IMG/VR virus record: IMGVR_UViG_3300029953_000007
Reading direction: 5' to 3' (one strand)
DNA: 57,601 nucleotides
DNA from: an uncultured virus (IMG/VR IMGVR_UViG_3300029953_000007)
Lineage: Duplodnaviria; Heunggongvirae; Uroviricota; Caudoviricetes
This document shows positions 1 through 57,601 of the stretch, in pieces. Made by a program: the position numbers and the translations under genes. Below the pieces are notes generated by a model. It was not told the DNA's origin and ran no database searches. It worked only from the letters and a program-made list of their open reading frames with translations. Position 1 is the first letter of the stretch. Every line of letters begins with the position of its first letter.

Positions 1-2
1 GT

Positions 3-185
3 CAAGTTGAGTTTGATAAACTTAAATCAGAGGTTTTGGAGATGAAGAAATTGCTTGAAAGAGCTTTAGAATACGACAAGAAGAATAATGAGCCTCATTG
101 TGAAATGGAAGATAAAGTAAAATTACTTAAACAAGTGGCTGCATTAGTAGGTGTTAGTTTAGAAGATATATTTAAAAATGAATGA
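3..185 (+). CDS. Hypothetical phage protein, 5'-partial (..QVEFDKLKSEVLEMKKLLERALEYDKKNNEPHCEMEDKVKLLKQVAALVGVSLEDIFKNE*)
   Basis: Frame 3 is open from the window start to TGA at 183-185 and overlaps the ATG of the next gene by 8 nt. Not in the supplied ORF track. Confidence 0.8.
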   Translation, partial: QVEFDKLKSEVLEMKKLLERALEYDKKNNEPHCEMEDKVKLLKQVAALVGVSLEDIFKNE

Positions 186-987
186 AAGAGAACCTAGAAT
201 ATTTGTTACAACAGATAGTCACGGCTGTAATAAGGAACTTTGTGAAGTTCTGGAACTTAGTGAATTCAAGCGTGGAGTGGACACTCTTATTCATATTGGA
301 GATTGCACTGATCGTGGACCAGATTCTTATGGTGTTATTGAAACACTCTTAAGTATACCAAACTTAATAGCAATACAAGGTAACCACGATTACCATATGA
401 AATATTTCATAGAGACTGGTTATCATCCTTGGGAACATAAGAGTTGTAAGACAATTGAATCTTATATTAATAGTTTAGAATTAGAGGCAGAAGGTGTGTA
501 TTGGACTTTAAAGTGGAAGAAGCATATAAGTACTAATTTTGAACCTAGGCACATGCCTAAAACACATCGTGATTTCTTTCTTAATCAACTACCTTATTAT
601 ATAGATGGTCAGAATAGATTATTTGTACATGGTGGTTATGATCCTATGATGAAAATAGAAGAACAATCACCTAACTTTATAATATGGGATAGAGATTTAG
701 TTCAACACCTTGGATCATTTTGGGAAGATAATAGACCAGTGAGTAATTATCCAGATGTTAATTGTTTTAAACGTGTGTTTATAGGTCATACACCAACTAT
801 AACTTTTAAGAAAAAGACACAGGATAATAAACTTGATTCTAATTGGTTACCTAGTGGGGCATTAAACACTAAACCTATGTACTTAGGACAATTAGTTAAT
901 CTTGATACCGGATGTGTTTTTGGTGGTAAGTTAAGTCTTATTGACATAACAAATGATGAAGAGCACATCCTTTATCAAAATACATAA
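178..987 (+). CDS. Calcineurin-like metallophosphoesterase (phage Ser/Thr protein phosphatase/ApaH-like)
   Basis: Motifs DSHG, GDCTDRG, GNHD, HGG, GHTP and DTG occur in the canonical order. Confidence 0.93.
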   Translation: MNEREPRIFVTTDSHGCNKELCEVLELSEFKRGVDTLIHIGDCTDRGPDSYGVIETLLSIPNLIAIQGNHDYHMKYFIETGYHPWEHKSCKTIESYINSLELEAEGVYWTLKWKKHISTNFEPRHMPKTHRDFFLNQLPYYIDGQNRLFVHGGYDPMMKIEEQSPNFIIWDRDLVQHLGSFWEDNRPVSNYPDVNCFKRVFIGHTPTITFKKKTQDNKLDSNWLPSGALNTKPMYLGQLVNLDTGCVFGGKLSLIDITNDEEHILYQNT

Positions 988-996
988 ATTAAATCT

Positions 997-1041
997 TAGG
1001 GAGATATGACGGCTTATGCTGTTGTATCTCCCTATTTTTTT
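997..1041 (+). terminator. Intrinsic terminator after the phosphoesterase gene
   Basis: Hairpin TAGGGAGATATGACGGC-TTAT-GCTGTTGTATCTCCCTA followed by T7. Confidence 0.9.
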
Positions 1042-1048
1042 AATTTGA

Positions 1049-1080
1049 TTTGATTATATCAAATAAAAGTGTTATATTTG
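1049..1080 (+). promoter_or_regulatory. Bacteroidota sigma-A type promoter for the lysozyme pair
   Basis: TTTG (1049-1052), 20 nt, TATATTTG (1073-1080); matches the -33/-7 consensus TTTG-N19-21-TAnnTTTG. Confidence 0.8.
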
Positions 1081-1088
1081 CAAAAATT

Positions 1089-1805
1089 ATGGATTCCTTA
1101 ACATTTAATAACCTTTCACCAGAAGAAAAAGTAGCGAAGTATAAAGACTTTAATAACCTTGATGATTCAGATTTAGGTTTTTTAAACTATAAAGCTAATA
1201 CACCAGCAAAAGTAGATATACCAAATATAGATTATAGTTCTAATTTATTAGATAATGCTCTTATAGCACCTTTATATCAACCAGTAAGTAAACCTATAGA
1301 TCCTCCTAAGATAGATCCTGTAATAACACCTACAATCACTCCAAAAGTTAATGTTGTAAAACAAGAAACTTCAGTAAATCCTAATCAAGCAGCATTAAGT
1401 GCTTATAAATATTTAGTAAATAATAAAAATATATCTAAAGAAGCAGCAGCAGGAATTGTAGGAAATCTATTTCAAGAAAGTGGAGTTGATCCAACACGAC
1501 AACAAAATAATGGAGGACCTGGAAGAGGTATTGCTCAGTGGGGTGTGGGAGATAGATGGAAGGCATTTCAAGATTGGTCTCAAAAGAGAAGTAGAGATAT
1601 ATTAGATTTACCTACACAACTTGATTATATTTTACAAGAACCAGGGCAAGAGAGTGCTATTAGAAGAACTTTAACCTCTAAAACACCAGAAGAAGCAGCT
1701 TTAAATTTTGGTAAATACTTTGAAGGTCCTAGTTCTGATCCTAAAGTTGCAAGATATGATATTAGAATAGGAATAGCAAATTCACTTTACAACTCTAAAA
1801 TATGA
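1089..1805 (+). CDS. Phage tail lysozyme (Phage_lysozyme2-like) domain protein with Pro-rich linker; likely start ATG 1089
   Basis: C-terminal AAAGIVGNLFQESG..GRGIAQW..QLDYILQE..FGKYFEGP signature. The track's TTG start at 1050 lies inside the promoter, so ATG 1089 is preferred. Confidence 0.85.
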   Translation: MDSLTFNNLSPEEKVAKYKDFNNLDDSDLGFLNYKANTPAKVDIPNIDYSSNLLDNALIAPLYQPVSKPIDPPKIDPVITPTITPKVNVVKQETSVNPNQAALSAYKYLVNNKNISKEAAAGIVGNLFQESGVDPTRQQNNGGPGRGIAQWGVGDRWKAFQDWSQKRSRDILDLPTQLDYILQEPGQESAIRRTLTSKTPEEAALNFGKYFEGPSSDPKVARYDIRIGIANSLYNSKI

Positions 1806-2260
1806 GAATAACGACAATAAATCAGACAGGCTTAGACTTTATAGCTAGTAATGAAGGTTTTGTGTCTAGAGTATATGGCGATGATGCAGGTGTACCAACA
1901 ATTGGTTATGGCTTCACATACTATCCTGCAACTGGTAAGAAGGTACAACATGGAGATCCTAATATTACAGAGTTACAAGCACAGAGTATGTTAAAACTAC
2001 TTATAAAACCTTATGAATATGCAGTTTCTTCAGTTACACGTGATGATCTAACTCAGAATGAATTTAATGCTTTAGTAGACTTTGACTATAACGTTGGTCA
2101 TTTAAAAGGTTCTACTTTATTAAAGAAAGTGAATGCTAAACAAGATGTATCAACTGCATTTTTAATGTGGGATAAGATACATAAAGATGGTCAATTGGTT
2201 GCAGATGAAGGTTTAAAAGAACGTAGATTAAAAGAAATAAAACTATATAATACAAAATGA
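1802..2260 (+). CDS. GH24 (T4/P21-like) lysozyme, probable endolysin
   Basis: E-x8-D-x5-T triad (EGFVSRVYGDDAGVPT), TIGYG, LTQNEFNALVDFDYNVG and GLKERRLKE. Confidence 0.93.
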   Translation: MRITTINQTGLDFIASNEGFVSRVYGDDAGVPTIGYGFTYYPATGKKVQHGDPNITELQAQSMLKLLIKPYEYAVSSVTRDDLTQNEFNALVDFDYNVGHLKGSTLLKKVNAKQDVSTAFLMWDKIHKDGQLVADEGLKERRLKEIKLYNTK

Positions 2261-2262
2261 GA

Positions 2263-2305
2263 AAGCCATACAGTCCTTAATTGGATTGTATGGCTTATTT
2301 TTTTT
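2263..2305 (+). terminator. Intrinsic terminator at the convergence of the + lysis genes and the - virion operon
   Basis: Hairpin AAGCCATACAGTCC-TTAATT-GGATTGTATGGCTT followed by a T-run on +; a short T-run on - suggests it may act in both directions. Confidence 0.85.
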
Positions 2306-5300
2306 AATGAATTGTACTTAAACCATTAATAGTCCTATAGATACTTAAATTCTTTAAAATAGCATCAGGACTTTTAGAACCACTAGCAACTTGCCAAGTA
2401 TCAGTTAGAACTTTTTGACTCCATGCTATAGACGAAAGAGGGTTATCAGGCCCTGAGACTGCCGTAACTGTAGAACAAATAAAGAAATCTCGTGATGAGT
2501 TACGAAGAGCACTTACTGCTCTATATCCAAGTGGATTATCCTTAGCCATATTAGGTTCACTAAATGCAGCTATTATAGACATTATAACTCCAAGTACAAG
2601 TGTATCACCAAGTAGATAAGCAAAATTAGCTTTTTGAGTTGCATTCATGTTATTCCACGATTTAACTACATTAAACTTATTAGTCTCTAGTTCATGATAC
2701 ATAGCAAATATTGTCTGTGCTATACCTTCCATATACTTACCTTTCCATTCCATAATAGGAAGACCATCTTCACCTATCTTAACTTTCCCTTCATCATCAA
2801 GAACTTCTTGAAAATGCCCTCTAGTCTGATTGTTAGTATCAGTTTCTGTAAACCAACGATTCTTCTTAACTGTTAACCAACCTTTAAATTGTAAAAATAT
2901 CCTACCAAAAGCGGTTTTATCAAAAGTACTTCTATCAACTGCATCATAATTACCGTGTATATCATTAGCAAAAGTTCGCATAGCTGTAGCCTGACGACTT
3001 GTGTAAGCACGAGCTAAAGTACCATCACCTTCCTTAATACCTCCAGGTTCACTTTCTAATTCTTGTCTTATTACTTTATATAACGCTTCTTGCTTTTTAT
3101 ACTCTTCAGTTTTACGTGAATCAGGCATAGCTTTATTGTTCGTATAGAGACTAAATCTTTTATCAAGCTTTTCATTATAAACTAAACGATCATTTATCAT
3201 TTGATGAGCTGAGTCTTTACTTATCTGACCTGTACTATCAAGTGTGATAGTACCATCCTTAATAGCTTGCGAGTTAAATATAAGCATCCTATTATACCAT
3301 CCCGGAAATGTTGTAAACCACCTACCTATTCTAGATATAAAGTGAATACCTCCACCAACACCCTGTTGTGTTTGATGTACCATTTGACTTACATCCATAT
3401 GTGCTAGACCATAAATTTCATTAAGAGCATCACTAAAACCAGGAGAGACATATGTCATTTTGTTTTGATTCATTGTACCACCTACTATAGCATGAGCTTG
3501 TAAATAATCTTTTAATCCAAAATTAAACTCTGAATATTTATTTGCCATTAATGTAACAATATTAGCAAAGAAGCCAGTTGACATTTCTGTTGCTCCTGCA
3601 CCCCAATTAAGAAGCATAGTAGCATTAGAAGATATATTTCTTATTGTATTAGTAACAGCTGCTAATGTTTCTGATTCACCTGCTATAAGACTAGCACCAA
3701 AAAGTGTTGTTTGAATAAAGTCGTTTTGCCATTTAGTGACATTTGTAGTATCGTTATAACCGAGTACTGTACTAATCATACCTACATCTTTAAGAGCATT
3801 AAGTACCGGTAAATATTTATTATATTGTTCTTCTCTATGATGTGCCATCATATAAGTAGAAAATACTAGTTCTATATCAGTTTCAAAATCACCTTTTTTT
3901 GCTTCGTCTACTTTTTGTTGTCTTGTATCAAGATCTAAATCACTAATATTAAATCCATTAAACATTTCATTTTGAGTACGCATTGCATCTTTTGACTTTG
4001 TATCATTCTTAAGAAAATTATTAGGATTAAGTATATCACGATACACACCATCTATAAATTGACTTAGATTTCTACCTTTAAATGAAGAAAGTAAAGAAGC
4101 GTTTAAAAGAGGTATATTACGAGATTCCTCTGATAATAAAAAATTATCAACATAATCTTGATTTCTACCACTTTCTAACATTTTATTAGTACGTATAGTA
4201 TTAATTTGATTAAGAATAGTAGTTATAGTTTGTTTTTGGAAATCAGCTAAATTTGATTTAGGATCATTAACATCTTTAAATCTCATGTTATCTGTATCTA
4301 TAAGCTTTTCCCAAGCTGGATAGTTATAGCCTACAGCTTTAATTTGAAAAGTAGTAGAACTTTTAGTATAAAACTTATCTAAAGTATCACGCCATCCACC
4401 AGATTTATTAAGAAACTCCAAAAATGCAGAACGAGCATCACTCATTGCTCTATTAACAACTTGAACTGTAGCTGTTTGCAAAGGATGTTGTGCTAAATTA
4501 GGTGTTCCCATAAGAGTGTTGTTAGATCCTATAATATTACCTAACACAGCTACATCACGTTCATGCCATATATCCAATCTTTCTAATTCAATAAGAGATT
4601 GACCAGCTAACTCTAAACACCTTTCAATATCTCTATACTCTACAGCTCCTAATACTTTAGTATTGTTACCAACATAACCACGTAGCATTTCAGACATTTC
4701 ACCAAGTAGTTTTCTTCGTTCATTAATGTCTGCATATGTAAGATTACCTAATCTATCAAGTATACCTTTAGTCTTTGTAATATTACTTGTTATACTAGTC
4801 CACCTCTTATCAGTTAAAAGTTCTGACATACGAGTAATAAGAGCACGAGTTGGATCAAGTTGTTTAGGAAGCCAGTCATTCTTAGGTAAACCTAAGTTTG
4901 GATCAATTTGCTTTCTAAGTGCATTATACCATGTTTCAAGCTGTCCTAACATTTGCATCTTCTCATTACCTATAAGGTTACCTTCCATAATATTAATGGC
5001 TTTAATTGAACCTATATTTTTATCAATAAAACTACTTTTATTGTCTTTAATGAAACTATAGACTTTTAAAAGCTCAACATCACCATTTGTTACTTTATGA
5101 ATACCAACTATAGATTTAGCTTTAGTGTCAGATAGAAAATTACCAAGTACTGTAGTAGCACCTTTAACAACAAGTTCTGGTGCTGCATTAAGATCAGAAC
5201 TACTAAGAGCTATAAAATCAACTTCATTTGTTCCTGTGTGTTCTATTTGTAAGATATTAAGATCTGCTGCTGGATCACTTTTTACCACTTGCCATAATGG

Positions 5301-6755
5301 ATCATTTATATATTTATGAAGTAAAGATTTTGCTTTAAGTATTGTATCGTTATCAGCTTTAGTATTTTTAGTTGTAAAATTACTCCATTTTACATCTTCA
5401 TAACCACCACCATCCTGTATTACCTTTTTAGCGTCATTAATGAATGTTCCCATCCTTTCTGGGAGTGTAGAGTTTTCATTTTCCCAATCTTTAAGAACTC
5501 TTGCTATCTCAGCTTTAATTTCATTAACAGGTAGTTCCTTACTAATTGGGTAACTAGTATTATTAGCATTGTATGGATGATAATACCATAATTTAGCAGT
5601 TGGGGACTTACTATGTGCAAGCATATTATCATATTCGTCATCCACTGACTTACTACCCTGTACTGTTTTTTTCTGTTCAAAGTTAAATGTCTCTTTCATA
5701 AACTTATGGACATTCGCATTATCAACTATACCTCTTGTGTCAACTGTATAAGGCATTATCTTCTTAACATTCTGCATTTCAGGATCAGTTTCCCTAAATT
5801 GACGATTGGAGTCTTGTCCTATATCAAAGTCATAAATAGTATTTGTATTGTAATCAATATCTTTAAGAAGAACTGGAAGTATATGAGTACTTTGTACATC
5901 ATAACCTGCACGTCGTTGTATCTGACGATAAAACATAAGTTGATAATTGTTACTCTTTATTTTATCTTTACCCCATTCATTCTCATTCTTTATTGAAGTC
6001 TTGTAATCATAGATATGTTGTTTACCTAATTCATCAACTACAACTAGATCCATAGTTCCTGCTATTTTAGCTTTTATATCAAATGTTCTAATTTCAGTTG
6101 CATATAAAGCATTAGGATATTTTAGATCTAAACTAGCTTTAAACTTCTTAAGTTCATCAATGTATTTATTAAGTACGTGACTAGTTAAACCTGTTAATTC
6201 AGGGAATAATTGTATAATATCCCTACTTTCTGTGATGTTACCATTAAAGAACTGTTGAGCTATTGTATGCCAAGAAGTACCAAGTAATGTTTGAGTTTGC
6301 CAAGATTTTATTTGTTTCTGTAGAATATCTAAAGCTTGTTGTTGAGTATACCTAGGAGTACCATCAGGGTTAACTGCTTTCATCATATCTGCATATGCTT
6401 TAGCTTGCCAATTCTCTAAGTTAAATGGCCTTATTATCTCCATTCCAAAACGTTTTTCACTCTCTTCTTTACTTAAGATTTTAGTTACAGGTGTTAGTGA
6501 TACTACCTTTCCCGTTTCTCTATCAATTACACTATAACTATGATCTTCGTCTTTATAGTTAACAAGATTAGAACGTTCTCTTAGTTCTTGATATATCTGT
6601 TGTTGATAACTTCTATCGTTACTAAATAACACTTTATCTGATAATAATTGAGAACTAAGTGTTCTTCTATTTTCACGTAAAAATGAATTTAACTCCTCTT
6701 CAGAGTTAAATTCATGTAACTGTCCGTTTAATTTTATTCTAAATGCGCAATCCAT
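2304..6755 (-). CDS. Giant virion cargo protein (~1483 aa) with N-terminal PD-(D/E)XK nuclease domain and C-terminal hydrophobic segment
   Basis: GTSWH..EIRT..AGTMDLVVVDELGKQHIYDYKTS..YQLMFY (RecB/Cas4-like). ATG 6755 (MDCAF) follows the upstream stop by 2 nt. Hydrophobic FAYLLGDTLVLGVIMSIIAAF near the C-terminus. Confidence 0.8.
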   Translation of the reverse strand: MDCAFRIKLNGQLHEFNSEEELNSFLRENRRTLSSQLLSDKVLFSNDRSYQQQIYQELRERSNLVNYKDEDHSYSVIDRETGKVVSLTPVTKILSKEESEKRFGMEIIRPFNLENWQAKAYADMMKAVNPDGTPRYTQQQALDILQKQIKSWQTQTLLGTSWHTIAQQFFNGNITESRDIIQLFPELTGLTSHVLNKYIDELKKFKASLDLKYPNALYATEIRTFDIKAKIAGTMDLVVVDELGKQHIYDYKTSIKNENEWGKDKIKSNNYQLMFYRQIQRRAGYDVQSTHILPVLLKDIDYNTNTIYDFDIGQDSNRQFRETDPEMQNVKKIMPYTVDTRGIVDNANVHKFMKETFNFEQKKTVQGSKSVDDEYDNMLAHSKSPTAKLWYYHPYNANNTSYPISKELPVNEIKAEIARVLKDWENENSTLPERMGTFINDAKKVIQDGGGYEDVKWSNFTTKNTKADNDTILKAKSLLHKYINDPLWQVVKSDPAADLNILQIEHTGTNEVDFIALSSSDLNAAPELVVKGATTVLGNFLSDTKAKSIVGIHKVTNGDVELLKVYSFIKDNKSSFIDKNIGSIKAINIMEGNLIGNEKMQMLGQLETWYNALRKQIDPNLGLPKNDWLPKQLDPTRALITRMSELLTDKRWTSITSNITKTKGILDRLGNLTYADINERRKLLGEMSEMLRGYVGNNTKVLGAVEYRDIERCLELAGQSLIELERLDIWHERDVAVLGNIIGSNNTLMGTPNLAQHPLQTATVQVVNRAMSDARSAFLEFLNKSGGWRDTLDKFYTKSSTTFQIKAVGYNYPAWEKLIDTDNMRFKDVNDPKSNLADFQKQTITTILNQINTIRTNKMLESGRNQDYVDNFLLSEESRNIPLLNASLLSSFKGRNLSQFIDGVYRDILNPNNFLKNDTKSKDAMRTQNEMFNGFNISDLDLDTRQQKVDEAKKGDFETDIELVFSTYMMAHHREEQYNKYLPVLNALKDVGMISTVLGYNDTTNVTKWQNDFIQTTLFGASLIAGESETLAAVTNTIRNISSNATMLLNWGAGATEMSTGFFANIVTLMANKYSEFNFGLKDYLQAHAIVGGTMNQNKMTYVSPGFSDALNEIYGLAHMDVSQMVHQTQQGVGGGIHFISRIGRWFTTFPGWYNRMLIFNSQAIKDGTITLDSTGQISKDSAHQMINDRLVYNEKLDKRFSLYTNNKAMPDSRKTEEYKKQEALYKVIRQELESEPGGIKEGDGTLARAYTSRQATAMRTFANDIHGNYDAVDRSTFDKTAFGRIFLQFKGWLTVKKNRWFTETDTNNQTRGHFQEVLDDEGKVKIGEDGLPIMEWKGKYMEGIAQTIFAMYHELETNKFNVVKSWNNMNATQKANFAYLLGDTLVLGVIMSIIAAFSEPNMAKDNPLGYRAVSALRNSSRDFFICSTVTAVSGPDNPLSSIAWSQKVLTDTWQVASGSKSPDAILKNLSIYRTINGLSTIH

Positions 6756-6757
6756 AA

Positions 6758-9700
6758 TTAACATTGTTGAGTTAAATAACCTTTGTCTCGTAACTCATTC
6801 TTTAAAAGGTTAACATCTTTAGTATCTGATATAGGATACTGATCATAAACATCAGTTATTTTATTATTCATTACATGATCACCTACAAGATTAATTACAT
6901 CTTCCCAAGGTAGTGTTAAGATTTCTTTAGCGTCTATATCATATATTGATGTCACTTCTTTATTAAGTGCTTGAGTAAGTTTGTCTTTTGTATATTGAGC
7001 AAAACCTAACAATAAGTCTTGATTACTATCCATATTTTGCTGGTCTTTAGATAGAAGTTTACCATGTAAATATTCACCTAATATTGTTACAAAAGCTTCT
7101 TCATTGAGATCGTCACCTTCAAGATGTGAATAGTCGATAGCTATATTATCAAATAAAGAGTGATTCTTAGTTACGCCCACTATAGCGCTATATAATTTAG
7201 GATTTTCATATTTTAATGAATTAAGGAACAAATGAGCATATTCATGTATCTGATCACTTATTGAAGCTTTATCAGTATTTATATACACTTGACCTTTTAA
7301 GACGAAAGCACGAGAGTTAGAGTAGTCATAATTAGTTGTTTTTTGAAGTTCTTGTAGGTCTTGATTATCAACATAATTAAGTTGTACTTCTGGATTTAAC
7401 TCTTGAAGCCTATTTCCAATTGTTCGTAATGCGCGAATTGAAGATTTAGGTGATTTGTATTGTGCATCAAGTGAGAAAGGTGTATCTTTACTTTGTGTTC
7501 CATTGTTATCTCTTGATTGTTTAATAGAAGAGTTTGCATCATCAATTTGAGCTTTCTGTTTTAAAAGTGTTTCAAGATCTCTACTACGTTTAAATCCACT
7601 TGGTATATCATTACGATATGACATTCTAATTGCAGTAACCTTACTAGGAGTTACTTGACTTGTCGTCATATCTGTATTTAAAGTATAGATATTACCACCT
7701 TCAGTACGCTCTATTACTGCATCAAATGGGGCTCCACTTGAAGTACGATATTGAACCCAATCGCCAGGTTTTAATGCCTTTATAAGTTCAGGTCTAAATC
7801 TCTTTCCAAATTGTGTATCTACTATTGCAAGTCTAGGATTTATAAATGTAGACTTAGTCATTACACCACGATGTACATAATACAAATCTTCACTATTCTT
7901 ATGCATTGTAGCTTTAACGTAAGCAGCTTTATCAGGTTCTACCTCATTAAAGTTTTTATCTAAGAACTTAGTAGGACGTGGATCGTAATTACGGTCTCTA
8001 CCTTCCTTTTCATTCTCATTCATTTGTTCTTTTGTAAGAGGATCTAATATTATGTTAGTTAAAGGAATAAAGCGCCAATAATTTTGTTCTAAATTTATAG
8101 GTTTACTATTAAGTCCTTTAACATCTTGCATAGTTTTAGCAAAAGTGAAATTATTAAAATCACGATCAGCTTTAGTACGTTCAAATAACCATTTACGTCT
8201 ATTTAGAAGTTCTTCATTCATATCTGAATGAATTTCTTGTGTTTTAGGATCTTTTGATAGTTTTCCTATATTAAGACCTATTCTTGCTATATTTTCAGGA
8301 CGTACATAACTTGCAAAATAATCACCAGCTTTACGTGTAAAGTTATCATTAACTTGTATATCTTTATTAGCTCGTGATGCTATAACAACTGTTCCATCAT
8401 CAAGCACTCTCATTACTTTCCTATATATAGGTATTCTAGTGCCATTGTTACCTATCATGTTAAATCTAGGATCTTTAATATCGATAATACCTCCACTTTC
8501 ACCAAGTCTTTTTAACATCTTACCATCTATTCTACCATCATCAGTAGTAGCTTCATAAAAATCATATTGTTGCCTTATGTTATGTGGATTATCCCTAGGA
8601 TCATTAAGCATTGTATAACCACCACCTTCTTTTGCTTCAAAATTAGCAGTTTGCTTATTAGTTTCATATTTACCCCGTTCAGCTGCAAACTCTTCATATG
8701 CACGTCTGGCATGAGCAGTATTCTCCATTACATGCGTGATTTCTAAACCACTTTCAGGTGTTAATCTAGAATCATATTTTATTGTTTGTATTATAGTAAC
8801 TGGATCGTGTGTACTAGATCTTAAGTCTTCTGCTGTAAACACTATGAGAGCATCATCAGTTTTAGCAAGAACTAAACCATTAAGTGGATAAGTAACTGTT
8901 TTACCTGAGTCATTAGTATAACGTTTAGAAATACGTACAAAAGATTCTCCTGGCTGTATTCTACTTTTTATAAGGTTTAGGTTATTATCAAAACGTACAC
9001 TTGATTCTTCTTCTGTTTCTATAGGTTGTCCATCACTATTAGTCCTTTGAATTGGTGGATTAATAAGCTTTTTACCTTTTATTTCAGATGAGTATGTAGT
9101 CTTACCGTTAATATTAATGAATGCATCATCGTTAAAGTCTATAACTTGTTGTTTATAGTCACTTAACATAGATTGATAATCGTTAGTACGTTTATTTTTA
9201 GCATATGCATTAACCATATTAAATGGAATAATCATACCTTGACCTTCTTGAGTTGCTACTTGTATTCCATTAGCAACTCGTTTAACTACAGTGTACCATC
9301 GATTAAGTTTAACTTTTTGCATTATATCTGTACCTGCAATAGGAAATTCTGCATCACCCTTACTTCTTACAAGGTCACCTGCCGATATAGCATTTGATAA
9401 CTGTTCAGAGTGTCTAGCATAGTCTTTTGCTACATCACCGTCCCAAAAAACATCAAAAATATTTGTATTAGGAGCTACATACCATTGAGGTTTACCATCT
9501 ATTGTTTTTAGAGTTGGATGTTTCCATAATTTAAAAGCAGGTGAATCTCTAAATTCATGATTAGTTACATCTACATTTGGTCTATAACCTATATATTCAT
9601 GTTTTGCGACATTCATATAAGTTTTACCACCTTCATTATGTTCAAAAATATAAGTCTTGTATAAGTCTTTAATTTGAGCTTTTATATCGGCAGCTTTCTG

Positions 9701-11635
9701 AACTAATTCAGGTAATTTCTTAACTCTATTTGTTAAGAATTGTTGGTCATCAAATAACTTCTCATTATTAATAGTATTCTTTGGATCTAATTTAGCTATT
9801 AACTTTTCTACTTTTGTAAGTTCAGCTTTAGTATCATTAAGTTGTTTTGTATAATCAGTATTATGATCAAAATATGAGCGATCTAACTCTCGTACCCCTT
9901 TAATAAGTGAGTATGGAAATGAAATTGTGTTATATCCACTACTAGAATCTGATTTACCTTTAATAGGTATAGGTCTAAATTCATCATTTATTTTTAGAGT
10001 AGTTTTAGCTACAGTAATATGTTGACTATTAATATTAGGATATATAACAGGAAAGGCTTGTGTTCGCTCTTCTACAATATAACCCTCTTTTGTCTTTTGT
10101 ATTTTACCATTTTCATCACGTATAATTGGAACTGGTGGGGCAAGTTTATCACCTTTCATTACAGGTACTAATTTTGGTTTACCATCTTTCCCAACTATTT
10201 CTTTCATAACACCACCTACTTCTTGATAGTAACCTGGTATTTTAACTCCATTTACTTGAGTGGCTTTAACATAATTAACCCAAGGAATAATAATAACATC
10301 ATCAGGACGTAAAATATCTAGACGAGCTGGTTTAGGATCACTCTCTGTTCCTTTAAAGTAACTATCTCGTTTAAAAGAGTTATCGCCCCATTTCTCATTA
10401 AATCGTTGATTTGCATAGAAAGCTTTTCTATTATTACCATACTTAGTATCAGTTTGATCATTAGGTGACATATTTTCTTCGTCATCGATTGGGGTTGAAC
10501 CACCTATATAGAAGATATTACGATCGTCTTGTATAGCTTCATTAGCAGCTACAGTATCTAATAGTTCTTTAGAGCCTATTATAGGTATCTTAGCACTAAT
10601 AATATTTATGAAATCACGTAATAGTGTTGGCTTCGTAATGCCTGGAACTACACCATTTTTATCTTTGTTTAGTAGATTAGTAAAAGAATCAAATAGAGAC
10701 ACATTACCATCTTCACTTGGAATATCTGTTAATAAGTTTTGTAAAGTACCATCGTTAAATATAGATGCTATAAACTCATGTTTACCTTCATCATTCTTTT
10801 TCTCACCATATTTCTTAGTTAATTCTGGTTTCTCTTGTATTGCCTTATCATAAATATTATCAATCTGTTTTTTAAAAATAGAATTAGAACGGTAAAGTTC
10901 TGAATATACAGCATGTAATAACTCATGAATAAGTACATCTTGTACTTGTGCTTTAGCAGTCTTTGTTATATTTTCTTGGTTAATAGTTAAAACTTTACTA
11001 GGAACTCCTTTAATTATATGTGTAGGTATAGGAGGTAATACAATTTGTACTATGTTATCAGGACTTATATAAGCACCACCAACTTTAGTAAATTTAGGAT
11101 CATTATTCCATTCAGATGCATAAGCTATAGACATTTTAACTGACTCCATTCCTGGAAGTTTTAATAAATCATTAAATAATTGTACTTTATCACCAACTTT
11201 ACTAAATACTAGGTTTTTTATTTGATCAGGACTATATGGAGAACTTTTATAACTATCTTGTGGATCAATCATAAAATTACCATGTGTAAGTTTCTCTTTA
11301 GGATCTAAAGAGGAAGCATAAGTTATTAGTTCTTTTAATCTTTCGGGATCTTTCTCAAGTTGAATAGCTTTAAGAATAGTTAAAAACTTATCTTTTGTGT
11401 CATTAATTAAACTTTGATAATACTCTTTACCAGCATTAATAAGATTAGCATCATTACTTTTTAAAATATCATCAAGAGTAATATTACTCTTAAGATCACT
11501 ATATAACTCTCTTAACTTATCAGCTGGCATTGTTTTAGCAAGTACATTGAAATCTTCTTGACTAATATTAGCTCCTGGATCTAATTGTATTTCTTTATCA
11601 CCAATTTTAATAGTAATTATACAGTTACTTTTCAT
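6758..11635 (-). CDS. Giant virion cargo protein (1625 aa) with two zincin-like HExxH metallopeptidase motifs
   Basis: LIHELLHA with downstream HEFIASIF (near 10913-10927) and IHEYAHLF with downstream EEAFV (near 7232-7246); lies next to the RNA polymerase gene. Confidence 0.78.
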   Translation of the reverse strand: MKSNCIITIKIGDKEIQLDPGANISQEDFNVLAKTMPADKLRELYSDLKSNITLDDILKSNDANLINAGKEYYQSLINDTKDKFLTILKAIQLEKDPERLKELITYASSLDPKEKLTHGNFMIDPQDSYKSSPYSPDQIKNLVFSKVGDKVQLFNDLLKLPGMESVKMSIAYASEWNNDPKFTKVGGAYISPDNIVQIVLPPIPTHIIKGVPSKVLTINQENITKTAKAQVQDVLIHELLHAVYSELYRSNSIFKKQIDNIYDKAIQEKPELTKKYGEKKNDEGKHEFIASIFNDGTLQNLLTDIPSEDGNVSLFDSFTNLLNKDKNGVVPGITKPTLLRDFINIISAKIPIIGSKELLDTVAANEAIQDDRNIFYIGGSTPIDDEENMSPNDQTDTKYGNNRKAFYANQRFNEKWGDNSFKRDSYFKGTESDPKPARLDILRPDDVIIIPWVNYVKATQVNGVKIPGYYQEVGGVMKEIVGKDGKPKLVPVMKGDKLAPPVPIIRDENGKIQKTKEGYIVEERTQAFPVIYPNINSQHITVAKTTLKINDEFRPIPIKGKSDSSSGYNTISFPYSLIKGVRELDRSYFDHNTDYTKQLNDTKAELTKVEKLIAKLDPKNTINNEKLFDDQQFLTNRVKKLPELVQKAADIKAQIKDLYKTYIFEHNEGGKTYMNVAKHEYIGYRPNVDVTNHEFRDSPAFKLWKHPTLKTIDGKPQWYVAPNTNIFDVFWDGDVAKDYARHSEQLSNAISAGDLVRSKGDAEFPIAGTDIMQKVKLNRWYTVVKRVANGIQVATQEGQGMIIPFNMVNAYAKNKRTNDYQSMLSDYKQQVIDFNDDAFININGKTTYSSEIKGKKLINPPIQRTNSDGQPIETEEESSVRFDNNLNLIKSRIQPGESFVRISKRYTNDSGKTVTYPLNGLVLAKTDDALIVFTAEDLRSSTHDPVTIIQTIKYDSRLTPESGLEITHVMENTAHARRAYEEFAAERGKYETNKQTANFEAKEGGGYTMLNDPRDNPHNIRQQYDFYEATTDDGRIDGKMLKRLGESGGIIDIKDPRFNMIGNNGTRIPIYRKVMRVLDDGTVVIASRANKDIQVNDNFTRKAGDYFASYVRPENIARIGLNIGKLSKDPKTQEIHSDMNEELLNRRKWLFERTKADRDFNNFTFAKTMQDVKGLNSKPINLEQNYWRFIPLTNIILDPLTKEQMNENEKEGRDRNYDPRPTKFLDKNFNEVEPDKAAYVKATMHKNSEDLYYVHRGVMTKSTFINPRLAIVDTQFGKRFRPELIKALKPGDWVQYRTSSGAPFDAVIERTEGGNIYTLNTDMTTSQVTPSKVTAIRMSYRNDIPSGFKRSRDLETLLKQKAQIDDANSSIKQSRDNNGTQSKDTPFSLDAQYKSPKSSIRALRTIGNRLQELNPEVQLNYVDNQDLQELQKTTNYDYSNSRAFVLKGQVYINTDKASISDQIHEYAHLFLNSLKYENPKLYSAIVGVTKNHSLFDNIAIDYSHLEGDDLNEEAFVTILGEYLHGKLLSKDQQNMDSNQDLLLGFAQYTKDKLTQALNKEVTSIYDIDAKEILTLPWEDVINLVGDHVMNNKITDVYDQYPISDTKDVNLLKNELRDKGYLTQQC

Positions 11636-11648
11636 AATTTTCGTATAA

Positions 11649-11672
11649 AGGAGAGAGTTTAAACTCTCTCCT
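11649..11672. terminator. Perfect 24-bp palindrome between the RNAP and zincin genes; possible weak terminator or processing hairpin
   Basis: AGGAGAGAGTTT/AAACTCTCTCCT, followed by only a short T-run on the minus strand. Confidence 0.6.
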
Positions 11673-11676
11673 ATTG

Positions 11677-14600
11677 TTAGCAGTCATAATTTTTGTCTTT
11701 ATCAAACTTTTCAGTGACACCATTATGTGTTATTTGTATATCTGTAGTATCACTAAGTCGTGACAAGAAATTGTGTATATTATCAGTAGCGAGTTTCCAA
11801 TAGTTAAATGCTTCATTTTGATCAGGTCTTAATTCAACTGATTTTTTAACAAATGGATTATAATTAAGACTATTAGATAATTCAAAATTTCCATCTTTTA
11901 ATGGCATAGTAGTCGTAGATTCATTTATATTTTCCTCTTGAGATTGTCCATTAACTCTAATTACAACTCTTGTACCAGGAACTTCTAGTTGTTTCCACCT
12001 ATCAATATACATATAGTTACGTGGTATCTTAGCAGCTTCTTCAGTATTATCATCGTTATTGTCGTCACCATTATTATCGTTATAATCATATGAATGATTA
12101 TCTAAATTAACACCACCATCTACATTACCTGTTTCTTCATTACTATAGTCTTCAGGTTGTTCATTATAAAAGTCATCAAAATCATCACGTCTTGCTAAAG
12201 GTAATCTATGAGTAGTTCCAACTTCAAAATAATAAGCAAGATTCCGTAAATCGAATGGGATACCTGCAATACTTAATTTATAAAAGTTTTCACTTTCTGT
12301 ACCTACTGTATCAGCTTCATTAACGAAAAACTTTTGTGGAGTACCTAAATTAAGTTCTACATCACTAGACTTTCCTATTTTACCTTTAAGTTCAAATAAA
12401 CGAGAATAGACATTTGGATCTTTATTATCAGCCCACATAACATCACCTAGTAACTTCGCATAACTATTTTTAGTTATATTATTCTTATTAAGTATTAGAT
12501 TATACCAAAAGAGAGCGTTAAAGATATTATTACCATTTAAATCTGTATATTTATTATCATATACTTCTTTAAGACCTGATACATAAGCATCACGAAAAGG
12601 ACCTTGTTCTACATTTGTTTTCACATTTGTAGTATCCATTTGAAGTTTCATAAAATCAACTTTATTAAATAATAAAGAATCTTGTTTATTATCAAGTCGT
12701 AAGTCTTGTGTAAAAGGATTACCCTTAAGTATTGAATTCTCCTGTATATTACGTAAGAAGTCAGTTTGCATCCAGTTTATAAACTCTTTACGACCTTCTT
12801 TAGTAGTTAAAGTAACATCACGACCTTTTATATAGAAGATAGGTTTTTCATCATTATTACTTGAGTTATTATCTTCTGATTTGAGAAAAGTATGTATAAT
12901 ATTAGCTTCAACAAATTTCTCAACTTCATTAAAATCCTGTTCTTTAATATTACTTGTAGGCCCTATATAACCCATATCACGTAACTTATCAACAAAATGA
13001 TACATACTATCAATTCTATACGAAGATTCACGTAATATAGTATTAGCAGAGTTAAATGCACTTAATTGTTTAGCGTAATGTTCATTAGTTGCTAAAATAT
13101 TTAAAGGATTAAAGTTAAGACCTAAAGCTCTAAATAAAGGTGACGTCTGATTAATATGATTTTGATGATATGAACCATTATTAGCTAAACTGTCTAAAAA
13201 GTCCTTAAAGTTAAAGGTAGGTTGATACTTATTAGTAATATACATACCATTAATTTTATCTTGTAAACGATTAGCGAAGTTATATAAGTCCCAACTATTA
13301 GTTTTTATACCTTGATTGATACTTAGATAACCAGCAAGTAGTGTAGCAGTTTGTGCAGGTTTAAAGAATAATTCTTTAAATCTATTAATTTCCTCAATAT
13401 CATAGATGTTACCTGTATTTAAATCTGTAATAAAACCTCTATTTAAACGTAATTTATAATTAGTTTCAAGAGCGTTTATAGCAATAGGTTTTAATCTTAA
13501 TAAAGCTTCTGATTTACCATCATACATTGCTTGTTCAACTTTATTAAGAAGATCACTTATCCTATTTTCAGTTGTATTTTTATCATAGATGTTACTACTT
13601 GCATTACGAATTAACATATCAGTAAGTGGTGATACCATATTATCAACTGACTCTTCAAATGACTTACTTAAAAGAGCTCTTGAAGGATAAATAGTCATAA
13701 CTGCTGGTGTAGCGTTTAATTTACCTAAATCAAGTTCTTTAGCATTATCTGTTGCAGAAGATAAAAGTTGAGAATAAAAATCAGCAGAGTCAACATCAAA
13801 AGATGATGCTATCTTAGCATGACTAAGTCTCTTATCTGCCTCAAACTTATCTGTATCGTAATTATAATGTAAAGTAACAATAGGACTATCTTCATTCTCA
13901 AACTTTTCACTAAAGATATGATAATTTACATTAGGTAAAGTTATATAAGGACCACCTATATTATTTATTTTAACATTAATCTCATGTTTTATATCTTCAA
14001 TCCTTTGTCGTAATATTTGAATAGCAGTTTCTAATTGCTCTTTCTTATGCGGACCTATGTAAAGATCATCAACACTATGAATAGCGTTAAGATGATAGTT
14101 ATAGTTCTCTAACTTACCTTCATAAGCTTTCTGTTTATCAAATAAATTACTCACTTCTCGAAGAGCACTATTAGTTGAGTATTGAATAGCAGATAAGTTC
14201 TTCATTTGAGAAGCCATTACACTAATACCAGTCTTACCAACCATATTATTATACCTTGCTCTTGCAATTGCAGCTGGATTTTCTTTACGATCGTTATTAG
14301 CAATTTCTGCTTTATTAGTTCTACTTGAAAATTGTTTTATAGTATCAGTACTAACACCATTAGCTAAATATAAGAAGTTAGAAGGATTCTCAATAACTTG
14401 ATTCGTAGTTGATACTGCAAAATTCTTAACACCATTTAAAGCTGTTGGAGCTTGTTCATATTCTAATAACTTCTGTACTATTGCTTGATGTTTCTCTCCA
14501 TCTAATCTATAATCTTTATCAAGTAGGGAGTATATACCGTTTAATACGTAAGGATTATTAAGATCTAAATGTGATCCAGACTCATCTCCACCAAACTTAA

Positions 14601-17600
14601 TTAACTTAGATGGATCTACAATATCACCAGTTGGAGTAGTTTCAGCCGTAAAGTCACTTATAGTCCTTTTAGAAGGAATTGGTAATTTTAAGCTCTCTAG
14701 TAAAGATTCTTTACTACTATAATCAAATGCTGGATGCCAACCTGTTAGAATGCCATTATTATCAATTGAGTGATATATAACGTTCTGTTTGTCGATGTCA
14801 AACGAATTGTTGCGTTGTAATCGTTTCCATTACAACTCTCATACTTTCATATGAGGCCGGACTATATCATCATTCTTACGAATGCCTTGCACTTCGATGT
14901 CACTTGACACCTACTCTACTCCATTACGTTAGCCTTAACGCTGTTTCGATAGTCTCTGAGGCGAAAATCCGTCTTTCAGGATAATCTGCCTGCTGATTGC
15001 CATATAATGTAGAATTTTCAAACATTCAAGCTTACTATTACTAGTTACTTTGTAGTTTCTACACCTTCATGGGTTTCCAGCATATCACAAGGTTTTAAGC
15101 GGACTTTGACTTCTTAGTTAATCCGCTCCACTCAGTTTTATAACTGAGTTTGGTACATGCATATGATTTCCTTCTGCAAAACCTACAATCTTCATACCTT
15201 GAAAGGATTGAAAGTGCTGTCCTGGAACACGTGTGCCTATCAATTTATCAAGATAAACTTGCCACGAAGTAAACATTTTCTGTGCTCTATCTTCTAAACC
15301 AATTACTGCTTTATTATATGCAGCTTGTCTATCCTTATCAAAGATTAAAATATTATAAGTATCTTTAATATTACCACTATCTGTACTAAGTAATTGACGA
15401 CCTAAACCATTATTTAAATTTTGAATTAAAGGATTATCTTGTATTTGATATTTATTATTTAAGAAGATATGAAGTTCATTATTAGTATTACTTACAGTCA
15501 TTCCTGTAGGTACTTGAAACAATCTATCACCTGAATCGTTAGTAAACCACTTAGTGCTTTTACCATTAGTGAAATAAACACCTACATTTGGATGTTCTTC
15601 TATACTAATACTATTAGGACCTTCTGAGCCAGTATGTAAGAATATCTTTCTACCACTTTGTGATATTATAACGCCATCAGCATCAGTTTTAAAATAATCA
15701 AGTGTTTTAAGTAGTCGTTTCTTAATTAAGTCTTTAGTTATTGAACCTACAGTATCACCTTCTTGAAGTAAGAAGTTTTGTCTTGCTACTATTGGAGCAA
15801 TACATTCAGCCCTTGATACTTCTACTTTAGCATTTTGTGTCTTATGAGCATTTTCAAATAGATCAGGATTCTGAAGAGATTGTGGTATATAAGATACTTG
15901 ACCATTAGGTCCAATATAACCATTACTAGCTTCATCTAAGAATTTCTGTAATCTACCAGTATAAAGTAAACCTACATTATTCAGTTTATCAAGATATTCG
16001 TGTTCTTTAGCTATTAATAACTGTTTAACTCCTTCTGCTGTTTTATCACGTTCTAATCGCTTTATTTTACCATCACGATACTTCTTACTTTGACTAAAGT
16101 TTTCATAAGAGAATTTATAAGGATCTCCTACTGGTGATTGTTGAGGTTTTATATCATCTATACTTTGCTCTTTATCATCACGTTTAATACTTGTTTTTAA
16201 TATCCCTTGTAACTCTTTAACATAATTATCAAGTACATGTGCAATCTCAGGATGCTTTAGTTTATTAGATTCGTTTAATATGTCACTAAGTGCTCTAGCT
16301 TGAGAAACTCTTGTATTAGCAAACTGATCAGTTAAAGTTTTACCTTTAGATTTATCACGTAACTCTTTGATTAGAGTAGGGTTTTGTTTAGCCCATTCAT
16401 CCCATAAAGGTTTATAACCTTTAGAATATGAATAATCTTCCTGTTCCTGTGAAGTTTTTAATGAAGGATTATAAACTATAGAATCTTTAGAAGGAGGTCT
16501 ACCTTTACCTGATCTTTTAATATCAGTTTGATATACACTTTCTATAGTTCTACCACCTACATCTTTACCATCTATTATTGTTTTAGGTTTAAACTTAGCA
16601 GTTAAAGCACTAAATCTTGCATCACCTTTAGAAGATACTTCATAATTATTATCACTACGTTGAGACCAACCAGATAACTCATTATCACTCTCCCTTATAG
16701 TACGTAATTCCTCAAGATCATTAGAAAACTGTTTATGTTTAGTTTGAAGTTCAGCAATTTTATCCTTATCACTTAATTGAATGTAAGAACTATCATCAAG
16801 TTGCTTTTTATATTCATCAACCTTACTTCTTATAAGGTCTAATGCTCTAGCTTCAGGTATTAACTGTTGTTCACTATCATCGTCATAACTAAGAGCTTGT
16901 TTAGTACCATCAGCATAATTTAATGTTACTTGTTGTCCTTTAAGATTACGAGGTTCAGTGTATTGATGTGTTTGAGCATGTTTCCTTATTTTTTCTGCAT
17001 TATCTAGAGCATTTCTATCGTCATTAAGAGATTTAATTTGATTAGGGTGATCTACTACATAATGTGTTTCACCTGGAGTATAACCTGCAGTTATTTTAGT
17101 AGGATCTTGTATATTAAGATAAGCTTCATGTACATCACCACTATCTCGTAGATCTGTAAGCTCTTTTAATGCCTTTTCAGTACTTTGTTTCTCTTGAGGA
17201 GATAGATTAGTTTTTAATTTCTCTTCATACTCATGTATTAGTTGTATGTATTGACTCTTAGTTAAATCAGGATGTTCTCCAGCAGAATAAGCTTGTGCAG
17301 ATTCTCTTGAAGAAGTAAACCATGTAGGGAGGTCATTAAACTTATCAAATTTATTAGGTGATCCATGATATACAAGTAAAGGTTTGCCTTCCTTATCAAC
17401 TACTTTAGAACCATTAAACCATTCTTTAAACTCTGGTGTGTTAGTAGGATCTATATTATGATGTTCTATCAAATGCTCATTAAGAGCTTTATAATCAGCA
17501 AATTCAGCAGGTTGAAGAACTCTTGTCTCTCCTGGTTCTAACTTAATAGTAGTGTAACCACCTTCATCAGTCTTAACTGGCATATAACCACCTTGTACTT

Positions 17601-20600
17601 CTCTAACTTGCATAAATTCGGAAGCTGGATGTAGAACTGCAAATAAACCATCAAACTTAGTACGAATACCTGTTTTAGTAAGATAGTTAGTTAATTCTGC
17701 AATAGCTGAATGAAAGATTTGAGGATCGTCAAAAGGCATGTCTTTACTATTAAACATATTAACAATCAAACCTTCAAGAGTAAACTCATCTTTATCATCC
17801 TTTGCTACTTTATTCTGCATTATATTATGAAAAATATCAAGTAGTTTATCTCTATTCTGTTCATACCACTTACCAGGTGTTAACTTGTTACCATTAGAGT
17901 CTTTACTACCATCTGGAGGTTGAGTATTAAGAGCTCTTACAAGTTCAGGAATATTATGTTGTTCTTGGTTTAGTATATAAGTAAGCTCTTGATCAACTAT
18001 ATTTCCAATAGCTCTATACATTTGCTGTACTTTCCCAAGACTCTTAGCGTTAAATATAAGACCATTAAGCATTTGAGTTGGTGTAGTTACAACTGTATTA
18101 TCAGTTTCGTGAAAAGCTGATAGCTGTATACCTGCATTAAAGTTAGAAACTTGATGAGTTATTAAACGAGTAACTCCTGGTATTCCTGGATCTTCTTTAC
18201 CCTGTAAGAAGTCAGAACGCTTTTTCAAGTGAACTGTTTCAATATTATTCATATTAAACTGTCCAACCTTTTGAGCTCCTGCAAATGTAATGCGATCGAT
18301 GTTCTTACCTTTAAACCTCTGATAAGGTCGTGAAAGTTGACTTTCTCCTTTATTAGCATACTCTACTAAGTCTTGAAGATTATCTTTATATTGATTTAAT
18401 ATGGTTATAAACTCTTTAGGGTCTTTAGTCTTTATATCGTGTTGTCCTATTTCTAAAGCTAATTGACTCTCGTTAATAGGTTGTTTAGTATATTTATCAA
18501 TAAGATTAATATGTGAACTAACTAATCCGTTATCATTAAACAGTTGTTTATAAGCTTGATAGCCACGTTTTACATTATCATTACCACTGACATAACTTTC
18601 TGGTATTATAGTTTCACCTTTATTACCGATATAACTTTCATATTCAAGTAACTTTTCAGCTGATTTATAATTTCCAGTAAGATAAAGTTTAGTATCACCA
18701 TCTCTATAATGAAATTGAGTTTCTAAATCTGTATGTTCTACTGAATCAATACCACCTAAGATGTGCCATAAGTCAAACATTGTATTAATTTGCATTGGCT
18801 TAGATACTGGTTTATCAGGTGCAATTGACATATTACGTGTCGTAACTATATACTTAGACTTACCATCAATATCTTTAGCTAAGAATGTAATAGAATCTAA
18901 CTTATGAAGTGTGCCATATAAACCTGTCTCAAAGTCTATACCACGTTTGTAATAATAAACATCATTGTGTGTACTTAAATTAACACCATCTTTCCAAGAT
19001 TTAGTTATATCGACATTTGATATATCAGTAGCATAAAGTTGTTTATGAAGTTCCATTAAGTCTACATTTGAACCTATAGTTTGACGTATTAAGTCATTAG
19101 TCATGGTAAAGTCAGCAAATTTAGTTATACCAAAATGTGCTGTTGTAGGATCATAATGAGATATGAATGGTTTATGAGTTGTACCACCATTACCATTAAA
19201 TTTACCATTAAGAGAATTCCATGTCTTAAGACATTGAGTCATGGTCTTAAGTGAAGCACCATCCCAATCAACTACTTGAGAACTATCACCAAGTATACCT
19301 TTAAACATGGAAGTCATATCATCAACAAATGCTGTACGAGTATGGTCTTCAACTCCAGTTTCAAGACCTAATGAAAAAGGACGTATAGTAGCTGTAAAAC
19401 AAACATTACGTTTAATATTAGTTAACCATGATGTATTTTCATTATTACCTTTATAGAATGATGAATCTCCTACACTTGCGTGCATTAAATTCTGTTCGAG
19501 AAGGTTATGATCCCAAAAATACTTTATAATAGCTGGGTGAATATCACTAAACTTCTTGGCTTCTATGTTACTGCTAGTAATAAACATATTAGCTTTATTA
19601 CCAAACTCACCACCTAATTTATGATAAAGTCTAGTAATTGTTTCTCTAGCTAATGGATCAAAAGTAAATCCAATCTCACGTAAGTCATTCGCAAAGTTAA
19701 CTAACTGTTTATTATATTTTACTTTAAAACTTTCAGATGTTTTATTAGGATTACCTTCATAGTGAGAGATGTTATCTATTAATTCACCTTTAATTTCAAG
19801 TCTAGTTTTAGGGCCAAAACTCTTTGTGTCATTTATATAATGAACCCAGTTGGTGAGTACAACTCCTGCTTTATTAGCATAAAATCTAGCTGCATTTAGA
19901 TCTTTAAGCCCATGTTCAAAGGTTCCTGTTTTCCAAAAACCATCTTTATGAAAGTCATTAAGAGCGATAAGTTGTTTACTAATACTACCTTTTGATTTTA
20001 TATTACTTTCAAATACAGAACCATGACCTGAAACACGATAAACTTGTTCCCAAGTATCAAGGATACTTTGTCCTTGTGCTCTATAATACTGTCCATTAGT
20101 CTTATATAATAAGTCCATTGACTGTTCATATGATGGAGCACGATTATTATCATCAACAAAAAGTTTAACTCTACCTTGTGAAGGTATTAAAACTTCATTG
20201 CCAAATTCAGCTAGTGGTTGATTACTCTTATCAGCAGGTACGAATAAATTAAAAGTTGGACGAATATGACCACCATCTATACCTTGTTGTAACATGCTTA
20301 AATAACCTAAGTTTATATCATAATGTAAAGTTTCAAGTGGAGTTTGACTTCCTACTGGCTTTACAGTAGCACCTACTTTAGTTGCTCCTCTAAGAGGAAA
20401 ACCTTTTAAGAAGTTAGCATCATTAAGAATAATATTATTATGTAATGGTGATTTATCAATGTCAGGTCGTATTGCAGAGTTTAATGTTCTTCTATGAGCA
20501 GTAAAATTTTGTTGTAATGCAGCAGCATATGTATAATTAGTAAATGCAGCAGATGAAGTACCATCAACTGTAGAAACAACTGATTTACGTTGGTTACCTG

Positions 20601-22785
20601 TTGCATTATTTTCTGCTGTAACTATTAATTTACCTATATCTGTAGCATTGATATTATTAAGTTCAAATTTATAGTTTGAAGGATCACTAAATGGGAACTT
20701 AGCACCTTCCTTTTTTATAGCATCATTAATTGGTTTATAGTTTGTCTCTATGTCACCACCTTTTTTACGTTGTTTTTCTTGTTCAGTACGAAGAAAGGTT
20801 TGAAATTCAGGATCATTTAATTTAGATTTAGCTTGTACTATATCTAAAGCATCTTTAATATAAGTTAGAAAAGGAGATGCTACAGGTTCATCATTTCTAC
20901 TAAGAGATTGAACTTCCTGCCAAAATTCAGCATGACGTTTGTCATTCTTATAATCAAAACCAAATAAGTCTTGAGATAGTTGTTGAATAGTATCAATATC
21001 TACTATTTGATTATTAGTATTCTTTAATACGTAATCTATACCATTTTGTCCTGTGTAGTTAACTGTAGATGGTTTACCCTTTTCATTTATAAAAGATATA
21101 TTCCACTTCTTTAAGAAGTTTTGTAAATCTTCATTGCTCATATTAATATGATCATTAATGAAACGAGTACTAGTAAAACCTACACTGCTTTTATTATTTG
21201 CCTCAGCTGTTTTTAATCTTATATCACCATTAGGAGCTTCAACTGCTTCAGCTATTCTATTTGGAGACATTTCACTTATAGGTTTAGTTATAAGTTGCAT
21301 TAGAGTTTGATCTCTATTGTCTTTTATAGTCTCGTAAAATGAAGCGACAGTGGTATTATCATTCTTAGCTGGAGTATTAAGTACATCTCCTTCACGTTCA
21401 AAAAACTTTTTATATAATGTATATAATGTATTTTTTTCAGTATAACCTATACCTTGTGCTCCAATCCTATCCATTATTAACTGTCTAAGTGAATTAGTTA
21501 CATCATTTCTATCAATTTGATTGAAATAAGGAGCCATGATAGAAGTTACAAGTGTAGGGTAAAGATATTTACCAGTTTCATCACCTGTGTTATAATTTAA
21601 GATAGCTGTGTTATTAATTACAGTTTTATAAAAAGGTGAAGATAGCTCTACTCCATTCTGAATCTTTTCATCCCACGAGACATTAAACGCATCAACAGAT
21701 AATGCGTCTTTAGTTTCATACTTACGTAAGATAGGATCAAAGTCAGGATTAAATTTATTAACTGAAATAGTACCTTCTCCATAATAATTAAAGAGTTTAT
21801 TAAAATCACTAAGTATTACATAATCACTAAAGTTATCAATAATTTCTTTAAGATTTGAATCTAATGTATCTTTAAATTTCTCTGTTATTTCAGATAGTAG
21901 GTTAGGTTCAGTGAGTGATCGTTGTTCTCCATTATATTTTATAATAGTGGCTCTATTAGCTATATCTTTAAGAGTTTTATCAAAGTTAGCTTTCTTAAGA
22001 AGATCATCACGATAAATAAGAGGGACTGTTTCACCTTTAACAGTTTCCTCAATACCAAGTCTACCTATAAGGTCTTTAAATAAACTAATACGATAGTTTT
22101 TTATATTTGTATCTACATCATTTGTATATCCTTCTTTAGCTGGACCTTGTAGTTGATTTACTAATACTCTATTATTAACATCTATAAAGGCTGTTTCAAT
22201 TAATCCTTTAGTAATAAACTTAGAAACTGTTATCTTCTCCATACTTGAAGAACCCTTAAACCTATCTAAACGATAAGCTTTTAAGTTTTGATAATTATTC
22301 TCATGTATATATTCACTAAGACTTGTGTCAGTAGCTATATCTAAAGGAGTTGCATCATTAAGTTTAGAAGCTTCTACTACTTTTTGAGTAGTAGAAGCAA
22401 CATCACCTTGTTCTTTTTTATCTATATCTGCTAAAAGTAAACTTACTATATCAAATTTAGGAAGTATAGGTCTAACAGTAAGGTTAAATTTACGCATATT
22501 ACCTTTTAATTGTGCAATTGCTAGATTTATCGCTTCACTGTTTAACTCATTATTTATAGTTTCTTTTATGTCACTATAATCATAATCTTTGTTAAGTTTA
22601 CCTTCTATAATTGCAGGTAATATATCTTCATTAAGTTCTTTAACTAAAGAGTCTATAGTCGGTAATTGATCTAGATTACCTCTATAATAATTTCTTAAAT
22701 TACTCGCAAAGTCACTACCACGTAGTAAATCATTAAGTACTCCTTGGTTTGTTTCTTCGTTTAAATTAGTTAGACATCTAGCCAT
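11677..22785 (-). CDS. Virion-packaged crAss-like single-chain DNA-dependent RNA polymerase, join(complement(15121..22785),complement(11677..14802)), 3596 aa after splicing
   Basis: Exon 1 ends RVPGQHFQSF..LSGAD. Exon 2 begins FDIDKQNVIY and, by manual translation, is open through NNMVGKTGIS into the 855-aa ORF. Splicing restores GADFDIDK (DxDxD Mg-binding motif of two-barrel RNAPs; DFDID in crAss-like phages). Confidence 0.93.
14803..15120 (-). mobile_element. Group I self-splicing intron (318 nt, IA-like, no ORF) in the RNAP catalytic motif
   Basis: P1: exon AGCGGAU pairs with IGS GUCCGCU with U.G at the splice site. P10: GUCAAA pairs with 3' exon UUUGAC. P=AUAUGCUGGAAA, Q=AAUCAGCAGG, R=CUCAGAGACUA, S=AUGAUAUAGUCC. 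P3 CCUUGU/GCAAGG, P7 GACUA/UAGUC, P8 and P9 hairpins, terminal G at 14803. Confidence 0.96.
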
Positions 22786-25700
22786 TTAACAATTATTTGA
22801 TGATTTTTCCACTCTATATTTAGTTAATTTATTAAAAGCAACTCTATATTGCTCATATAAATCAGGATCTTGTTCTATCTTATCTTGAAATTCATCAGAT
22901 AGCTGTTTATCAGTAAATTTAGTAAAATCTTTCTTTAAATCTAACTGCTCTAATGAAAATTCACGACCAGTTACTATTTTATTAGCTATAGCTAATCTAT
23001 GACGCAATTGATAGTTCTTAATCCAATCTCTAAGTGTTGTCTGTTGTTCCTTAGGGATATTGTTAAATAGTTTTCCAGCTTCTAATTTGAACTCTTCTAT
23101 AGCTTTATTATCAGCACTATTAACATCTTTCTTTAACAAATTAAGTTTATCAACTTTAGATTCTTCTTTAACTTCAGCTTCTATAGGATCTGGTTCTTCT
23201 GTATCAAGACCTAAAGCACTATCACGATTATTATCCATAACTGTCTTAGCCATATCACTTACCTTTGTATACCAATTTTTACCGTCTTTTACAAAATTAT
23301 CTACATAAGAGTCCATTAAATTAGAGTAATAGTCTTTATCAGTAGTTTTAGTATCAGGTAATAAAACTTGTGTTTGTTCAGGAGTTAATAAATTGTATAA
23401 CCTATGACCTAATTCGTCTTTCATACTATCTATTGTAAGTAACTTGGAAGGATTCACCTGTTCAGATGTGTCTTTAACTACTTTACTTAAAATATCTGTA
23501 GTTGCCTGATTAATTTCTGCTGAAGTTTTTAAATCAGGAAAGAATCTTTGTAGTTTCTCTTGCCATGTTTCAGTATCTAAACGTTGAGGATCAATATTAC
23601 CAGTTTTAGCATCATAAGTTACTTTAAATTCACTATCACCAACTTTAGCTTTAAATACAGCTTTATTTTTATTAAAACTTACATTTTCAAGTGTAATTTG
23701 ATCGTGAGTTAACTTACTAAATTCATCTTGTTGTTCTATTAAACCTCTCTTTACTTCACTTTCAACTGTATCGATAGCTACTATGCCATTAGGTGATACT
23801 TGATAAGTTGTTTTTGTACCTGGAGATAATATTTCATTAGATGGTACAACTCTTTCTATTTCATTTAAACTATCAATTTTATCATTTATGCCTTGTAAGA
23901 AGTTATATTGATCATTAGTATTAGTTAATTTTCTTAAATCATTGTTAAAATCACCAAATTTACTTGTTAACCATTTATCTCCTAATTCATCAAATAATTG
24001 TAACCTTTGATTTGTATTAATATGTAGTGCACTAACTTCAGATTCTGTAATAGGTAAATTCTCAGAGTCATGTAGAGATAGGAGTTTAGCAAAATCTATA
24101 TTATAAGCTGCTTGTTGAATACCCCTAAATGGAACTATAAACTCATGTCCTGTAGACTTAACATCTGCTAACATATTAGATATTTGATAACCTTTAAGTG
24201 CTGCACGTGATGCTATAACAAGATTTTCTAACTGTCCATCCTTAAGAACCTTATCTAAACGATAGTTATCAAATCTTGTCTCTCCTTGTGGAAATTTTGT
24301 AAATTCTATTAGAGCTTTATCAATCGCTGCTGCAAAGTTAAGGTTTTTTGTCTTATTAAACAAATTTAATAAATTTAAATCTAGTATAGACTGGTTAAAA
24401 TCTACACGTTTATCTGGAGTTAAGGTTATTTGTAAATCACTAGCTTGTACTGGATTACTATTCTTCTTATCAGGTACGTGAGCACTATTTATTTTATTAA
24501 TATCAGTATCAAACTTACGTCTAAATATAGTATGAGGATCGTTAAGATCAAGAAGATCATTTAAATACTCTGAGAACTCATCTACACCTCTTTTAAAAGG
24601 TTTAAGAGGATCGAGCATTAAAGTTTTAAAGGAATCATTATCTTGAAAAGCATCTCCAGTTTCACCATAAGTATTTAAAACATGAGTTCTTAGTTCTTCA
24701 ATTTTTGTGTCTAAAGTCTTATTAACTTCATCTAAAACTTCCTCTTTAAACCATTGTTTATTATCAGGTGTTGATTCTATAAATTGCTTAATAGTTAAGA
24801 GAGATTTAGCCAATCTATCTTTAACGTAAGGGCTCATGTCAAATTTCTCAAATAAATCAAACACATTACCACCTGATTCTTGATCATGAATAGCCGCAAG
24901 AAACTTTTGTCTAAACCCTAAGAAAGAGTCACGTGGTGTATCAAGACGTATCATTTGTACCATATTTGGTTTATATGGAAGTGTAAACTGTCCATCTACT
25001 TGTATTCTATCAGGTTTACTTTTTATATAGGCTTCTTTACCATCTTTATCAAGTGATAAGAAGTCTTTAGTACCAAAAAGTTTAAGTTGTTTTAAATAGA
25101 TATTTAAAAGATCATCATTCTTAACCTTTTGAAGTTCTTTATATTCTGACATGAATACTACACTCTTACCACGAAAGTCTTGTATAGGATCACCAGCATC
25201 ATCAACTATTAGTTTACCATTCTCGTCTTTAAATAAAGAAACTATAACTTGTGGTTCACTTATGTGATAATCTGGGTATTTAGCTTTTAAATCTTTTAGA
25301 GTTGGATATACAGGAGGTGTTTTGGGATCATTAACATTATAACGGCCATCCCAAGTTTCAGATATACTACGCCATTCTCTAGCAGATAGATCACGTGATC
25401 TCCACTTCCCCTCTTCCCATACACCTTGTTTGCTACTATTTCTATCACCACTTATTAACCAAGTACGAACGTGTTTTATAAATGTGTTAACATCTGTGTC
25501 ATCTTTAGTAAGTGGTACTTTAGATTCATTATTTTGAGCTGCTTTAAACTTATTTTCAAGATTTGTAAAACTATTAAGTAAACCTAGAGTTATGTCAAGT
25601 GGTTGTTCACCAGTTTTAGATGGTAGTTTAACACGTAAAGAAAATAAGAATTGATCTGGCTTAGGATCTTGCCAATAGTCTTCACTTCTACCATACTGAA

Positions 25701-28700
25701 CATTAGTACCTTCCTTTTTAGCAGCTTCTATATAAAATATAGGACTATTATAGTCATATTGCTTTAAATACTGTTCAAAATTAGCTTTAAGCGCAACGTT
25801 ATTCTCACTTATTATAGGGCCTTTAACTATATAATATTTAAGTGACTGTATTATATTTTCTATATGACTCTTTTTCATATCTTCTGTTTTTAAAGTATCT
25901 ATATCGTCGGCAACACTTGGTATACTACTTATAAGGTCAAAGTCTGCTTTAGTAGAATATGTAGTATAAGCCACTATATCCTTAACTTTCGCTTTATTAA
26001 TTTTGTTCTCTAAATCTATACCAGTATTTATTTTAGCAGCAGGACTTTTAGGATTAAGAGGGTCTTGAGTTAGTTCTATAGGAAAAGAATTACTATAAAG
26101 ATCAGCTATAGGTTTAGGAGGTGGAACAGCACTTGTATCAATTTTAGAACCAGGTTTAGCTCCTTGTGGAACATAATCTTCACCAAGAATAGCTGCAAGA
26201 ACTATTTGTTTATTCTTCTTAACTTGTGCTATAACTTGATCAGTTATTTTCTTTTGATTAGTAGCTTTTCCTTTAGCTACATTATCTAAACCTATATAGT
26301 TAGTTATAGAAGGATCTTCAATAAGTAGTGTAGCTTCTGTAGCACGTGATAACATTGTATTTAAAAATTCATGTACACGAACTAAACTATAATCATAATC
26401 GTTACTTTTAGGATCATTTGGTGTAAGTCTAGGCTTAGCGTCTATAATAGTATACTTATATTCTCCACCTTGAACTTCTTCTGGCTTATAAATCTCAATA
26501 TCAGCAAGACCTTCCCAATTAGCACCTAATGCTTCACGTAATAAAGCTTGAGCTCTAGGTATATCTATATCTGAATTTATAATATAGACAATATCTTTTC
26601 CTTTAACTGGTATATCATTACCATCTTTATCCTTAAATGTTTTGCTTTTATTATCAGTTATAAAGCTAAGATCAGATGCTTTAAGATTACCATCAACTTT
26701 AATACTTTTCATACCAATATTTCCGTCAACACCTTGATAATTAAATAACTGAAGATGTTGGTCACGATATTTTTGTATTATTTCAGATGTTGTAAGAGCA
26801 GCTGGGTCAACTCCTGATATTTCTTTAACCTCCATAGTCCTACGTTGTAAATCAACAAGTGTGTTATTGATTAAATCCCATCCTGAACGTAATGAAGTTA
26901 AAAGAGGTTGTGATATTATAGTTGTAGCTACATTAGTGTAATCACGTCTAGTGCCATCATCCTTTAAAAAACCCATTTGATTTGCATCACCAAGTACTAC
27001 TATAGAACTACGTTTAGAAGGGTCTTGTAAAACTATATCAGTCTTATTGTAATCATTAATTAAGTTAGTAATTAAACATAAATCAATAGGATTTAAGTGT
27101 GTAAACTCATCAGTTGCAAACAATCTTGTTTTTGAAAATAAATTTGCTATTTCAGGTTTTAACTTTTTATTATCATAAAGGTCAAGTTTATCAAATACTT
27201 GTGTATCAAACTTAGTATAGAAATCAATCTTTGCATTACCAGTTTCTTTTTTATCTATATCTACACCATTAAGTATTTCATCATTCTTAGTAACATCATA
27301 CTTACTACCATCCTTATATTTAAGGTTAAGATTGTTAATAAATTCTCTAACTGTGCTACTACGATCATCTAAACGTTTTTCATAACCACCATTAATAAGT
27401 GTGCCTCTTAATGTATTAAATTGTCTATTCTTTGGTGTTAAGAGCATAACATTACTATCTTCATCAGGTATCATATTCATAATACTATATAGAACTGCTG
27501 TAGTCTTACCTGTACCAGATGAACCTAAGATTGCTACTAGATTACTACTATCAAAAGAAGTATTACCATCCTTTGGACTACTAAAATCACTAACTATATC
27601 AGTACTTCCATCATAACTATAAGCATTTAAGAACATTCTAATAATAGTTGGATCACCATTAATAACTAAATTAGCAACACGTACCGCACTTTCTTGTTTA
27701 GCAAATGGTATATAAGGGGTTTTATTTAAATTTGTAAAAGCCTCTGCATCACTATCATATTTACCTGCATAATTAGCATAAAAGTTAATAGTTGATGAAC
27801 CAAAAATAGTAGCAAGATATATAGTTCTATGACTATCATTTAGTGGTTCATCACCACTTATATTATCATAGAAATCTTTTGCAGATGAATTTATTGGTCT
27901 AAAACTCTTATTTACTAATACTTTCTTATCATCATCAGTTAGGTTTTGAACATCTTGATAGATATTCTCTTCAATTTTAGCGAATTTAGAAAGAGCTGTT
28001 AACTTAGAATCATCAGAAGCACTTTTATAGGAACTAACAAAGTTATTAATATCCTGATCTGCCTGTAAAGCGCCTAATGATGGAATTAATTTTAAAATAT
28101 CAGGATCTTGAGCTAAATCATTTAATGATTGTACTTTAGCTGATAATTCAAAACCATCTTCACGTAAAAGTCTAGCAATCGTATTATTTTTATTAAACTC
28201 ATTAAGATCTTTAAGATAATTAACTTGACGATAAACTCTATTTAACTCATTACCTAATGTACCAAGGTCATCATTATCAAGAATTGTAAGAACTTTATCT
28301 CTTAGATCATCAGATAATAAACCTCTATGGTTAGCACGAAAATCATTTATAATAGGATTTGATGTATTAGCTGCATTAAGTAAAGCACCAATTCTTTTAA
28401 TAGCGTTAATTTGAGTATCTAACAATTCAGTAAAGCTATCATCCGCATTAAGATAATTAGATGTACCAACAGTATCAAGATTTTCTATTTCTGAATTTAA
28501 AGTTTTATAAACATCACGCAATATAGATTTAGAAGATTCAGGATGATCATTGTCTCCACGTAATGGTGAAGGTATACGAGTTTGATTAAAATTTCTTACT
28601 GTATCAATAGCACTACGTAGATTTGTATCATCTATACTATTAATTGTATGTAGATTGAGGTCTGAATTTCCTAGATTATATTTTCCTTCAGTTAGAAGAC

Positions 28701-31700
28701 GAGTATAAATATTATTAGTATTAAAGGTAGTAAAGAGATTATCTCTCTCACCTTCTGTTAAATCACGACCAATAGTTTTCTGTAAATGATTTATATTAAT
28801 AAACCGTTGTAAGCCTTCAGTTGAAAGGTAACGCTCCCACATCTCATAAGGTAAACCTTTTTGAATAGAAGTGTTAATATAATCTATTAAACCATCAATT
28901 CTACTAAATTCAGAGATAATGGGGTTATTCTTGTCAATATTACCATCTGCATACTGTTCAAAGGTATTTATAACTGGCCCATTATCAAACTCACCAGTAG
29001 GTTTAGGTTCATCAAGCTTATCAAGTTGATAAGCTATTTGACGTTGTTCATTAAGTTTAGTAGGATCAATATTCTGTGCATGAAATGCTAAGTCTTTAAG
29101 TACTTTAAGAGTACTGTAGTTAGATTCTGGTGACTTATTAGTTTGTAAATCTTTAAATTCAGGTGTTTCAGTAAACTCTTTAAAGTTTTTATCACCTACT
29201 AATTTATTAACATACTCTTTAATTAATTCGTTAGATAAATCTTTATTAAGTGCTCCATTAACAGTAATTCTAAACTGATTAAGTTTATTAAAACGTTCTA
29301 ATAGTTGTGGTTCTGTTAAACCTTCAGGTATTCCAGGGCCATTAGCAAGTTCACCAAGTTTTCCATTAGCTTCATGAGATGCAGTTAAACTAATTGCTTT
29401 TTTAACATGATCGTAAATATAGTCAGGAACATATTTGACACCTGCTAACTTACTCATATAATCTTGAGTTAGAGCATGAGTTTCACTATCTTCTAAAAAT
29501 CCTTGTTCATTTGTTAAAAGAGATTCAATGTGTTGTTTACCTTGTTCTTCTGTTCCTACTTTTGCTAAACCTATTGTAGGTTCTTGATTAAAGTAAGGAA
29601 GTGGCATTTTCATTACATACTTCTTAAGATGTTCTACAGACTCACGAAAGGTTTGTATCTCACGATAATAACCTTTAGATTCCATTTTCTCATCAAAGTG
29701 TTTGTATTCTTGATAAGCTTTCTGTAAAGATGGCATTAAACCTGTATCAGGATCAAGCACATACTTTTTATACATATCATCAACTTTAGTTTGTTGAACT
29801 GAATTTAACTGCTTATAAGGTCTACCTGCCTCTCTTTGTGCTATTGTCTCTCTATTATCAACTCCAAATGGTTCATTAATGTCCATACGAATATTAAATA
29901 AACCTTGAGTAAAGAACTCATCGATCGAATCGTTACCTTGTAAATGTTTAAGTTGCTTTAGTGCTAAAGATAGTTCTGCCTTTTTATTTATAAGAGATTC
30001 ATCATCACCGTTTTTATCTAATTTATCATAACTTCTTATATCTGTACCTAACTTAAAGACATTCTTCATAGCGTGATTAAGTTGAAGATATAAGTCAGTA
30101 TCGGTTTTAGTATCGATTATACCATTATAAAAATCATTCTTAGCAGCAGCAGTCTTATCAGGATCTTGCATATTATAAGCAGATTTTAGACTCTCTAACA
30201 TTTTAATACCAGCTAGAACTTTCTCACCTATTGCTTGATTTTGTGATAATGGGTTTTCTTTACTAACTGGTTTAAATACACCAGGAATTACATCACCATT
30301 TTCATCTGTCATAGGTGTCATCGATAGTTTAGTACTACCAAACTGACCTTTCTTTAACATATCTGCATGAGCAGCATATAACTCTTGTATATGACCAGCA
30401 TTAACATAATCAATAACTTTATTAGCACTATATGTAGGTGCAGGATGAGAACCAGTAGCTATACCTGCTAAGTGAAACATAGCACCACCAATAGCTCCAC
30501 TAAATCCTTCACTTATAAGATCTTTAGCAAAAGAGATTGGATTAATGTCAAATTGTTTATTCTCTTGACTTGAAGTTAAACCAGCAGATGATAATCCATT
30601 ATATACAACTTGCAAACCGTCAGAAATTGCTTTCTGACTAGTCATGTCTACAGCATTTGCTATTATTGCACCTTTAAATTCATTAGTATTTAGGCCTTTT
30701 AAGTACTTAACGACCTTATCTCCTAACTGTTTACCAACAGCAAGATTAAACATTGCTTTCTCTTTAATTGTAGATTGACCAAGTACTTTACTAGTTTTAG
30801 TAGTTATATCATCGAGAGCAGGGGCTTGAGTTTGAAGTGCATTATCAGCTACTTTAGCAGCATCATCAGGAGACAATGAAGACCATCCTTCATTAATAGT
30901 ATCACGTGCATTTTCAAGTGCAGGTTTAGCAGCTTCATTAGCTTCTTCTATACTACCACCCATTGCTTTATTTACCCAACGACCAAAACCACTACTAAAG
31001 AATGGAATAAGAGCAGCTGTATAACCTAAATATAAGAAACCTTTGTCACGTTCATCAATACCTCTTTGATCAGCTAAATTACTTATAGAAGCGGCAGTTG
31101 AAGCAGCCATATAAGCAGTAGAGAAGTGTTGAGCGTAAGTGGAATACTTAACGAATAAGTTTTGATTTTGCTGTAAAGCCTGTATAGACTTCATTACACC
31201 CTCTGGGTTACCACCATATTTAGCTACATAAGCAGATAAATCAACATCAGAGCCAAGACCAAGTGCATTTGTAGCAGCATCACCTACACTAAGCATACCA
31301 TCCGTAGCTACACCTAATTCTTTAGCCATTTTCCATTTAGTAAATTCTTGTGGCCATTTAACTAAGTTATTCTGTGACTTTAAAATATAAAGAGCATCAA
31401 CAGCTTGATTTAGTAAGTTTTCAGGTGAGTACCAAGTATCTTTACCATATTGAGACACACCACCTTTTAATTGACCAGTATAACCTTGTAATGTATTAGC
31501 CCACTTATACAAACTATCTTGTTTCGCTGAATCACCATTAATAATACCGTCAACTGCCTTTGCTATTGAAGCTCCACTATCGACTAAACCTTGTGCAATA
31601 ACATAAGCAGAGTAAGCCTCACCCACACCAGGAATTAACATTGGTAGATATTGAACTGCTGCTTTTATAATAGAACTAACTGCACCTTTTTGTATCTGAT

Positions 31701-32544
31701 TACTTTTCATAAAGTCAAATTGACTATAGAAAGAGCCTTCTTTAGTTAAAGTATCTTGACGAGATAACACTTGCTTTCCTGAAGGATCGCGACCACTAAG
31801 TGTTTCATAAAATGGAAGTCCTTGAGCATTTAATTTGTCTTCACCTTGCTTATGAATTATTTTTCCTTTATCATCACGAATATCAGAATCATACTGTGCA
31901 AGGACTAAAGGTTCACTTAAGAAACCATATAAGTTAAAAAGACCTGTATCTTCTGGTTTATAATTAAGTTGTTTACCTGTAGTAGGATCTACTACATTTT
32001 GAGTAGTAGCGACTTGTTGTATACTAAGTTTTGGATCAGACCACTTATTAAATTCAGTTAAACCGTAAAATGAACCTTGAGCAGTCTTAAGATTAGTGAA
32101 AGGGTCTTTACTAACAAGTGATACTTGTACTGGTTGTCTACGTATATTCATACCTAAATACCTTGTCATAGAGTCATCACTTACTATATTAGTAGCTGCA
32201 TTAGTTACAGATGGTGCTGATTGTATATAGTTGTTATAAGACTGTACAGCTTTCTGATAGTATGAGTTAAAAGCATTATTATCAAACTTACCATCTTGTC
32301 CAGTAAATAACTTTTGTATCTTAGAAGTACTTTTATAAAAGTCAGGAGTACTTAATGTTGTATTATCAGGATCAACTCCCATTGAAGTTAAATCTGAAGG
32401 ACTCTTTCCACCTCCTGTTTGTAATTGTACAGCTATCCAGTCAAAACCAGATGAGTCAGGTTGTGATGTAGCAGGTATAGGTGTATATTGAGGTACTGAA
32501 GTTTGTGTTGCAACTGGTGTTGCATTATCCGGCATTGCGTTCAT
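22786..32544 (-). CDS. Giant virion cargo protein (3252 aa) with central superfamily-1 helicase-like P-loop domain and N-terminal hydrophobic segments
   Basis: Walker A GSSGTGKTT (~27499-27525), Walker B ATDEFTH, motif III VLGDANQ, SLRSG, motif V EVQGGEY, motif VI NTMLSRA (~26341). Confidence 0.82.
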   Translation of the reverse strand: MNAMPDNATPVATQTSVPQYTPIPATSQPDSSGFDWIAVQLQTGGGKSPSDLTSMGVDPDNTTLSTPDFYKSTSKIQKLFTGQDGKFDNNAFNSYYQKAVQSYNNYIQSAPSVTNAATNIVSDDSMTRYLGMNIRRQPVQVSLVSKDPFTNLKTAQGSFYGLTEFNKWSDPKLSIQQVATTQNVVDPTTGKQLNYKPEDTGLFNLYGFLSEPLVLAQYDSDIRDDKGKIIHKQGEDKLNAQGLPFYETLSGRDPSGKQVLSRQDTLTKEGSFYSQFDFMKSNQIQKGAVSSIIKAAVQYLPMLIPGVGEAYSAYVIAQGLVDSGASIAKAVDGIINGDSAKQDSLYKWANTLQGYTGQLKGGVSQYGKDTWYSPENLLNQAVDALYILKSQNNLVKWPQEFTKWKMAKELGVATDGMLSVGDAATNALGLGSDVDLSAYVAKYGGNPEGVMKSIQALQQNQNLFVKYSTYAQHFSTAYMAASTAASISNLADQRGIDERDKGFLYLGYTAALIPFFSSGFGRWVNKAMGGSIEEANEAAKPALENARDTINEGWSSLSPDDAAKVADNALQTQAPALDDITTKTSKVLGQSTIKEKAMFNLAVGKQLGDKVVKYLKGLNTNEFKGAIIANAVDMTSQKAISDGLQVVYNGLSSAGLTSSQENKQFDINPISFAKDLISEGFSGAIGGAMFHLAGIATGSHPAPTYSANKVIDYVNAGHIQELYAAHADMLKKGQFGSTKLSMTPMTDENGDVIPGVFKPVSKENPLSQNQAIGEKVLAGIKMLESLKSAYNMQDPDKTAAAKNDFYNGIIDTKTDTDLYLQLNHAMKNVFKLGTDIRSYDKLDKNGDDESLINKKAELSLALKQLKHLQGNDSIDEFFTQGLFNIRMDINEPFGVDNRETIAQREAGRPYKQLNSVQQTKVDDMYKKYVLDPDTGLMPSLQKAYQEYKHFDEKMESKGYYREIQTFRESVEHLKKYVMKMPLPYFNQEPTIGLAKVGTEEQGKQHIESLLTNEQGFLEDSETHALTQDYMSKLAGVKYVPDYIYDHVKKAISLTASHEANGKLGELANGPGIPEGLTEPQLLERFNKLNQFRITVNGALNKDLSNELIKEYVNKLVGDKNFKEFTETPEFKDLQTNKSPESNYSTLKVLKDLAFHAQNIDPTKLNEQRQIAYQLDKLDEPKPTGEFDNGPVINTFEQYADGNIDKNNPIISEFSRIDGLIDYINTSIQKGLPYEMWERYLSTEGLQRFININHLQKTIGRDLTEGERDNLFTTFNTNNIYTRLLTEGKYNLGNSDLNLHTINSIDDTNLRSAIDTVRNFNQTRIPSPLRGDNDHPESSKSILRDVYKTLNSEIENLDTVGTSNYLNADDSFTELLDTQINAIKRIGALLNAANTSNPIINDFRANHRGLLSDDLRDKVLTILDNDDLGTLGNELNRVYRQVNYLKDLNEFNKNNTIARLLREDGFELSAKVQSLNDLAQDPDILKLIPSLGALQADQDINNFVSSYKSASDDSKLTALSKFAKIEENIYQDVQNLTDDDKKVLVNKSFRPINSSAKDFYDNISGDEPLNDSHRTIYLATIFGSSTINFYANYAGKYDSDAEAFTNLNKTPYIPFAKQESAVRVANLVINGDPTIIRMFLNAYSYDGSTDIVSDFSSPKDGNTSFDSSNLVAILGSSGTGKTTAVLYSIMNMIPDEDSNVMLLTPKNRQFNTLRGTLINGGYEKRLDDRSSTVREFINNLNLKYKDGSKYDVTKNDEILNGVDIDKKETGNAKIDFYTKFDTQVFDKLDLYDNKKLKPEIANLFSKTRLFATDEFTHLNPIDLCLITNLINDYNKTDIVLQDPSKRSSIVVLGDANQMGFLKDDGTRRDYTNVATTIISQPLLTSLRSGWDLINNTLVDLQRRTMEVKEISGVDPAALTTSEIIQKYRDQHLQLFNYQGVDGNIGMKSIKVDGNLKASDLSFITDNKSKTFKDKDGNDIPVKGKDIVYIINSDIDIPRAQALLREALGANWEGLADIEIYKPEEVQGGEYKYTIIDAKPRLTPNDPKSNDYDYSLVRVHEFLNTMLSRATEATLLIEDPSITNYIGLDNVAKGKATNQKKITDQVIAQVKKNKQIVLAAILGEDYVPQGAKPGSKIDTSAVPPPKPIADLYSNSFPIELTQDPLNPKSPAAKINTGIDLENKINKAKVKDIVAYTTYSTKADFDLISSIPSVADDIDTLKTEDMKKSHIENIIQSLKYYIVKGPIISENNVALKANFEQYLKQYDYNSPIFYIEAAKKEGTNVQYGRSEDYWQDPKPDQFLFSLRVKLPSKTGEQPLDITLGLLNSFTNLENKFKAAQNNESKVPLTKDDTDVNTFIKHVRTWLISGDRNSSKQGVWEEGKWRSRDLSAREWRSISETWDGRYNVNDPKTPPVYPTLKDLKAKYPDYHISEPQVIVSLFKDENGKLIVDDAGDPIQDFRGKSVVFMSEYKELQKVKNDDLLNIYLKQLKLFGTKDFLSLDKDGKEAYIKSKPDRIQVDGQFTLPYKPNMVQMIRLDTPRDSFLGFRQKFLAAIHDQESGGNVFDLFEKFDMSPYVKDRLAKSLLTIKQFIESTPDNKQWFKEEVLDEVNKTLDTKIEELRTHVLNTYGETGDAFQDNDSFKTLMLDPLKPFKRGVDEFSEYLNDLLDLNDPHTIFRRKFDTDINKINSAHVPDKKNSNPVQASDLQITLTPDKRVDFNQSILDLNLLNLFNKTKNLNFAAAIDKALIEFTKFPQGETRFDNYRLDKVLKDGQLENLVIASRAALKGYQISNMLADVKSTGHEFIVPFRGIQQAAYNIDFAKLLSLHDSENLPITESEVSALHINTNQRLQLFDELGDKWLTSKFGDFNNDLRKLTNTNDQYNFLQGINDKIDSLNEIERVVPSNEILSPGTKTTYQVSPNGIVAIDTVESEVKRGLIEQQDEFSKLTHDQITLENVSFNKNKAVFKAKVGDSEFKVTYDAKTGNIDPQRLDTETWQEKLQRFFPDLKTSAEINQATTDILSKVVKDTSEQVNPSKLLTIDSMKDELGHRLYNLLTPEQTQVLLPDTKTTDKDYYSNLMDSYVDNFVKDGKNWYTKVSDMAKTVMDNNRDSALGLDTEEPDPIEAEVKEESKVDKLNLLKKDVNSADNKAIEEFKLEAGKLFNNIPKEQQTTLRDWIKNYQLRHRLAIANKIVTGREFSLEQLDLKKDFTKFTDKQLSDEFQDKIEQDPDLYEQYRVAFNKLTKYRVEKSSNNC

Positions 32545-32548
32545 ATTA

Positions 32549-34396
32549 TTATTGTAAAGATTGTCTATCCATATTTAACTGTTGAGCTGTAGCTGGTTGT
32601 CCATAAGGAGTTCCTCTAGTTCCATCATTTCCTTGTCCATAACCTTGTTGTATTTCATAAGCCTCTTGAGGTACTTTAGCATAATTTCCATCTTTTGCAT
32701 TCCAAGTTGGAAGACCTTTCATTGGTATATAAATTACATGTTGACGTGCGTCATTTTGCCAGAAATGATAATGCTTTGTTAAACTACCATCAGGATCTAA
32801 TATTTTCTGTAATACTTCTTTATTAGTACCATCTATATTTTTATAATAGTCTCCATCACGACTAGTAAAGAATTCATCATCAAAAGACGAAGTGAGTGCC
32901 GCTACAAACTTTTTAGTTTGCATACCGGTTACACCTGTTTGTTGGCGTAATTGAGCATCTTTTATAGCATCTTCTTGTGTTAAAGGATTACCTTGTTGAT
33001 TGTAATTAATACTTGATGATTTTTTAGCATCAAGATATTGAGCAAATTTCTTAGCACCTTCAATATCAATACTATAGTTACCATTACCATCGGTAGTAAA
33101 TGGCATTTCGGTTACATAAGCTTCACCTGTTATAGAAGTTAAATTAGGATTAACTTTATCACCATTTGCAGTAAACGCTTGATCTAAATAAGTTAAACCT
33201 GCAAGTTTAGTATTAGCTAAAGGAATTTTTTCATTATCTTTTCCTGTATATGCTTCAACTGGAACAGCAGACCCATAAGTATCTACTTTCACAGCTTGTT
33301 TCTTTGTAAGGTCTGGTGCAGTTATTGAGTAAGGTACAGTATCAATGGTCATTGAGAACGCTTGTCCATAAGGACCCCAATCAGCTTGTTTATCAGATGC
33401 CTTAGCTGCTTTACTACCTTTAGTCATTGTTTCATCAAAAGTAGTAGTGTTCTTTTCTTCATAAGCAGGATTAAGTAATTGAGACATCATGTTATAGGCT
33501 ACTCCATCAATTTGATTCGGATCACTAGTTTCAGTAGCAGCTCTAGCACGTAATGTAGCTTTCGCACCAGGAGAAAGATTAACCCATAAAGCTTGTTGTG
33601 CAGCTTTTATTTGCATAGAGTTATTCTCAGTAGTTTGACCATTCTTAATTTTAAATGCACCACTCTTAGCTGCTTCAGCCAACTCTGCTATATTATCTGC
33701 TTGGTTACTTTGAAAAGTGCCATTTACAACTGTATTTGAGGAACGACCTATCTTATCAAGCGCTTTATAAACTTCTTCTTGAATTTTAGGCATACCAACA
33801 GCACTATTAAGTACACCAAATATAGCACTATTACCTGAAAGAGATTGGTTATACTCACGTTGTTCAGCTAACTGTGCATTAGTAAGTGGATTATATTTAT
33901 TTTTATTTTGAGCATATTCAGCAAAACCCACTTGAGTTATTTTACCACTATCATTATCACGAACTATCATTCCTGAATCTGTAGCAGCTAATTCCCCTAA
34001 AGCATTGTTTGAACGAGCGTTTTCAACAGATGTATCGAAGTCTTGCTTACTTCTTACAAGGGCATTAAGTTGACCTAAGTCCCCTTTTAACATCATACGA
34101 ATCTGACGACCTTGATATGAATTTCTTTGAAAGTCATTCATAAATTGATACTGTTGATAGGCAGATTGTAATTGTTGAGAATAATTCATTGTATCTGTTG
34201 TAATTCCTTTACCCAACATACGACGCATAATCGCAGGGTCTAAATATGTCTCTGGAGTATCTGTTTCAGATTGACCAGTTGGACCACCGTTTTGCTGTTG
34301 AGGAGCTTGTTGCTGTTGAGGAAGAACTTCGTTTGTTGGAACAGCCTGATAGTTAAGATAACCACCAGACTGTAAGTTCTTTATATTTATTTTCAT
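32549..34396 (-). CDS. Putative virion cargo protein (615 aa)
   Basis: Long ORF in the cargo cluster, coupled to its neighbours (1-nt overlap and 4-nt gap); starts MKINIKNLQSGG. Confidence 0.7.
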   Translation of the reverse strand: MKINIKNLQSGGYLNYQAVPTNEVLPQQQQAPQQQNGGPTGQSETDTPETYLDPAIMRRMLGKGITTDTMNYSQQLQSAYQQYQFMNDFQRNSYQGRQIRMMLKGDLGQLNALVRSKQDFDTSVENARSNNALGELAATDSGMIVRDNDSGKITQVGFAEYAQNKNKYNPLTNAQLAEQREYNQSLSGNSAIFGVLNSAVGMPKIQEEVYKALDKIGRSSNTVVNGTFQSNQADNIAELAEAAKSGAFKIKNGQTTENNSMQIKAAQQALWVNLSPGAKATLRARAATETSDPNQIDGVAYNMMSQLLNPAYEEKNTTTFDETMTKGSKAAKASDKQADWGPYGQAFSMTIDTVPYSITAPDLTKKQAVKVDTYGSAVPVEAYTGKDNEKIPLANTKLAGLTYLDQAFTANGDKVNPNLTSITGEAYVTEMPFTTDGNGNYSIDIEGAKKFAQYLDAKKSSSINYNQQGNPLTQEDAIKDAQLRQQTGVTGMQTKKFVAALTSSFDDEFFTSRDGDYYKNIDGTNKEVLQKILDPDGSLTKHYHFWQNDARQHVIYIPMKGLPTWNAKDGNYAKVPQEAYEIQQGYGQGNDGTRGTPYGQPATAQQLNMDRQSLQ

Positions 34397-37300
34397 TAGC
34401 TTAATGCTTTCATTATTAACTGTTGAATTGATTTAGATGCTTGAAGCTCTTGTTTTTCTTCTCCTTCTGATTGTGCTTTAAGTGTAGCTAAACTATTAGC
34501 TTTTACTTGTCTTACATTAGCTGCATTTTCTTTTGACTGTTCCACAGCAACCTTTGAATTAGCAAGTATTGTTGCTGAAGCTGTACCACCACTAGCAAGT
34601 AATCTTAAAGTACCACCAGCTTTTTGTGTAGGTAAAGGAGTTGAAGGATCAAATAAGTTACTAGATCTCCAATTACCATAGTTCTTAGCTACTTGAAGCT
34701 GTCCATATTGAAGTTTATTTTGAAGAGGATAAGAGTTAGTTATTAATTCTTGTATTCGTTTATTATTAGCTTCATACCTATCTTTTTCAGGTTGAGTAAC
34801 ACTATCAGGATTATAACGCATTTTATTATTAATACCTTCATTTTCCATTTGTAATGAGTTCATTTCCATCATCATAGGTCTCATAGCCATATTATATTGG
34901 TTTTGTATAGCATTTTGACCTATTTGTGTATTTAACTGACGTTGCTGTAAAAACTGTTGATTATTACTTGCGTCTTGTTTAGCCCACCAATCGTTAATAG
35001 GAGCATTCATTGAAACCATCTTCTGATTTAAAGCTTCACGTTCAGCTTGTGTAGCACGAGCATTAGTTTGTACGTTCTGATTTGCAATTTGATTACGCGC
35101 TTGAGCAGCTTGTGACTGTTGCTGATAAGACATTTGACGTGTTTTATCTAACATATCATTACTTTGCATTACACCTTGTTGACGTAGTTGCTCACCTTTA
35201 AATCCTGCATTAAGAAGAGCACCAGCATTAATTCCTGCATCACTTGTTAATTGAAGTCCTGTATTACGCATTAAGTCATTAGCACCCTGATTAGAAGCGG
35301 TTATAGCTGATAGATTACCATGAACTGATACTGGAACTTCTACTGGAGCATTTAACATTGGACGCTCAACACGAGTGTCTATCTGTGAGTTAACTTGCCT
35401 TGCGTATAAAGCACGTCCTAATTCTGATACAGAACTTGGATCAAGATTCTTAGGTGTTAAATTAGAAAGAGAACTTCCTACACTACCCCAAAAAGTCTTA
35501 TTATTAGGAACATCACCATTTTGTATTGGTGGTGGATTCCAATTTGCATTTTGAGATTGTACAATAGGTAATGTAGAAGGAGTGTTATTAGTTATAGGTT
35601 TTATCCCTAAAGCTTTTCCTACAAGAGTATTTGGATCGTCTCCACTACCATAAATTTCATCATCAGAAAGAAAAGGAACTATACCACTATTTTGAAACTT
35701 AGGAATACGACCACCTTCTTTAAATTTAAGACCTTTACCTTTAGTTTCTTTTTTATTCTGTAAAGCTGTTTGTAAACGTTCTCCTAAAGTATTTTCTTCA
35801 TAGTCTTTATTACGTGCATTACCTTCAATTGTATTTTGAGTATAATTTTTATAGAAAGCACTTTTATAAGGATCTTGCTTAGATATAGACTGCTTAACTT
35901 GTGGTAATGACGGTGTTGCTAAAGTCTTATTAGGACTAATACCATCACTTGCACTAGTAATTCCACCACGTTCCTTAGGTTGTAATTTTATAAGTTTTAT
36001 AAGATTATCAGCTGTAATAGCTTGTCTATCATCCATTGATGGAGATACATAATGATTATCTAACACTTCTCCCTTTTCTCCAGGTCTAAGTTGTATTTTA
36101 TTTATTATCTTATCTGCTGTTAATTTCTTACCTACAGTTGAAGATGCTGATTTATAATTAGGATCACGAATGATATTATCACTAGCAGAAGTTACACTAC
36201 CTTTACTTTTAGGTTGAAGTTTAATCATAGCTAATAAATCATTAGCAGTTGGTTCTCCTTTACCTTCATTTAACTTAGATATACTTTCTTGACTTTGACC
36301 ACTACTAGCTAAAGGATTAACTTTATCATTGGAAGGTCTAAGAACATTCTCTTGATCCTCATATGGGATTACAAAGTTTGTACCTTGTCTATCATTAGAT
36401 GTTGGAGCAGGAAGTTGTTTAAATCTAAAAGATTGAGTACCTGTTCCAGTATTTTCAATTGGTGCAGTTATAGTAGGTGTTACTGGTTCTACAGTAGGTG
36501 TTACTGGTTTGACTGGAGATGCATACTTCATTCTATAACTATTAGCTATCCAATTTAAACCACTTCCATCCTTAGTAGGACCTTCATCTGGATTAGCACC
36601 TGACCAAAATCTACCACCATCTATTGTATATTTATCAGCACCAGTTATATTAGGATTCTGTGCTATTGTATTAGGTATTGCAAATTTCTTTTGATACCAA
36701 TTAGCATTGTCATAATCTATAAGTTGTCTACCATTACTATTTAAGTCTATTTTAGGAACATTAACATTAGTCCCTTTATCACCAAGTAAGCCAAATGATT
36801 TCTTATTTATAAAACTTCTAGTGTCATTAAGAATAGAAGTGTTAATTTTAGTTAAATCTGCATTTGGGTCTTTAGTTTTTATTATACCTTTTAATAAGTC
36901 AAGTTGCTCAGTAGGTTTTGCACTTTGAATAGTACTTAGCTCAGAAGCGCTTAAGTCATAAGGTTTACCTGCTACCTTTACACTAGCAGTTTGACCACCA
37001 GATTTTGTAGCAATATAAGGATCAGCTAAACGTTTACCAGCAATTGCTGCTTGTATACCACCTGCAATATTTTGCCAATCGTCTATAGTAGCTTGACCAC
37101 TAGTTACTTTATATAGAGAACCTAGAGCCTTAGCAGCACCTATACCAGTGAAAACTCCTTGTATTAATTTAGACGATCCTTTAACCATTTTAGCTAACTT
37201 ACCCATATCAGCCGCTTCACCTAAACCTGGAATTGCTGTAGCTGCATCTAAAGCTAAACTTCCACCAACACTAACTAAATCACCCCATTTCCAACCACGT

Positions 37301-39372
37301 TTCATAACATTAGAAGTTTCATCAGCAATTGTAGAACCAACACCACCTAAAGCAGATACTACAGATGCACCAGGAGCTGGAATAAACCCTATACCAAGAC
37401 TAACTAATTGACCTGCTATAGCTCCAAGTTCTGTTTTATCAGCAGTTGATAAGTTTCCTGAGTTGCCATCAAATACTTTACCAGCATTTGCAGAATGAAA
37501 ACTTTTATCACCACTATTACTATCCCAGTCTATTTTTGCACCAGTTTGTGCTTTAAGTATGCCACCTTTTTTATAATTTTGAGTATCTAATGCTTTCTGT
37601 ATGCTTATTTTAGCTTCACTTGAAAGTTTAGGTGTTTTATTAGGAGTATTATAAACTCCTGAATTATAAGGTATCCTATATGGGTCAGTTACAGTTATTT
37701 TATTATCAGATTTATTACCTAAGTCAATTCTATTCCCTTTAGCATCTTCAAGGAAATCACGACCATCTACATCTGTTTTTATAATGCCATCAGTAGTCTT
37801 ACCATTAGCTGCCATATGTCTATATCTAACCAAACCATCTGTATTAATATTAGTTTTACCAGGAACTAAGTAAGCAGCTAAACGTTCTCCTTTATTAATA
37901 AGATCGGGATAACTTCCAGTAACAGCGGCTGCTTTAACATGTTGTCCAGCAGCAATTTCTTTTCTAAATATAAAGTCATTAGCGGTATTACTATCATCAA
38001 GTCTATTACCATCTTCATCAGGTTCACTCAAATCTTTTAATCCAGATACTCTATCGTTTCTACTCTGAACCATTTTATGTTCTTGAGCTTGAAGACCTGC
38101 TAAATCTTGTGGACTATCATTTCTATGAGCATTCCAAAACTCCTGATAACTAACTCTTTTCCCGTTTAATGCGTAAGGAGAGTTTGAAAGATCACCTGAT
38201 TTACTTTCAAATGCTGAATCAACTTTTGGATCTGGGGGTAATATACCGTTAATAGGAGCACCATTTTGATATTCTGTACCATCTTCCATTTTACCAGTAA
38301 ATAGATTTTTAAGATCTGCATCAGAGTATGTAATACCTTTATTTGTAAATTTATATCCTTGCTGTTGTAACTCTTGATTATGTTTTAGGTTAGTAGCATC
38401 ATTAGTTAACTTAGCTTTTTGATCATCAATTCCTTTTTGTTGAGCTTGCTGTTCAGGAGTAAGTGCTGAATTTCTATTCAAGTAAGAGTTCCATTCAGGA
38501 CCTACTTGTAGATCACGAGAAAGACCTTGTAGACCTTCCATTGTAATATCAGAAGGTAGTTGACCATTATTATAACCAGCTTTAGTCATTGCTGCTCTAG
38601 CATCATTTACAGATAAGCCCCATTTAGATTTAAATGCTTTTTGATTATCAGGATCATCAAGACCTTTATCAAAGAGAGTAGAACCTATTCTTTCAAAACC
38701 ACCTTTAGCTATAGTTCCTTGACCTGTCTTACCTGACCAATAATCATCATATGTATACTTAGTATTCTGACCACCTACAATACCATAAAGATTTGTAGCA
38801 GGATCTCTCATTCTATTAACATTAGCCATATAATCGGCACTTGCAGTGTTCTTATCTTGTAGTGCTTTAGCAGCATCTGCATCACTTTTAGTTTTTGCGG
38901 TAGCTAAATCATCACTATGAGCTTGTGCTATATAGTTACCTATTAAAGGATTAAGTTTAGCCATAGCTTGAGTATCACTAAAACTATGACCTGAGACTAC
39001 ATTACCTATACCTGATTTTTGAGCAACTGAACCATCAGGATTTAATCCTAAATTAGCACCTGGAGCACCAGCATAGGTAGAATTTACATACTTACCATTA
39101 TTTGTATTTATATTATATGTACCAGATTTAGCTTGATCAACAAACTGTTGATACACCTTCTGAAAATGTTGTAACTCATTAGGATCATTATGACCAGCTG
39201 ATTGTAATTGTGATTGTACATAACCCCAGCCCTCAGAGTTTAATTTTTGAGGGTCCATTGATGCAGCTTGACCGTTTATCTTTAAATTTATATTTGGGTT
39301 AGGGTTTGTCAATGGTGTTTGAGCAGGAGTTTGTGTAGTTCCTCCACCATCATATTTTCTGACTTGTGACAT
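34396..39372 (-). CDS. Putative virion cargo/ejection protein (1658 aa) with Gly/Ala-rich membrane-insertion-like region
   Basis: ELGAIAGQLVSLGIGFIPAPGASVVSALGGVG..LALDAATAIPGLG segment and Gln/Asn-rich coiled C-terminus; position in the cargo cluster. Confidence 0.7.
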   Translation of the reverse strand: MSQVRKYDGGGTTQTPAQTPLTNPNPNINLKINGQAASMDPQKLNSEGWGYVQSQLQSAGHNDPNELQHFQKVYQQFVDQAKSGTYNINTNNGKYVNSTYAGAPGANLGLNPDGSVAQKSGIGNVVSGHSFSDTQAMAKLNPLIGNYIAQAHSDDLATAKTKSDADAAKALQDKNTASADYMANVNRMRDPATNLYGIVGGQNTKYTYDDYWSGKTGQGTIAKGGFERIGSTLFDKGLDDPDNQKAFKSKWGLSVNDARAAMTKAGYNNGQLPSDITMEGLQGLSRDLQVGPEWNSYLNRNSALTPEQQAQQKGIDDQKAKLTNDATNLKHNQELQQQGYKFTNKGITYSDADLKNLFTGKMEDGTEYQNGAPINGILPPDPKVDSAFESKSGDLSNSPYALNGKRVSYQEFWNAHRNDSPQDLAGLQAQEHKMVQSRNDRVSGLKDLSEPDEDGNRLDDSNTANDFIFRKEIAAGQHVKAAAVTGSYPDLINKGERLAAYLVPGKTNINTDGLVRYRHMAANGKTTDGIIKTDVDGRDFLEDAKGNRIDLGNKSDNKITVTDPYRIPYNSGVYNTPNKTPKLSSEAKISIQKALDTQNYKKGGILKAQTGAKIDWDSNSGDKSFHSANAGKVFDGNSGNLSTADKTELGAIAGQLVSLGIGFIPAPGASVVSALGGVGSTIADETSNVMKRGWKWGDLVSVGGSLALDAATAIPGLGEAADMGKLAKMVKGSSKLIQGVFTGIGAAKALGSLYKVTSGQATIDDWQNIAGGIQAAIAGKRLADPYIATKSGGQTASVKVAGKPYDLSASELSTIQSAKPTEQLDLLKGIIKTKDPNADLTKINTSILNDTRSFINKKSFGLLGDKGTNVNVPKIDLNSNGRQLIDYDNANWYQKKFAIPNTIAQNPNITGADKYTIDGGRFWSGANPDEGPTKDGSGLNWIANSYRMKYASPVKPVTPTVEPVTPTITAPIENTGTGTQSFRFKQLPAPTSNDRQGTNFVIPYEDQENVLRPSNDKVNPLASSGQSQESISKLNEGKGEPTANDLLAMIKLQPKSKGSVTSASDNIIRDPNYKSASSTVGKKLTADKIINKIQLRPGEKGEVLDNHYVSPSMDDRQAITADNLIKLIKLQPKERGGITSASDGISPNKTLATPSLPQVKQSISKQDPYKSAFYKNYTQNTIEGNARNKDYEENTLGERLQTALQNKKETKGKGLKFKEGGRIPKFQNSGIVPFLSDDEIYGSGDDPNTLVGKALGIKPITNNTPSTLPIVQSQNANWNPPPIQNGDVPNNKTFWGSVGSSLSNLTPKNLDPSSVSELGRALYARQVNSQIDTRVERPMLNAPVEVPVSVHGNLSAITASNQGANDLMRNTGLQLTSDAGINAGALLNAGFKGEQLRQQGVMQSNDMLDKTRQMSYQQQSQAAQARNQIANQNVQTNARATQAEREALNQKMVSMNAPINDWWAKQDASNNQQFLQQRQLNTQIGQNAIQNQYNMAMRPMMMEMNSLQMENEGINNKMRYNPDSVTQPEKDRYEANNKRIQELITNSYPLQNKLQYGQLQVAKNYGNWRSSNLFDPSTPLPTQKAGGTLRLLASGGTASATILANSKVAVEQSKENAANVRQVKANSLATLKAQSEGEEKQELQASKSIQQLIMKALS
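35939..36253 (-). repeat. Three degenerate ~35-40-aa repeats inside the 1658-aa protein
   Basis: PTANDLLAMIKLQPKSKGSVTSASDNI / LTADKIINKIQLRPGEKGEVLD / ITADNLIKLIKLQPKERGGITSASDGI. Confidence 0.8.
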
Positions 39373-39393
39373 TTTTGCGTTTTTAAATGTAAA

Positions 39394-39426
39394 TAAAAAG
39401 GGAGTATGTGTTCTACATACTCCCTT
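39394..39426 (-). terminator. Intrinsic terminator after the 116-aa gene
   Basis: Hairpin AAGGGAGTATGT-AGAAC-ACATACTCCCTT running into a T-run on the minus strand. Confidence 0.85.
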
Positions 39427-39435
39427 GACTATTTC

Positions 39436-39786
39436 TTAGTTACGTCTTATTAGGACACCACCACGTCTATAGGTTGGAGCACCTTGTTGAGGTTGTCCAC
39501 CTCCTTGTGAAGGATCTCCCTGACCACCTTGTTGACCTTGCTGTGCTTGGGATAATACTTGTAAAAGTCCATCACAAACTGCTAAAGCTGCTTGGCAATC
39601 TTTTGATTGTAATGCTTGTTGTGCCATTTGCACTAATTGAGCTACTGGATCTTGTTGTCCTTGTTGTGAAGGATCGCCTCCCTGTGAAGGATCTTGTGCA
39701 CCACCTGGAGCACCTTGTGATGGGTCACCACCTTGTGGAGCTTGACCACCATCCTGAAGTTTTGTAATTTTGTTTGATAGTTTCAT
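39436..39786 (-). CDS. Small Gln/Gly/Pro-rich protein (116 aa), probable abundant virion/internal protein
   Basis: Own promoters and terminator; four DPSQ repeats flank a helical core DPVAQLVQMAQQALQSKDCQAALAVCDGLLQVL. Confidence 0.8.
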   Translation of the reverse strand: MKLSNKITKLQDGGQAPQGGDPSQGAPGGAQDPSQGGDPSQQGQQDPVAQLVQMAQQALQSKDCQAALAVCDGLLQVLSQAQQGQQGGQGDPSQGGGQPQQGAPTYRRGGVLIRRN

Positions 39787-39858
39787 TACTATAATAAGTT
39801 CTTTAATTAGCTGATCGATCTTTATAGTTCATATTTACATTTTTAAGTGGAGTAAGTC

Positions 39859-39918
39859 CAAATATAGCTCAATAGCTAAATCTTTACAAAGATACGAAAA
39901 ATATATCAAATGACCAAA
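39859..39918 (-). promoter_or_regulatory. Two nested Bacteroidota sigma-A promoters
   Basis: Minus strand: TTTG(39918-39915)-N20-TATCTTTG(39894-39887)-N20-TATATTTG(39866-39859). Confidence 0.8.
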
Positions 39919-39946
39919 TTTATTTTGAACTATTTATCTAAGTTTA

Positions 39947-39978
39947 TTTGCAATTTTGAAATCTTTTTCGTATCTTTA
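39947..39978 (+). promoter_or_regulatory. Divergent near-consensus Bacteroidota promoter
   Basis: TTTG(39947-39950)-N20-TATCTTTA(39971-39978); shares TTTTTCGTATCTTT with the minus-strand promoter. Confidence 0.6.
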
Positions 39979-39982
39979 TACT

Positions 39983-40118
39983 AATTCAGATACAGAATCA
40001 AATCCTACATTTAGGAGTTCATGTGCTTATAGATAAGACAAACTCAAACAACATATAATTAAAGGATTCTAATATTAGCTGAACTAAGCCTCATTACTTA
40101 ATTGTAATGAGGCTTTTT
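39983..40118 (+). ncRNA. Candidate ~135-nt structured small RNA
   Basis: ORF-free interval between a + promoter and a + terminator. The ends can pair (TTCAG/CTGAA, AGAATC/GATTCT); internal hairpins TCCTA-CATT-TAGGA and CTTAT-AG-ATAAG. Confidence 0.4.
40087..40118. terminator. Intrinsic terminator hairpin immediately after the DUF192 stop; T-run on the + strand
   Basis: AAGCCTCATTAC-TTAATT-GTAATGAGGCTT followed by TTT. Confidence 0.8.
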
Positions 40119-40791
40119 ATTTGTCTGGTAAGCTAACATAGTCGTCTTTTTTATGATCTTGTATGTGTAAATACTTAAAAACTCGTCTACCAAGTGCTTT
40201 GTAGTCTTTTTCTTGCTTACTTTTATACGCTCTTTTAGCTAATGATACAAGAGTTTTTGTATTTGGACGACTAAATATCCTTTCTCCACCTTTTAATTCC
40301 ATTTGAGACTCCCCTTTAGGATCAAGGACACTCATTACAACTGGTTTCTCTTCTTCTTTTTCACTTTCTTCCCAATCTTCAACATCTTTAACTCCAAGTT
40401 CACCTAAATCTAGTTCATCTCCTTCCTTTATATTTGATCCACAGTTCAATTCTAGGACATAGAGTGTATTTTCACACGCTACAAGCGATTCCTCGAACGG
40501 TTCTCCACAATATACTTTCAGAACCTCTCCATATTCATCAATATAGATTATGTCAAGAGGAATTAATGTGTCTTTCATCCAGAATTCTACCGTTTGAGGT
40601 TCTTCAAAGATAAATAGCATTCCTTCATTAGAAGGAAGCGAAGTTACGCCTTGAAGTCCCTTCTCACGTAGTTCTGGAGTATCAGCTATAAAGATAAGAT
40701 AGTCTTTATCATTAATTGTTAGGTGAATTGTTTCCATTTCATCTTCTATTACTGGTCCACCTTCTGATTGTTTTATTACTTCCTCTTTCAT
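40117..40791 (-). CDS. DUF192-family protein with C-terminal extension
   Basis: IADTPELREKGLQ..EGMLFIF..FWMKDTLIPLDIIYID..YVLELN..IKEGD signature. Confidence 0.88.
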   Translation of the reverse strand: MKEEVIKQSEGGPVIEDEMETIHLTINDKDYLIFIADTPELREKGLQGVTSLPSNEGMLFIFEEPQTVEFWMKDTLIPLDIIYIDEYGEVLKVYCGEPFEESLVACENTLYVLELNCGSNIKEGDELDLGELGVKDVEDWEESEKEEEKPVVMSVLDPKGESQMELKGGERIFSRPNTKTLVSLAKRAYKSKQEKDYKALGRRVFKYLHIQDHKKDDYVSLPDK

Positions 40792-43700
40792 TTCTTCTTT
40801 AATTTAAACTTTCCAGTGTTATCCTTAGTATTTTTTACTATCTCCATAGCTAATAACTTACCAGCTTCATATGCAGCTTCATCAGTACCTTCTTTTTGTA
40901 GTTTTTCTAACTCTTTAGTTAAATCGTAGTGTAGTATAAGCTCCTCTCTTTCAATTTCTGCCGACTGGACAACATCCCCACTCTTACTTTCTGATATAAC
41001 TGGTATTCCTTTTAAAGTAATATTAGCATCTTCAAGTTTAGGAGTTTCTTTTAAATCATGTTTCCTTGAATGAAAAGCACCATCAGGTATTATATTTATA
41101 GGGCCACCTTCTTCATAACTTATAATCGGAGTGATAAAATCAACACCACAAGTAATAGTAGTTAACTCTTGTTCTATAACACCACCAGTTTCTTTCCTTT
41201 TAATCTTCTTCATACGTTTAAGGTCAACTTCTTTAGATGCTTTACCTAACTTATGTGAGTATTCTTGATAAGTTTTAGTTGTATTAGAACCTGAACTATT
41301 AATAGAACCACCTAATTGATGTTGTGCTACATTAGCTACGCTATCCACATATTTCCTAAAAGGAGCATTAACAGGTTCCATTAAGACTTGCCTTTCTTTA
41401 GCTACTTTATTAGCATAATTAGGATCTCCTGCATTATATCCCTCTATATTAGTACCATTTTTAGTTAACTGATTAATAGTTTTCATCTCACTTTGAAAAG
41501 GATACTGTGTACGATTATTAAAGTACGTATTCATCCTGTTATATATAGAAGCGGGGACCTGACCACTATTCTTAGTAGCTGCCCTATAATCTAGTTGTAT
41601 ATTACCGAGATCATTCTCCGCCCAGTTAGAAAATACATTCCTAGGAGTGTAGTCCATCTGATCATTACCTATACCAGACTCTCTCTGTGCAATAGATAAT
41701 GCAGTATAGGGGTCAACTTTATTTCTCACAGAAGCCTTAACTATGTCATTTAACATACTCTTATTAACATGTTCACCATCTCTCATATTGTATTGAGGAT
41801 CATTAACTTGAATAGTGGTATTATTAGCTTTATATTTATTATAAAGGTTATTATCATAGTCACTATATTTTACTTTTAAATCAGCAACATCGCCACTATC
41901 ATATGGTAAGTTATTATTACCAGTTAACTTTACTAACTGTGGTCTAGATAGAGGTGGAGACTTATAACTTCCATCTTGATACCCAACGTTTGGCCCAACA
42001 TTACTAGATAAGATAGCCATCTTATCTGTGTTTTGTGGGGTAAGAATAGGTGAAGTTATATTAGGAATAGGTATAGTACTTCTCTGCATAACAGGTCTAC
42101 TAAAACTATTAGGATCTAGCAAAGTACCACCCTGTTGTAACTTCATACCTAACTTTCCTACTGGCACTTTAACTCCTTGAATAGGTTTTACACCTAAATT
42201 AGGAGCTAAACCTTTAGCTGATGGTGCTTGCTGTTGTGGTTGACTTTTAATTAATTGATCAAAAGAATCTCTTTGACCTTTTAAGTAGTCAACATCATCA
42301 CTATCAATATAACCAAGATTTCTAGTAGAAGTTGAAGCCATCTGTTGTGTACTTTCTAATCCTGGACTAAACTGACCAGATGTCTTTTGAGCACCACCAA
42401 GTGTACTTAAGAATTGTGAAAATGGCGAATCCTTAGCAAAACTAAAAGCAGTAGAGTAACCTCCACCGTAACCTGACATGTAATTCTTAGATACACCAAG
42501 TCTAGGTTGATAATCATAAGGTATTTGCATACCTTGATTAGATTGATAATTATCTGGTGCCATCATTTGACCACCTTGTTGCATTTTAGGAGGATACGTG
42601 TTACCCCATTGATTAACCCCTTTAAAATAAGAGGTTTGATCATGAGGTACTATAGGTTGTGGAGTTACTTGTCTTAACCTTATTTGTTGTACTAACTGGT
42701 CATAAGACTGCTGATTAGTAATAGGTGCTTTTTGTGTTGTATCTATAGACCTAGGTTTTAGAGGTTCTCCCCACAATCTTATAGTACCATCTGGATGTTC
42801 TGTAATTAGTGGATTATCCTTCCAATAAGGGTCTCCCGGGTCAGGAAACCTACCATTAGCAAATATAGGTTGTGATTTTATTAGTGTAGTATCACCTACA
42901 GGTTTAAACATATTAGAAGCTAACAATTGACCACCTTGTTGATGTTTGAAACTCTTCGCATTAAGAGCAAACTGAGCTCTCTTACGAGTAAGTGGATTCT
43001 TTGAATGTGTCAACTCCTCTGTAGTTTCCCCTGTTTTCTTTTTAGTAGCTATAAATTTACCTATATTCTCTTTCTTAATATGAATACCATCTTTAGCTTT
43101 AGGTAATAATTTCATACCTTCTTTACCAAATGTAGTTTGTCCTGAATTCCAAGTATTAGTATTAAAGTCTCTTTGCTGACGTTGTGAGTTATACATATCA
43201 GTAGAACCAGCTTGTTGTTGAAAGTCTTGTTTACCTTTAGTTATTAGACCTGCTGCTTGAGTCTGTTGTTGATTACTTGTATTTATTTGATTTTGAAGTC
43301 CTTGTACATTGGTTGCTAACTTCCCAAATAAACCAGCTTTTCTATAAGCAGTACCATCTAATTTAGTTGTAGCAGCATTTGAAGCAATACCACCATAACT
43401 ACCTGACTGTTGTACATCATTATTAACTGTAAACCCATTAGCCATACGAGCAGTCTTATTAGTATTCATAAGAGAACCACCAATACCATTTACAAGATTA
43501 AGAGCAGCACCAGCTACTTGACCCCAAGGTCCAAAAGCACTAAGTCCTGATGCTACTCCTTTCTCTATACTATCTCCTTGCATTGTGGTTCGTTGAGCTC
43601 CTTGAAGTTGACTAGCAGCTTCAAGACCACTTATACCTTGTGTTACACCACCTAAAATGTCCATAGTACTTGTAGCACTACCTCCAGGACCTTTACCCCA

Positions 43701-44060
43701 TCCAAAAGCACTTGAACTAGATTTTGGTTTATTAGCTGCATTTATATCAGCTGCTGTACCTGGTGTTAAAGTTTGTAAGGGTGTTGAATTAGCACCTTGT
43801 TCAGTTATGGCATTATTAATTTGTTGTTGACTTTGACCTTGTCCATTAGGATTGGTTAGTTGTTGCATATTAGGGTCATTATCTGTTGCATTGATATCAG
43901 CTGGATTACCTTTTGGAGGACCATTTAACTGATTATTCATCTGTTGACCAGTAGTTTGAACACCTCCACTAGGACCACCTCCAAAGTTACTAGATAACCA
44001 AGATGAGAAGTCTGATATTCCACCACCAGCATATAGTTTTATATAGTTTGTTTTACGCAT
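40788..44060 (-). CDS. Modular virion cargo protein (1090 aa) with a lysozyme-like/SLT domain
   Basis: IVKASVRNKVDPYTALSIAQRESG..YNAGDPNYANKV (SLT-like, ~41390-41760), small basic IHIKKENIGKF..RAQFALNAK module, and C-terminal IPDGAFHSRKH..KGIPV..AEIEREE domain; lies directly after the tail genes. Confidence 0.72.
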   Translation of the reverse strand: MRKTNYIKLYAGGGISDFSSWLSSNFGGGPSGGVQTTGQQMNNQLNGPPKGNPADINATDNDPNMQQLTNPNGQGQSQQQINNAITEQGANSTPLQTLTPGTAADINAANKPKSSSSAFGWGKGPGGSATSTMDILGGVTQGISGLEAASQLQGAQRTTMQGDSIEKGVASGLSAFGPWGQVAGAALNLVNGIGGSLMNTNKTARMANGFTVNNDVQQSGSYGGIASNAATTKLDGTAYRKAGLFGKLATNVQGLQNQINTSNQQQTQAAGLITKGKQDFQQQAGSTDMYNSQRQQRDFNTNTWNSGQTTFGKEGMKLLPKAKDGIHIKKENIGKFIATKKKTGETTEELTHSKNPLTRKRAQFALNAKSFKHQQGGQLLASNMFKPVGDTTLIKSQPIFANGRFPDPGDPYWKDNPLITEHPDGTIRLWGEPLKPRSIDTTQKAPITNQQSYDQLVQQIRLRQVTPQPIVPHDQTSYFKGVNQWGNTYPPKMQQGGQMMAPDNYQSNQGMQIPYDYQPRLGVSKNYMSGYGGGYSTAFSFAKDSPFSQFLSTLGGAQKTSGQFSPGLESTQQMASTSTRNLGYIDSDDVDYLKGQRDSFDQLIKSQPQQQAPSAKGLAPNLGVKPIQGVKVPVGKLGMKLQQGGTLLDPNSFSRPVMQRSTIPIPNITSPILTPQNTDKMAILSSNVGPNVGYQDGSYKSPPLSRPQLVKLTGNNNLPYDSGDVADLKVKYSDYDNNLYNKYKANNTTIQVNDPQYNMRDGEHVNKSMLNDIVKASVRNKVDPYTALSIAQRESGIGNDQMDYTPRNVFSNWAENDLGNIQLDYRAATKNSGQVPASIYNRMNTYFNNRTQYPFQSEMKTINQLTKNGTNIEGYNAGDPNYANKVAKERQVLMEPVNAPFRKYVDSVANVAQHQLGGSINSSGSNTTKTYQEYSHKLGKASKEVDLKRMKKIKRKETGGVIEQELTTITCGVDFITPIISYEEGGPINIIPDGAFHSRKHDLKETPKLEDANITLKGIPVISESKSGDVVQSAEIEREELILHYDLTKELEKLQKEGTDEAAYEAGKLLAMEIVKNTKDNTGKFKLKKK

Positions 44061-47000
44061 AGCTTTGTGTATACATTGTTATTAAAGAAGTTATTATAGC
44101 TAAATCTACACCTGAATAGATTACTGTTATTTTACAATACTTATCTCTAAGTCTTGATTGTCTAATTGTAGTAGGGTCTGTATAAGGTATCAAAATAGGT
44201 TTAATCTCAACATCCCATAAATCTTCTTTATATTGCATATTACCAAGTCTACGACCATAAGTAACTAGATCAAGTCCTGTTTGAGTTGTAGTCACCATAT
44301 CTGAACCTACAGTTGTAATATAAGTATTAGCACCATTACTATATGTATAATTACTACCTTTAAATGTATAAGCATCACCAGTAACTTCAAATTGAAAACT
44401 ATTAGGTGCTGCTTTATTAGATATAATTTGTAAGTTGTCATATATCTTATGAACTCCAGGATTATCTACAACTATAAAAGAGAATTGAAATGGCTGTTGT
44501 ACTCCGTACCATACTGTAGGATATATTGGAGTTTCAATATTAAATATTCCAGCTTGACCATGTTTCCAAAACGCAGGAGAAAAATAAGTATCAAATAAAG
44601 CTTGATCACCTGAATCAAGTGTACTTCTATTTACTATTACTGCTAAGTAATCATAAAAGTATTGAACTTCAGTTAAGACATCATCAACGATTAAATTAAG
44701 ACCTACACGTACATATAATTGAAATTCATACTTAGTCCATGTAGAACCTACACCAGTAAAAGTAAGGGTACTTCCACTTATTGAGAAATATTGATTATCA
44801 AGTGTTGTATCATCTATAGTATAAACTGCTGTATACTGAGAATAATAAGAATAACCTTTAAGTGATAAAGTTCCAACAGTACAACCTGTAGAAGTTCCAA
44901 GTTCTACAGCACTTAATACAATACCTTGAGCAGTTGGAGAGGAAGCAAGTGTATAGCCTATTAAAGCATTACGTTTAGCTGATTCTCTATCAAATGAAAA
45001 GAAGATATTATAAATGTTAGCAGAAGCTACAGGAGTCCATGAATAACGTGTTATCCATTTACCTAATTGCTCATTATAACATAAGTTCCATAAAATTTCA
45101 GTATTGTTTCTAGTACAATCATAATATGTGAACATTACGTCTTGTTTAAAGGCATTATAATGAGACTTTACATTTAAAAGGGCAACTGATGGAAACTTTT
45201 CAGCTTCTGTAAGAGTTATGTTAGCGTTAAGGAAAGATTGTACTTTAAAGTCTGAGATAAGTTCAAATTGCCTTCCATTAGTACGCCATATCTTCTTACC
45301 TACTGTATCAACTCCATAAATATAATTAGGTGTTTGAATTATTGAATCTTTCCATGTACTTCCATACTCTATAGATAATGGTTGTACTAACTCTGATATA
45401 ACACCAGAACCTTTTAAGAAGATAGATTGACCATCTGTAGTTTGTGTCATAGCTCGTTCATTAATACTAATTAAACCAACACCATGTTCAAAAACACACA
45501 AAAGATCACCTCTCCATTCAAGAAGTTTCATTATAGCACCATATTGACGTGTAATATCTTTATATGAAATACCTTGAAAAGTTCTATAACCATTTCTAAA
45601 AGCATCATTAATATGTATATCAGAGTACATTACTCTATTATCAAATAAGTTTTTAATATAAGGAACATTTGGTTGTTCTATATATACTTTAGATGATGTT
45701 GAAGTATTATACCCTATATTAATAAGAGTTGATTCAGGTATTTTAGACTCACCACCAACTGACATAGCATCAAGTGGGAAGAACCCTCTATAATTACCTG
45801 TAAGTGCAATCTCTGATGAATATGTATCGTCTTGACATCTATATGCTAAGTTTGTATTACTCTGTAATTTAAATGTAGCCCAATGACCTATTTTAACAGC
45901 GTTAACATCACCTAAGTTTATATTAGCTATCTTAGTAGCATCTAAACCACCAGAAGCTGTATAACCTGTATAGTTATTAATCCATGTTAGAGGGTCAATA
46001 ATAACATCGTTAATTGGAGTAGATGGATCTATAAAGTTTCTTGTCATACGACAAGTGTAATTATTAATAAAGCAATCCCCTCTATACTCTATAAATTGTA
46101 AGTTATCAGATTGTGCTATTATTGTAGGATAAGGTGTAGTTGTACCTAAAAGATTAAGATCATAACGATCAGATATTGCATAATAAGGATGAAAGGAATT
46201 AGACCTAACATCAAAATAAGCTTCCATTTCTGACGTATCATAACCTGGTATATGTATATCAACAGTAGCGCATTCTTGAGAAAAACCTTCACAACCAACA
46301 AATCCAGTATACGAACCACGTAATATATTAGTTGCAAGTGCCGCTTTATTTTGAGTAGCAAACCAATTAAATATCCATGCTGTTTCTGGTATTCCAACTC
46401 TAGTTGAAAATCTTTGAGTCCCTGAATATCGAAGTGGTTGATTATCTTCAATTAAAGTGAGCTTTACATCATTATGTAAAGTAGTAGATGCTCCATTATT
46501 CTGATATGATGCAATATAAAAGTGATTGTTAGTAGTAGGATCTTGTGTAAAGTTAGTTTGTGCAGAACTAAATGATGCAAGCGATAGATTAAATAAAGTT
46601 CCAACAAATACTTCATTATAGAGATCTGAACGTAAAAGAGCTTCAGGACATAACAAACCACCTCCAGGTATTATACTAGTAGTAGAAGTCAATAGTCTTG
46701 ATGCAAAATCATGTACAACTTGTGTACTTTTATTAACAAACGCTTCTGCTATATAAGCTGTAGTAGGACTACCGGTATTACCAGCTATAGCTGCTTTAAT
46801 TGTAGGTATATAAGATACAGTATCAACCCCTATTGATAAAGCTTGACATAAGATTGTAGGAACACGCTTTTGTCGTACAAAGAAGAAACCTTTAATGTAC
46901 TTGGCAAGTTCAGTCATAACCTCACTTGATATATTAAAACTAATCGATAATGGATATATACCAGTCTGACTATCTTTATTTATAATATCACTTTCATAAA

Positions 47001-48345
47001 TTATTCTAGATACACCATTAGCATTTTCTAAAGTTTGTGCTGAATTTTTTATATATCCATTGTCATCATAAGGTATATATTGTCTATTTCCAGAACCATC
47101 TAAAAGCGGTTCATCTGTATACATATTAGCTATATCTTCATCATATGTTCCACTTCTTGTAAAAGCTCCAAGCATATCTTTACCACGCACATTAAATACA
47201 GGTGACAAAGAATCATCAGGAAGAATAAAGACTACACCAAAACGATATATTTCTTTATTCCAATAACCTGTATAATTATAGACATTTAAAGAATCATAAT
47301 ACTCATAACCTATAGTCCCATTAGCTAAAGTTAAAGCTTTATAATTTTGATCCATATAACCAATGTTGTTGTTATTAGTTATAGAGGGATATATCCTAAT
47401 TGCTAAATCAGCAAGGTCTTTATAATCTATAGTAGGTCTTGTAATATTACCAAAGAATAGTCTATTTTGTATTTGAGCTTGTGTTGCTACTGCATCTACA
47501 GTGTTATACTGTATATTTAAGTCTTCTATACCAATTGGTATAGTATCTTCCAAACCTGTTATAGTTATAGTAAGAGTTGAACCAGTTATAACTTTTTTAG
47601 TACTTATCTTATAAGCAAGGATAACATTATTATCATTATCATCACCAGTTGACCTTGTAAAATATATGTTTAGATAGTCATAGGTACTATCTATATTATT
47701 CATAGTAAAGTTAGCTATCTTGTTAGTAATTTCATTAGCAATACCACCTCTTGTTGATGGAGGATCGTTAAGTTTTCCAACGTAACAACTTATAATACCA
47801 CTTTCTGCTACTATATCAGTCTCATTACCGTCTGCATCAGCATATTTAAAATAGAAAGTGTAATTACCAGCCATTAGATTACCACCTTCAACTAAACCAT
47901 TAAATACAATATAAGGTATTTTACTTGTTGTTTTAAATAATCTTGTAGTTGAGGCTATACTACCTATAGGATAAATATTAGTATCGTTATTACCACTTCT
48001 ATCTATTATCTCATATCTATTGTCTGCAATAGGAGTGAAACGTGTATTTATTAATTTAGGTGGATTTAAATTATCATTAAGAATAAGATTAACTGTACCA
48101 TCATATGAAGGTTGAACTTCTATATCAACTGGATGGTTTAAATCAAATGCTAATTCATTAGTCTGAAAGTAAGTAAGTTGTCCTGTATCTAACTGTAAAT
48201 TATGAATAGGGTTATATTCATATGTTAAATCTCCTTCTTGATTGAATAATTTAGCACTTAGTTGATAATCAATATTAAATTGAGGTAACACTAAGAATGT
48301 CTTTGAACTTAGTAGAGTTGTTCCACTATTTGGATTTATTGTCAT
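44053..48345 (-). CDS. Tail stabilisation/muzzle-like structural protein (1430 aa)
   Basis: QNRLFFGNI, EIYRFGVVFILPD..SPVF, NRVMYSD..YGAIMKL, YIYGVDTVGKKIWR, LCYNEQLGKWITRYSWTP, RLRDKYCKI: pattern typical of crAss-like muzzle (P22 gp10-like) proteins. Confidence 0.75.
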   Translation of the reverse strand: MTINPNSGTTLLSSKTFLVLPQFNIDYQLSAKLFNQEGDLTYEYNPIHNLQLDTGQLTYFQTNELAFDLNHPVDIEVQPSYDGTVNLILNDNLNPPKLINTRFTPIADNRYEIIDRSGNNDTNIYPIGSIASTTRLFKTTSKIPYIVFNGLVEGGNLMAGNYTFYFKYADADGNETDIVAESGIISCYVGKLNDPPSTRGGIANEITNKIANFTMNNIDSTYDYLNIYFTRSTGDDNDNNVILAYKISTKKVITGSTLTITITGLEDTIPIGIEDLNIQYNTVDAVATQAQIQNRLFFGNITRPTIDYKDLADLAIRIYPSITNNNNIGYMDQNYKALTLANGTIGYEYYDSLNVYNYTGYWNKEIYRFGVVFILPDDSLSPVFNVRGKDMLGAFTRSGTYDEDIANMYTDEPLLDGSGNRQYIPYDDNGYIKNSAQTLENANGVSRIIYESDIINKDSQTGIYPLSISFNISSEVMTELAKYIKGFFFVRQKRVPTILCQALSIGVDTVSYIPTIKAAIAGNTGSPTTAYIAEAFVNKSTQVVHDFASRLLTSTTSIIPGGGLLCPEALLRSDLYNEVFVGTLFNLSLASFSSAQTNFTQDPTTNNHFYIASYQNNGASTTLHNDVKLTLIEDNQPLRYSGTQRFSTRVGIPETAWIFNWFATQNKAALATNILRGSYTGFVGCEGFSQECATVDIHIPGYDTSEMEAYFDVRSNSFHPYYAISDRYDLNLLGTTTPYPTIIAQSDNLQFIEYRGDCFINNYTCRMTRNFIDPSTPINDVIIDPLTWINNYTGYTASGGLDATKIANINLGDVNAVKIGHWATFKLQSNTNLAYRCQDDTYSSEIALTGNYRGFFPLDAMSVGGESKIPESTLINIGYNTSTSSKVYIEQPNVPYIKNLFDNRVMYSDIHINDAFRNGYRTFQGISYKDITRQYGAIMKLLEWRGDLLCVFEHGVGLISINERAMTQTTDGQSIFLKGSGVISELVQPLSIEYGSTWKDSIIQTPNYIYGVDTVGKKIWRTNGRQFELISDFKVQSFLNANITLTEAEKFPSVALLNVKSHYNAFKQDVMFTYYDCTRNNTEILWNLCYNEQLGKWITRYSWTPVASANIYNIFFSFDRESAKRNALIGYTLASSPTAQGIVLSAVELGTSTGCTVGTLSLKGYSYYSQYTAVYTIDDTTLDNQYFSISGSTLTFTGVGSTWTKYEFQLYVRVGLNLIVDDVLTEVQYFYDYLAVIVNRSTLDSGDQALFDTYFSPAFWKHGQAGIFNIETPIYPTVWYGVQQPFQFSFIVVDNPGVHKIYDNLQIISNKAAPNSFQFEVTGDAYTFKGSNYTYSNGANTYITTVGSDMVTTTQTGLDLVTYGRRLGNMQYKEDLWDVEIKPILIPYTDPTTIRQSRLRDKYCKITVIYSGVDLAIITSLITMYTQSYA

Positions 48346-51300
48346 TGTGTTGTTACGTCAAAAGATGGAATTAAACTAGGTGCTGTTACACCATTACTAC
48401 AACCACCAACTCTATAAAATTTACCATAATTCCATATTGGAGTAGAACCTATTATTTGTACATAGGCTGCACTTGTTCCGGTATTAACAATAGGTGTATT
48501 AGTTACAGGTGTTGGTTTAACTTGTAAAAGAGGTACATATTGTGTTTGATAGTCTGGTATATTAGACCATAGTGTACCATGTGTGTGAACTCCAGCTCCA
48601 TTCTCTCTATATTTTGGATCACTTAAGTACTGATTTTGTCCTGCTAAGAAAGATGTAATAATAGCTGAATCAGCTGTTTGATCAATTGTAAGATTTGGAA
48701 CTGCTACATTACTAGTTGTAGTTTGTAAAGTATTTATAAATGGAATAAAACCATCACGTATTGTGTTACTACCATCTACTATTGTAGAGCTACCTTGTCT
48801 CGTTGCTATATAACTATTTATATTTGTAGTACTAAAATCAGCTGTTGGTTCACTAAGAGCTTGAAAATTAAATGTAGATAAATAAGTATTTACATAAGCC
48901 ATACTCACAATAGTAGGAGTAAAGTTTGTAGTAAATATAAGATCGGGATATGTTACATTAGTTTGTATATCATCATTAGATTCAACTGATGCGTTAGGAT
49001 AATAAACGTATACGGTATTTGATACACTTGATGTTACATATAAACTATTAAAAAAATCTTCCATAGCTTTTATATCAGTAACTTTAGTTAAACGGTAGGT
49101 ACCATCAGCCATATTTACTACTAAAGTAGTATTTTTCCACTGACTTGTTCCATGATCGTTACATGAATTATATGTAGGACCGCTAACTGATCCATAACCC
49201 CAAGTTGGTTCACATGATGTCATTAACACTGCTGAATAAGTACGTCCGTCATCACCATAAGTTGTGCTATTAATAGCTGTATTAATAGCTGTAACAACGT
49301 TACCGTCATAAGGATGATCTGATCCTAGGGTGTAAATATATTGAGTTCCATCCTTACCCATACATTGTAATTCTTCTTTTTGTATAAGAAGTGTTGCATT
49401 TGGAGATGCGAGTGTACCAGATGCTGCTCCAGCTGCTGGACCGGCTGTAGTAATCCATATACTATCACCATTGGGTCTATATGAGAATGAACCTGCTAAT
49501 GGAATTTCTTGATATGTAATACCTGTAGGACTACCACTAAGCGTTGCTACAGGAGAATAAACTGATCTTGATGTAACTGTATCAGTGTTTAAAAGATAAT
49601 TAGTACCTGAAGTATTTATAAGAGTCCAACTTGCAACACTATTAGGTTCAATATTAGTATCACTATTATAATTAACATCAATTATAGTTGGTTTCTCTCC
49701 ACTACTCATACTATTACTAGCAACAAGTGTAGGAGGAGTAATTGTCAATAGTGAAGTCTTAAATGTACCAAATATATAAGATAAACCTTGTAATGTTAAA
49801 TTTACTGCATAAGTGTTTTGAGTTTCGTAAGTTTGTGTATATTTATAACCAGGTGTTGTACTAAGTGAGGTAGGACTTACTATATAATAGTTACCATTAG
49901 TCATTAGATCAGTACGTTGTTGAGTAACAATAGGTGCTATATTAAGTGTATTATTGAGTGCTATTGTACTACTATAATTTATATTACCAATTACAAAATC
50001 TAGAGAGTTAAAATCAGATACATATGAAGGATCACTAACTGCAAGAGAGACTTGGTTATTATAAACACTGTTAAACATATCTGTAGTATATAACCCTTTA
50101 TAAAGATCATAATGGGTATAAGTATAAGTTCCACCACTATATGCAGTATCTACTCCACTAATCCTTACTATATAAAAACCATTTAAACGTAGTGCTTGAT
50201 TAATCCTAATTTGATTTGTAGAATTAAGCATTGTTTTAGCGTAAATGGTATCTGGATTAGTTATGAGTAAACTAGGAAGTGTACCACCAGTAGTTGTACT
50301 ATCAAATTGACTAATGTAAGGTTCAGTAACTAATGGTAGAATTACACTATTAAGACCATAAAAAGAGGGATTATCAACTGTTTGTACAACTGAATAATCA
50401 GACCAAGGATCATAGAATTCTATATAAAGAAATAAGCCATTTGGTGAGTTACCTTGAAACTTCCAATCAAAATTAAGTGTTATTGCATTATTAACTGTAT
50501 CTACATAATATGTAAAAATATTATTAACCCCAGAACCTGAACTAAGATACTTACCTATTGTTAAATTAAATGTCTTAGTTAAATTAGGATATAAACAATA
50601 AGGTGAGTAAGGTGTTATAGAACATTGAAAGTTTTGATTCTCAGTTAAACCATCTACTATAGCACTTACTTCTGCATTAGGAGAGTTTGCTGTATTATCT
50701 AAGAAAAAAGTTTGACTACTTGGTTGAGTTACTATAACTCTAACTCCATTAAAAGTTGAAAGAGAAGCACTAGAACCTGTTGCCACTATACTTATCTGTT
50801 TATCTGAATTTGTATTTAGTGAAATATCTTCAACAAATACGTTAAAAGTATCAAGAGTCTCTAACTCTAAACCTACTGTCAGAGTAGTTTGTGATGGTTC
50901 AGGATAATAAGTATAAGAACTACTAAGGTCTGACTGATAGGGTATTATATTGATTACACCAAACGGTAAAGCAGTAAGAGTATTATTTGATGTTATTTTA
51001 GAGAAGGTGAGTCTAAACAACTTTCTATTAGTTGGATCTTGTGAAATCCAATTATTATACTTAGTGGTATTATTAATATTATCAGGTAATGCATCATTAG
51101 CTGAATTAGGATCAGTTATCGTGTAAGTAACTACATATAAATCACCAGGAGATAGTTGAAGTAATTCTGGTTGAAATAAATTTGAATTCTTATCAGTTAT
51201 TGTTGCAACAGAATCATCACCAGTATCTACAATAAAATTAGCAGTTATAAAATTAACAGGCCCTATTTCACCATAATCTGTAGTACTAAAGTCTTCTTGT

Positions 51301-51584
51301 GGAAATGGAAATGAACCAATCTCACACATACCTGTTTGAGGATTTAATGATGCCACATAAACTATACCACCATATTCTTTCATCCCCATTGGTATAAAAC
51401 CAGGAGATAATTGAGCACTATCTACTTGACAGTTACCTTGATCGTTTTGTAGTACAAATTCTGTACCATTATAAGTTATGATTGTACCATTTAAACAATC
51501 TACTAATACATCTCTTGGAGTTGATAGTGGATTCAAATCCATTATCATTCCTCCACTAAAAGTGTTCTGTGTACGCTGTCTCAT
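48342..51584 (-). CDS. Tail structural protein (~1080 aa) with muzzle-type N-terminus; likely start ATG 51584
   Basis: MRQRTQNTFSGGMIMDLNP..DCLNGTIITYNG..LQNDQGN..GMKEYGGIVYVAS..EIGSFP, followed by a Thr/Ser/Asn-rich beta-type remainder; start lies 2 nt after the upstream stop. Confidence 0.7.
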   Translation of the reverse strand: MRQRTQNTFSGGMIMDLNPLSTPRDVLVDCLNGTIITYNGTEFVLQNDQGNCQVDSAQLSPGFIPMGMKEYGGIVYVASLNPQTGMCEIGSFPFPQEDFSTTDYGEIGPVNFITANFIVDTGDDSVATITDKNSNLFQPELLQLSPGDLYVVTYTITDPNSANDALPDNINNTTKYNNWISQDPTNRKLFRLTFSKITSNNTLTALPFGVINIIPYQSDLSSSYTYYPEPSQTTLTVGLELETLDTFNVFVEDISLNTNSDKQISIVATGSSASLSTFNGVRVIVTQPSSQTFFLDNTANSPNAEVSAIVDGLTENQNFQCSITPYSPYCLYPNLTKTFNLTIGKYLSSGSGVNNIFTYYVDTVNNAITLNFDWKFQGNSPNGLFLYIEFYDPWSDYSVVQTVDNPSFYGLNSVILPLVTEPYISQFDSTTTGGTLPSLLITNPDTIYAKTMLNSTNQIRINQALRLNGFYIVRISGVDTAYSGGTYTYTHYDLYKGLYTTDMFNSVYNNQVSLAVSDPSYVSDFNSLDFVIGNINYSSTIALNNTLNIAPIVTQQRTDLMTNGNYYIVSPTSLSTTPGYKYTQTYETQNTYAVNLTLQGLSYIFGTFKTSLLTITPPTLVASNSMSSGEKPTIIDVNYNSDTNIEPNSVASWTLINTSGTNYLLNTDTVTSRSVYSPVATLSGSPTGITYQEIPLAGSFSYRPNGDSIWITTAGPAAGAASGTLASPNATLLIQKEELQCMGKDGTQYIYTLGSDHPYDGNVVTAINTAINSTTYGDDGRTYSAVLMTSCEPTWGYGSVSGPTYNSCNDHGTSQWKNTTLVVNMADGTYRLTKVTDIKAMEDFFNSLYVTSSVSNTVYVYYPNASVESNDDIQTNVTYPDLIFTTNFTPTIVSMAYVNTYLSTFNFQALSEPTADFSTTNINSYIATRQGSSTIVDGSNTIRDGFIPFINTLQTTTSNVAVPNLTIDQTADSAIITSFLAGQNQYLSDPKYRENGAGVHTHGTLWSNIPDYQTQYVPLLQVKPTPVTNTPIVNTGTSAAYVQIIGSTPIWNYGKFYRVGGCSNGVTAPSLIPSFDVTTQ

Positions 51585-51586
51585 AT

Positions 51587-52072
51587 TTATTGTAACTCTA
51601 AAGCTGTACTTATATCTAAATCTTCTATTATCATTATCCATCTACGAGGCTCTTCCATTGCTATTCTATAATAGTGCATATTTTTTACTAACTTAGCTTC
51701 TTCTAAACATTTAAAAAGTATAATTCTTTGTGTAGTTTGACCGTTTAATAAGTCAGTGTAAGCATACTCATTTAACCAAAAATACATAAATCCAGAATAA
51801 GGTGTTTTCTTAAGTGCATACATTATTCTTATCTTTTGCTTAATCTTTTTATTATGTATCTCATACCTACGCTCTCTATTGTGACTTACTGGTCCAACAT
51901 ACATATAAGTATCTTTATGAGTATCATTTAGATAAAGATCATGATTTTTTGTCTTGAATAAAGCCATCATAGCAAGACCGTGCCTTACTACTTCTCTTAT
52001 TGATTTTTCATCTACCTTTGAAAACTCTTCATTTAAATAGGGTAAGAGTTCATCGAACATTAACGTCTCCAT
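51587..52072 (-). CDS. Conserved crAss-like protein, IHF/HU-like (161 aa)
   Basis: Basic protein with N-terminal helical segment (ELLPYLNEEFSKVDEKSIREVVRHG); syntenic with the IHF-like gene pair of crAss-like phages. Function inferred from context. Confidence 0.5.
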   Translation of the reverse strand: METLMFDELLPYLNEEFSKVDEKSIREVVRHGLAMMALFKTKNHDLYLNDTHKDTYMYVGPVSHNRERRYEIHNKKIKQKIRIMYALKKTPYSGFMYFWLNEYAYTDLLNGQTTQRIILFKCLEEAKLVKNMHYYRIAMEEPRRWIMIIEDLDISTALELQ

Positions 52073-52079
52073 AATTTAA

Positions 52080-52535
52080 TTAAGCATAAACAAATCCTGT
52101 ATTTATCTTATCGTGTATTAATTGAGTAAAATTTTTGCTTAATTTAACATACTCATGTGTCATTCTCTCTCCTACTTTCCAAGACATTACTAATTCGTAA
52201 TACTTAAAATTAGACTGTAAGAAATCTATATCTTGTAAGCAACCAACTTCTAAATTCCTTTTTATTCTTTCTTCTGGTACAACTCTAAAGTGAAGATCGG
52301 TATAATATCTATATGGAAATACAAATAGCTTATCACCTTCAATTAGGTGTAGTAATAACATATGAAGATAACGTGTAAAGATCCTCTCTGCAAGTGATCT
52401 CTTATCTGCACATTTATAAAACTTCTTAATGTTATTTTGACCCCTTGGAGAATTACCTTTTAATTTGTTAAGATCAAAGTTACAGAATAAATCAGGTGTT
52501 CTGATTACATGATTAAGTACGCGATTTTCATTCAT
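52080..52535 (-). CDS. Conserved crAss-like protein, IHF/HU-like (151 aa)
   Basis: Basic; helix-then-strand pattern RIFTRYLHMLLLHLIEGDKLFVFP and ending KINTGFVY; synteny. Confidence 0.5.
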   Translation of the reverse strand: MNENRVLNHVIRTPDLFCNFDLNKLKGNSPRGQNNIKKFYKCADKRSLAERIFTRYLHMLLLHLIEGDKLFVFPYRYYTDLHFRVVPEERIKRNLEVGCLQDIDFLQSNFKYYELVMSWKVGERMTHEYVKLSKNFTQLIHDKINTGFVYA

Positions 52536-53233
52536 CGTATAGGTTTATATGTTATACCAAAACGCTTTCTATCCCATGAGGATTGTACATTGAGTAATCT
52601 ATCCATATCATTTTGATTAAGATAAATAGGTGTACGAGCATCATCACAGGCAGACTGCCATTGTTGTCTTACCATTTGTGCAAGTTGCATACTTGCTTGA
52701 TCTTTCATTATAAAAGCTTGTTTCTGTATAGTTATCCAAGCACAATATTTAGCTATTGCATCTACCTCTTTAAAGTTTAAGAGTGGAAGTCCAACTTCAT
52801 CAACTAGAATACCTTTATAAAGTACAGTAATATGATAATCTCTATCGGTCTTAAAGTATAAAGTTTGACCGATCTGTTCATATTGTATCATTGTGCCAGC
52901 TTCATATAAAAATTCATTTGGTATCTTCCAACCTTCAATATAATTCTCTAAATTTGCATTAAGTAAATCTATACTATAAGGATTGACACCATCTGTTCTT
53001 TGATGATCTTGTCCAAGTTTATAAACACCTTCGACTATATCTACATTGATAGGTAATTCTAACTTACCATCGTGCATTTGTGCTCTATAACGATAAACAC
53101 GATAGTTTTTATTTCCTATATGATCCCATGCATGAAGAGCTAAGTTTTCATAGTCTTCTTCTTTAAGTATAATGCCAAAATGATCACTAAGTTGTAGAAG
53201 TCCTGCATAAAAATTTCTTATTGAGTCTATCAT
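52532..53233 (-). CDS. Putative tail tubular/ring protein (233 aa)
   Basis: ELPINVDIVEGV, TLYFKTD..VLYKGILVDEVGLPLL..AIAKYC motifs resemble crAss-like ring proteins; position in the head-tail cluster. Confidence 0.6.
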   Translation of the reverse strand: MIDSIRNFYAGLLQLSDHFGIILKEEDYENLALHAWDHIGNKNYRVYRYRAQMHDGKLELPINVDIVEGVYKLGQDHQRTDGVNPYSIDLLNANLENYIEGWKIPNEFLYEAGTMIQYEQIGQTLYFKTDRDYHITVLYKGILVDEVGLPLLNFKEVDAIAKYCAWITIQKQAFIMKDQASMQLAQMVRQQWQSACDDARTPIYLNQNDMDRLLNVQSSWDRKRFGITYKPIR

Positions 53234-53901
53234 ACTTTTACTGTTTGATCATTAGGTGTAATTGTAAGAGCAGTTTGTCTAAAATAGCGTATATAATCTT
53301 CTGTAACCCCTTTTTCAATATCTGTATCTATAAAATTTATATTCATAACCTCTTCATTTAAACAACAAGGGTAGTTCATAAGTTGGCGTATATCTTTTGG
53401 AATTATACGCACTGTCATCTGTTGTAACATCGATGGGGCATTAAAAATAAATGCGTCTATCATATTACTAGTATTTGGTGTTATGTCTATCCATACATAT
53501 GGATTATTTGCACCACGACGTCTATATTTATGTAATTTATATGTTTCATCAGTATATACAATATATTGTATATTACCATCTGTACTACCTATATAATCAA
53601 TACTTTGTTGACCAAAATCACTAATGATTTGAGGAAGTTCAATATGTTTGACTAAAGTATCTCCGTTATTACAACAACAACGATCTAATGACTCACAATC
53701 TACAGGTATACACCTAATTGAGTAAAGAAGATCTTTAATTGGTATTAAGTTTTTACCTGCATAACCTTTAATTATATTAAGTCTTTTTTGTATAACTGCA
53801 TCTTCTATCTGTTCTAATGTAAAAGGAACGTTAATAGTTGCACCACGTAAACCAGACATTACATTATTATATATACGACTTACTAATTTGTCTAATGTCA
53901 T
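53230..53901 (-). CDS. Putative tail ring protein (223 aa)
   Basis: TLEQIEDAVIQKR, CIPVDCESLDRCCC, ELPQII..IDYIGS..KYRRRGANNPYVWI; resembles crAss-like ring proteins. Confidence 0.6.
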   Translation of the reverse strand: MTLDKLVSRIYNNVMSGLRGATINVPFTLEQIEDAVIQKRLNIIKGYAGKNLIPIKDLLYSIRCIPVDCESLDRCCCNNGDTLVKHIELPQIISDFGQQSIDYIGSTDGNIQYIVYTDETYKLHKYRRRGANNPYVWIDITPNTSNMIDAFIFNAPSMLQQMTVRIIPKDIRQLMNYPCCLNEEVMNINFIDTDIEKGVTEDYIRYFRQTALTITPNDQTVKV

Positions 53902-53912
53902 TATTTTATACT

Positions 53913-53946
53913 AAAAAAGGCAGGACAGTTGAGCTGCCTGCCTTTT
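53913..53946 (-). terminator. Intrinsic terminator after the 421-aa structural gene
   Basis: Hairpin AAAAGGCAGGCAGC..CTGTCCTGCC followed by T6 on the minus strand. Confidence 0.85.
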
Positions 53947-53963
53947 AATTGTGATAAGGTATC

Positions 53964-55229
53964 TTAGTTTAAGAGCAAATTAGTTTGTGCATCAACTATA
54001 CTATGAGTTCCAAATGCTGAGGTTATATAACCTTCAAATGTTGAAGCTAAAGTTGTAGGTATGTATAAAACATGAGTAGTCTTCGAAGTAATCGATTGAC
54101 CAACAGCACCTACACCTGTAAAGTTACGTAGAGCATTATAAGCAAATGTATATTGATTATAAAGTACTCCATTAACTGGGCGCTCATCCTGATCTTCACC
54201 AAAGAATCTTGTAGCTTCCTGTGTAGGTAAACGAAGGTTCTTAGTAATAAACCAAGCAGTACCAAATCCTTCAACACCTACGGTTGTTACAGTACCAACT
54301 GCAATAGGGTTATAATTTTCACCTGTTGAATCAAGTAACTCAATTTGGAAATAATTACCGGAATCAGTTAGGAAACGCATATATTCATTAGATGCAGTAA
54401 TTATAATACTACCTGCATTAGTACCTGAGTTTGAAGTATAAGTAGGCACAATATCTTTAATATTTTGACCATTATATTTCTTAAGGCCATTAATGAAACC
54501 TGCACACAAAGTAGCAGCAAGTACATCACCAGTTTGAGCAGTTGGTACAACTACTTCCACAAAGAAAGGTTTACCTTTATTAATTGCCCAACGATCATAG
54601 TCAATAGGGTATGATCCTGACATTGTAACATCTACACGTAAACGATAAGTTCCAGAAACATTTCCGGTAGTAGGAAGTACAATAGTACCTACTTCGTTAA
54701 CAGGGTTGCTAGCAGAACGTTTATAAACTTTACCCAGTAGATTTGAGGCAAGATATTTATTAAGACGTTGAATTACTAAAGCAGAAGTACCAGTAACTGA
54801 TTCATCATCTGTTTCAAAAGCTGTATTAGCAGCAGGTGGAGTTATTGATGTATTAGTAGCTGCACCTATGTCTGTATAAGTAGCAGTTGGTGTAAATCCT
54901 AAAAGATAAAGTACACCAGTAGTAGTACCACGATATACATTATAACCGATTAAGTTACCTGCAATTGGATCTGTATCAGCAGTCCAAGTCATACCAACTG
55001 ATAAGTTAGCACTACCTAATGTGATAGTTGACTGTGTGCCTACAGTAGTTTCGCCTTTTGCTGTTACTGCTGTTTGAGCATAGTAATAAGTTGTTGCAGC
55101 TAATGTACCACTTGAGGCACCACCAGCTGTTAAAGTAGCTATACTAGGAGCGGCTAAAGTTGTTGCGCCATTATAAACGCTAATTGCGGAAAGGTCATTA
55201 AAGACACGTTCCTGTGTGAAATCAAACAT
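53964..55229 (-). CDS. Putative auxiliary capsid/decoration protein (421 aa) with an inserted Ig/FN3-like domain
   Basis: MFDFT start, GKPFFVE, EGFGTAWFITKNLRLPT, YNQYT, SKTTHVLYI; own terminator suggests high expression; insert GTLAATTYYYAQTAVTAKGET..TW..GYNVYRGT..YTDIG. Confidence 0.65.
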   Translation of the reverse strand: MFDFTQERVFNDLSAISVYNGATTLAAPSIATLTAGGASSGTLAATTYYYAQTAVTAKGETTVGTQSTITLGSANLSVGMTWTADTDPIAGNLIGYNVYRGTTTGVLYLLGFTPTATYTDIGAATNTSITPPAANTAFETDDESVTGTSALVIQRLNKYLASNLLGKVYKRSASNPVNEVGTIVLPTTGNVSGTYRLRVDVTMSGSYPIDYDRWAINKGKPFFVEVVVPTAQTGDVLAATLCAGFINGLKKYNGQNIKDIVPTYTSNSGTNAGSIIITASNEYMRFLTDSGNYFQIELLDSTGENYNPIAVGTVTTVGVEGFGTAWFITKNLRLPTQEATRFFGEDQDERPVNGVLYNQYTFAYNALRNFTGVGAVGQSITSKTTHVLYIPTTLASTFEGYITSAFGTHSIVDAQTNLLLN

Positions 55230-55263
55230 AATTTAGTTTAAGTTTTAAATTTTATTGGAGAGA

Positions 55264-56103
55264 TTATCTTCTACGAGACGAGTGCTGTTGCATCTGTTGC
55301 CCTTGAGCTTGTGGAGGAGCAATTGTCTGGTTTATTGGTAAATTTGTATTTAATCTTGGGTCGCTAGCATTCTCCAACAATAAGGCAACTAGTTCTTTTA
55401 TAATTTCAAGACAAATGTAATTTGGAAATTCCATAATGTCTGATAGATCTTCTGTAGCATCAATCTGTGATTGTAATAATGTAATATATCTTGGGGACTT
55501 AATATATTGAATATCTACACTATTTAGAACGAAAAGGGTATTGTCTCGACCATATCTTATCTCTATATTAGGAGCAACAAATGTTTGATATTCACTTCCA
55601 TCTGCTGGATCATAATTAGAACCAGTATTTGTTGGAGGAGCTACATCTGTAACATTGTTAATATAATAATAGGGATTACGATAAGATGGTTTTAAATATG
55701 CATTATTAATAATTTCAGGCCACATTTCAGCAGTCATACGTTTAGCACCAAAATAAATTGATTCACTAGTACTATAACACTTAAAATTTGATGTAGGTAA
55801 AAACTCACATGTACAATTTAAAAGGTGAAAATAATCAAGTGGTAGAGTTGCTGTATAAGTAGCTCCCTGTAATTTATTACCTGTTGTAGCTGTAAGTGAT
55901 CCACTTGGAACATGAAATGAACCTTTAAGAATATTTAAATCATCTGTGGACTGTTGATTCGCATCATAAACATTATACTTTTTATTAGCATAAGCAAAGA
56001 TTGCTTTATTGATATAATAATTATAATCTTCAAGTAAGAGGGTAGGAGCCTCTACCTTATTAGTTTCAATCAGTGAGTATTCGTATACTTCTCTTACTGT
56101 CAT
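55264..56103 (-). CDS. Conserved crAss-like structural (ring/connector) protein (279 aa)
   Basis: MTVREVYEYSLIETNKVEAP..YINKAI..QQSTDDL, LPLDYFHLLNC, YIKSP, EFPNYICLEII..LLLENASDPR; second gene downstream of the capsid gene. Confidence 0.7.
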   Translation of the reverse strand: MTVREVYEYSLIETNKVEAPTLLLEDYNYYINKAIFAYANKKYNVYDANQQSTDDLNILKGSFHVPSGSLTATTGNKLQGATYTATLPLDYFHLLNCTCEFLPTSNFKCYSTSESIYFGAKRMTAEMWPEIINNAYLKPSYRNPYYYINNVTDVAPPTNTGSNYDPADGSEYQTFVAPNIEIRYGRDNTLFVLNSVDIQYIKSPRYITLLQSQIDATEDLSDIMEFPNYICLEIIKELVALLLENASDPRLNTNLPINQTIAPPQAQGQQMQQHSSRRR

Positions 56104-56107
56104 TTTA

Positions 56108-56983
56108 TTACTTTATTGGTTCAATAGGTTTAATTGGTTTTATAGGTTTAACTACCTTAACTGGTATATCAGTATCATTTAATTCATCAATTGTTTTTGA
56201 TGAGTCAATGTGAAATTCAGGATACACCTCACTTTTTATAAGGTCAACAACTCGTTTATTAGCTGGATTTTTAAAATAGTGAAGAACTGCTGAATCTGTT
56301 GCACCAAGAATTATAGAATCACCATAGTAGTATAACTTATCTTTTATAAAGATAACGTGTTTATCAACTGCATCAAGTAAGAATATACGTAAATGAGTAT
56401 CAGATCCTGTATAAAGACCGCTAACTATTTCAGGTTTACGTTCAGCAACACTAACTAAGTAATCTTCTACATCGCTTGTTGGAAGACCTGGCATTGCATT
56501 TCCAAGTAACCTTACTTTCTGACGTAAACCTTCATCTGTATCAGCATAAATATATGATTTAGCATTATGAATTTCACGTTTCCGATTGTTTTTAGCTTTA
56601 GCTTCAACACCTGGACGTTCTACATAGAACTCTGCTGTTCCATAACGTTTAGCATTACCATCTATAAGATATTCTTTAGTTACTTCATCACGTTCTGATC
56701 TATCTTTTGCAATCTTAGGACTAAATTTAATAGCTTCCCACCAGGCAGCATCATACGCATTGTCTAAGTTAAATTCTTTTCCATCAAAGATCTCAATTAC
56801 GTCTTCTTCAGATATAAATATTTGACCTGATGATCTTTCACGTTCAGTAAGTATAATCTTATGATGCTCATCACATGGACGAACACAATCTGCAAATCTC
56901 TTTGTACTACGGTTCCTTGCAGGTTCCATAAAGCAACGTGTTATTTTATAAACGCTCCTTATAATTAGTCTATTCTCTATCAT
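56108..56983 (-). CDS. Conserved crAss-like protein encoded directly downstream of the major capsid gene (291 aa)
   Basis: FNLDNAYDAAWWEAIK, FYVERPG, LGATDSAVLHYFKNPAN; synteny; C-terminal (KPI)n tail. Confidence 0.7.
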   Translation of the reverse strand: MIENRLIIRSVYKITRCFMEPARNRSTKRFADCVRPCDEHHKIILTERERSSGQIFISEEDVIEIFDGKEFNLDNAYDAAWWEAIKFSPKIAKDRSERDEVTKEYLIDGNAKRYGTAEFYVERPGVEAKAKNNRKREIHNAKSYIYADTDEGLRQKVRLLGNAMPGLPTSDVEDYLVSVAERKPEIVSGLYTGSDTHLRIFLLDAVDKHVIFIKDKLYYYGDSIILGATDSAVLHYFKNPANKRVVDLIKSEVYPEFHIDSSKTIDELNDTDIPVKVVKPIKPIKPIEPIK

Positions 56984-57003
56984 ATTTGTTCTTATTGAAT
57001 TTA

Positions 57004-57035
57004 CAAAGATAATAAAAAGAATCCATTATTCCTAA
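57004..57035 (-). promoter_or_regulatory. Bacteroidota-type promoter overlapping the capsid terminator
   Basis: TTAG(57035-57032)-N20-TATCTTTG(57011-57004), 20 nt upstream of ATG 56983; the -33 box has one mismatch. Confidence 0.6.
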
Positions 57036-57044
57036 TGGATTCTT
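57014..57044 (-). terminator. Intrinsic terminator downstream of the major capsid gene
   Basis: AAGAATCCATTA-GGAA-TAATGGATTCTT-TTT on the minus strand. Confidence 0.85.
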
Positions 57045-57136
57045 AATTATTTTTTATATCTAAACTACACTAATGGTAGTCATTTTATAGCATTTCTAAT
57101 GATCTTAGAACGTTGTTTTATCTAAATTAACTACAA

Positions 57137-57601
57137 TTAGAATGTAGCGATGTTTTCTTCTACTATACCGATTTTTAAATTTATATAGGCTCTTTATCCT
57201 ATATTTCCTATGTTTTCTTTAGTTATACATAGAGAAGACTATATCATCATCTTAAAACTTAAGATGTCGGGCGTTCGTGGTTGGATTATTGTTACAATAC
57301 TCACCAACTAGTCGTTAGAGGTTCTTAGAACTATTAAATTGTTTTCTAAGCTTCCTACGGGATTGTCTACTTCTAGAGTTTCCCCGTTTAACCCAATTTT
57401 CAATTACAACTCACGCTGCAATGGCTCTATCGTTAAAGCTCCTATAGGGACTGAATACACCCACACCTGCATAACCAGCGTGAACTAAACGAGAACCAGC
57501 TACTGGAGTAGAGATCTCACCTGATTCAACACCTGTCATACCACCAAGACCTTTAAGAAAGCCCCTGATAAACTCTCCGCCACGTAAAGTGAACATTTGA
57601 A
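57137..57601 (-). CDS. Major capsid protein, C-terminal part (5'-partial), join(complement(57436..>57601),complement(57137..57167)); ends ..GYAGVGVFSPYRSFIVEENIATF*
   Basis: MFTLRGGEFIRGFLKGLGGMTGVESGEISTPVAGSRLVHAGYAGVGVFSPYRSF resembles the C-terminus of crAss-like capsid proteins; position at the head of the structural operon; splicing yields PYRSFIVEE. Confidence 0.82.
57168..57435 (-). mobile_element. Group I self-splicing intron (268 nt, IA-like, no ORF) near the 3' end of the major capsid gene
   Basis: P1 exon GCUU/IGS GAGC with U.G; P2 AUUGCAGC-GUGA-GUUGUAAU; P=AAACGGGGAAAC, Q=AAUCCCGUAG, R=UCUAACGACUA, S=AUGAUAUAGUCU; P3 UUGGGU/GCCCGA; P7 GACUA/UAGUC; P8 CAUCUUAA/UUAAGAUG; terminal G at 57168 restores the frame. 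Confidence 0.92.

Follow-up and report, generated by a model that had tools for sequence, protein, structure and literature searches.

Internal proteins of crassviruses and comparable phages

The proteins of the RNA polymerase (RNAP) module of phage crAss001 are present in the virions and are injected (PMC10172136), and virion presence and injection are likewise known for the phi14:2 module from a preprint, MS/MS being noted in its record. Disulfides have been described in the tail and portal vertex of the crAss001 virion, where they occur in the gp57 dimer, the tail hubs and the ring proteins; that paper reports structural disulfides only (PMC10172136). They resemble the links considered below in that they join subunits of a crassvirus particle, but they belong to shell and tail proteins and involve internal residues instead of the termini of cargo.

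A disulfide between cargo termini has been resolved by cryo-EM in the cyanopodophage A4, between gp27 Cys1715 and gp26 Cys5 (PMC12002296). It sits in a pentameric ring in which gp27 and gp26 alternate and, as its authors describe it, stabilises a C-terminal helix inserted in a cleft, and in the available part of the paper it is presented neither as a rule nor as a chain (PMC12002296). In the A-4L genome, gp27 has 1717 aa and a sole Cys at 1715, third from the end (..DNPCQF), while the sole Cys of gp26 is at position 5 (MSKHC). As in the locus analysed here, the two genes are adjacent and encode Cys-poor capsid-core cargo for ejection with the same terminal signature; A4 differs in that a single link is present, both partners belong to a T7-like pre-ejectosome ring, and no RNAP takes part. 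Searches of A-4L gp25-gp29 with profiles A1, A3, A4 and A5 and with blastp gave E 0.009 at best and scores of at most 3 bits, so that, since the A4 proteins lack sequence similarity to the crAss proteins, the A4 precedent is an analogy.

The Schitoviridae ejection operon (N4 gp50-52, DEV gp71-73) also encodes injected, strongly Cys-depleted proteins with a giant RNAP among them (PMC11445570). However, the Schitoviridae proteins are without terminal Cys too, whereas crAss-like phages keep Cys exactly at the facing ends. N4 gp50, gp51 and gp52 have zero Cys, and since N4 injects a Cys-free RNAP, no link is needed for injection as such. In the literature searched, we found no description of terminal Cys pairing in Crassvirales.

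A probable four-gene cargo block with cysteines at the facing protein ends

The window, that is, the whole stretch of 57,601 nt analysed here, comes from the uncultured virus IMGVR_UViG_3300029953_000007 (Caudoviricetes), whose genome record is 86% complete. According to ORF translation, four consecutive minus-strand genes encode proteins of 3252, 3596 (spliced), 1625 and 1483 aa (Table 1), which by their sequences appear to be the RNA-polymerase module of a crAss-like phage; synteny suggests that they are present in virions and injected, and the four giant proteins, RNAP among them, are probably packed into the phage particle.

An earlier note on this DNA had proposed that terminal cysteines link the four proteins head to tail through disulfides. 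The pattern on which it built was borne out by translation: each of the six facing ends carries a Cys, which either lies at position 3-5 or is the final residue, and the two outer ends carry none. Its Cys counts of 2, 5, 2 and 3 and its total of 9956 aa were also right. Internal Cys number only 6 in the four cargo proteins, and the cargo block of the window holds 12 Cys in 12,046 aa.

Table 1. Features of the cargo block in the window
Feature	Position	Strand	Description
Two upstream large proteins, 1658 + 615 aa	32549..39372	-	Zero Cys
First chain member, 3252 aa	22786..32544	-	Starts MNAMPDN.., without N-terminal Cys; ends ..KSSNNC
RNAP exon 1, residues 1-2555	15121..22785	-	Starts MARC; ends ..SGAD
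Group I intron, 318 nt	14803..15120	-	Rfam RF00028
RNAP exon 2, 1041 residues	11677..14802	-	Starts FDIDK..; ends ..KNYDC
GC-rich inverted repeat, 22 nt	11650..11671	-	In the 41-nt spacer between the RNAP and 1625-aa genes
Third chain member, 1625 aa	6758..11635	-	Starts MKSNC; ends ..LTQQC
Last chain member, 1483 aa	2304..6755	-	Starts MDC; ends ..GLSTIH, without C-terminal Cys

The first protein has Cys only at 1823 and 3252 (codon of Cys3252, 22789-22791). The ORF of RNAP exon 1 (15118-22785, 2555 aa) contributes Cys at 4 (codon 22774-22776), 1129, 1185 and 2328, and the terminal Cys (codon 11680-11682) in the exon 2 ORF 11677-14244 is the sole Cys of that exon, which makes five in all in the spliced 3596-aa RNAP. 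The 1625-aa protein has two Cys only, at position 5 (codon 11621-11623) and at the C-terminal residue, 1625 (codon 6761-6763). Three are present in the 1483-aa protein, for which an alternative start at 6764 (MLIMDC) would give 1486 aa; its Cys3 (codon 6747-6749) is invariant in alignments A3 and A5.

As to domains, the 3252-aa protein has a weak P-loop/helicase-like stretch (Pfam AAA_19, E 6e-4, under the curated cut-off), RNAP exon 1 includes an ART-PolyVal domain at residues 1797-1923, the 1625-aa protein is zincin-like with two HExxH motifs at residues 237 and 1464, and the N-terminal part of the 1483-aa protein is PD-(D/E)XK nuclease-like, with a match to the phrog_298 exonuclease over residues 52-278. 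The two upstream proteins of 1658 and 615 aa are candidates for channel-forming cargo outside the chain, and an equivalent pair, Cys-free or nearly so, lies upstream in five related genomes.

Genome-wide, Cys makes up 0.85% of residues (403 of 47,460 aa), and a C-terminal Cys occurs in only 5 of 154 ORFs of at least 100 aa, three of these five being cargo proteins of this block. At this frequency, the probability of a Cys in a 5-residue terminal window is p = 0.042, and that of six in six about 5e-9, which excludes chance.

A predicted group I intron in the RNAP gene

The sequence agrees with the spliced RNAP of the earlier note. The RNAP gene is interrupted by a predicted group I intron, which would be spliced out; its match to RF00028, spanning 14838-15143, scores 64.6 bits (gathering score 50, E 2.5e-16). 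It was found by a narrow Rfam scan, and a wider scan (2.5 kb, E up to 0.1) missed it. The intron interrupts the catalytic D-F-D-x-D motif, exon 1 ending ..SGAD and exon 2 starting FDIDK... In group I introns, a U precedes the 5' splice site and the intron closes with a G; here exon 1 ends in ..GAT and the intron in ..TCG, so that T precedes the intron and G is its final base. Furthermore, a profile built from the uninterrupted RNAP genes of relatives runs from exon 1 (position 1390) into exon 2 (1391) with no gap. Neither of the breaks made by the intron carries a Cys, in line with their not being true ends of a protein. Metatranscriptome contigs from three runs cover parts of both exons; none of them spans the intron, and no spliced joint was found among them.

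Relation to the module of cultured crassviruses

The phi14:2 gp67-gp66-gp65 and crAss001 gp47-gp50-gp49 sets resemble the window in being consecutive giant proteins with a D-F-D-x-D middle protein and the terminal Cys pattern. The catalytic motif reads GSDFDIDK at 1361 in phi14:2 g066, GSDFDVDK at 1483 in crAss001 gp50 and FDIDK in the window. The window differs from these modules in its four members, an extra zincin protein (1625 aa) having a separate gene, and in the group I intron that interrupts its RNAP gene; it also differs from crAss001 in a first protein without detectable similarity to gp47.

An RNAP profile of 15 relatives, searched against 16 targets, has a match in crAss001 gp50 (positions 1478-1702, domain E 1.2e-5) and another in crAss002 gp33 (positions 1464-1523, 4.6e-6), but none in phi14:2 g066. 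An AlphaFold2 (AF2) model of the RNAP core from alignment A4 (7 sequences) had a mean pLDDT of 38.9, too poor for a fold search. For the last protein, crAss001 gp49 aligned with the 1483-aa protein in blastp at E 4.7e-8, profile A3 matches gp49 (3.3e-8) and IAS gp057 (7.3e-13), and gp49 in turn matches phi14:2 g065; by these similarities, the 1483-aa protein is homologous to crAss001 gp49. A profile of five first proteins has no match to gp47, g067, gp078, gp058 or gp32, and the agreement of the first proteins is one of position and Cys pattern only.

Several searches for further relatives or structures returned little. The window had no match by megablast in the phage collection, in which tblastn of the 1625-aa protein gave one weak match only. 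A single-protein scan of viral contigs found no relative. Alignment A2 (including crAss001 gp49) was without a searchable conserved stretch, and the scan was repeated with alignment A3. The RNAP N-terminus had no match in five related genome records, and sequence and profile searches of the PDB returned nothing meaningful for RNAP exon 1, for the 1483-aa protein or for profiles A3 and A4.

Conservation of the terminal cysteines and their fate in fission and fusion

The pattern is conserved in related loci, follows the fission and fusion of the genes and is independent of gene orientation. We grouped 103 related loci into 23 clusters at 70% identity and counted on cluster representatives, using consecutive ORFs. 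Both Cys are present at 46 of the 60 ORF boundaries; 12 boundaries flank ORF-bearing insertions within the RNAP gene, and the remaining two are explained by a GTG start that restores M-S-N-C and by a broken gene. By strict ORF calling the pair is present at 46 of 48 real protein boundaries; as the earlier note predicted, a Cys at the C-terminus of one protein is accompanied by one at the N-terminus of the next. The last protein has a C-terminal Cys in none of the 23 clusters. Of 47 N-terminal Cys, 44 occupy position 3 or 4, and 48 of 48 C-terminal Cys fall within the final three residues, all 95 counted terminal Cys being at position 3-6 or in the final three residues. The internal Cys frequency is 0.23%.

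The terminal Cys are kept down to ~20% identity and across Crassvirales families, as the earlier note predicted for homologues. Both are retained in seven of seven homologues of the 1625-aa protein (26-100% identity). The N-terminal alignment of zincin-family proteins (A6) shows 11-20% identity, a divergence too great for fold prediction. The junction of the first and second proteins obeys the rule in five of five further genomes, whose first-protein counterparts are without N-terminal Cys and end in ..NTCN, ..GTYC, ..DCNK, ..SCTLKS and ..KPNC; a ..NPC C-terminus, reminiscent of ..DNPCQF in A4 gp27, occurs in several relatives of the window. After the N-terminal Cys, where the earlier note saw beta-hairpin-like segments in two of the proteins, hydrophobic residues alternate around a Gly turn, and relatives keep this pattern.

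It had also been predicted that pairs vanish where genes are fused, and this was observed together with the appearance of pairs at fission. A fission in one lineage, seen in loci L001-3 and L032-34, splits the RNAP within a linker that runs unbroken and without Cys in the window, L010 and L060; the new ends are ..ENCNG and MDKGC... Conversely, no Cys lies in the fusion zone of crAss002 gp33 and cr127_1 gp49 (RNAP plus last protein) or of cr50_1 gp059 (first protein plus RNAP), and these three phages keep one Cys pair at the sole remaining boundary. Across the compared sequences, the number of Cys pairs is thus seen to track the number of proteins.

The rule is also kept where the opposite strand encodes the first protein, as in crAss001 (gp47, gp50, gp49), DAC15 and IAS virus. 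In phi14:2, g067 ends ..NTIC, g066 (MAC..QECK) has only these two Cys, and g065 starts MSC and has one Cys. Two cases count against the links proposed below: the C-terminal Cys of crAss001 gp50 is 9 residues from the end, and in IAS virus the deposited gp056 starts without Cys and gp055 ends ..LILCNGD, with ambiguous bases in the region.

Two other explanations were rejected. Translational coupling or a nucleotide signal at the junctions does not agree with the position of the first gene on the other strand in crAss001, DAC15 and IAS virus, and the three junctions of the window are variously abutting, overlapping or separated by the 41-nt spacer with its hairpin. The inverted repeat in this spacer looks like a terminator by sequence, which would leave the RNAP/1625-aa junction translationally uncoupled, yet the Cys pair is kept. 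The second explanation, that the Cys are left over from a site at which a polyprotein was once cleaved, was rejected on the fused proteins, which have no Cys in the fusion zone.

Proposed disulfide links and alternative explanations

We think it rather likely, from the sequence pattern and the A4 analogy, that head-to-tail disulfide links join the four proteins, and the disulfide-chain interpretation of the earlier note is partly supported; its statement that no such system was known does not stand, one such link having been published for phage A4 (PMC12002296). The C-terminal Cys of each protein would bond to the Cys at position 3-5 of the following one, in the order first protein, RNAP, zincin protein and nuclease-like protein. 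The bond would form once the particle is in oxidising surroundings, and its reduction inside the host cell would set the enzymes free; the near-absence of Cys elsewhere would prevent wrong links. For this phage we infer the bond itself, the order of the links and their function, be it in fixing stoichiometry and ejection order or in reductive release; in A4 one such bond has been seen.

On the redox side, a counterpoint is that the cytoplasm in which the phage proteins are synthesised is reducing. The genome record (86% complete) shows neither a thioredoxin nor a glutaredoxin gene; a search for an Erv-type sulfhydryl oxidase had no match anywhere, controls included, and is therefore uninformative.

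Since both Cys lie few residues from the chain ends, the linked product would be a roughly linear thread that could pass a narrow tail channel. We tentatively consider it possible that one covalent thread of ~10,000 residues exits the particle, with the free N-terminus of the first protein leading and the disulfides dragging each next protein, and that cytoplasmic reduction cuts the thread and activates the RNAP and its partners. Placement of Cys at the chain ends would then be an adaptation keeping the joint thin for the channel, and fission or fusion would be neutral provided that, where a peptide bond is lost, a Cys pair takes over from it. The same bonds might instead be staples of a symmetric packed core (pre-ejectosome) that keeps the cargo fixed within the capsid, and no device for ejection order or pulling, which we regard as rather unlikely. 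This would be the situation of A4, where the bond belongs to the pentameric gp27/gp26 ring and stabilises helix insertion (PMC12002296), and in crAss001 disulfides stabilise the tail and portal vertex (PMC10172136); however, a staple could sit anywhere in an interface, while the confinement of all 95 Cys to the extreme termini suits a thread, and in crAss001 no ordered density was seen for the cargo proteins (PMC10172136).

Explanations that dispense with head-to-tail bonds in the particle seem improbable to us. Instead of forming a disulfide, the facing Cys could share a metal ion (Zn or Fe) for which carboxylates close by serve as further ligands, and acidic or amide residues do often flank the C-terminal Cys (e.g., ..ENC, ..EEC, ..TCDE, ..ICE, ..KCE), the gut and peat habitats being largely anoxic; but there are two thiols per junction only, with no conserved His or second Cys, and the same signature is a disulfide in the A4 structure (PMC12002296). 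Even less credit is given to self-cyclisation of the middle proteins, in which the N-terminal Cys would bond to the protein's own C-terminal Cys and the first and last proteins would pair together or with another partner. With one Cys per end in every middle protein, the counts fit it as well as a chain. Nevertheless, the two-protein sets (crAss002, cr127_1, cr4_1, cr50_1, Lbo-JY46 and A4) have one terminal Cys on each protein, so that there the link must be between proteins, and fission puts the new pair on ends that adjoin in the unsplit chain. It is just as doubtful that the links arise no earlier than in the oxidising host periplasm, once ejection has taken place, and there aid assembly of a trans-envelope channel or retention of the RNAP at the entry site: that ejection proteins lack Cys has been explained by their passing a periplasm with disulfide-forming enzymes (PMC11445570), but the A4 bond is already present in the mature virion (PMC12002296), and the RNAP and nuclease-like protein are cytoplasmic enzymes.

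Implications for crAss-like phages

The rule bears on the ordering and delivery of internal proteins by podophages. According to the crAss001 structure paper, extrusion order is probably governed by packing and by how the cargo proteins interact, a point that calls for more work (PMC10172136). The terminal-Cys rule offers a concrete and cheap test in phages already in culture: if it is true, crAss001 gp47, gp50 and gp49 would form one species of ~694 kDa that is split by reductant. If the rule holds, it would explain a fixed 1:1 stoichiometry of the RNAP and its partners and the free splitting and fusing of these genes in evolution. It would also mark true protein ends, as against introns and recoded stops, for annotators of these hard-to-annotate genomes, and would provide a redox switch for activating the injected polymerase.

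Terminal cysteines of the putative chain proteins

According to our translation of the minus-strand ORFs, which covered all termini and Cys positions, the Cys counts of the earlier note and its total of 9956 aa for the four chain proteins are correct. Cysteine accounts for 0.85% of residues genome-wide, and 5 of the 154 ORFs of at least 100 aa in the genome end in Cys, three of them encoding chain proteins. The three junctions between the chain proteins are unlike in DNA: at one the stop codon abuts the next start, another has a hairpin within a 41-nt spacer, and at the third the codons overlap. Two adjacent ORFs outside the window are the only other Cys-ending ORFs of the genome.

Features of the chain genes and their surroundings
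Feature	Position	Strand	Size	Details
First protein		-	3252 aa	Starts MNAMPDN; terminal residue Cys3252; 1 internal Cys
RNAP		-	3596 aa	Starts MARC; ends ..NYDC; 3 internal Cys
Third protein		-	1625 aa	Starts MKSNC; ends ..TQQC; 0 internal Cys
Last protein		-	1483 aa	Starts MDC; ends ..LSTIH; 2 internal Cys
Group I intron	14803-15120	-	318 nt	Rfam RF00028, 64.6 bits, E 2.5e-16
Intron piece also on a contig of run X4	15013-15058		46 nt
phrog_9995 domain	16267-16662	-		RNAP residues 2042-2173
ART-PolyVal ADP-ribosyltransferase domain	17017-17397	-		RNAP residues 1797-1923; PF18760, E 6.8e-11
Proteins upstream of the chain	32549-39372	-	1658 and 615 aa	0 Cys
Stretch found in DNA runs X1-X7	13800-16200		2.4 kb
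Adjacent ORFs outside the window	G000:C1:138078-139733		323 and 195 aa	End ..AISC and ..GYGNC

The protein collection contains six homologues of the third protein (26-64% identity) in addition to the protein itself, and all seven sequences carry a Cys at position 3-5 and another at the last or third-last residue, these being the sole Cys in four of them. Two scans of viral contigs yielded 24 and 80 related phage loci (L numbers), some of which translate TAG or TGA as an amino acid. Locus L110, whose last gene is missing, was left out, and the remaining 103 loci, grouped by last-protein identity (70%), gave 23 clusters. Boundaries were scored between consecutive ORFs of at least 200 aa, a Cys pair being defined as one Cys among the last 5 residues of the upstream protein and one among the first 6 of the downstream protein. 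The 23 cluster representatives have 60 such boundaries, 46 of which carry both Cys. Another 12 flank ORF-bearing insertions within the RNAP gene (L007, L075, L079, L104, and L105), several of which interrupt the catalytic motif where the window's intron does. The two others are explained: the one in L105 is an artefact of ATG-only calling, as a GTG start that overlaps the preceding stop gives M-S-N-C, and in L104 the middle gene is in two pieces, the first starting MASC and the second ending ..EEFCS. This tabulation of the terminal residues of syntenic cargo genes, which the earlier note had proposed, places a Cys pair at 46 of 48 real protein boundaries by strict ORF calling.

The C-terminal 10 residues of the last protein are Cys-free in all 23 representatives. 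Over all 103 loci, both Cys are found at 219 of 256 boundaries. The N-terminal Cys lies at position 3 (20 cases), 4 (24), 5 (1), or 6 (2), and the C-terminal one is the last (19), second-last (22), or third-last residue (7); internally, the chain proteins counted contain 0.23% Cys. In some lineages the chain includes additional small proteins (333-364 aa), most of which have no Cys but the two terminal ones. At the junction from first protein to RNAP in five further genomes, every first protein lacks an N-terminal Cys and has one in its last 5 residues, and every RNAP starts M-x(1-3)-C.

Cysteine pairs in split, fused, and rearranged genes

In loci L001-3 and L032-34 the RNAP is split, its upstream part ending ..ENCNG and the 835-aa protein starting MDKGC. 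The parts align to neighbouring stretches of continuous RNAPs (window, L009, L010, L035, and L060), in which the linker between the aligned stretches measures about 65-100 residues (280 in L010) and is Cys-free in the window, L010, and L060. Fused proteins occur as well: crAss002 gp33 (4245 aa) combines the RNAP with a gp49-like protein and is Cys-free over residues 2141-3118, inside which the inferred junction lies; cr127_1 gp49 (4133 aa) is a similar fusion without Cys after residue 2015; cr50_1 gp059 combines first protein and RNAP and is Cys-free for several hundred residues around the junction; and cr4_1 gp26 has one Cys near the inferred junction and no pair. The pair thus vanishes at gene fusions, a check the earlier note had set out, and each of these four phages retains exactly one pair, at the sole remaining boundary. 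In crAss002 that pair requires internal Met33 (M-S-C) as the start, the annotated start being 32 codons upstream.

The Cys-pair rule is not a junction artefact, since the window junctions differ in DNA and first genes on the opposite strand keep their Cys. The first genes of crAss001, DAC15, and IAS virus run in the opposite direction, but their products still carry a Cys at or near the C terminus (crAss001 gp47, ..LRCNS, its sole Cys; DAC15 gp078, ..KECLE; IAS gp058, ..YLRC), and the following proteins start MSKRC, MSKTC, and MSLYC, respectively. In phi14:2, whose polymerase is gp66 according to a preprint reporting its crystal structure, g067 ends ..NTIC, the only two Cys of g066 (2180 aa) are Cys3 and Cys2179, and Cys3 is the sole Cys of g065. 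The unclassified Leptolyngbya cyanophage Lbo-JY46 (PP438436) encodes a protein similar to gp47 and a domain similar to gp49; one of its proteins (1552 aa) has its sole Cys as the last residue, and the next (2748 aa) has its sole Cys at position 4. This perfect single pair extends the rule past phages classified as Crassvirales. There are two exceptions: IAS gp056 as deposited is without an N-terminal Cys, gp055 ending ..LILCNGD and ambiguous bases being present there, and the C-terminal Cys of crAss001 gp50 is 9 residues from the end.

A group I intron in the RNAP gene

The RNAP gene is continuous across the break point in relatives. In an alignment to a profile from 15 uninterrupted genes, exon 1 reaches position 1390 and the exon-2 frame takes over at 1391, and the joined ends (..SGAD and FDIDK..) restore the D-F-D-x-D catalytic motif of phi14:2 gp66 and crAss001 gp50. 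The Rfam intron match was missed by a wider scan and recovered by a narrow one. The RNAP would therefore be spliced, as had been claimed from the sequence, and its gene is broken by a group I intron and not by a pair of protein ends. In agreement with the rule, by which Cys mark genuine protein ends, the break has none. Breaks inside the catalytic motif of some crAss-like groups have been noted by Yutin et al. (PMC7886860). Loci L079, L104, and L105 have larger insertions with an ORF of 228-234 aa, the RNAP ORF stopping at ..LQGSDY. In DNA run X4 the 46-nt intron piece is also found on another contig of greater depth, where it has small indels and its flanks are unrelated, a hint that the intron core is repeated elsewhere in that community.

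Identity of the proteins, gene run, and habitat

The protein is labelled a putative RNAP because it has the catalytic motif and its profile hits crAss001 gp50 and crAss002 gp33 weakly. The phrog_9995 domain of this protein also occurs, at 35-42% identity, in small proteins encoded by phiKZ-like jumbo phages and by some N4-like phages. The last protein, PD-(D/E)XK-like in its N-terminal part, is a homologue of crAss001 gp49 and, via gp49, of phi14:2 gp65, and the third protein has two HExxH motifs. The first protein gave a P-loop match below threshold only and no similarity to gp47 that a profile search could detect. One domain seems to have been transferred from one chain member to another, because the profile of last-protein relatives matches DAC15 gp078, a "first" protein (E 2.4e-13), and a segment of ~180 aa is common to IAS gp057 and crAss001 gp47.

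The virus record containing the window measures 176,703 bp. The window's minus-strand gene run encodes proteins of 1658, 615, and 3252 aa, a 2555-aa ORF, the break, an 855-aa ORF, and proteins of 1625 and 1483 aa; virion structural genes lie upstream and an endolysin gene downstream, on the opposite strand. Counterparts of the 1658- and 615-aa proteins in five related genomes have 0-2 Cys. The standard code suffices to read the genes of the window, unlike those of relatives whose gene block uses TAG (L004-L009, L074, L076, L078, L079, L106, L108, L109, and L111) or TGA (L075 and L077) as a sense codon. This crAss-like phage is environmental rather than of the human gut, since the DNA runs containing the 2.4-kb stretch nearly whole, from several coded studies, are labelled peat metagenome.

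Comparison with known systems and interpretation

In the cryo-EM structure of cyanopodophage A4, the gp27 C-terminal helix sits in a cleft of gp26 and is fixed by a Cys1715-Cys5 disulfide (PMC12002296). The A4 genome encodes a gp27 of 1717 aa with a single Cys, at 1715, and a gp26 with a single Cys, at 5, which is the signature seen in the window; no sequence similarity between A4 and crAss proteins was found. The earlier note's statement that it knew of no such system thus needs amending, one such link being published for A4; for crAss-like phages our searches found none. Full-text searches for terminal Cys in the crAss literature, covering main texts, returned just the crAss001 structure paper, whose retrieved passages mention structural disulfides alone (PMC10172136), and the DEV paper. 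Cysteine and disulfide go unmentioned in the main texts of the phi14:2 preprint, the N4 ejection paper, the epsilon-group paper, and Yutin 2021. The Cys depletion of injected proteins in N4-like phages has been explained by their transit across an oxidising periplasm (PMC11445570), and N4 gp50, gp51, and gp52 have 0 Cys, whereas crAss-like phages retain terminal Cys, which stand out as selected against this background.

Because the A4 disulfide shares the signature and the retained Cys look selected, we favour head-to-tail disulfide links between the chain proteins, which we consider probable. Since no thioredoxin or glutaredoxin gene was seen in the genome record (86% complete), oxidation of the terminal Cys would be spontaneous or host-dependent. 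The same bonds might instead act as core staples and not as an ejection train, an unlikely reading to which we nevertheless give more weight than to the remaining ones. That the facing Cys form a metal bridge seems quite improbable, and we give still less credence to self-cyclisation of the middle proteins and, equally little, to links forming in the host periplasm. The terminal-Cys feature is real and strongly selected, and is found in all four Crassvirales families sampled; of the readings considered, a putative disulfide chain is the best supported, and its one structural precedent comes from a phage that does not belong to the order.
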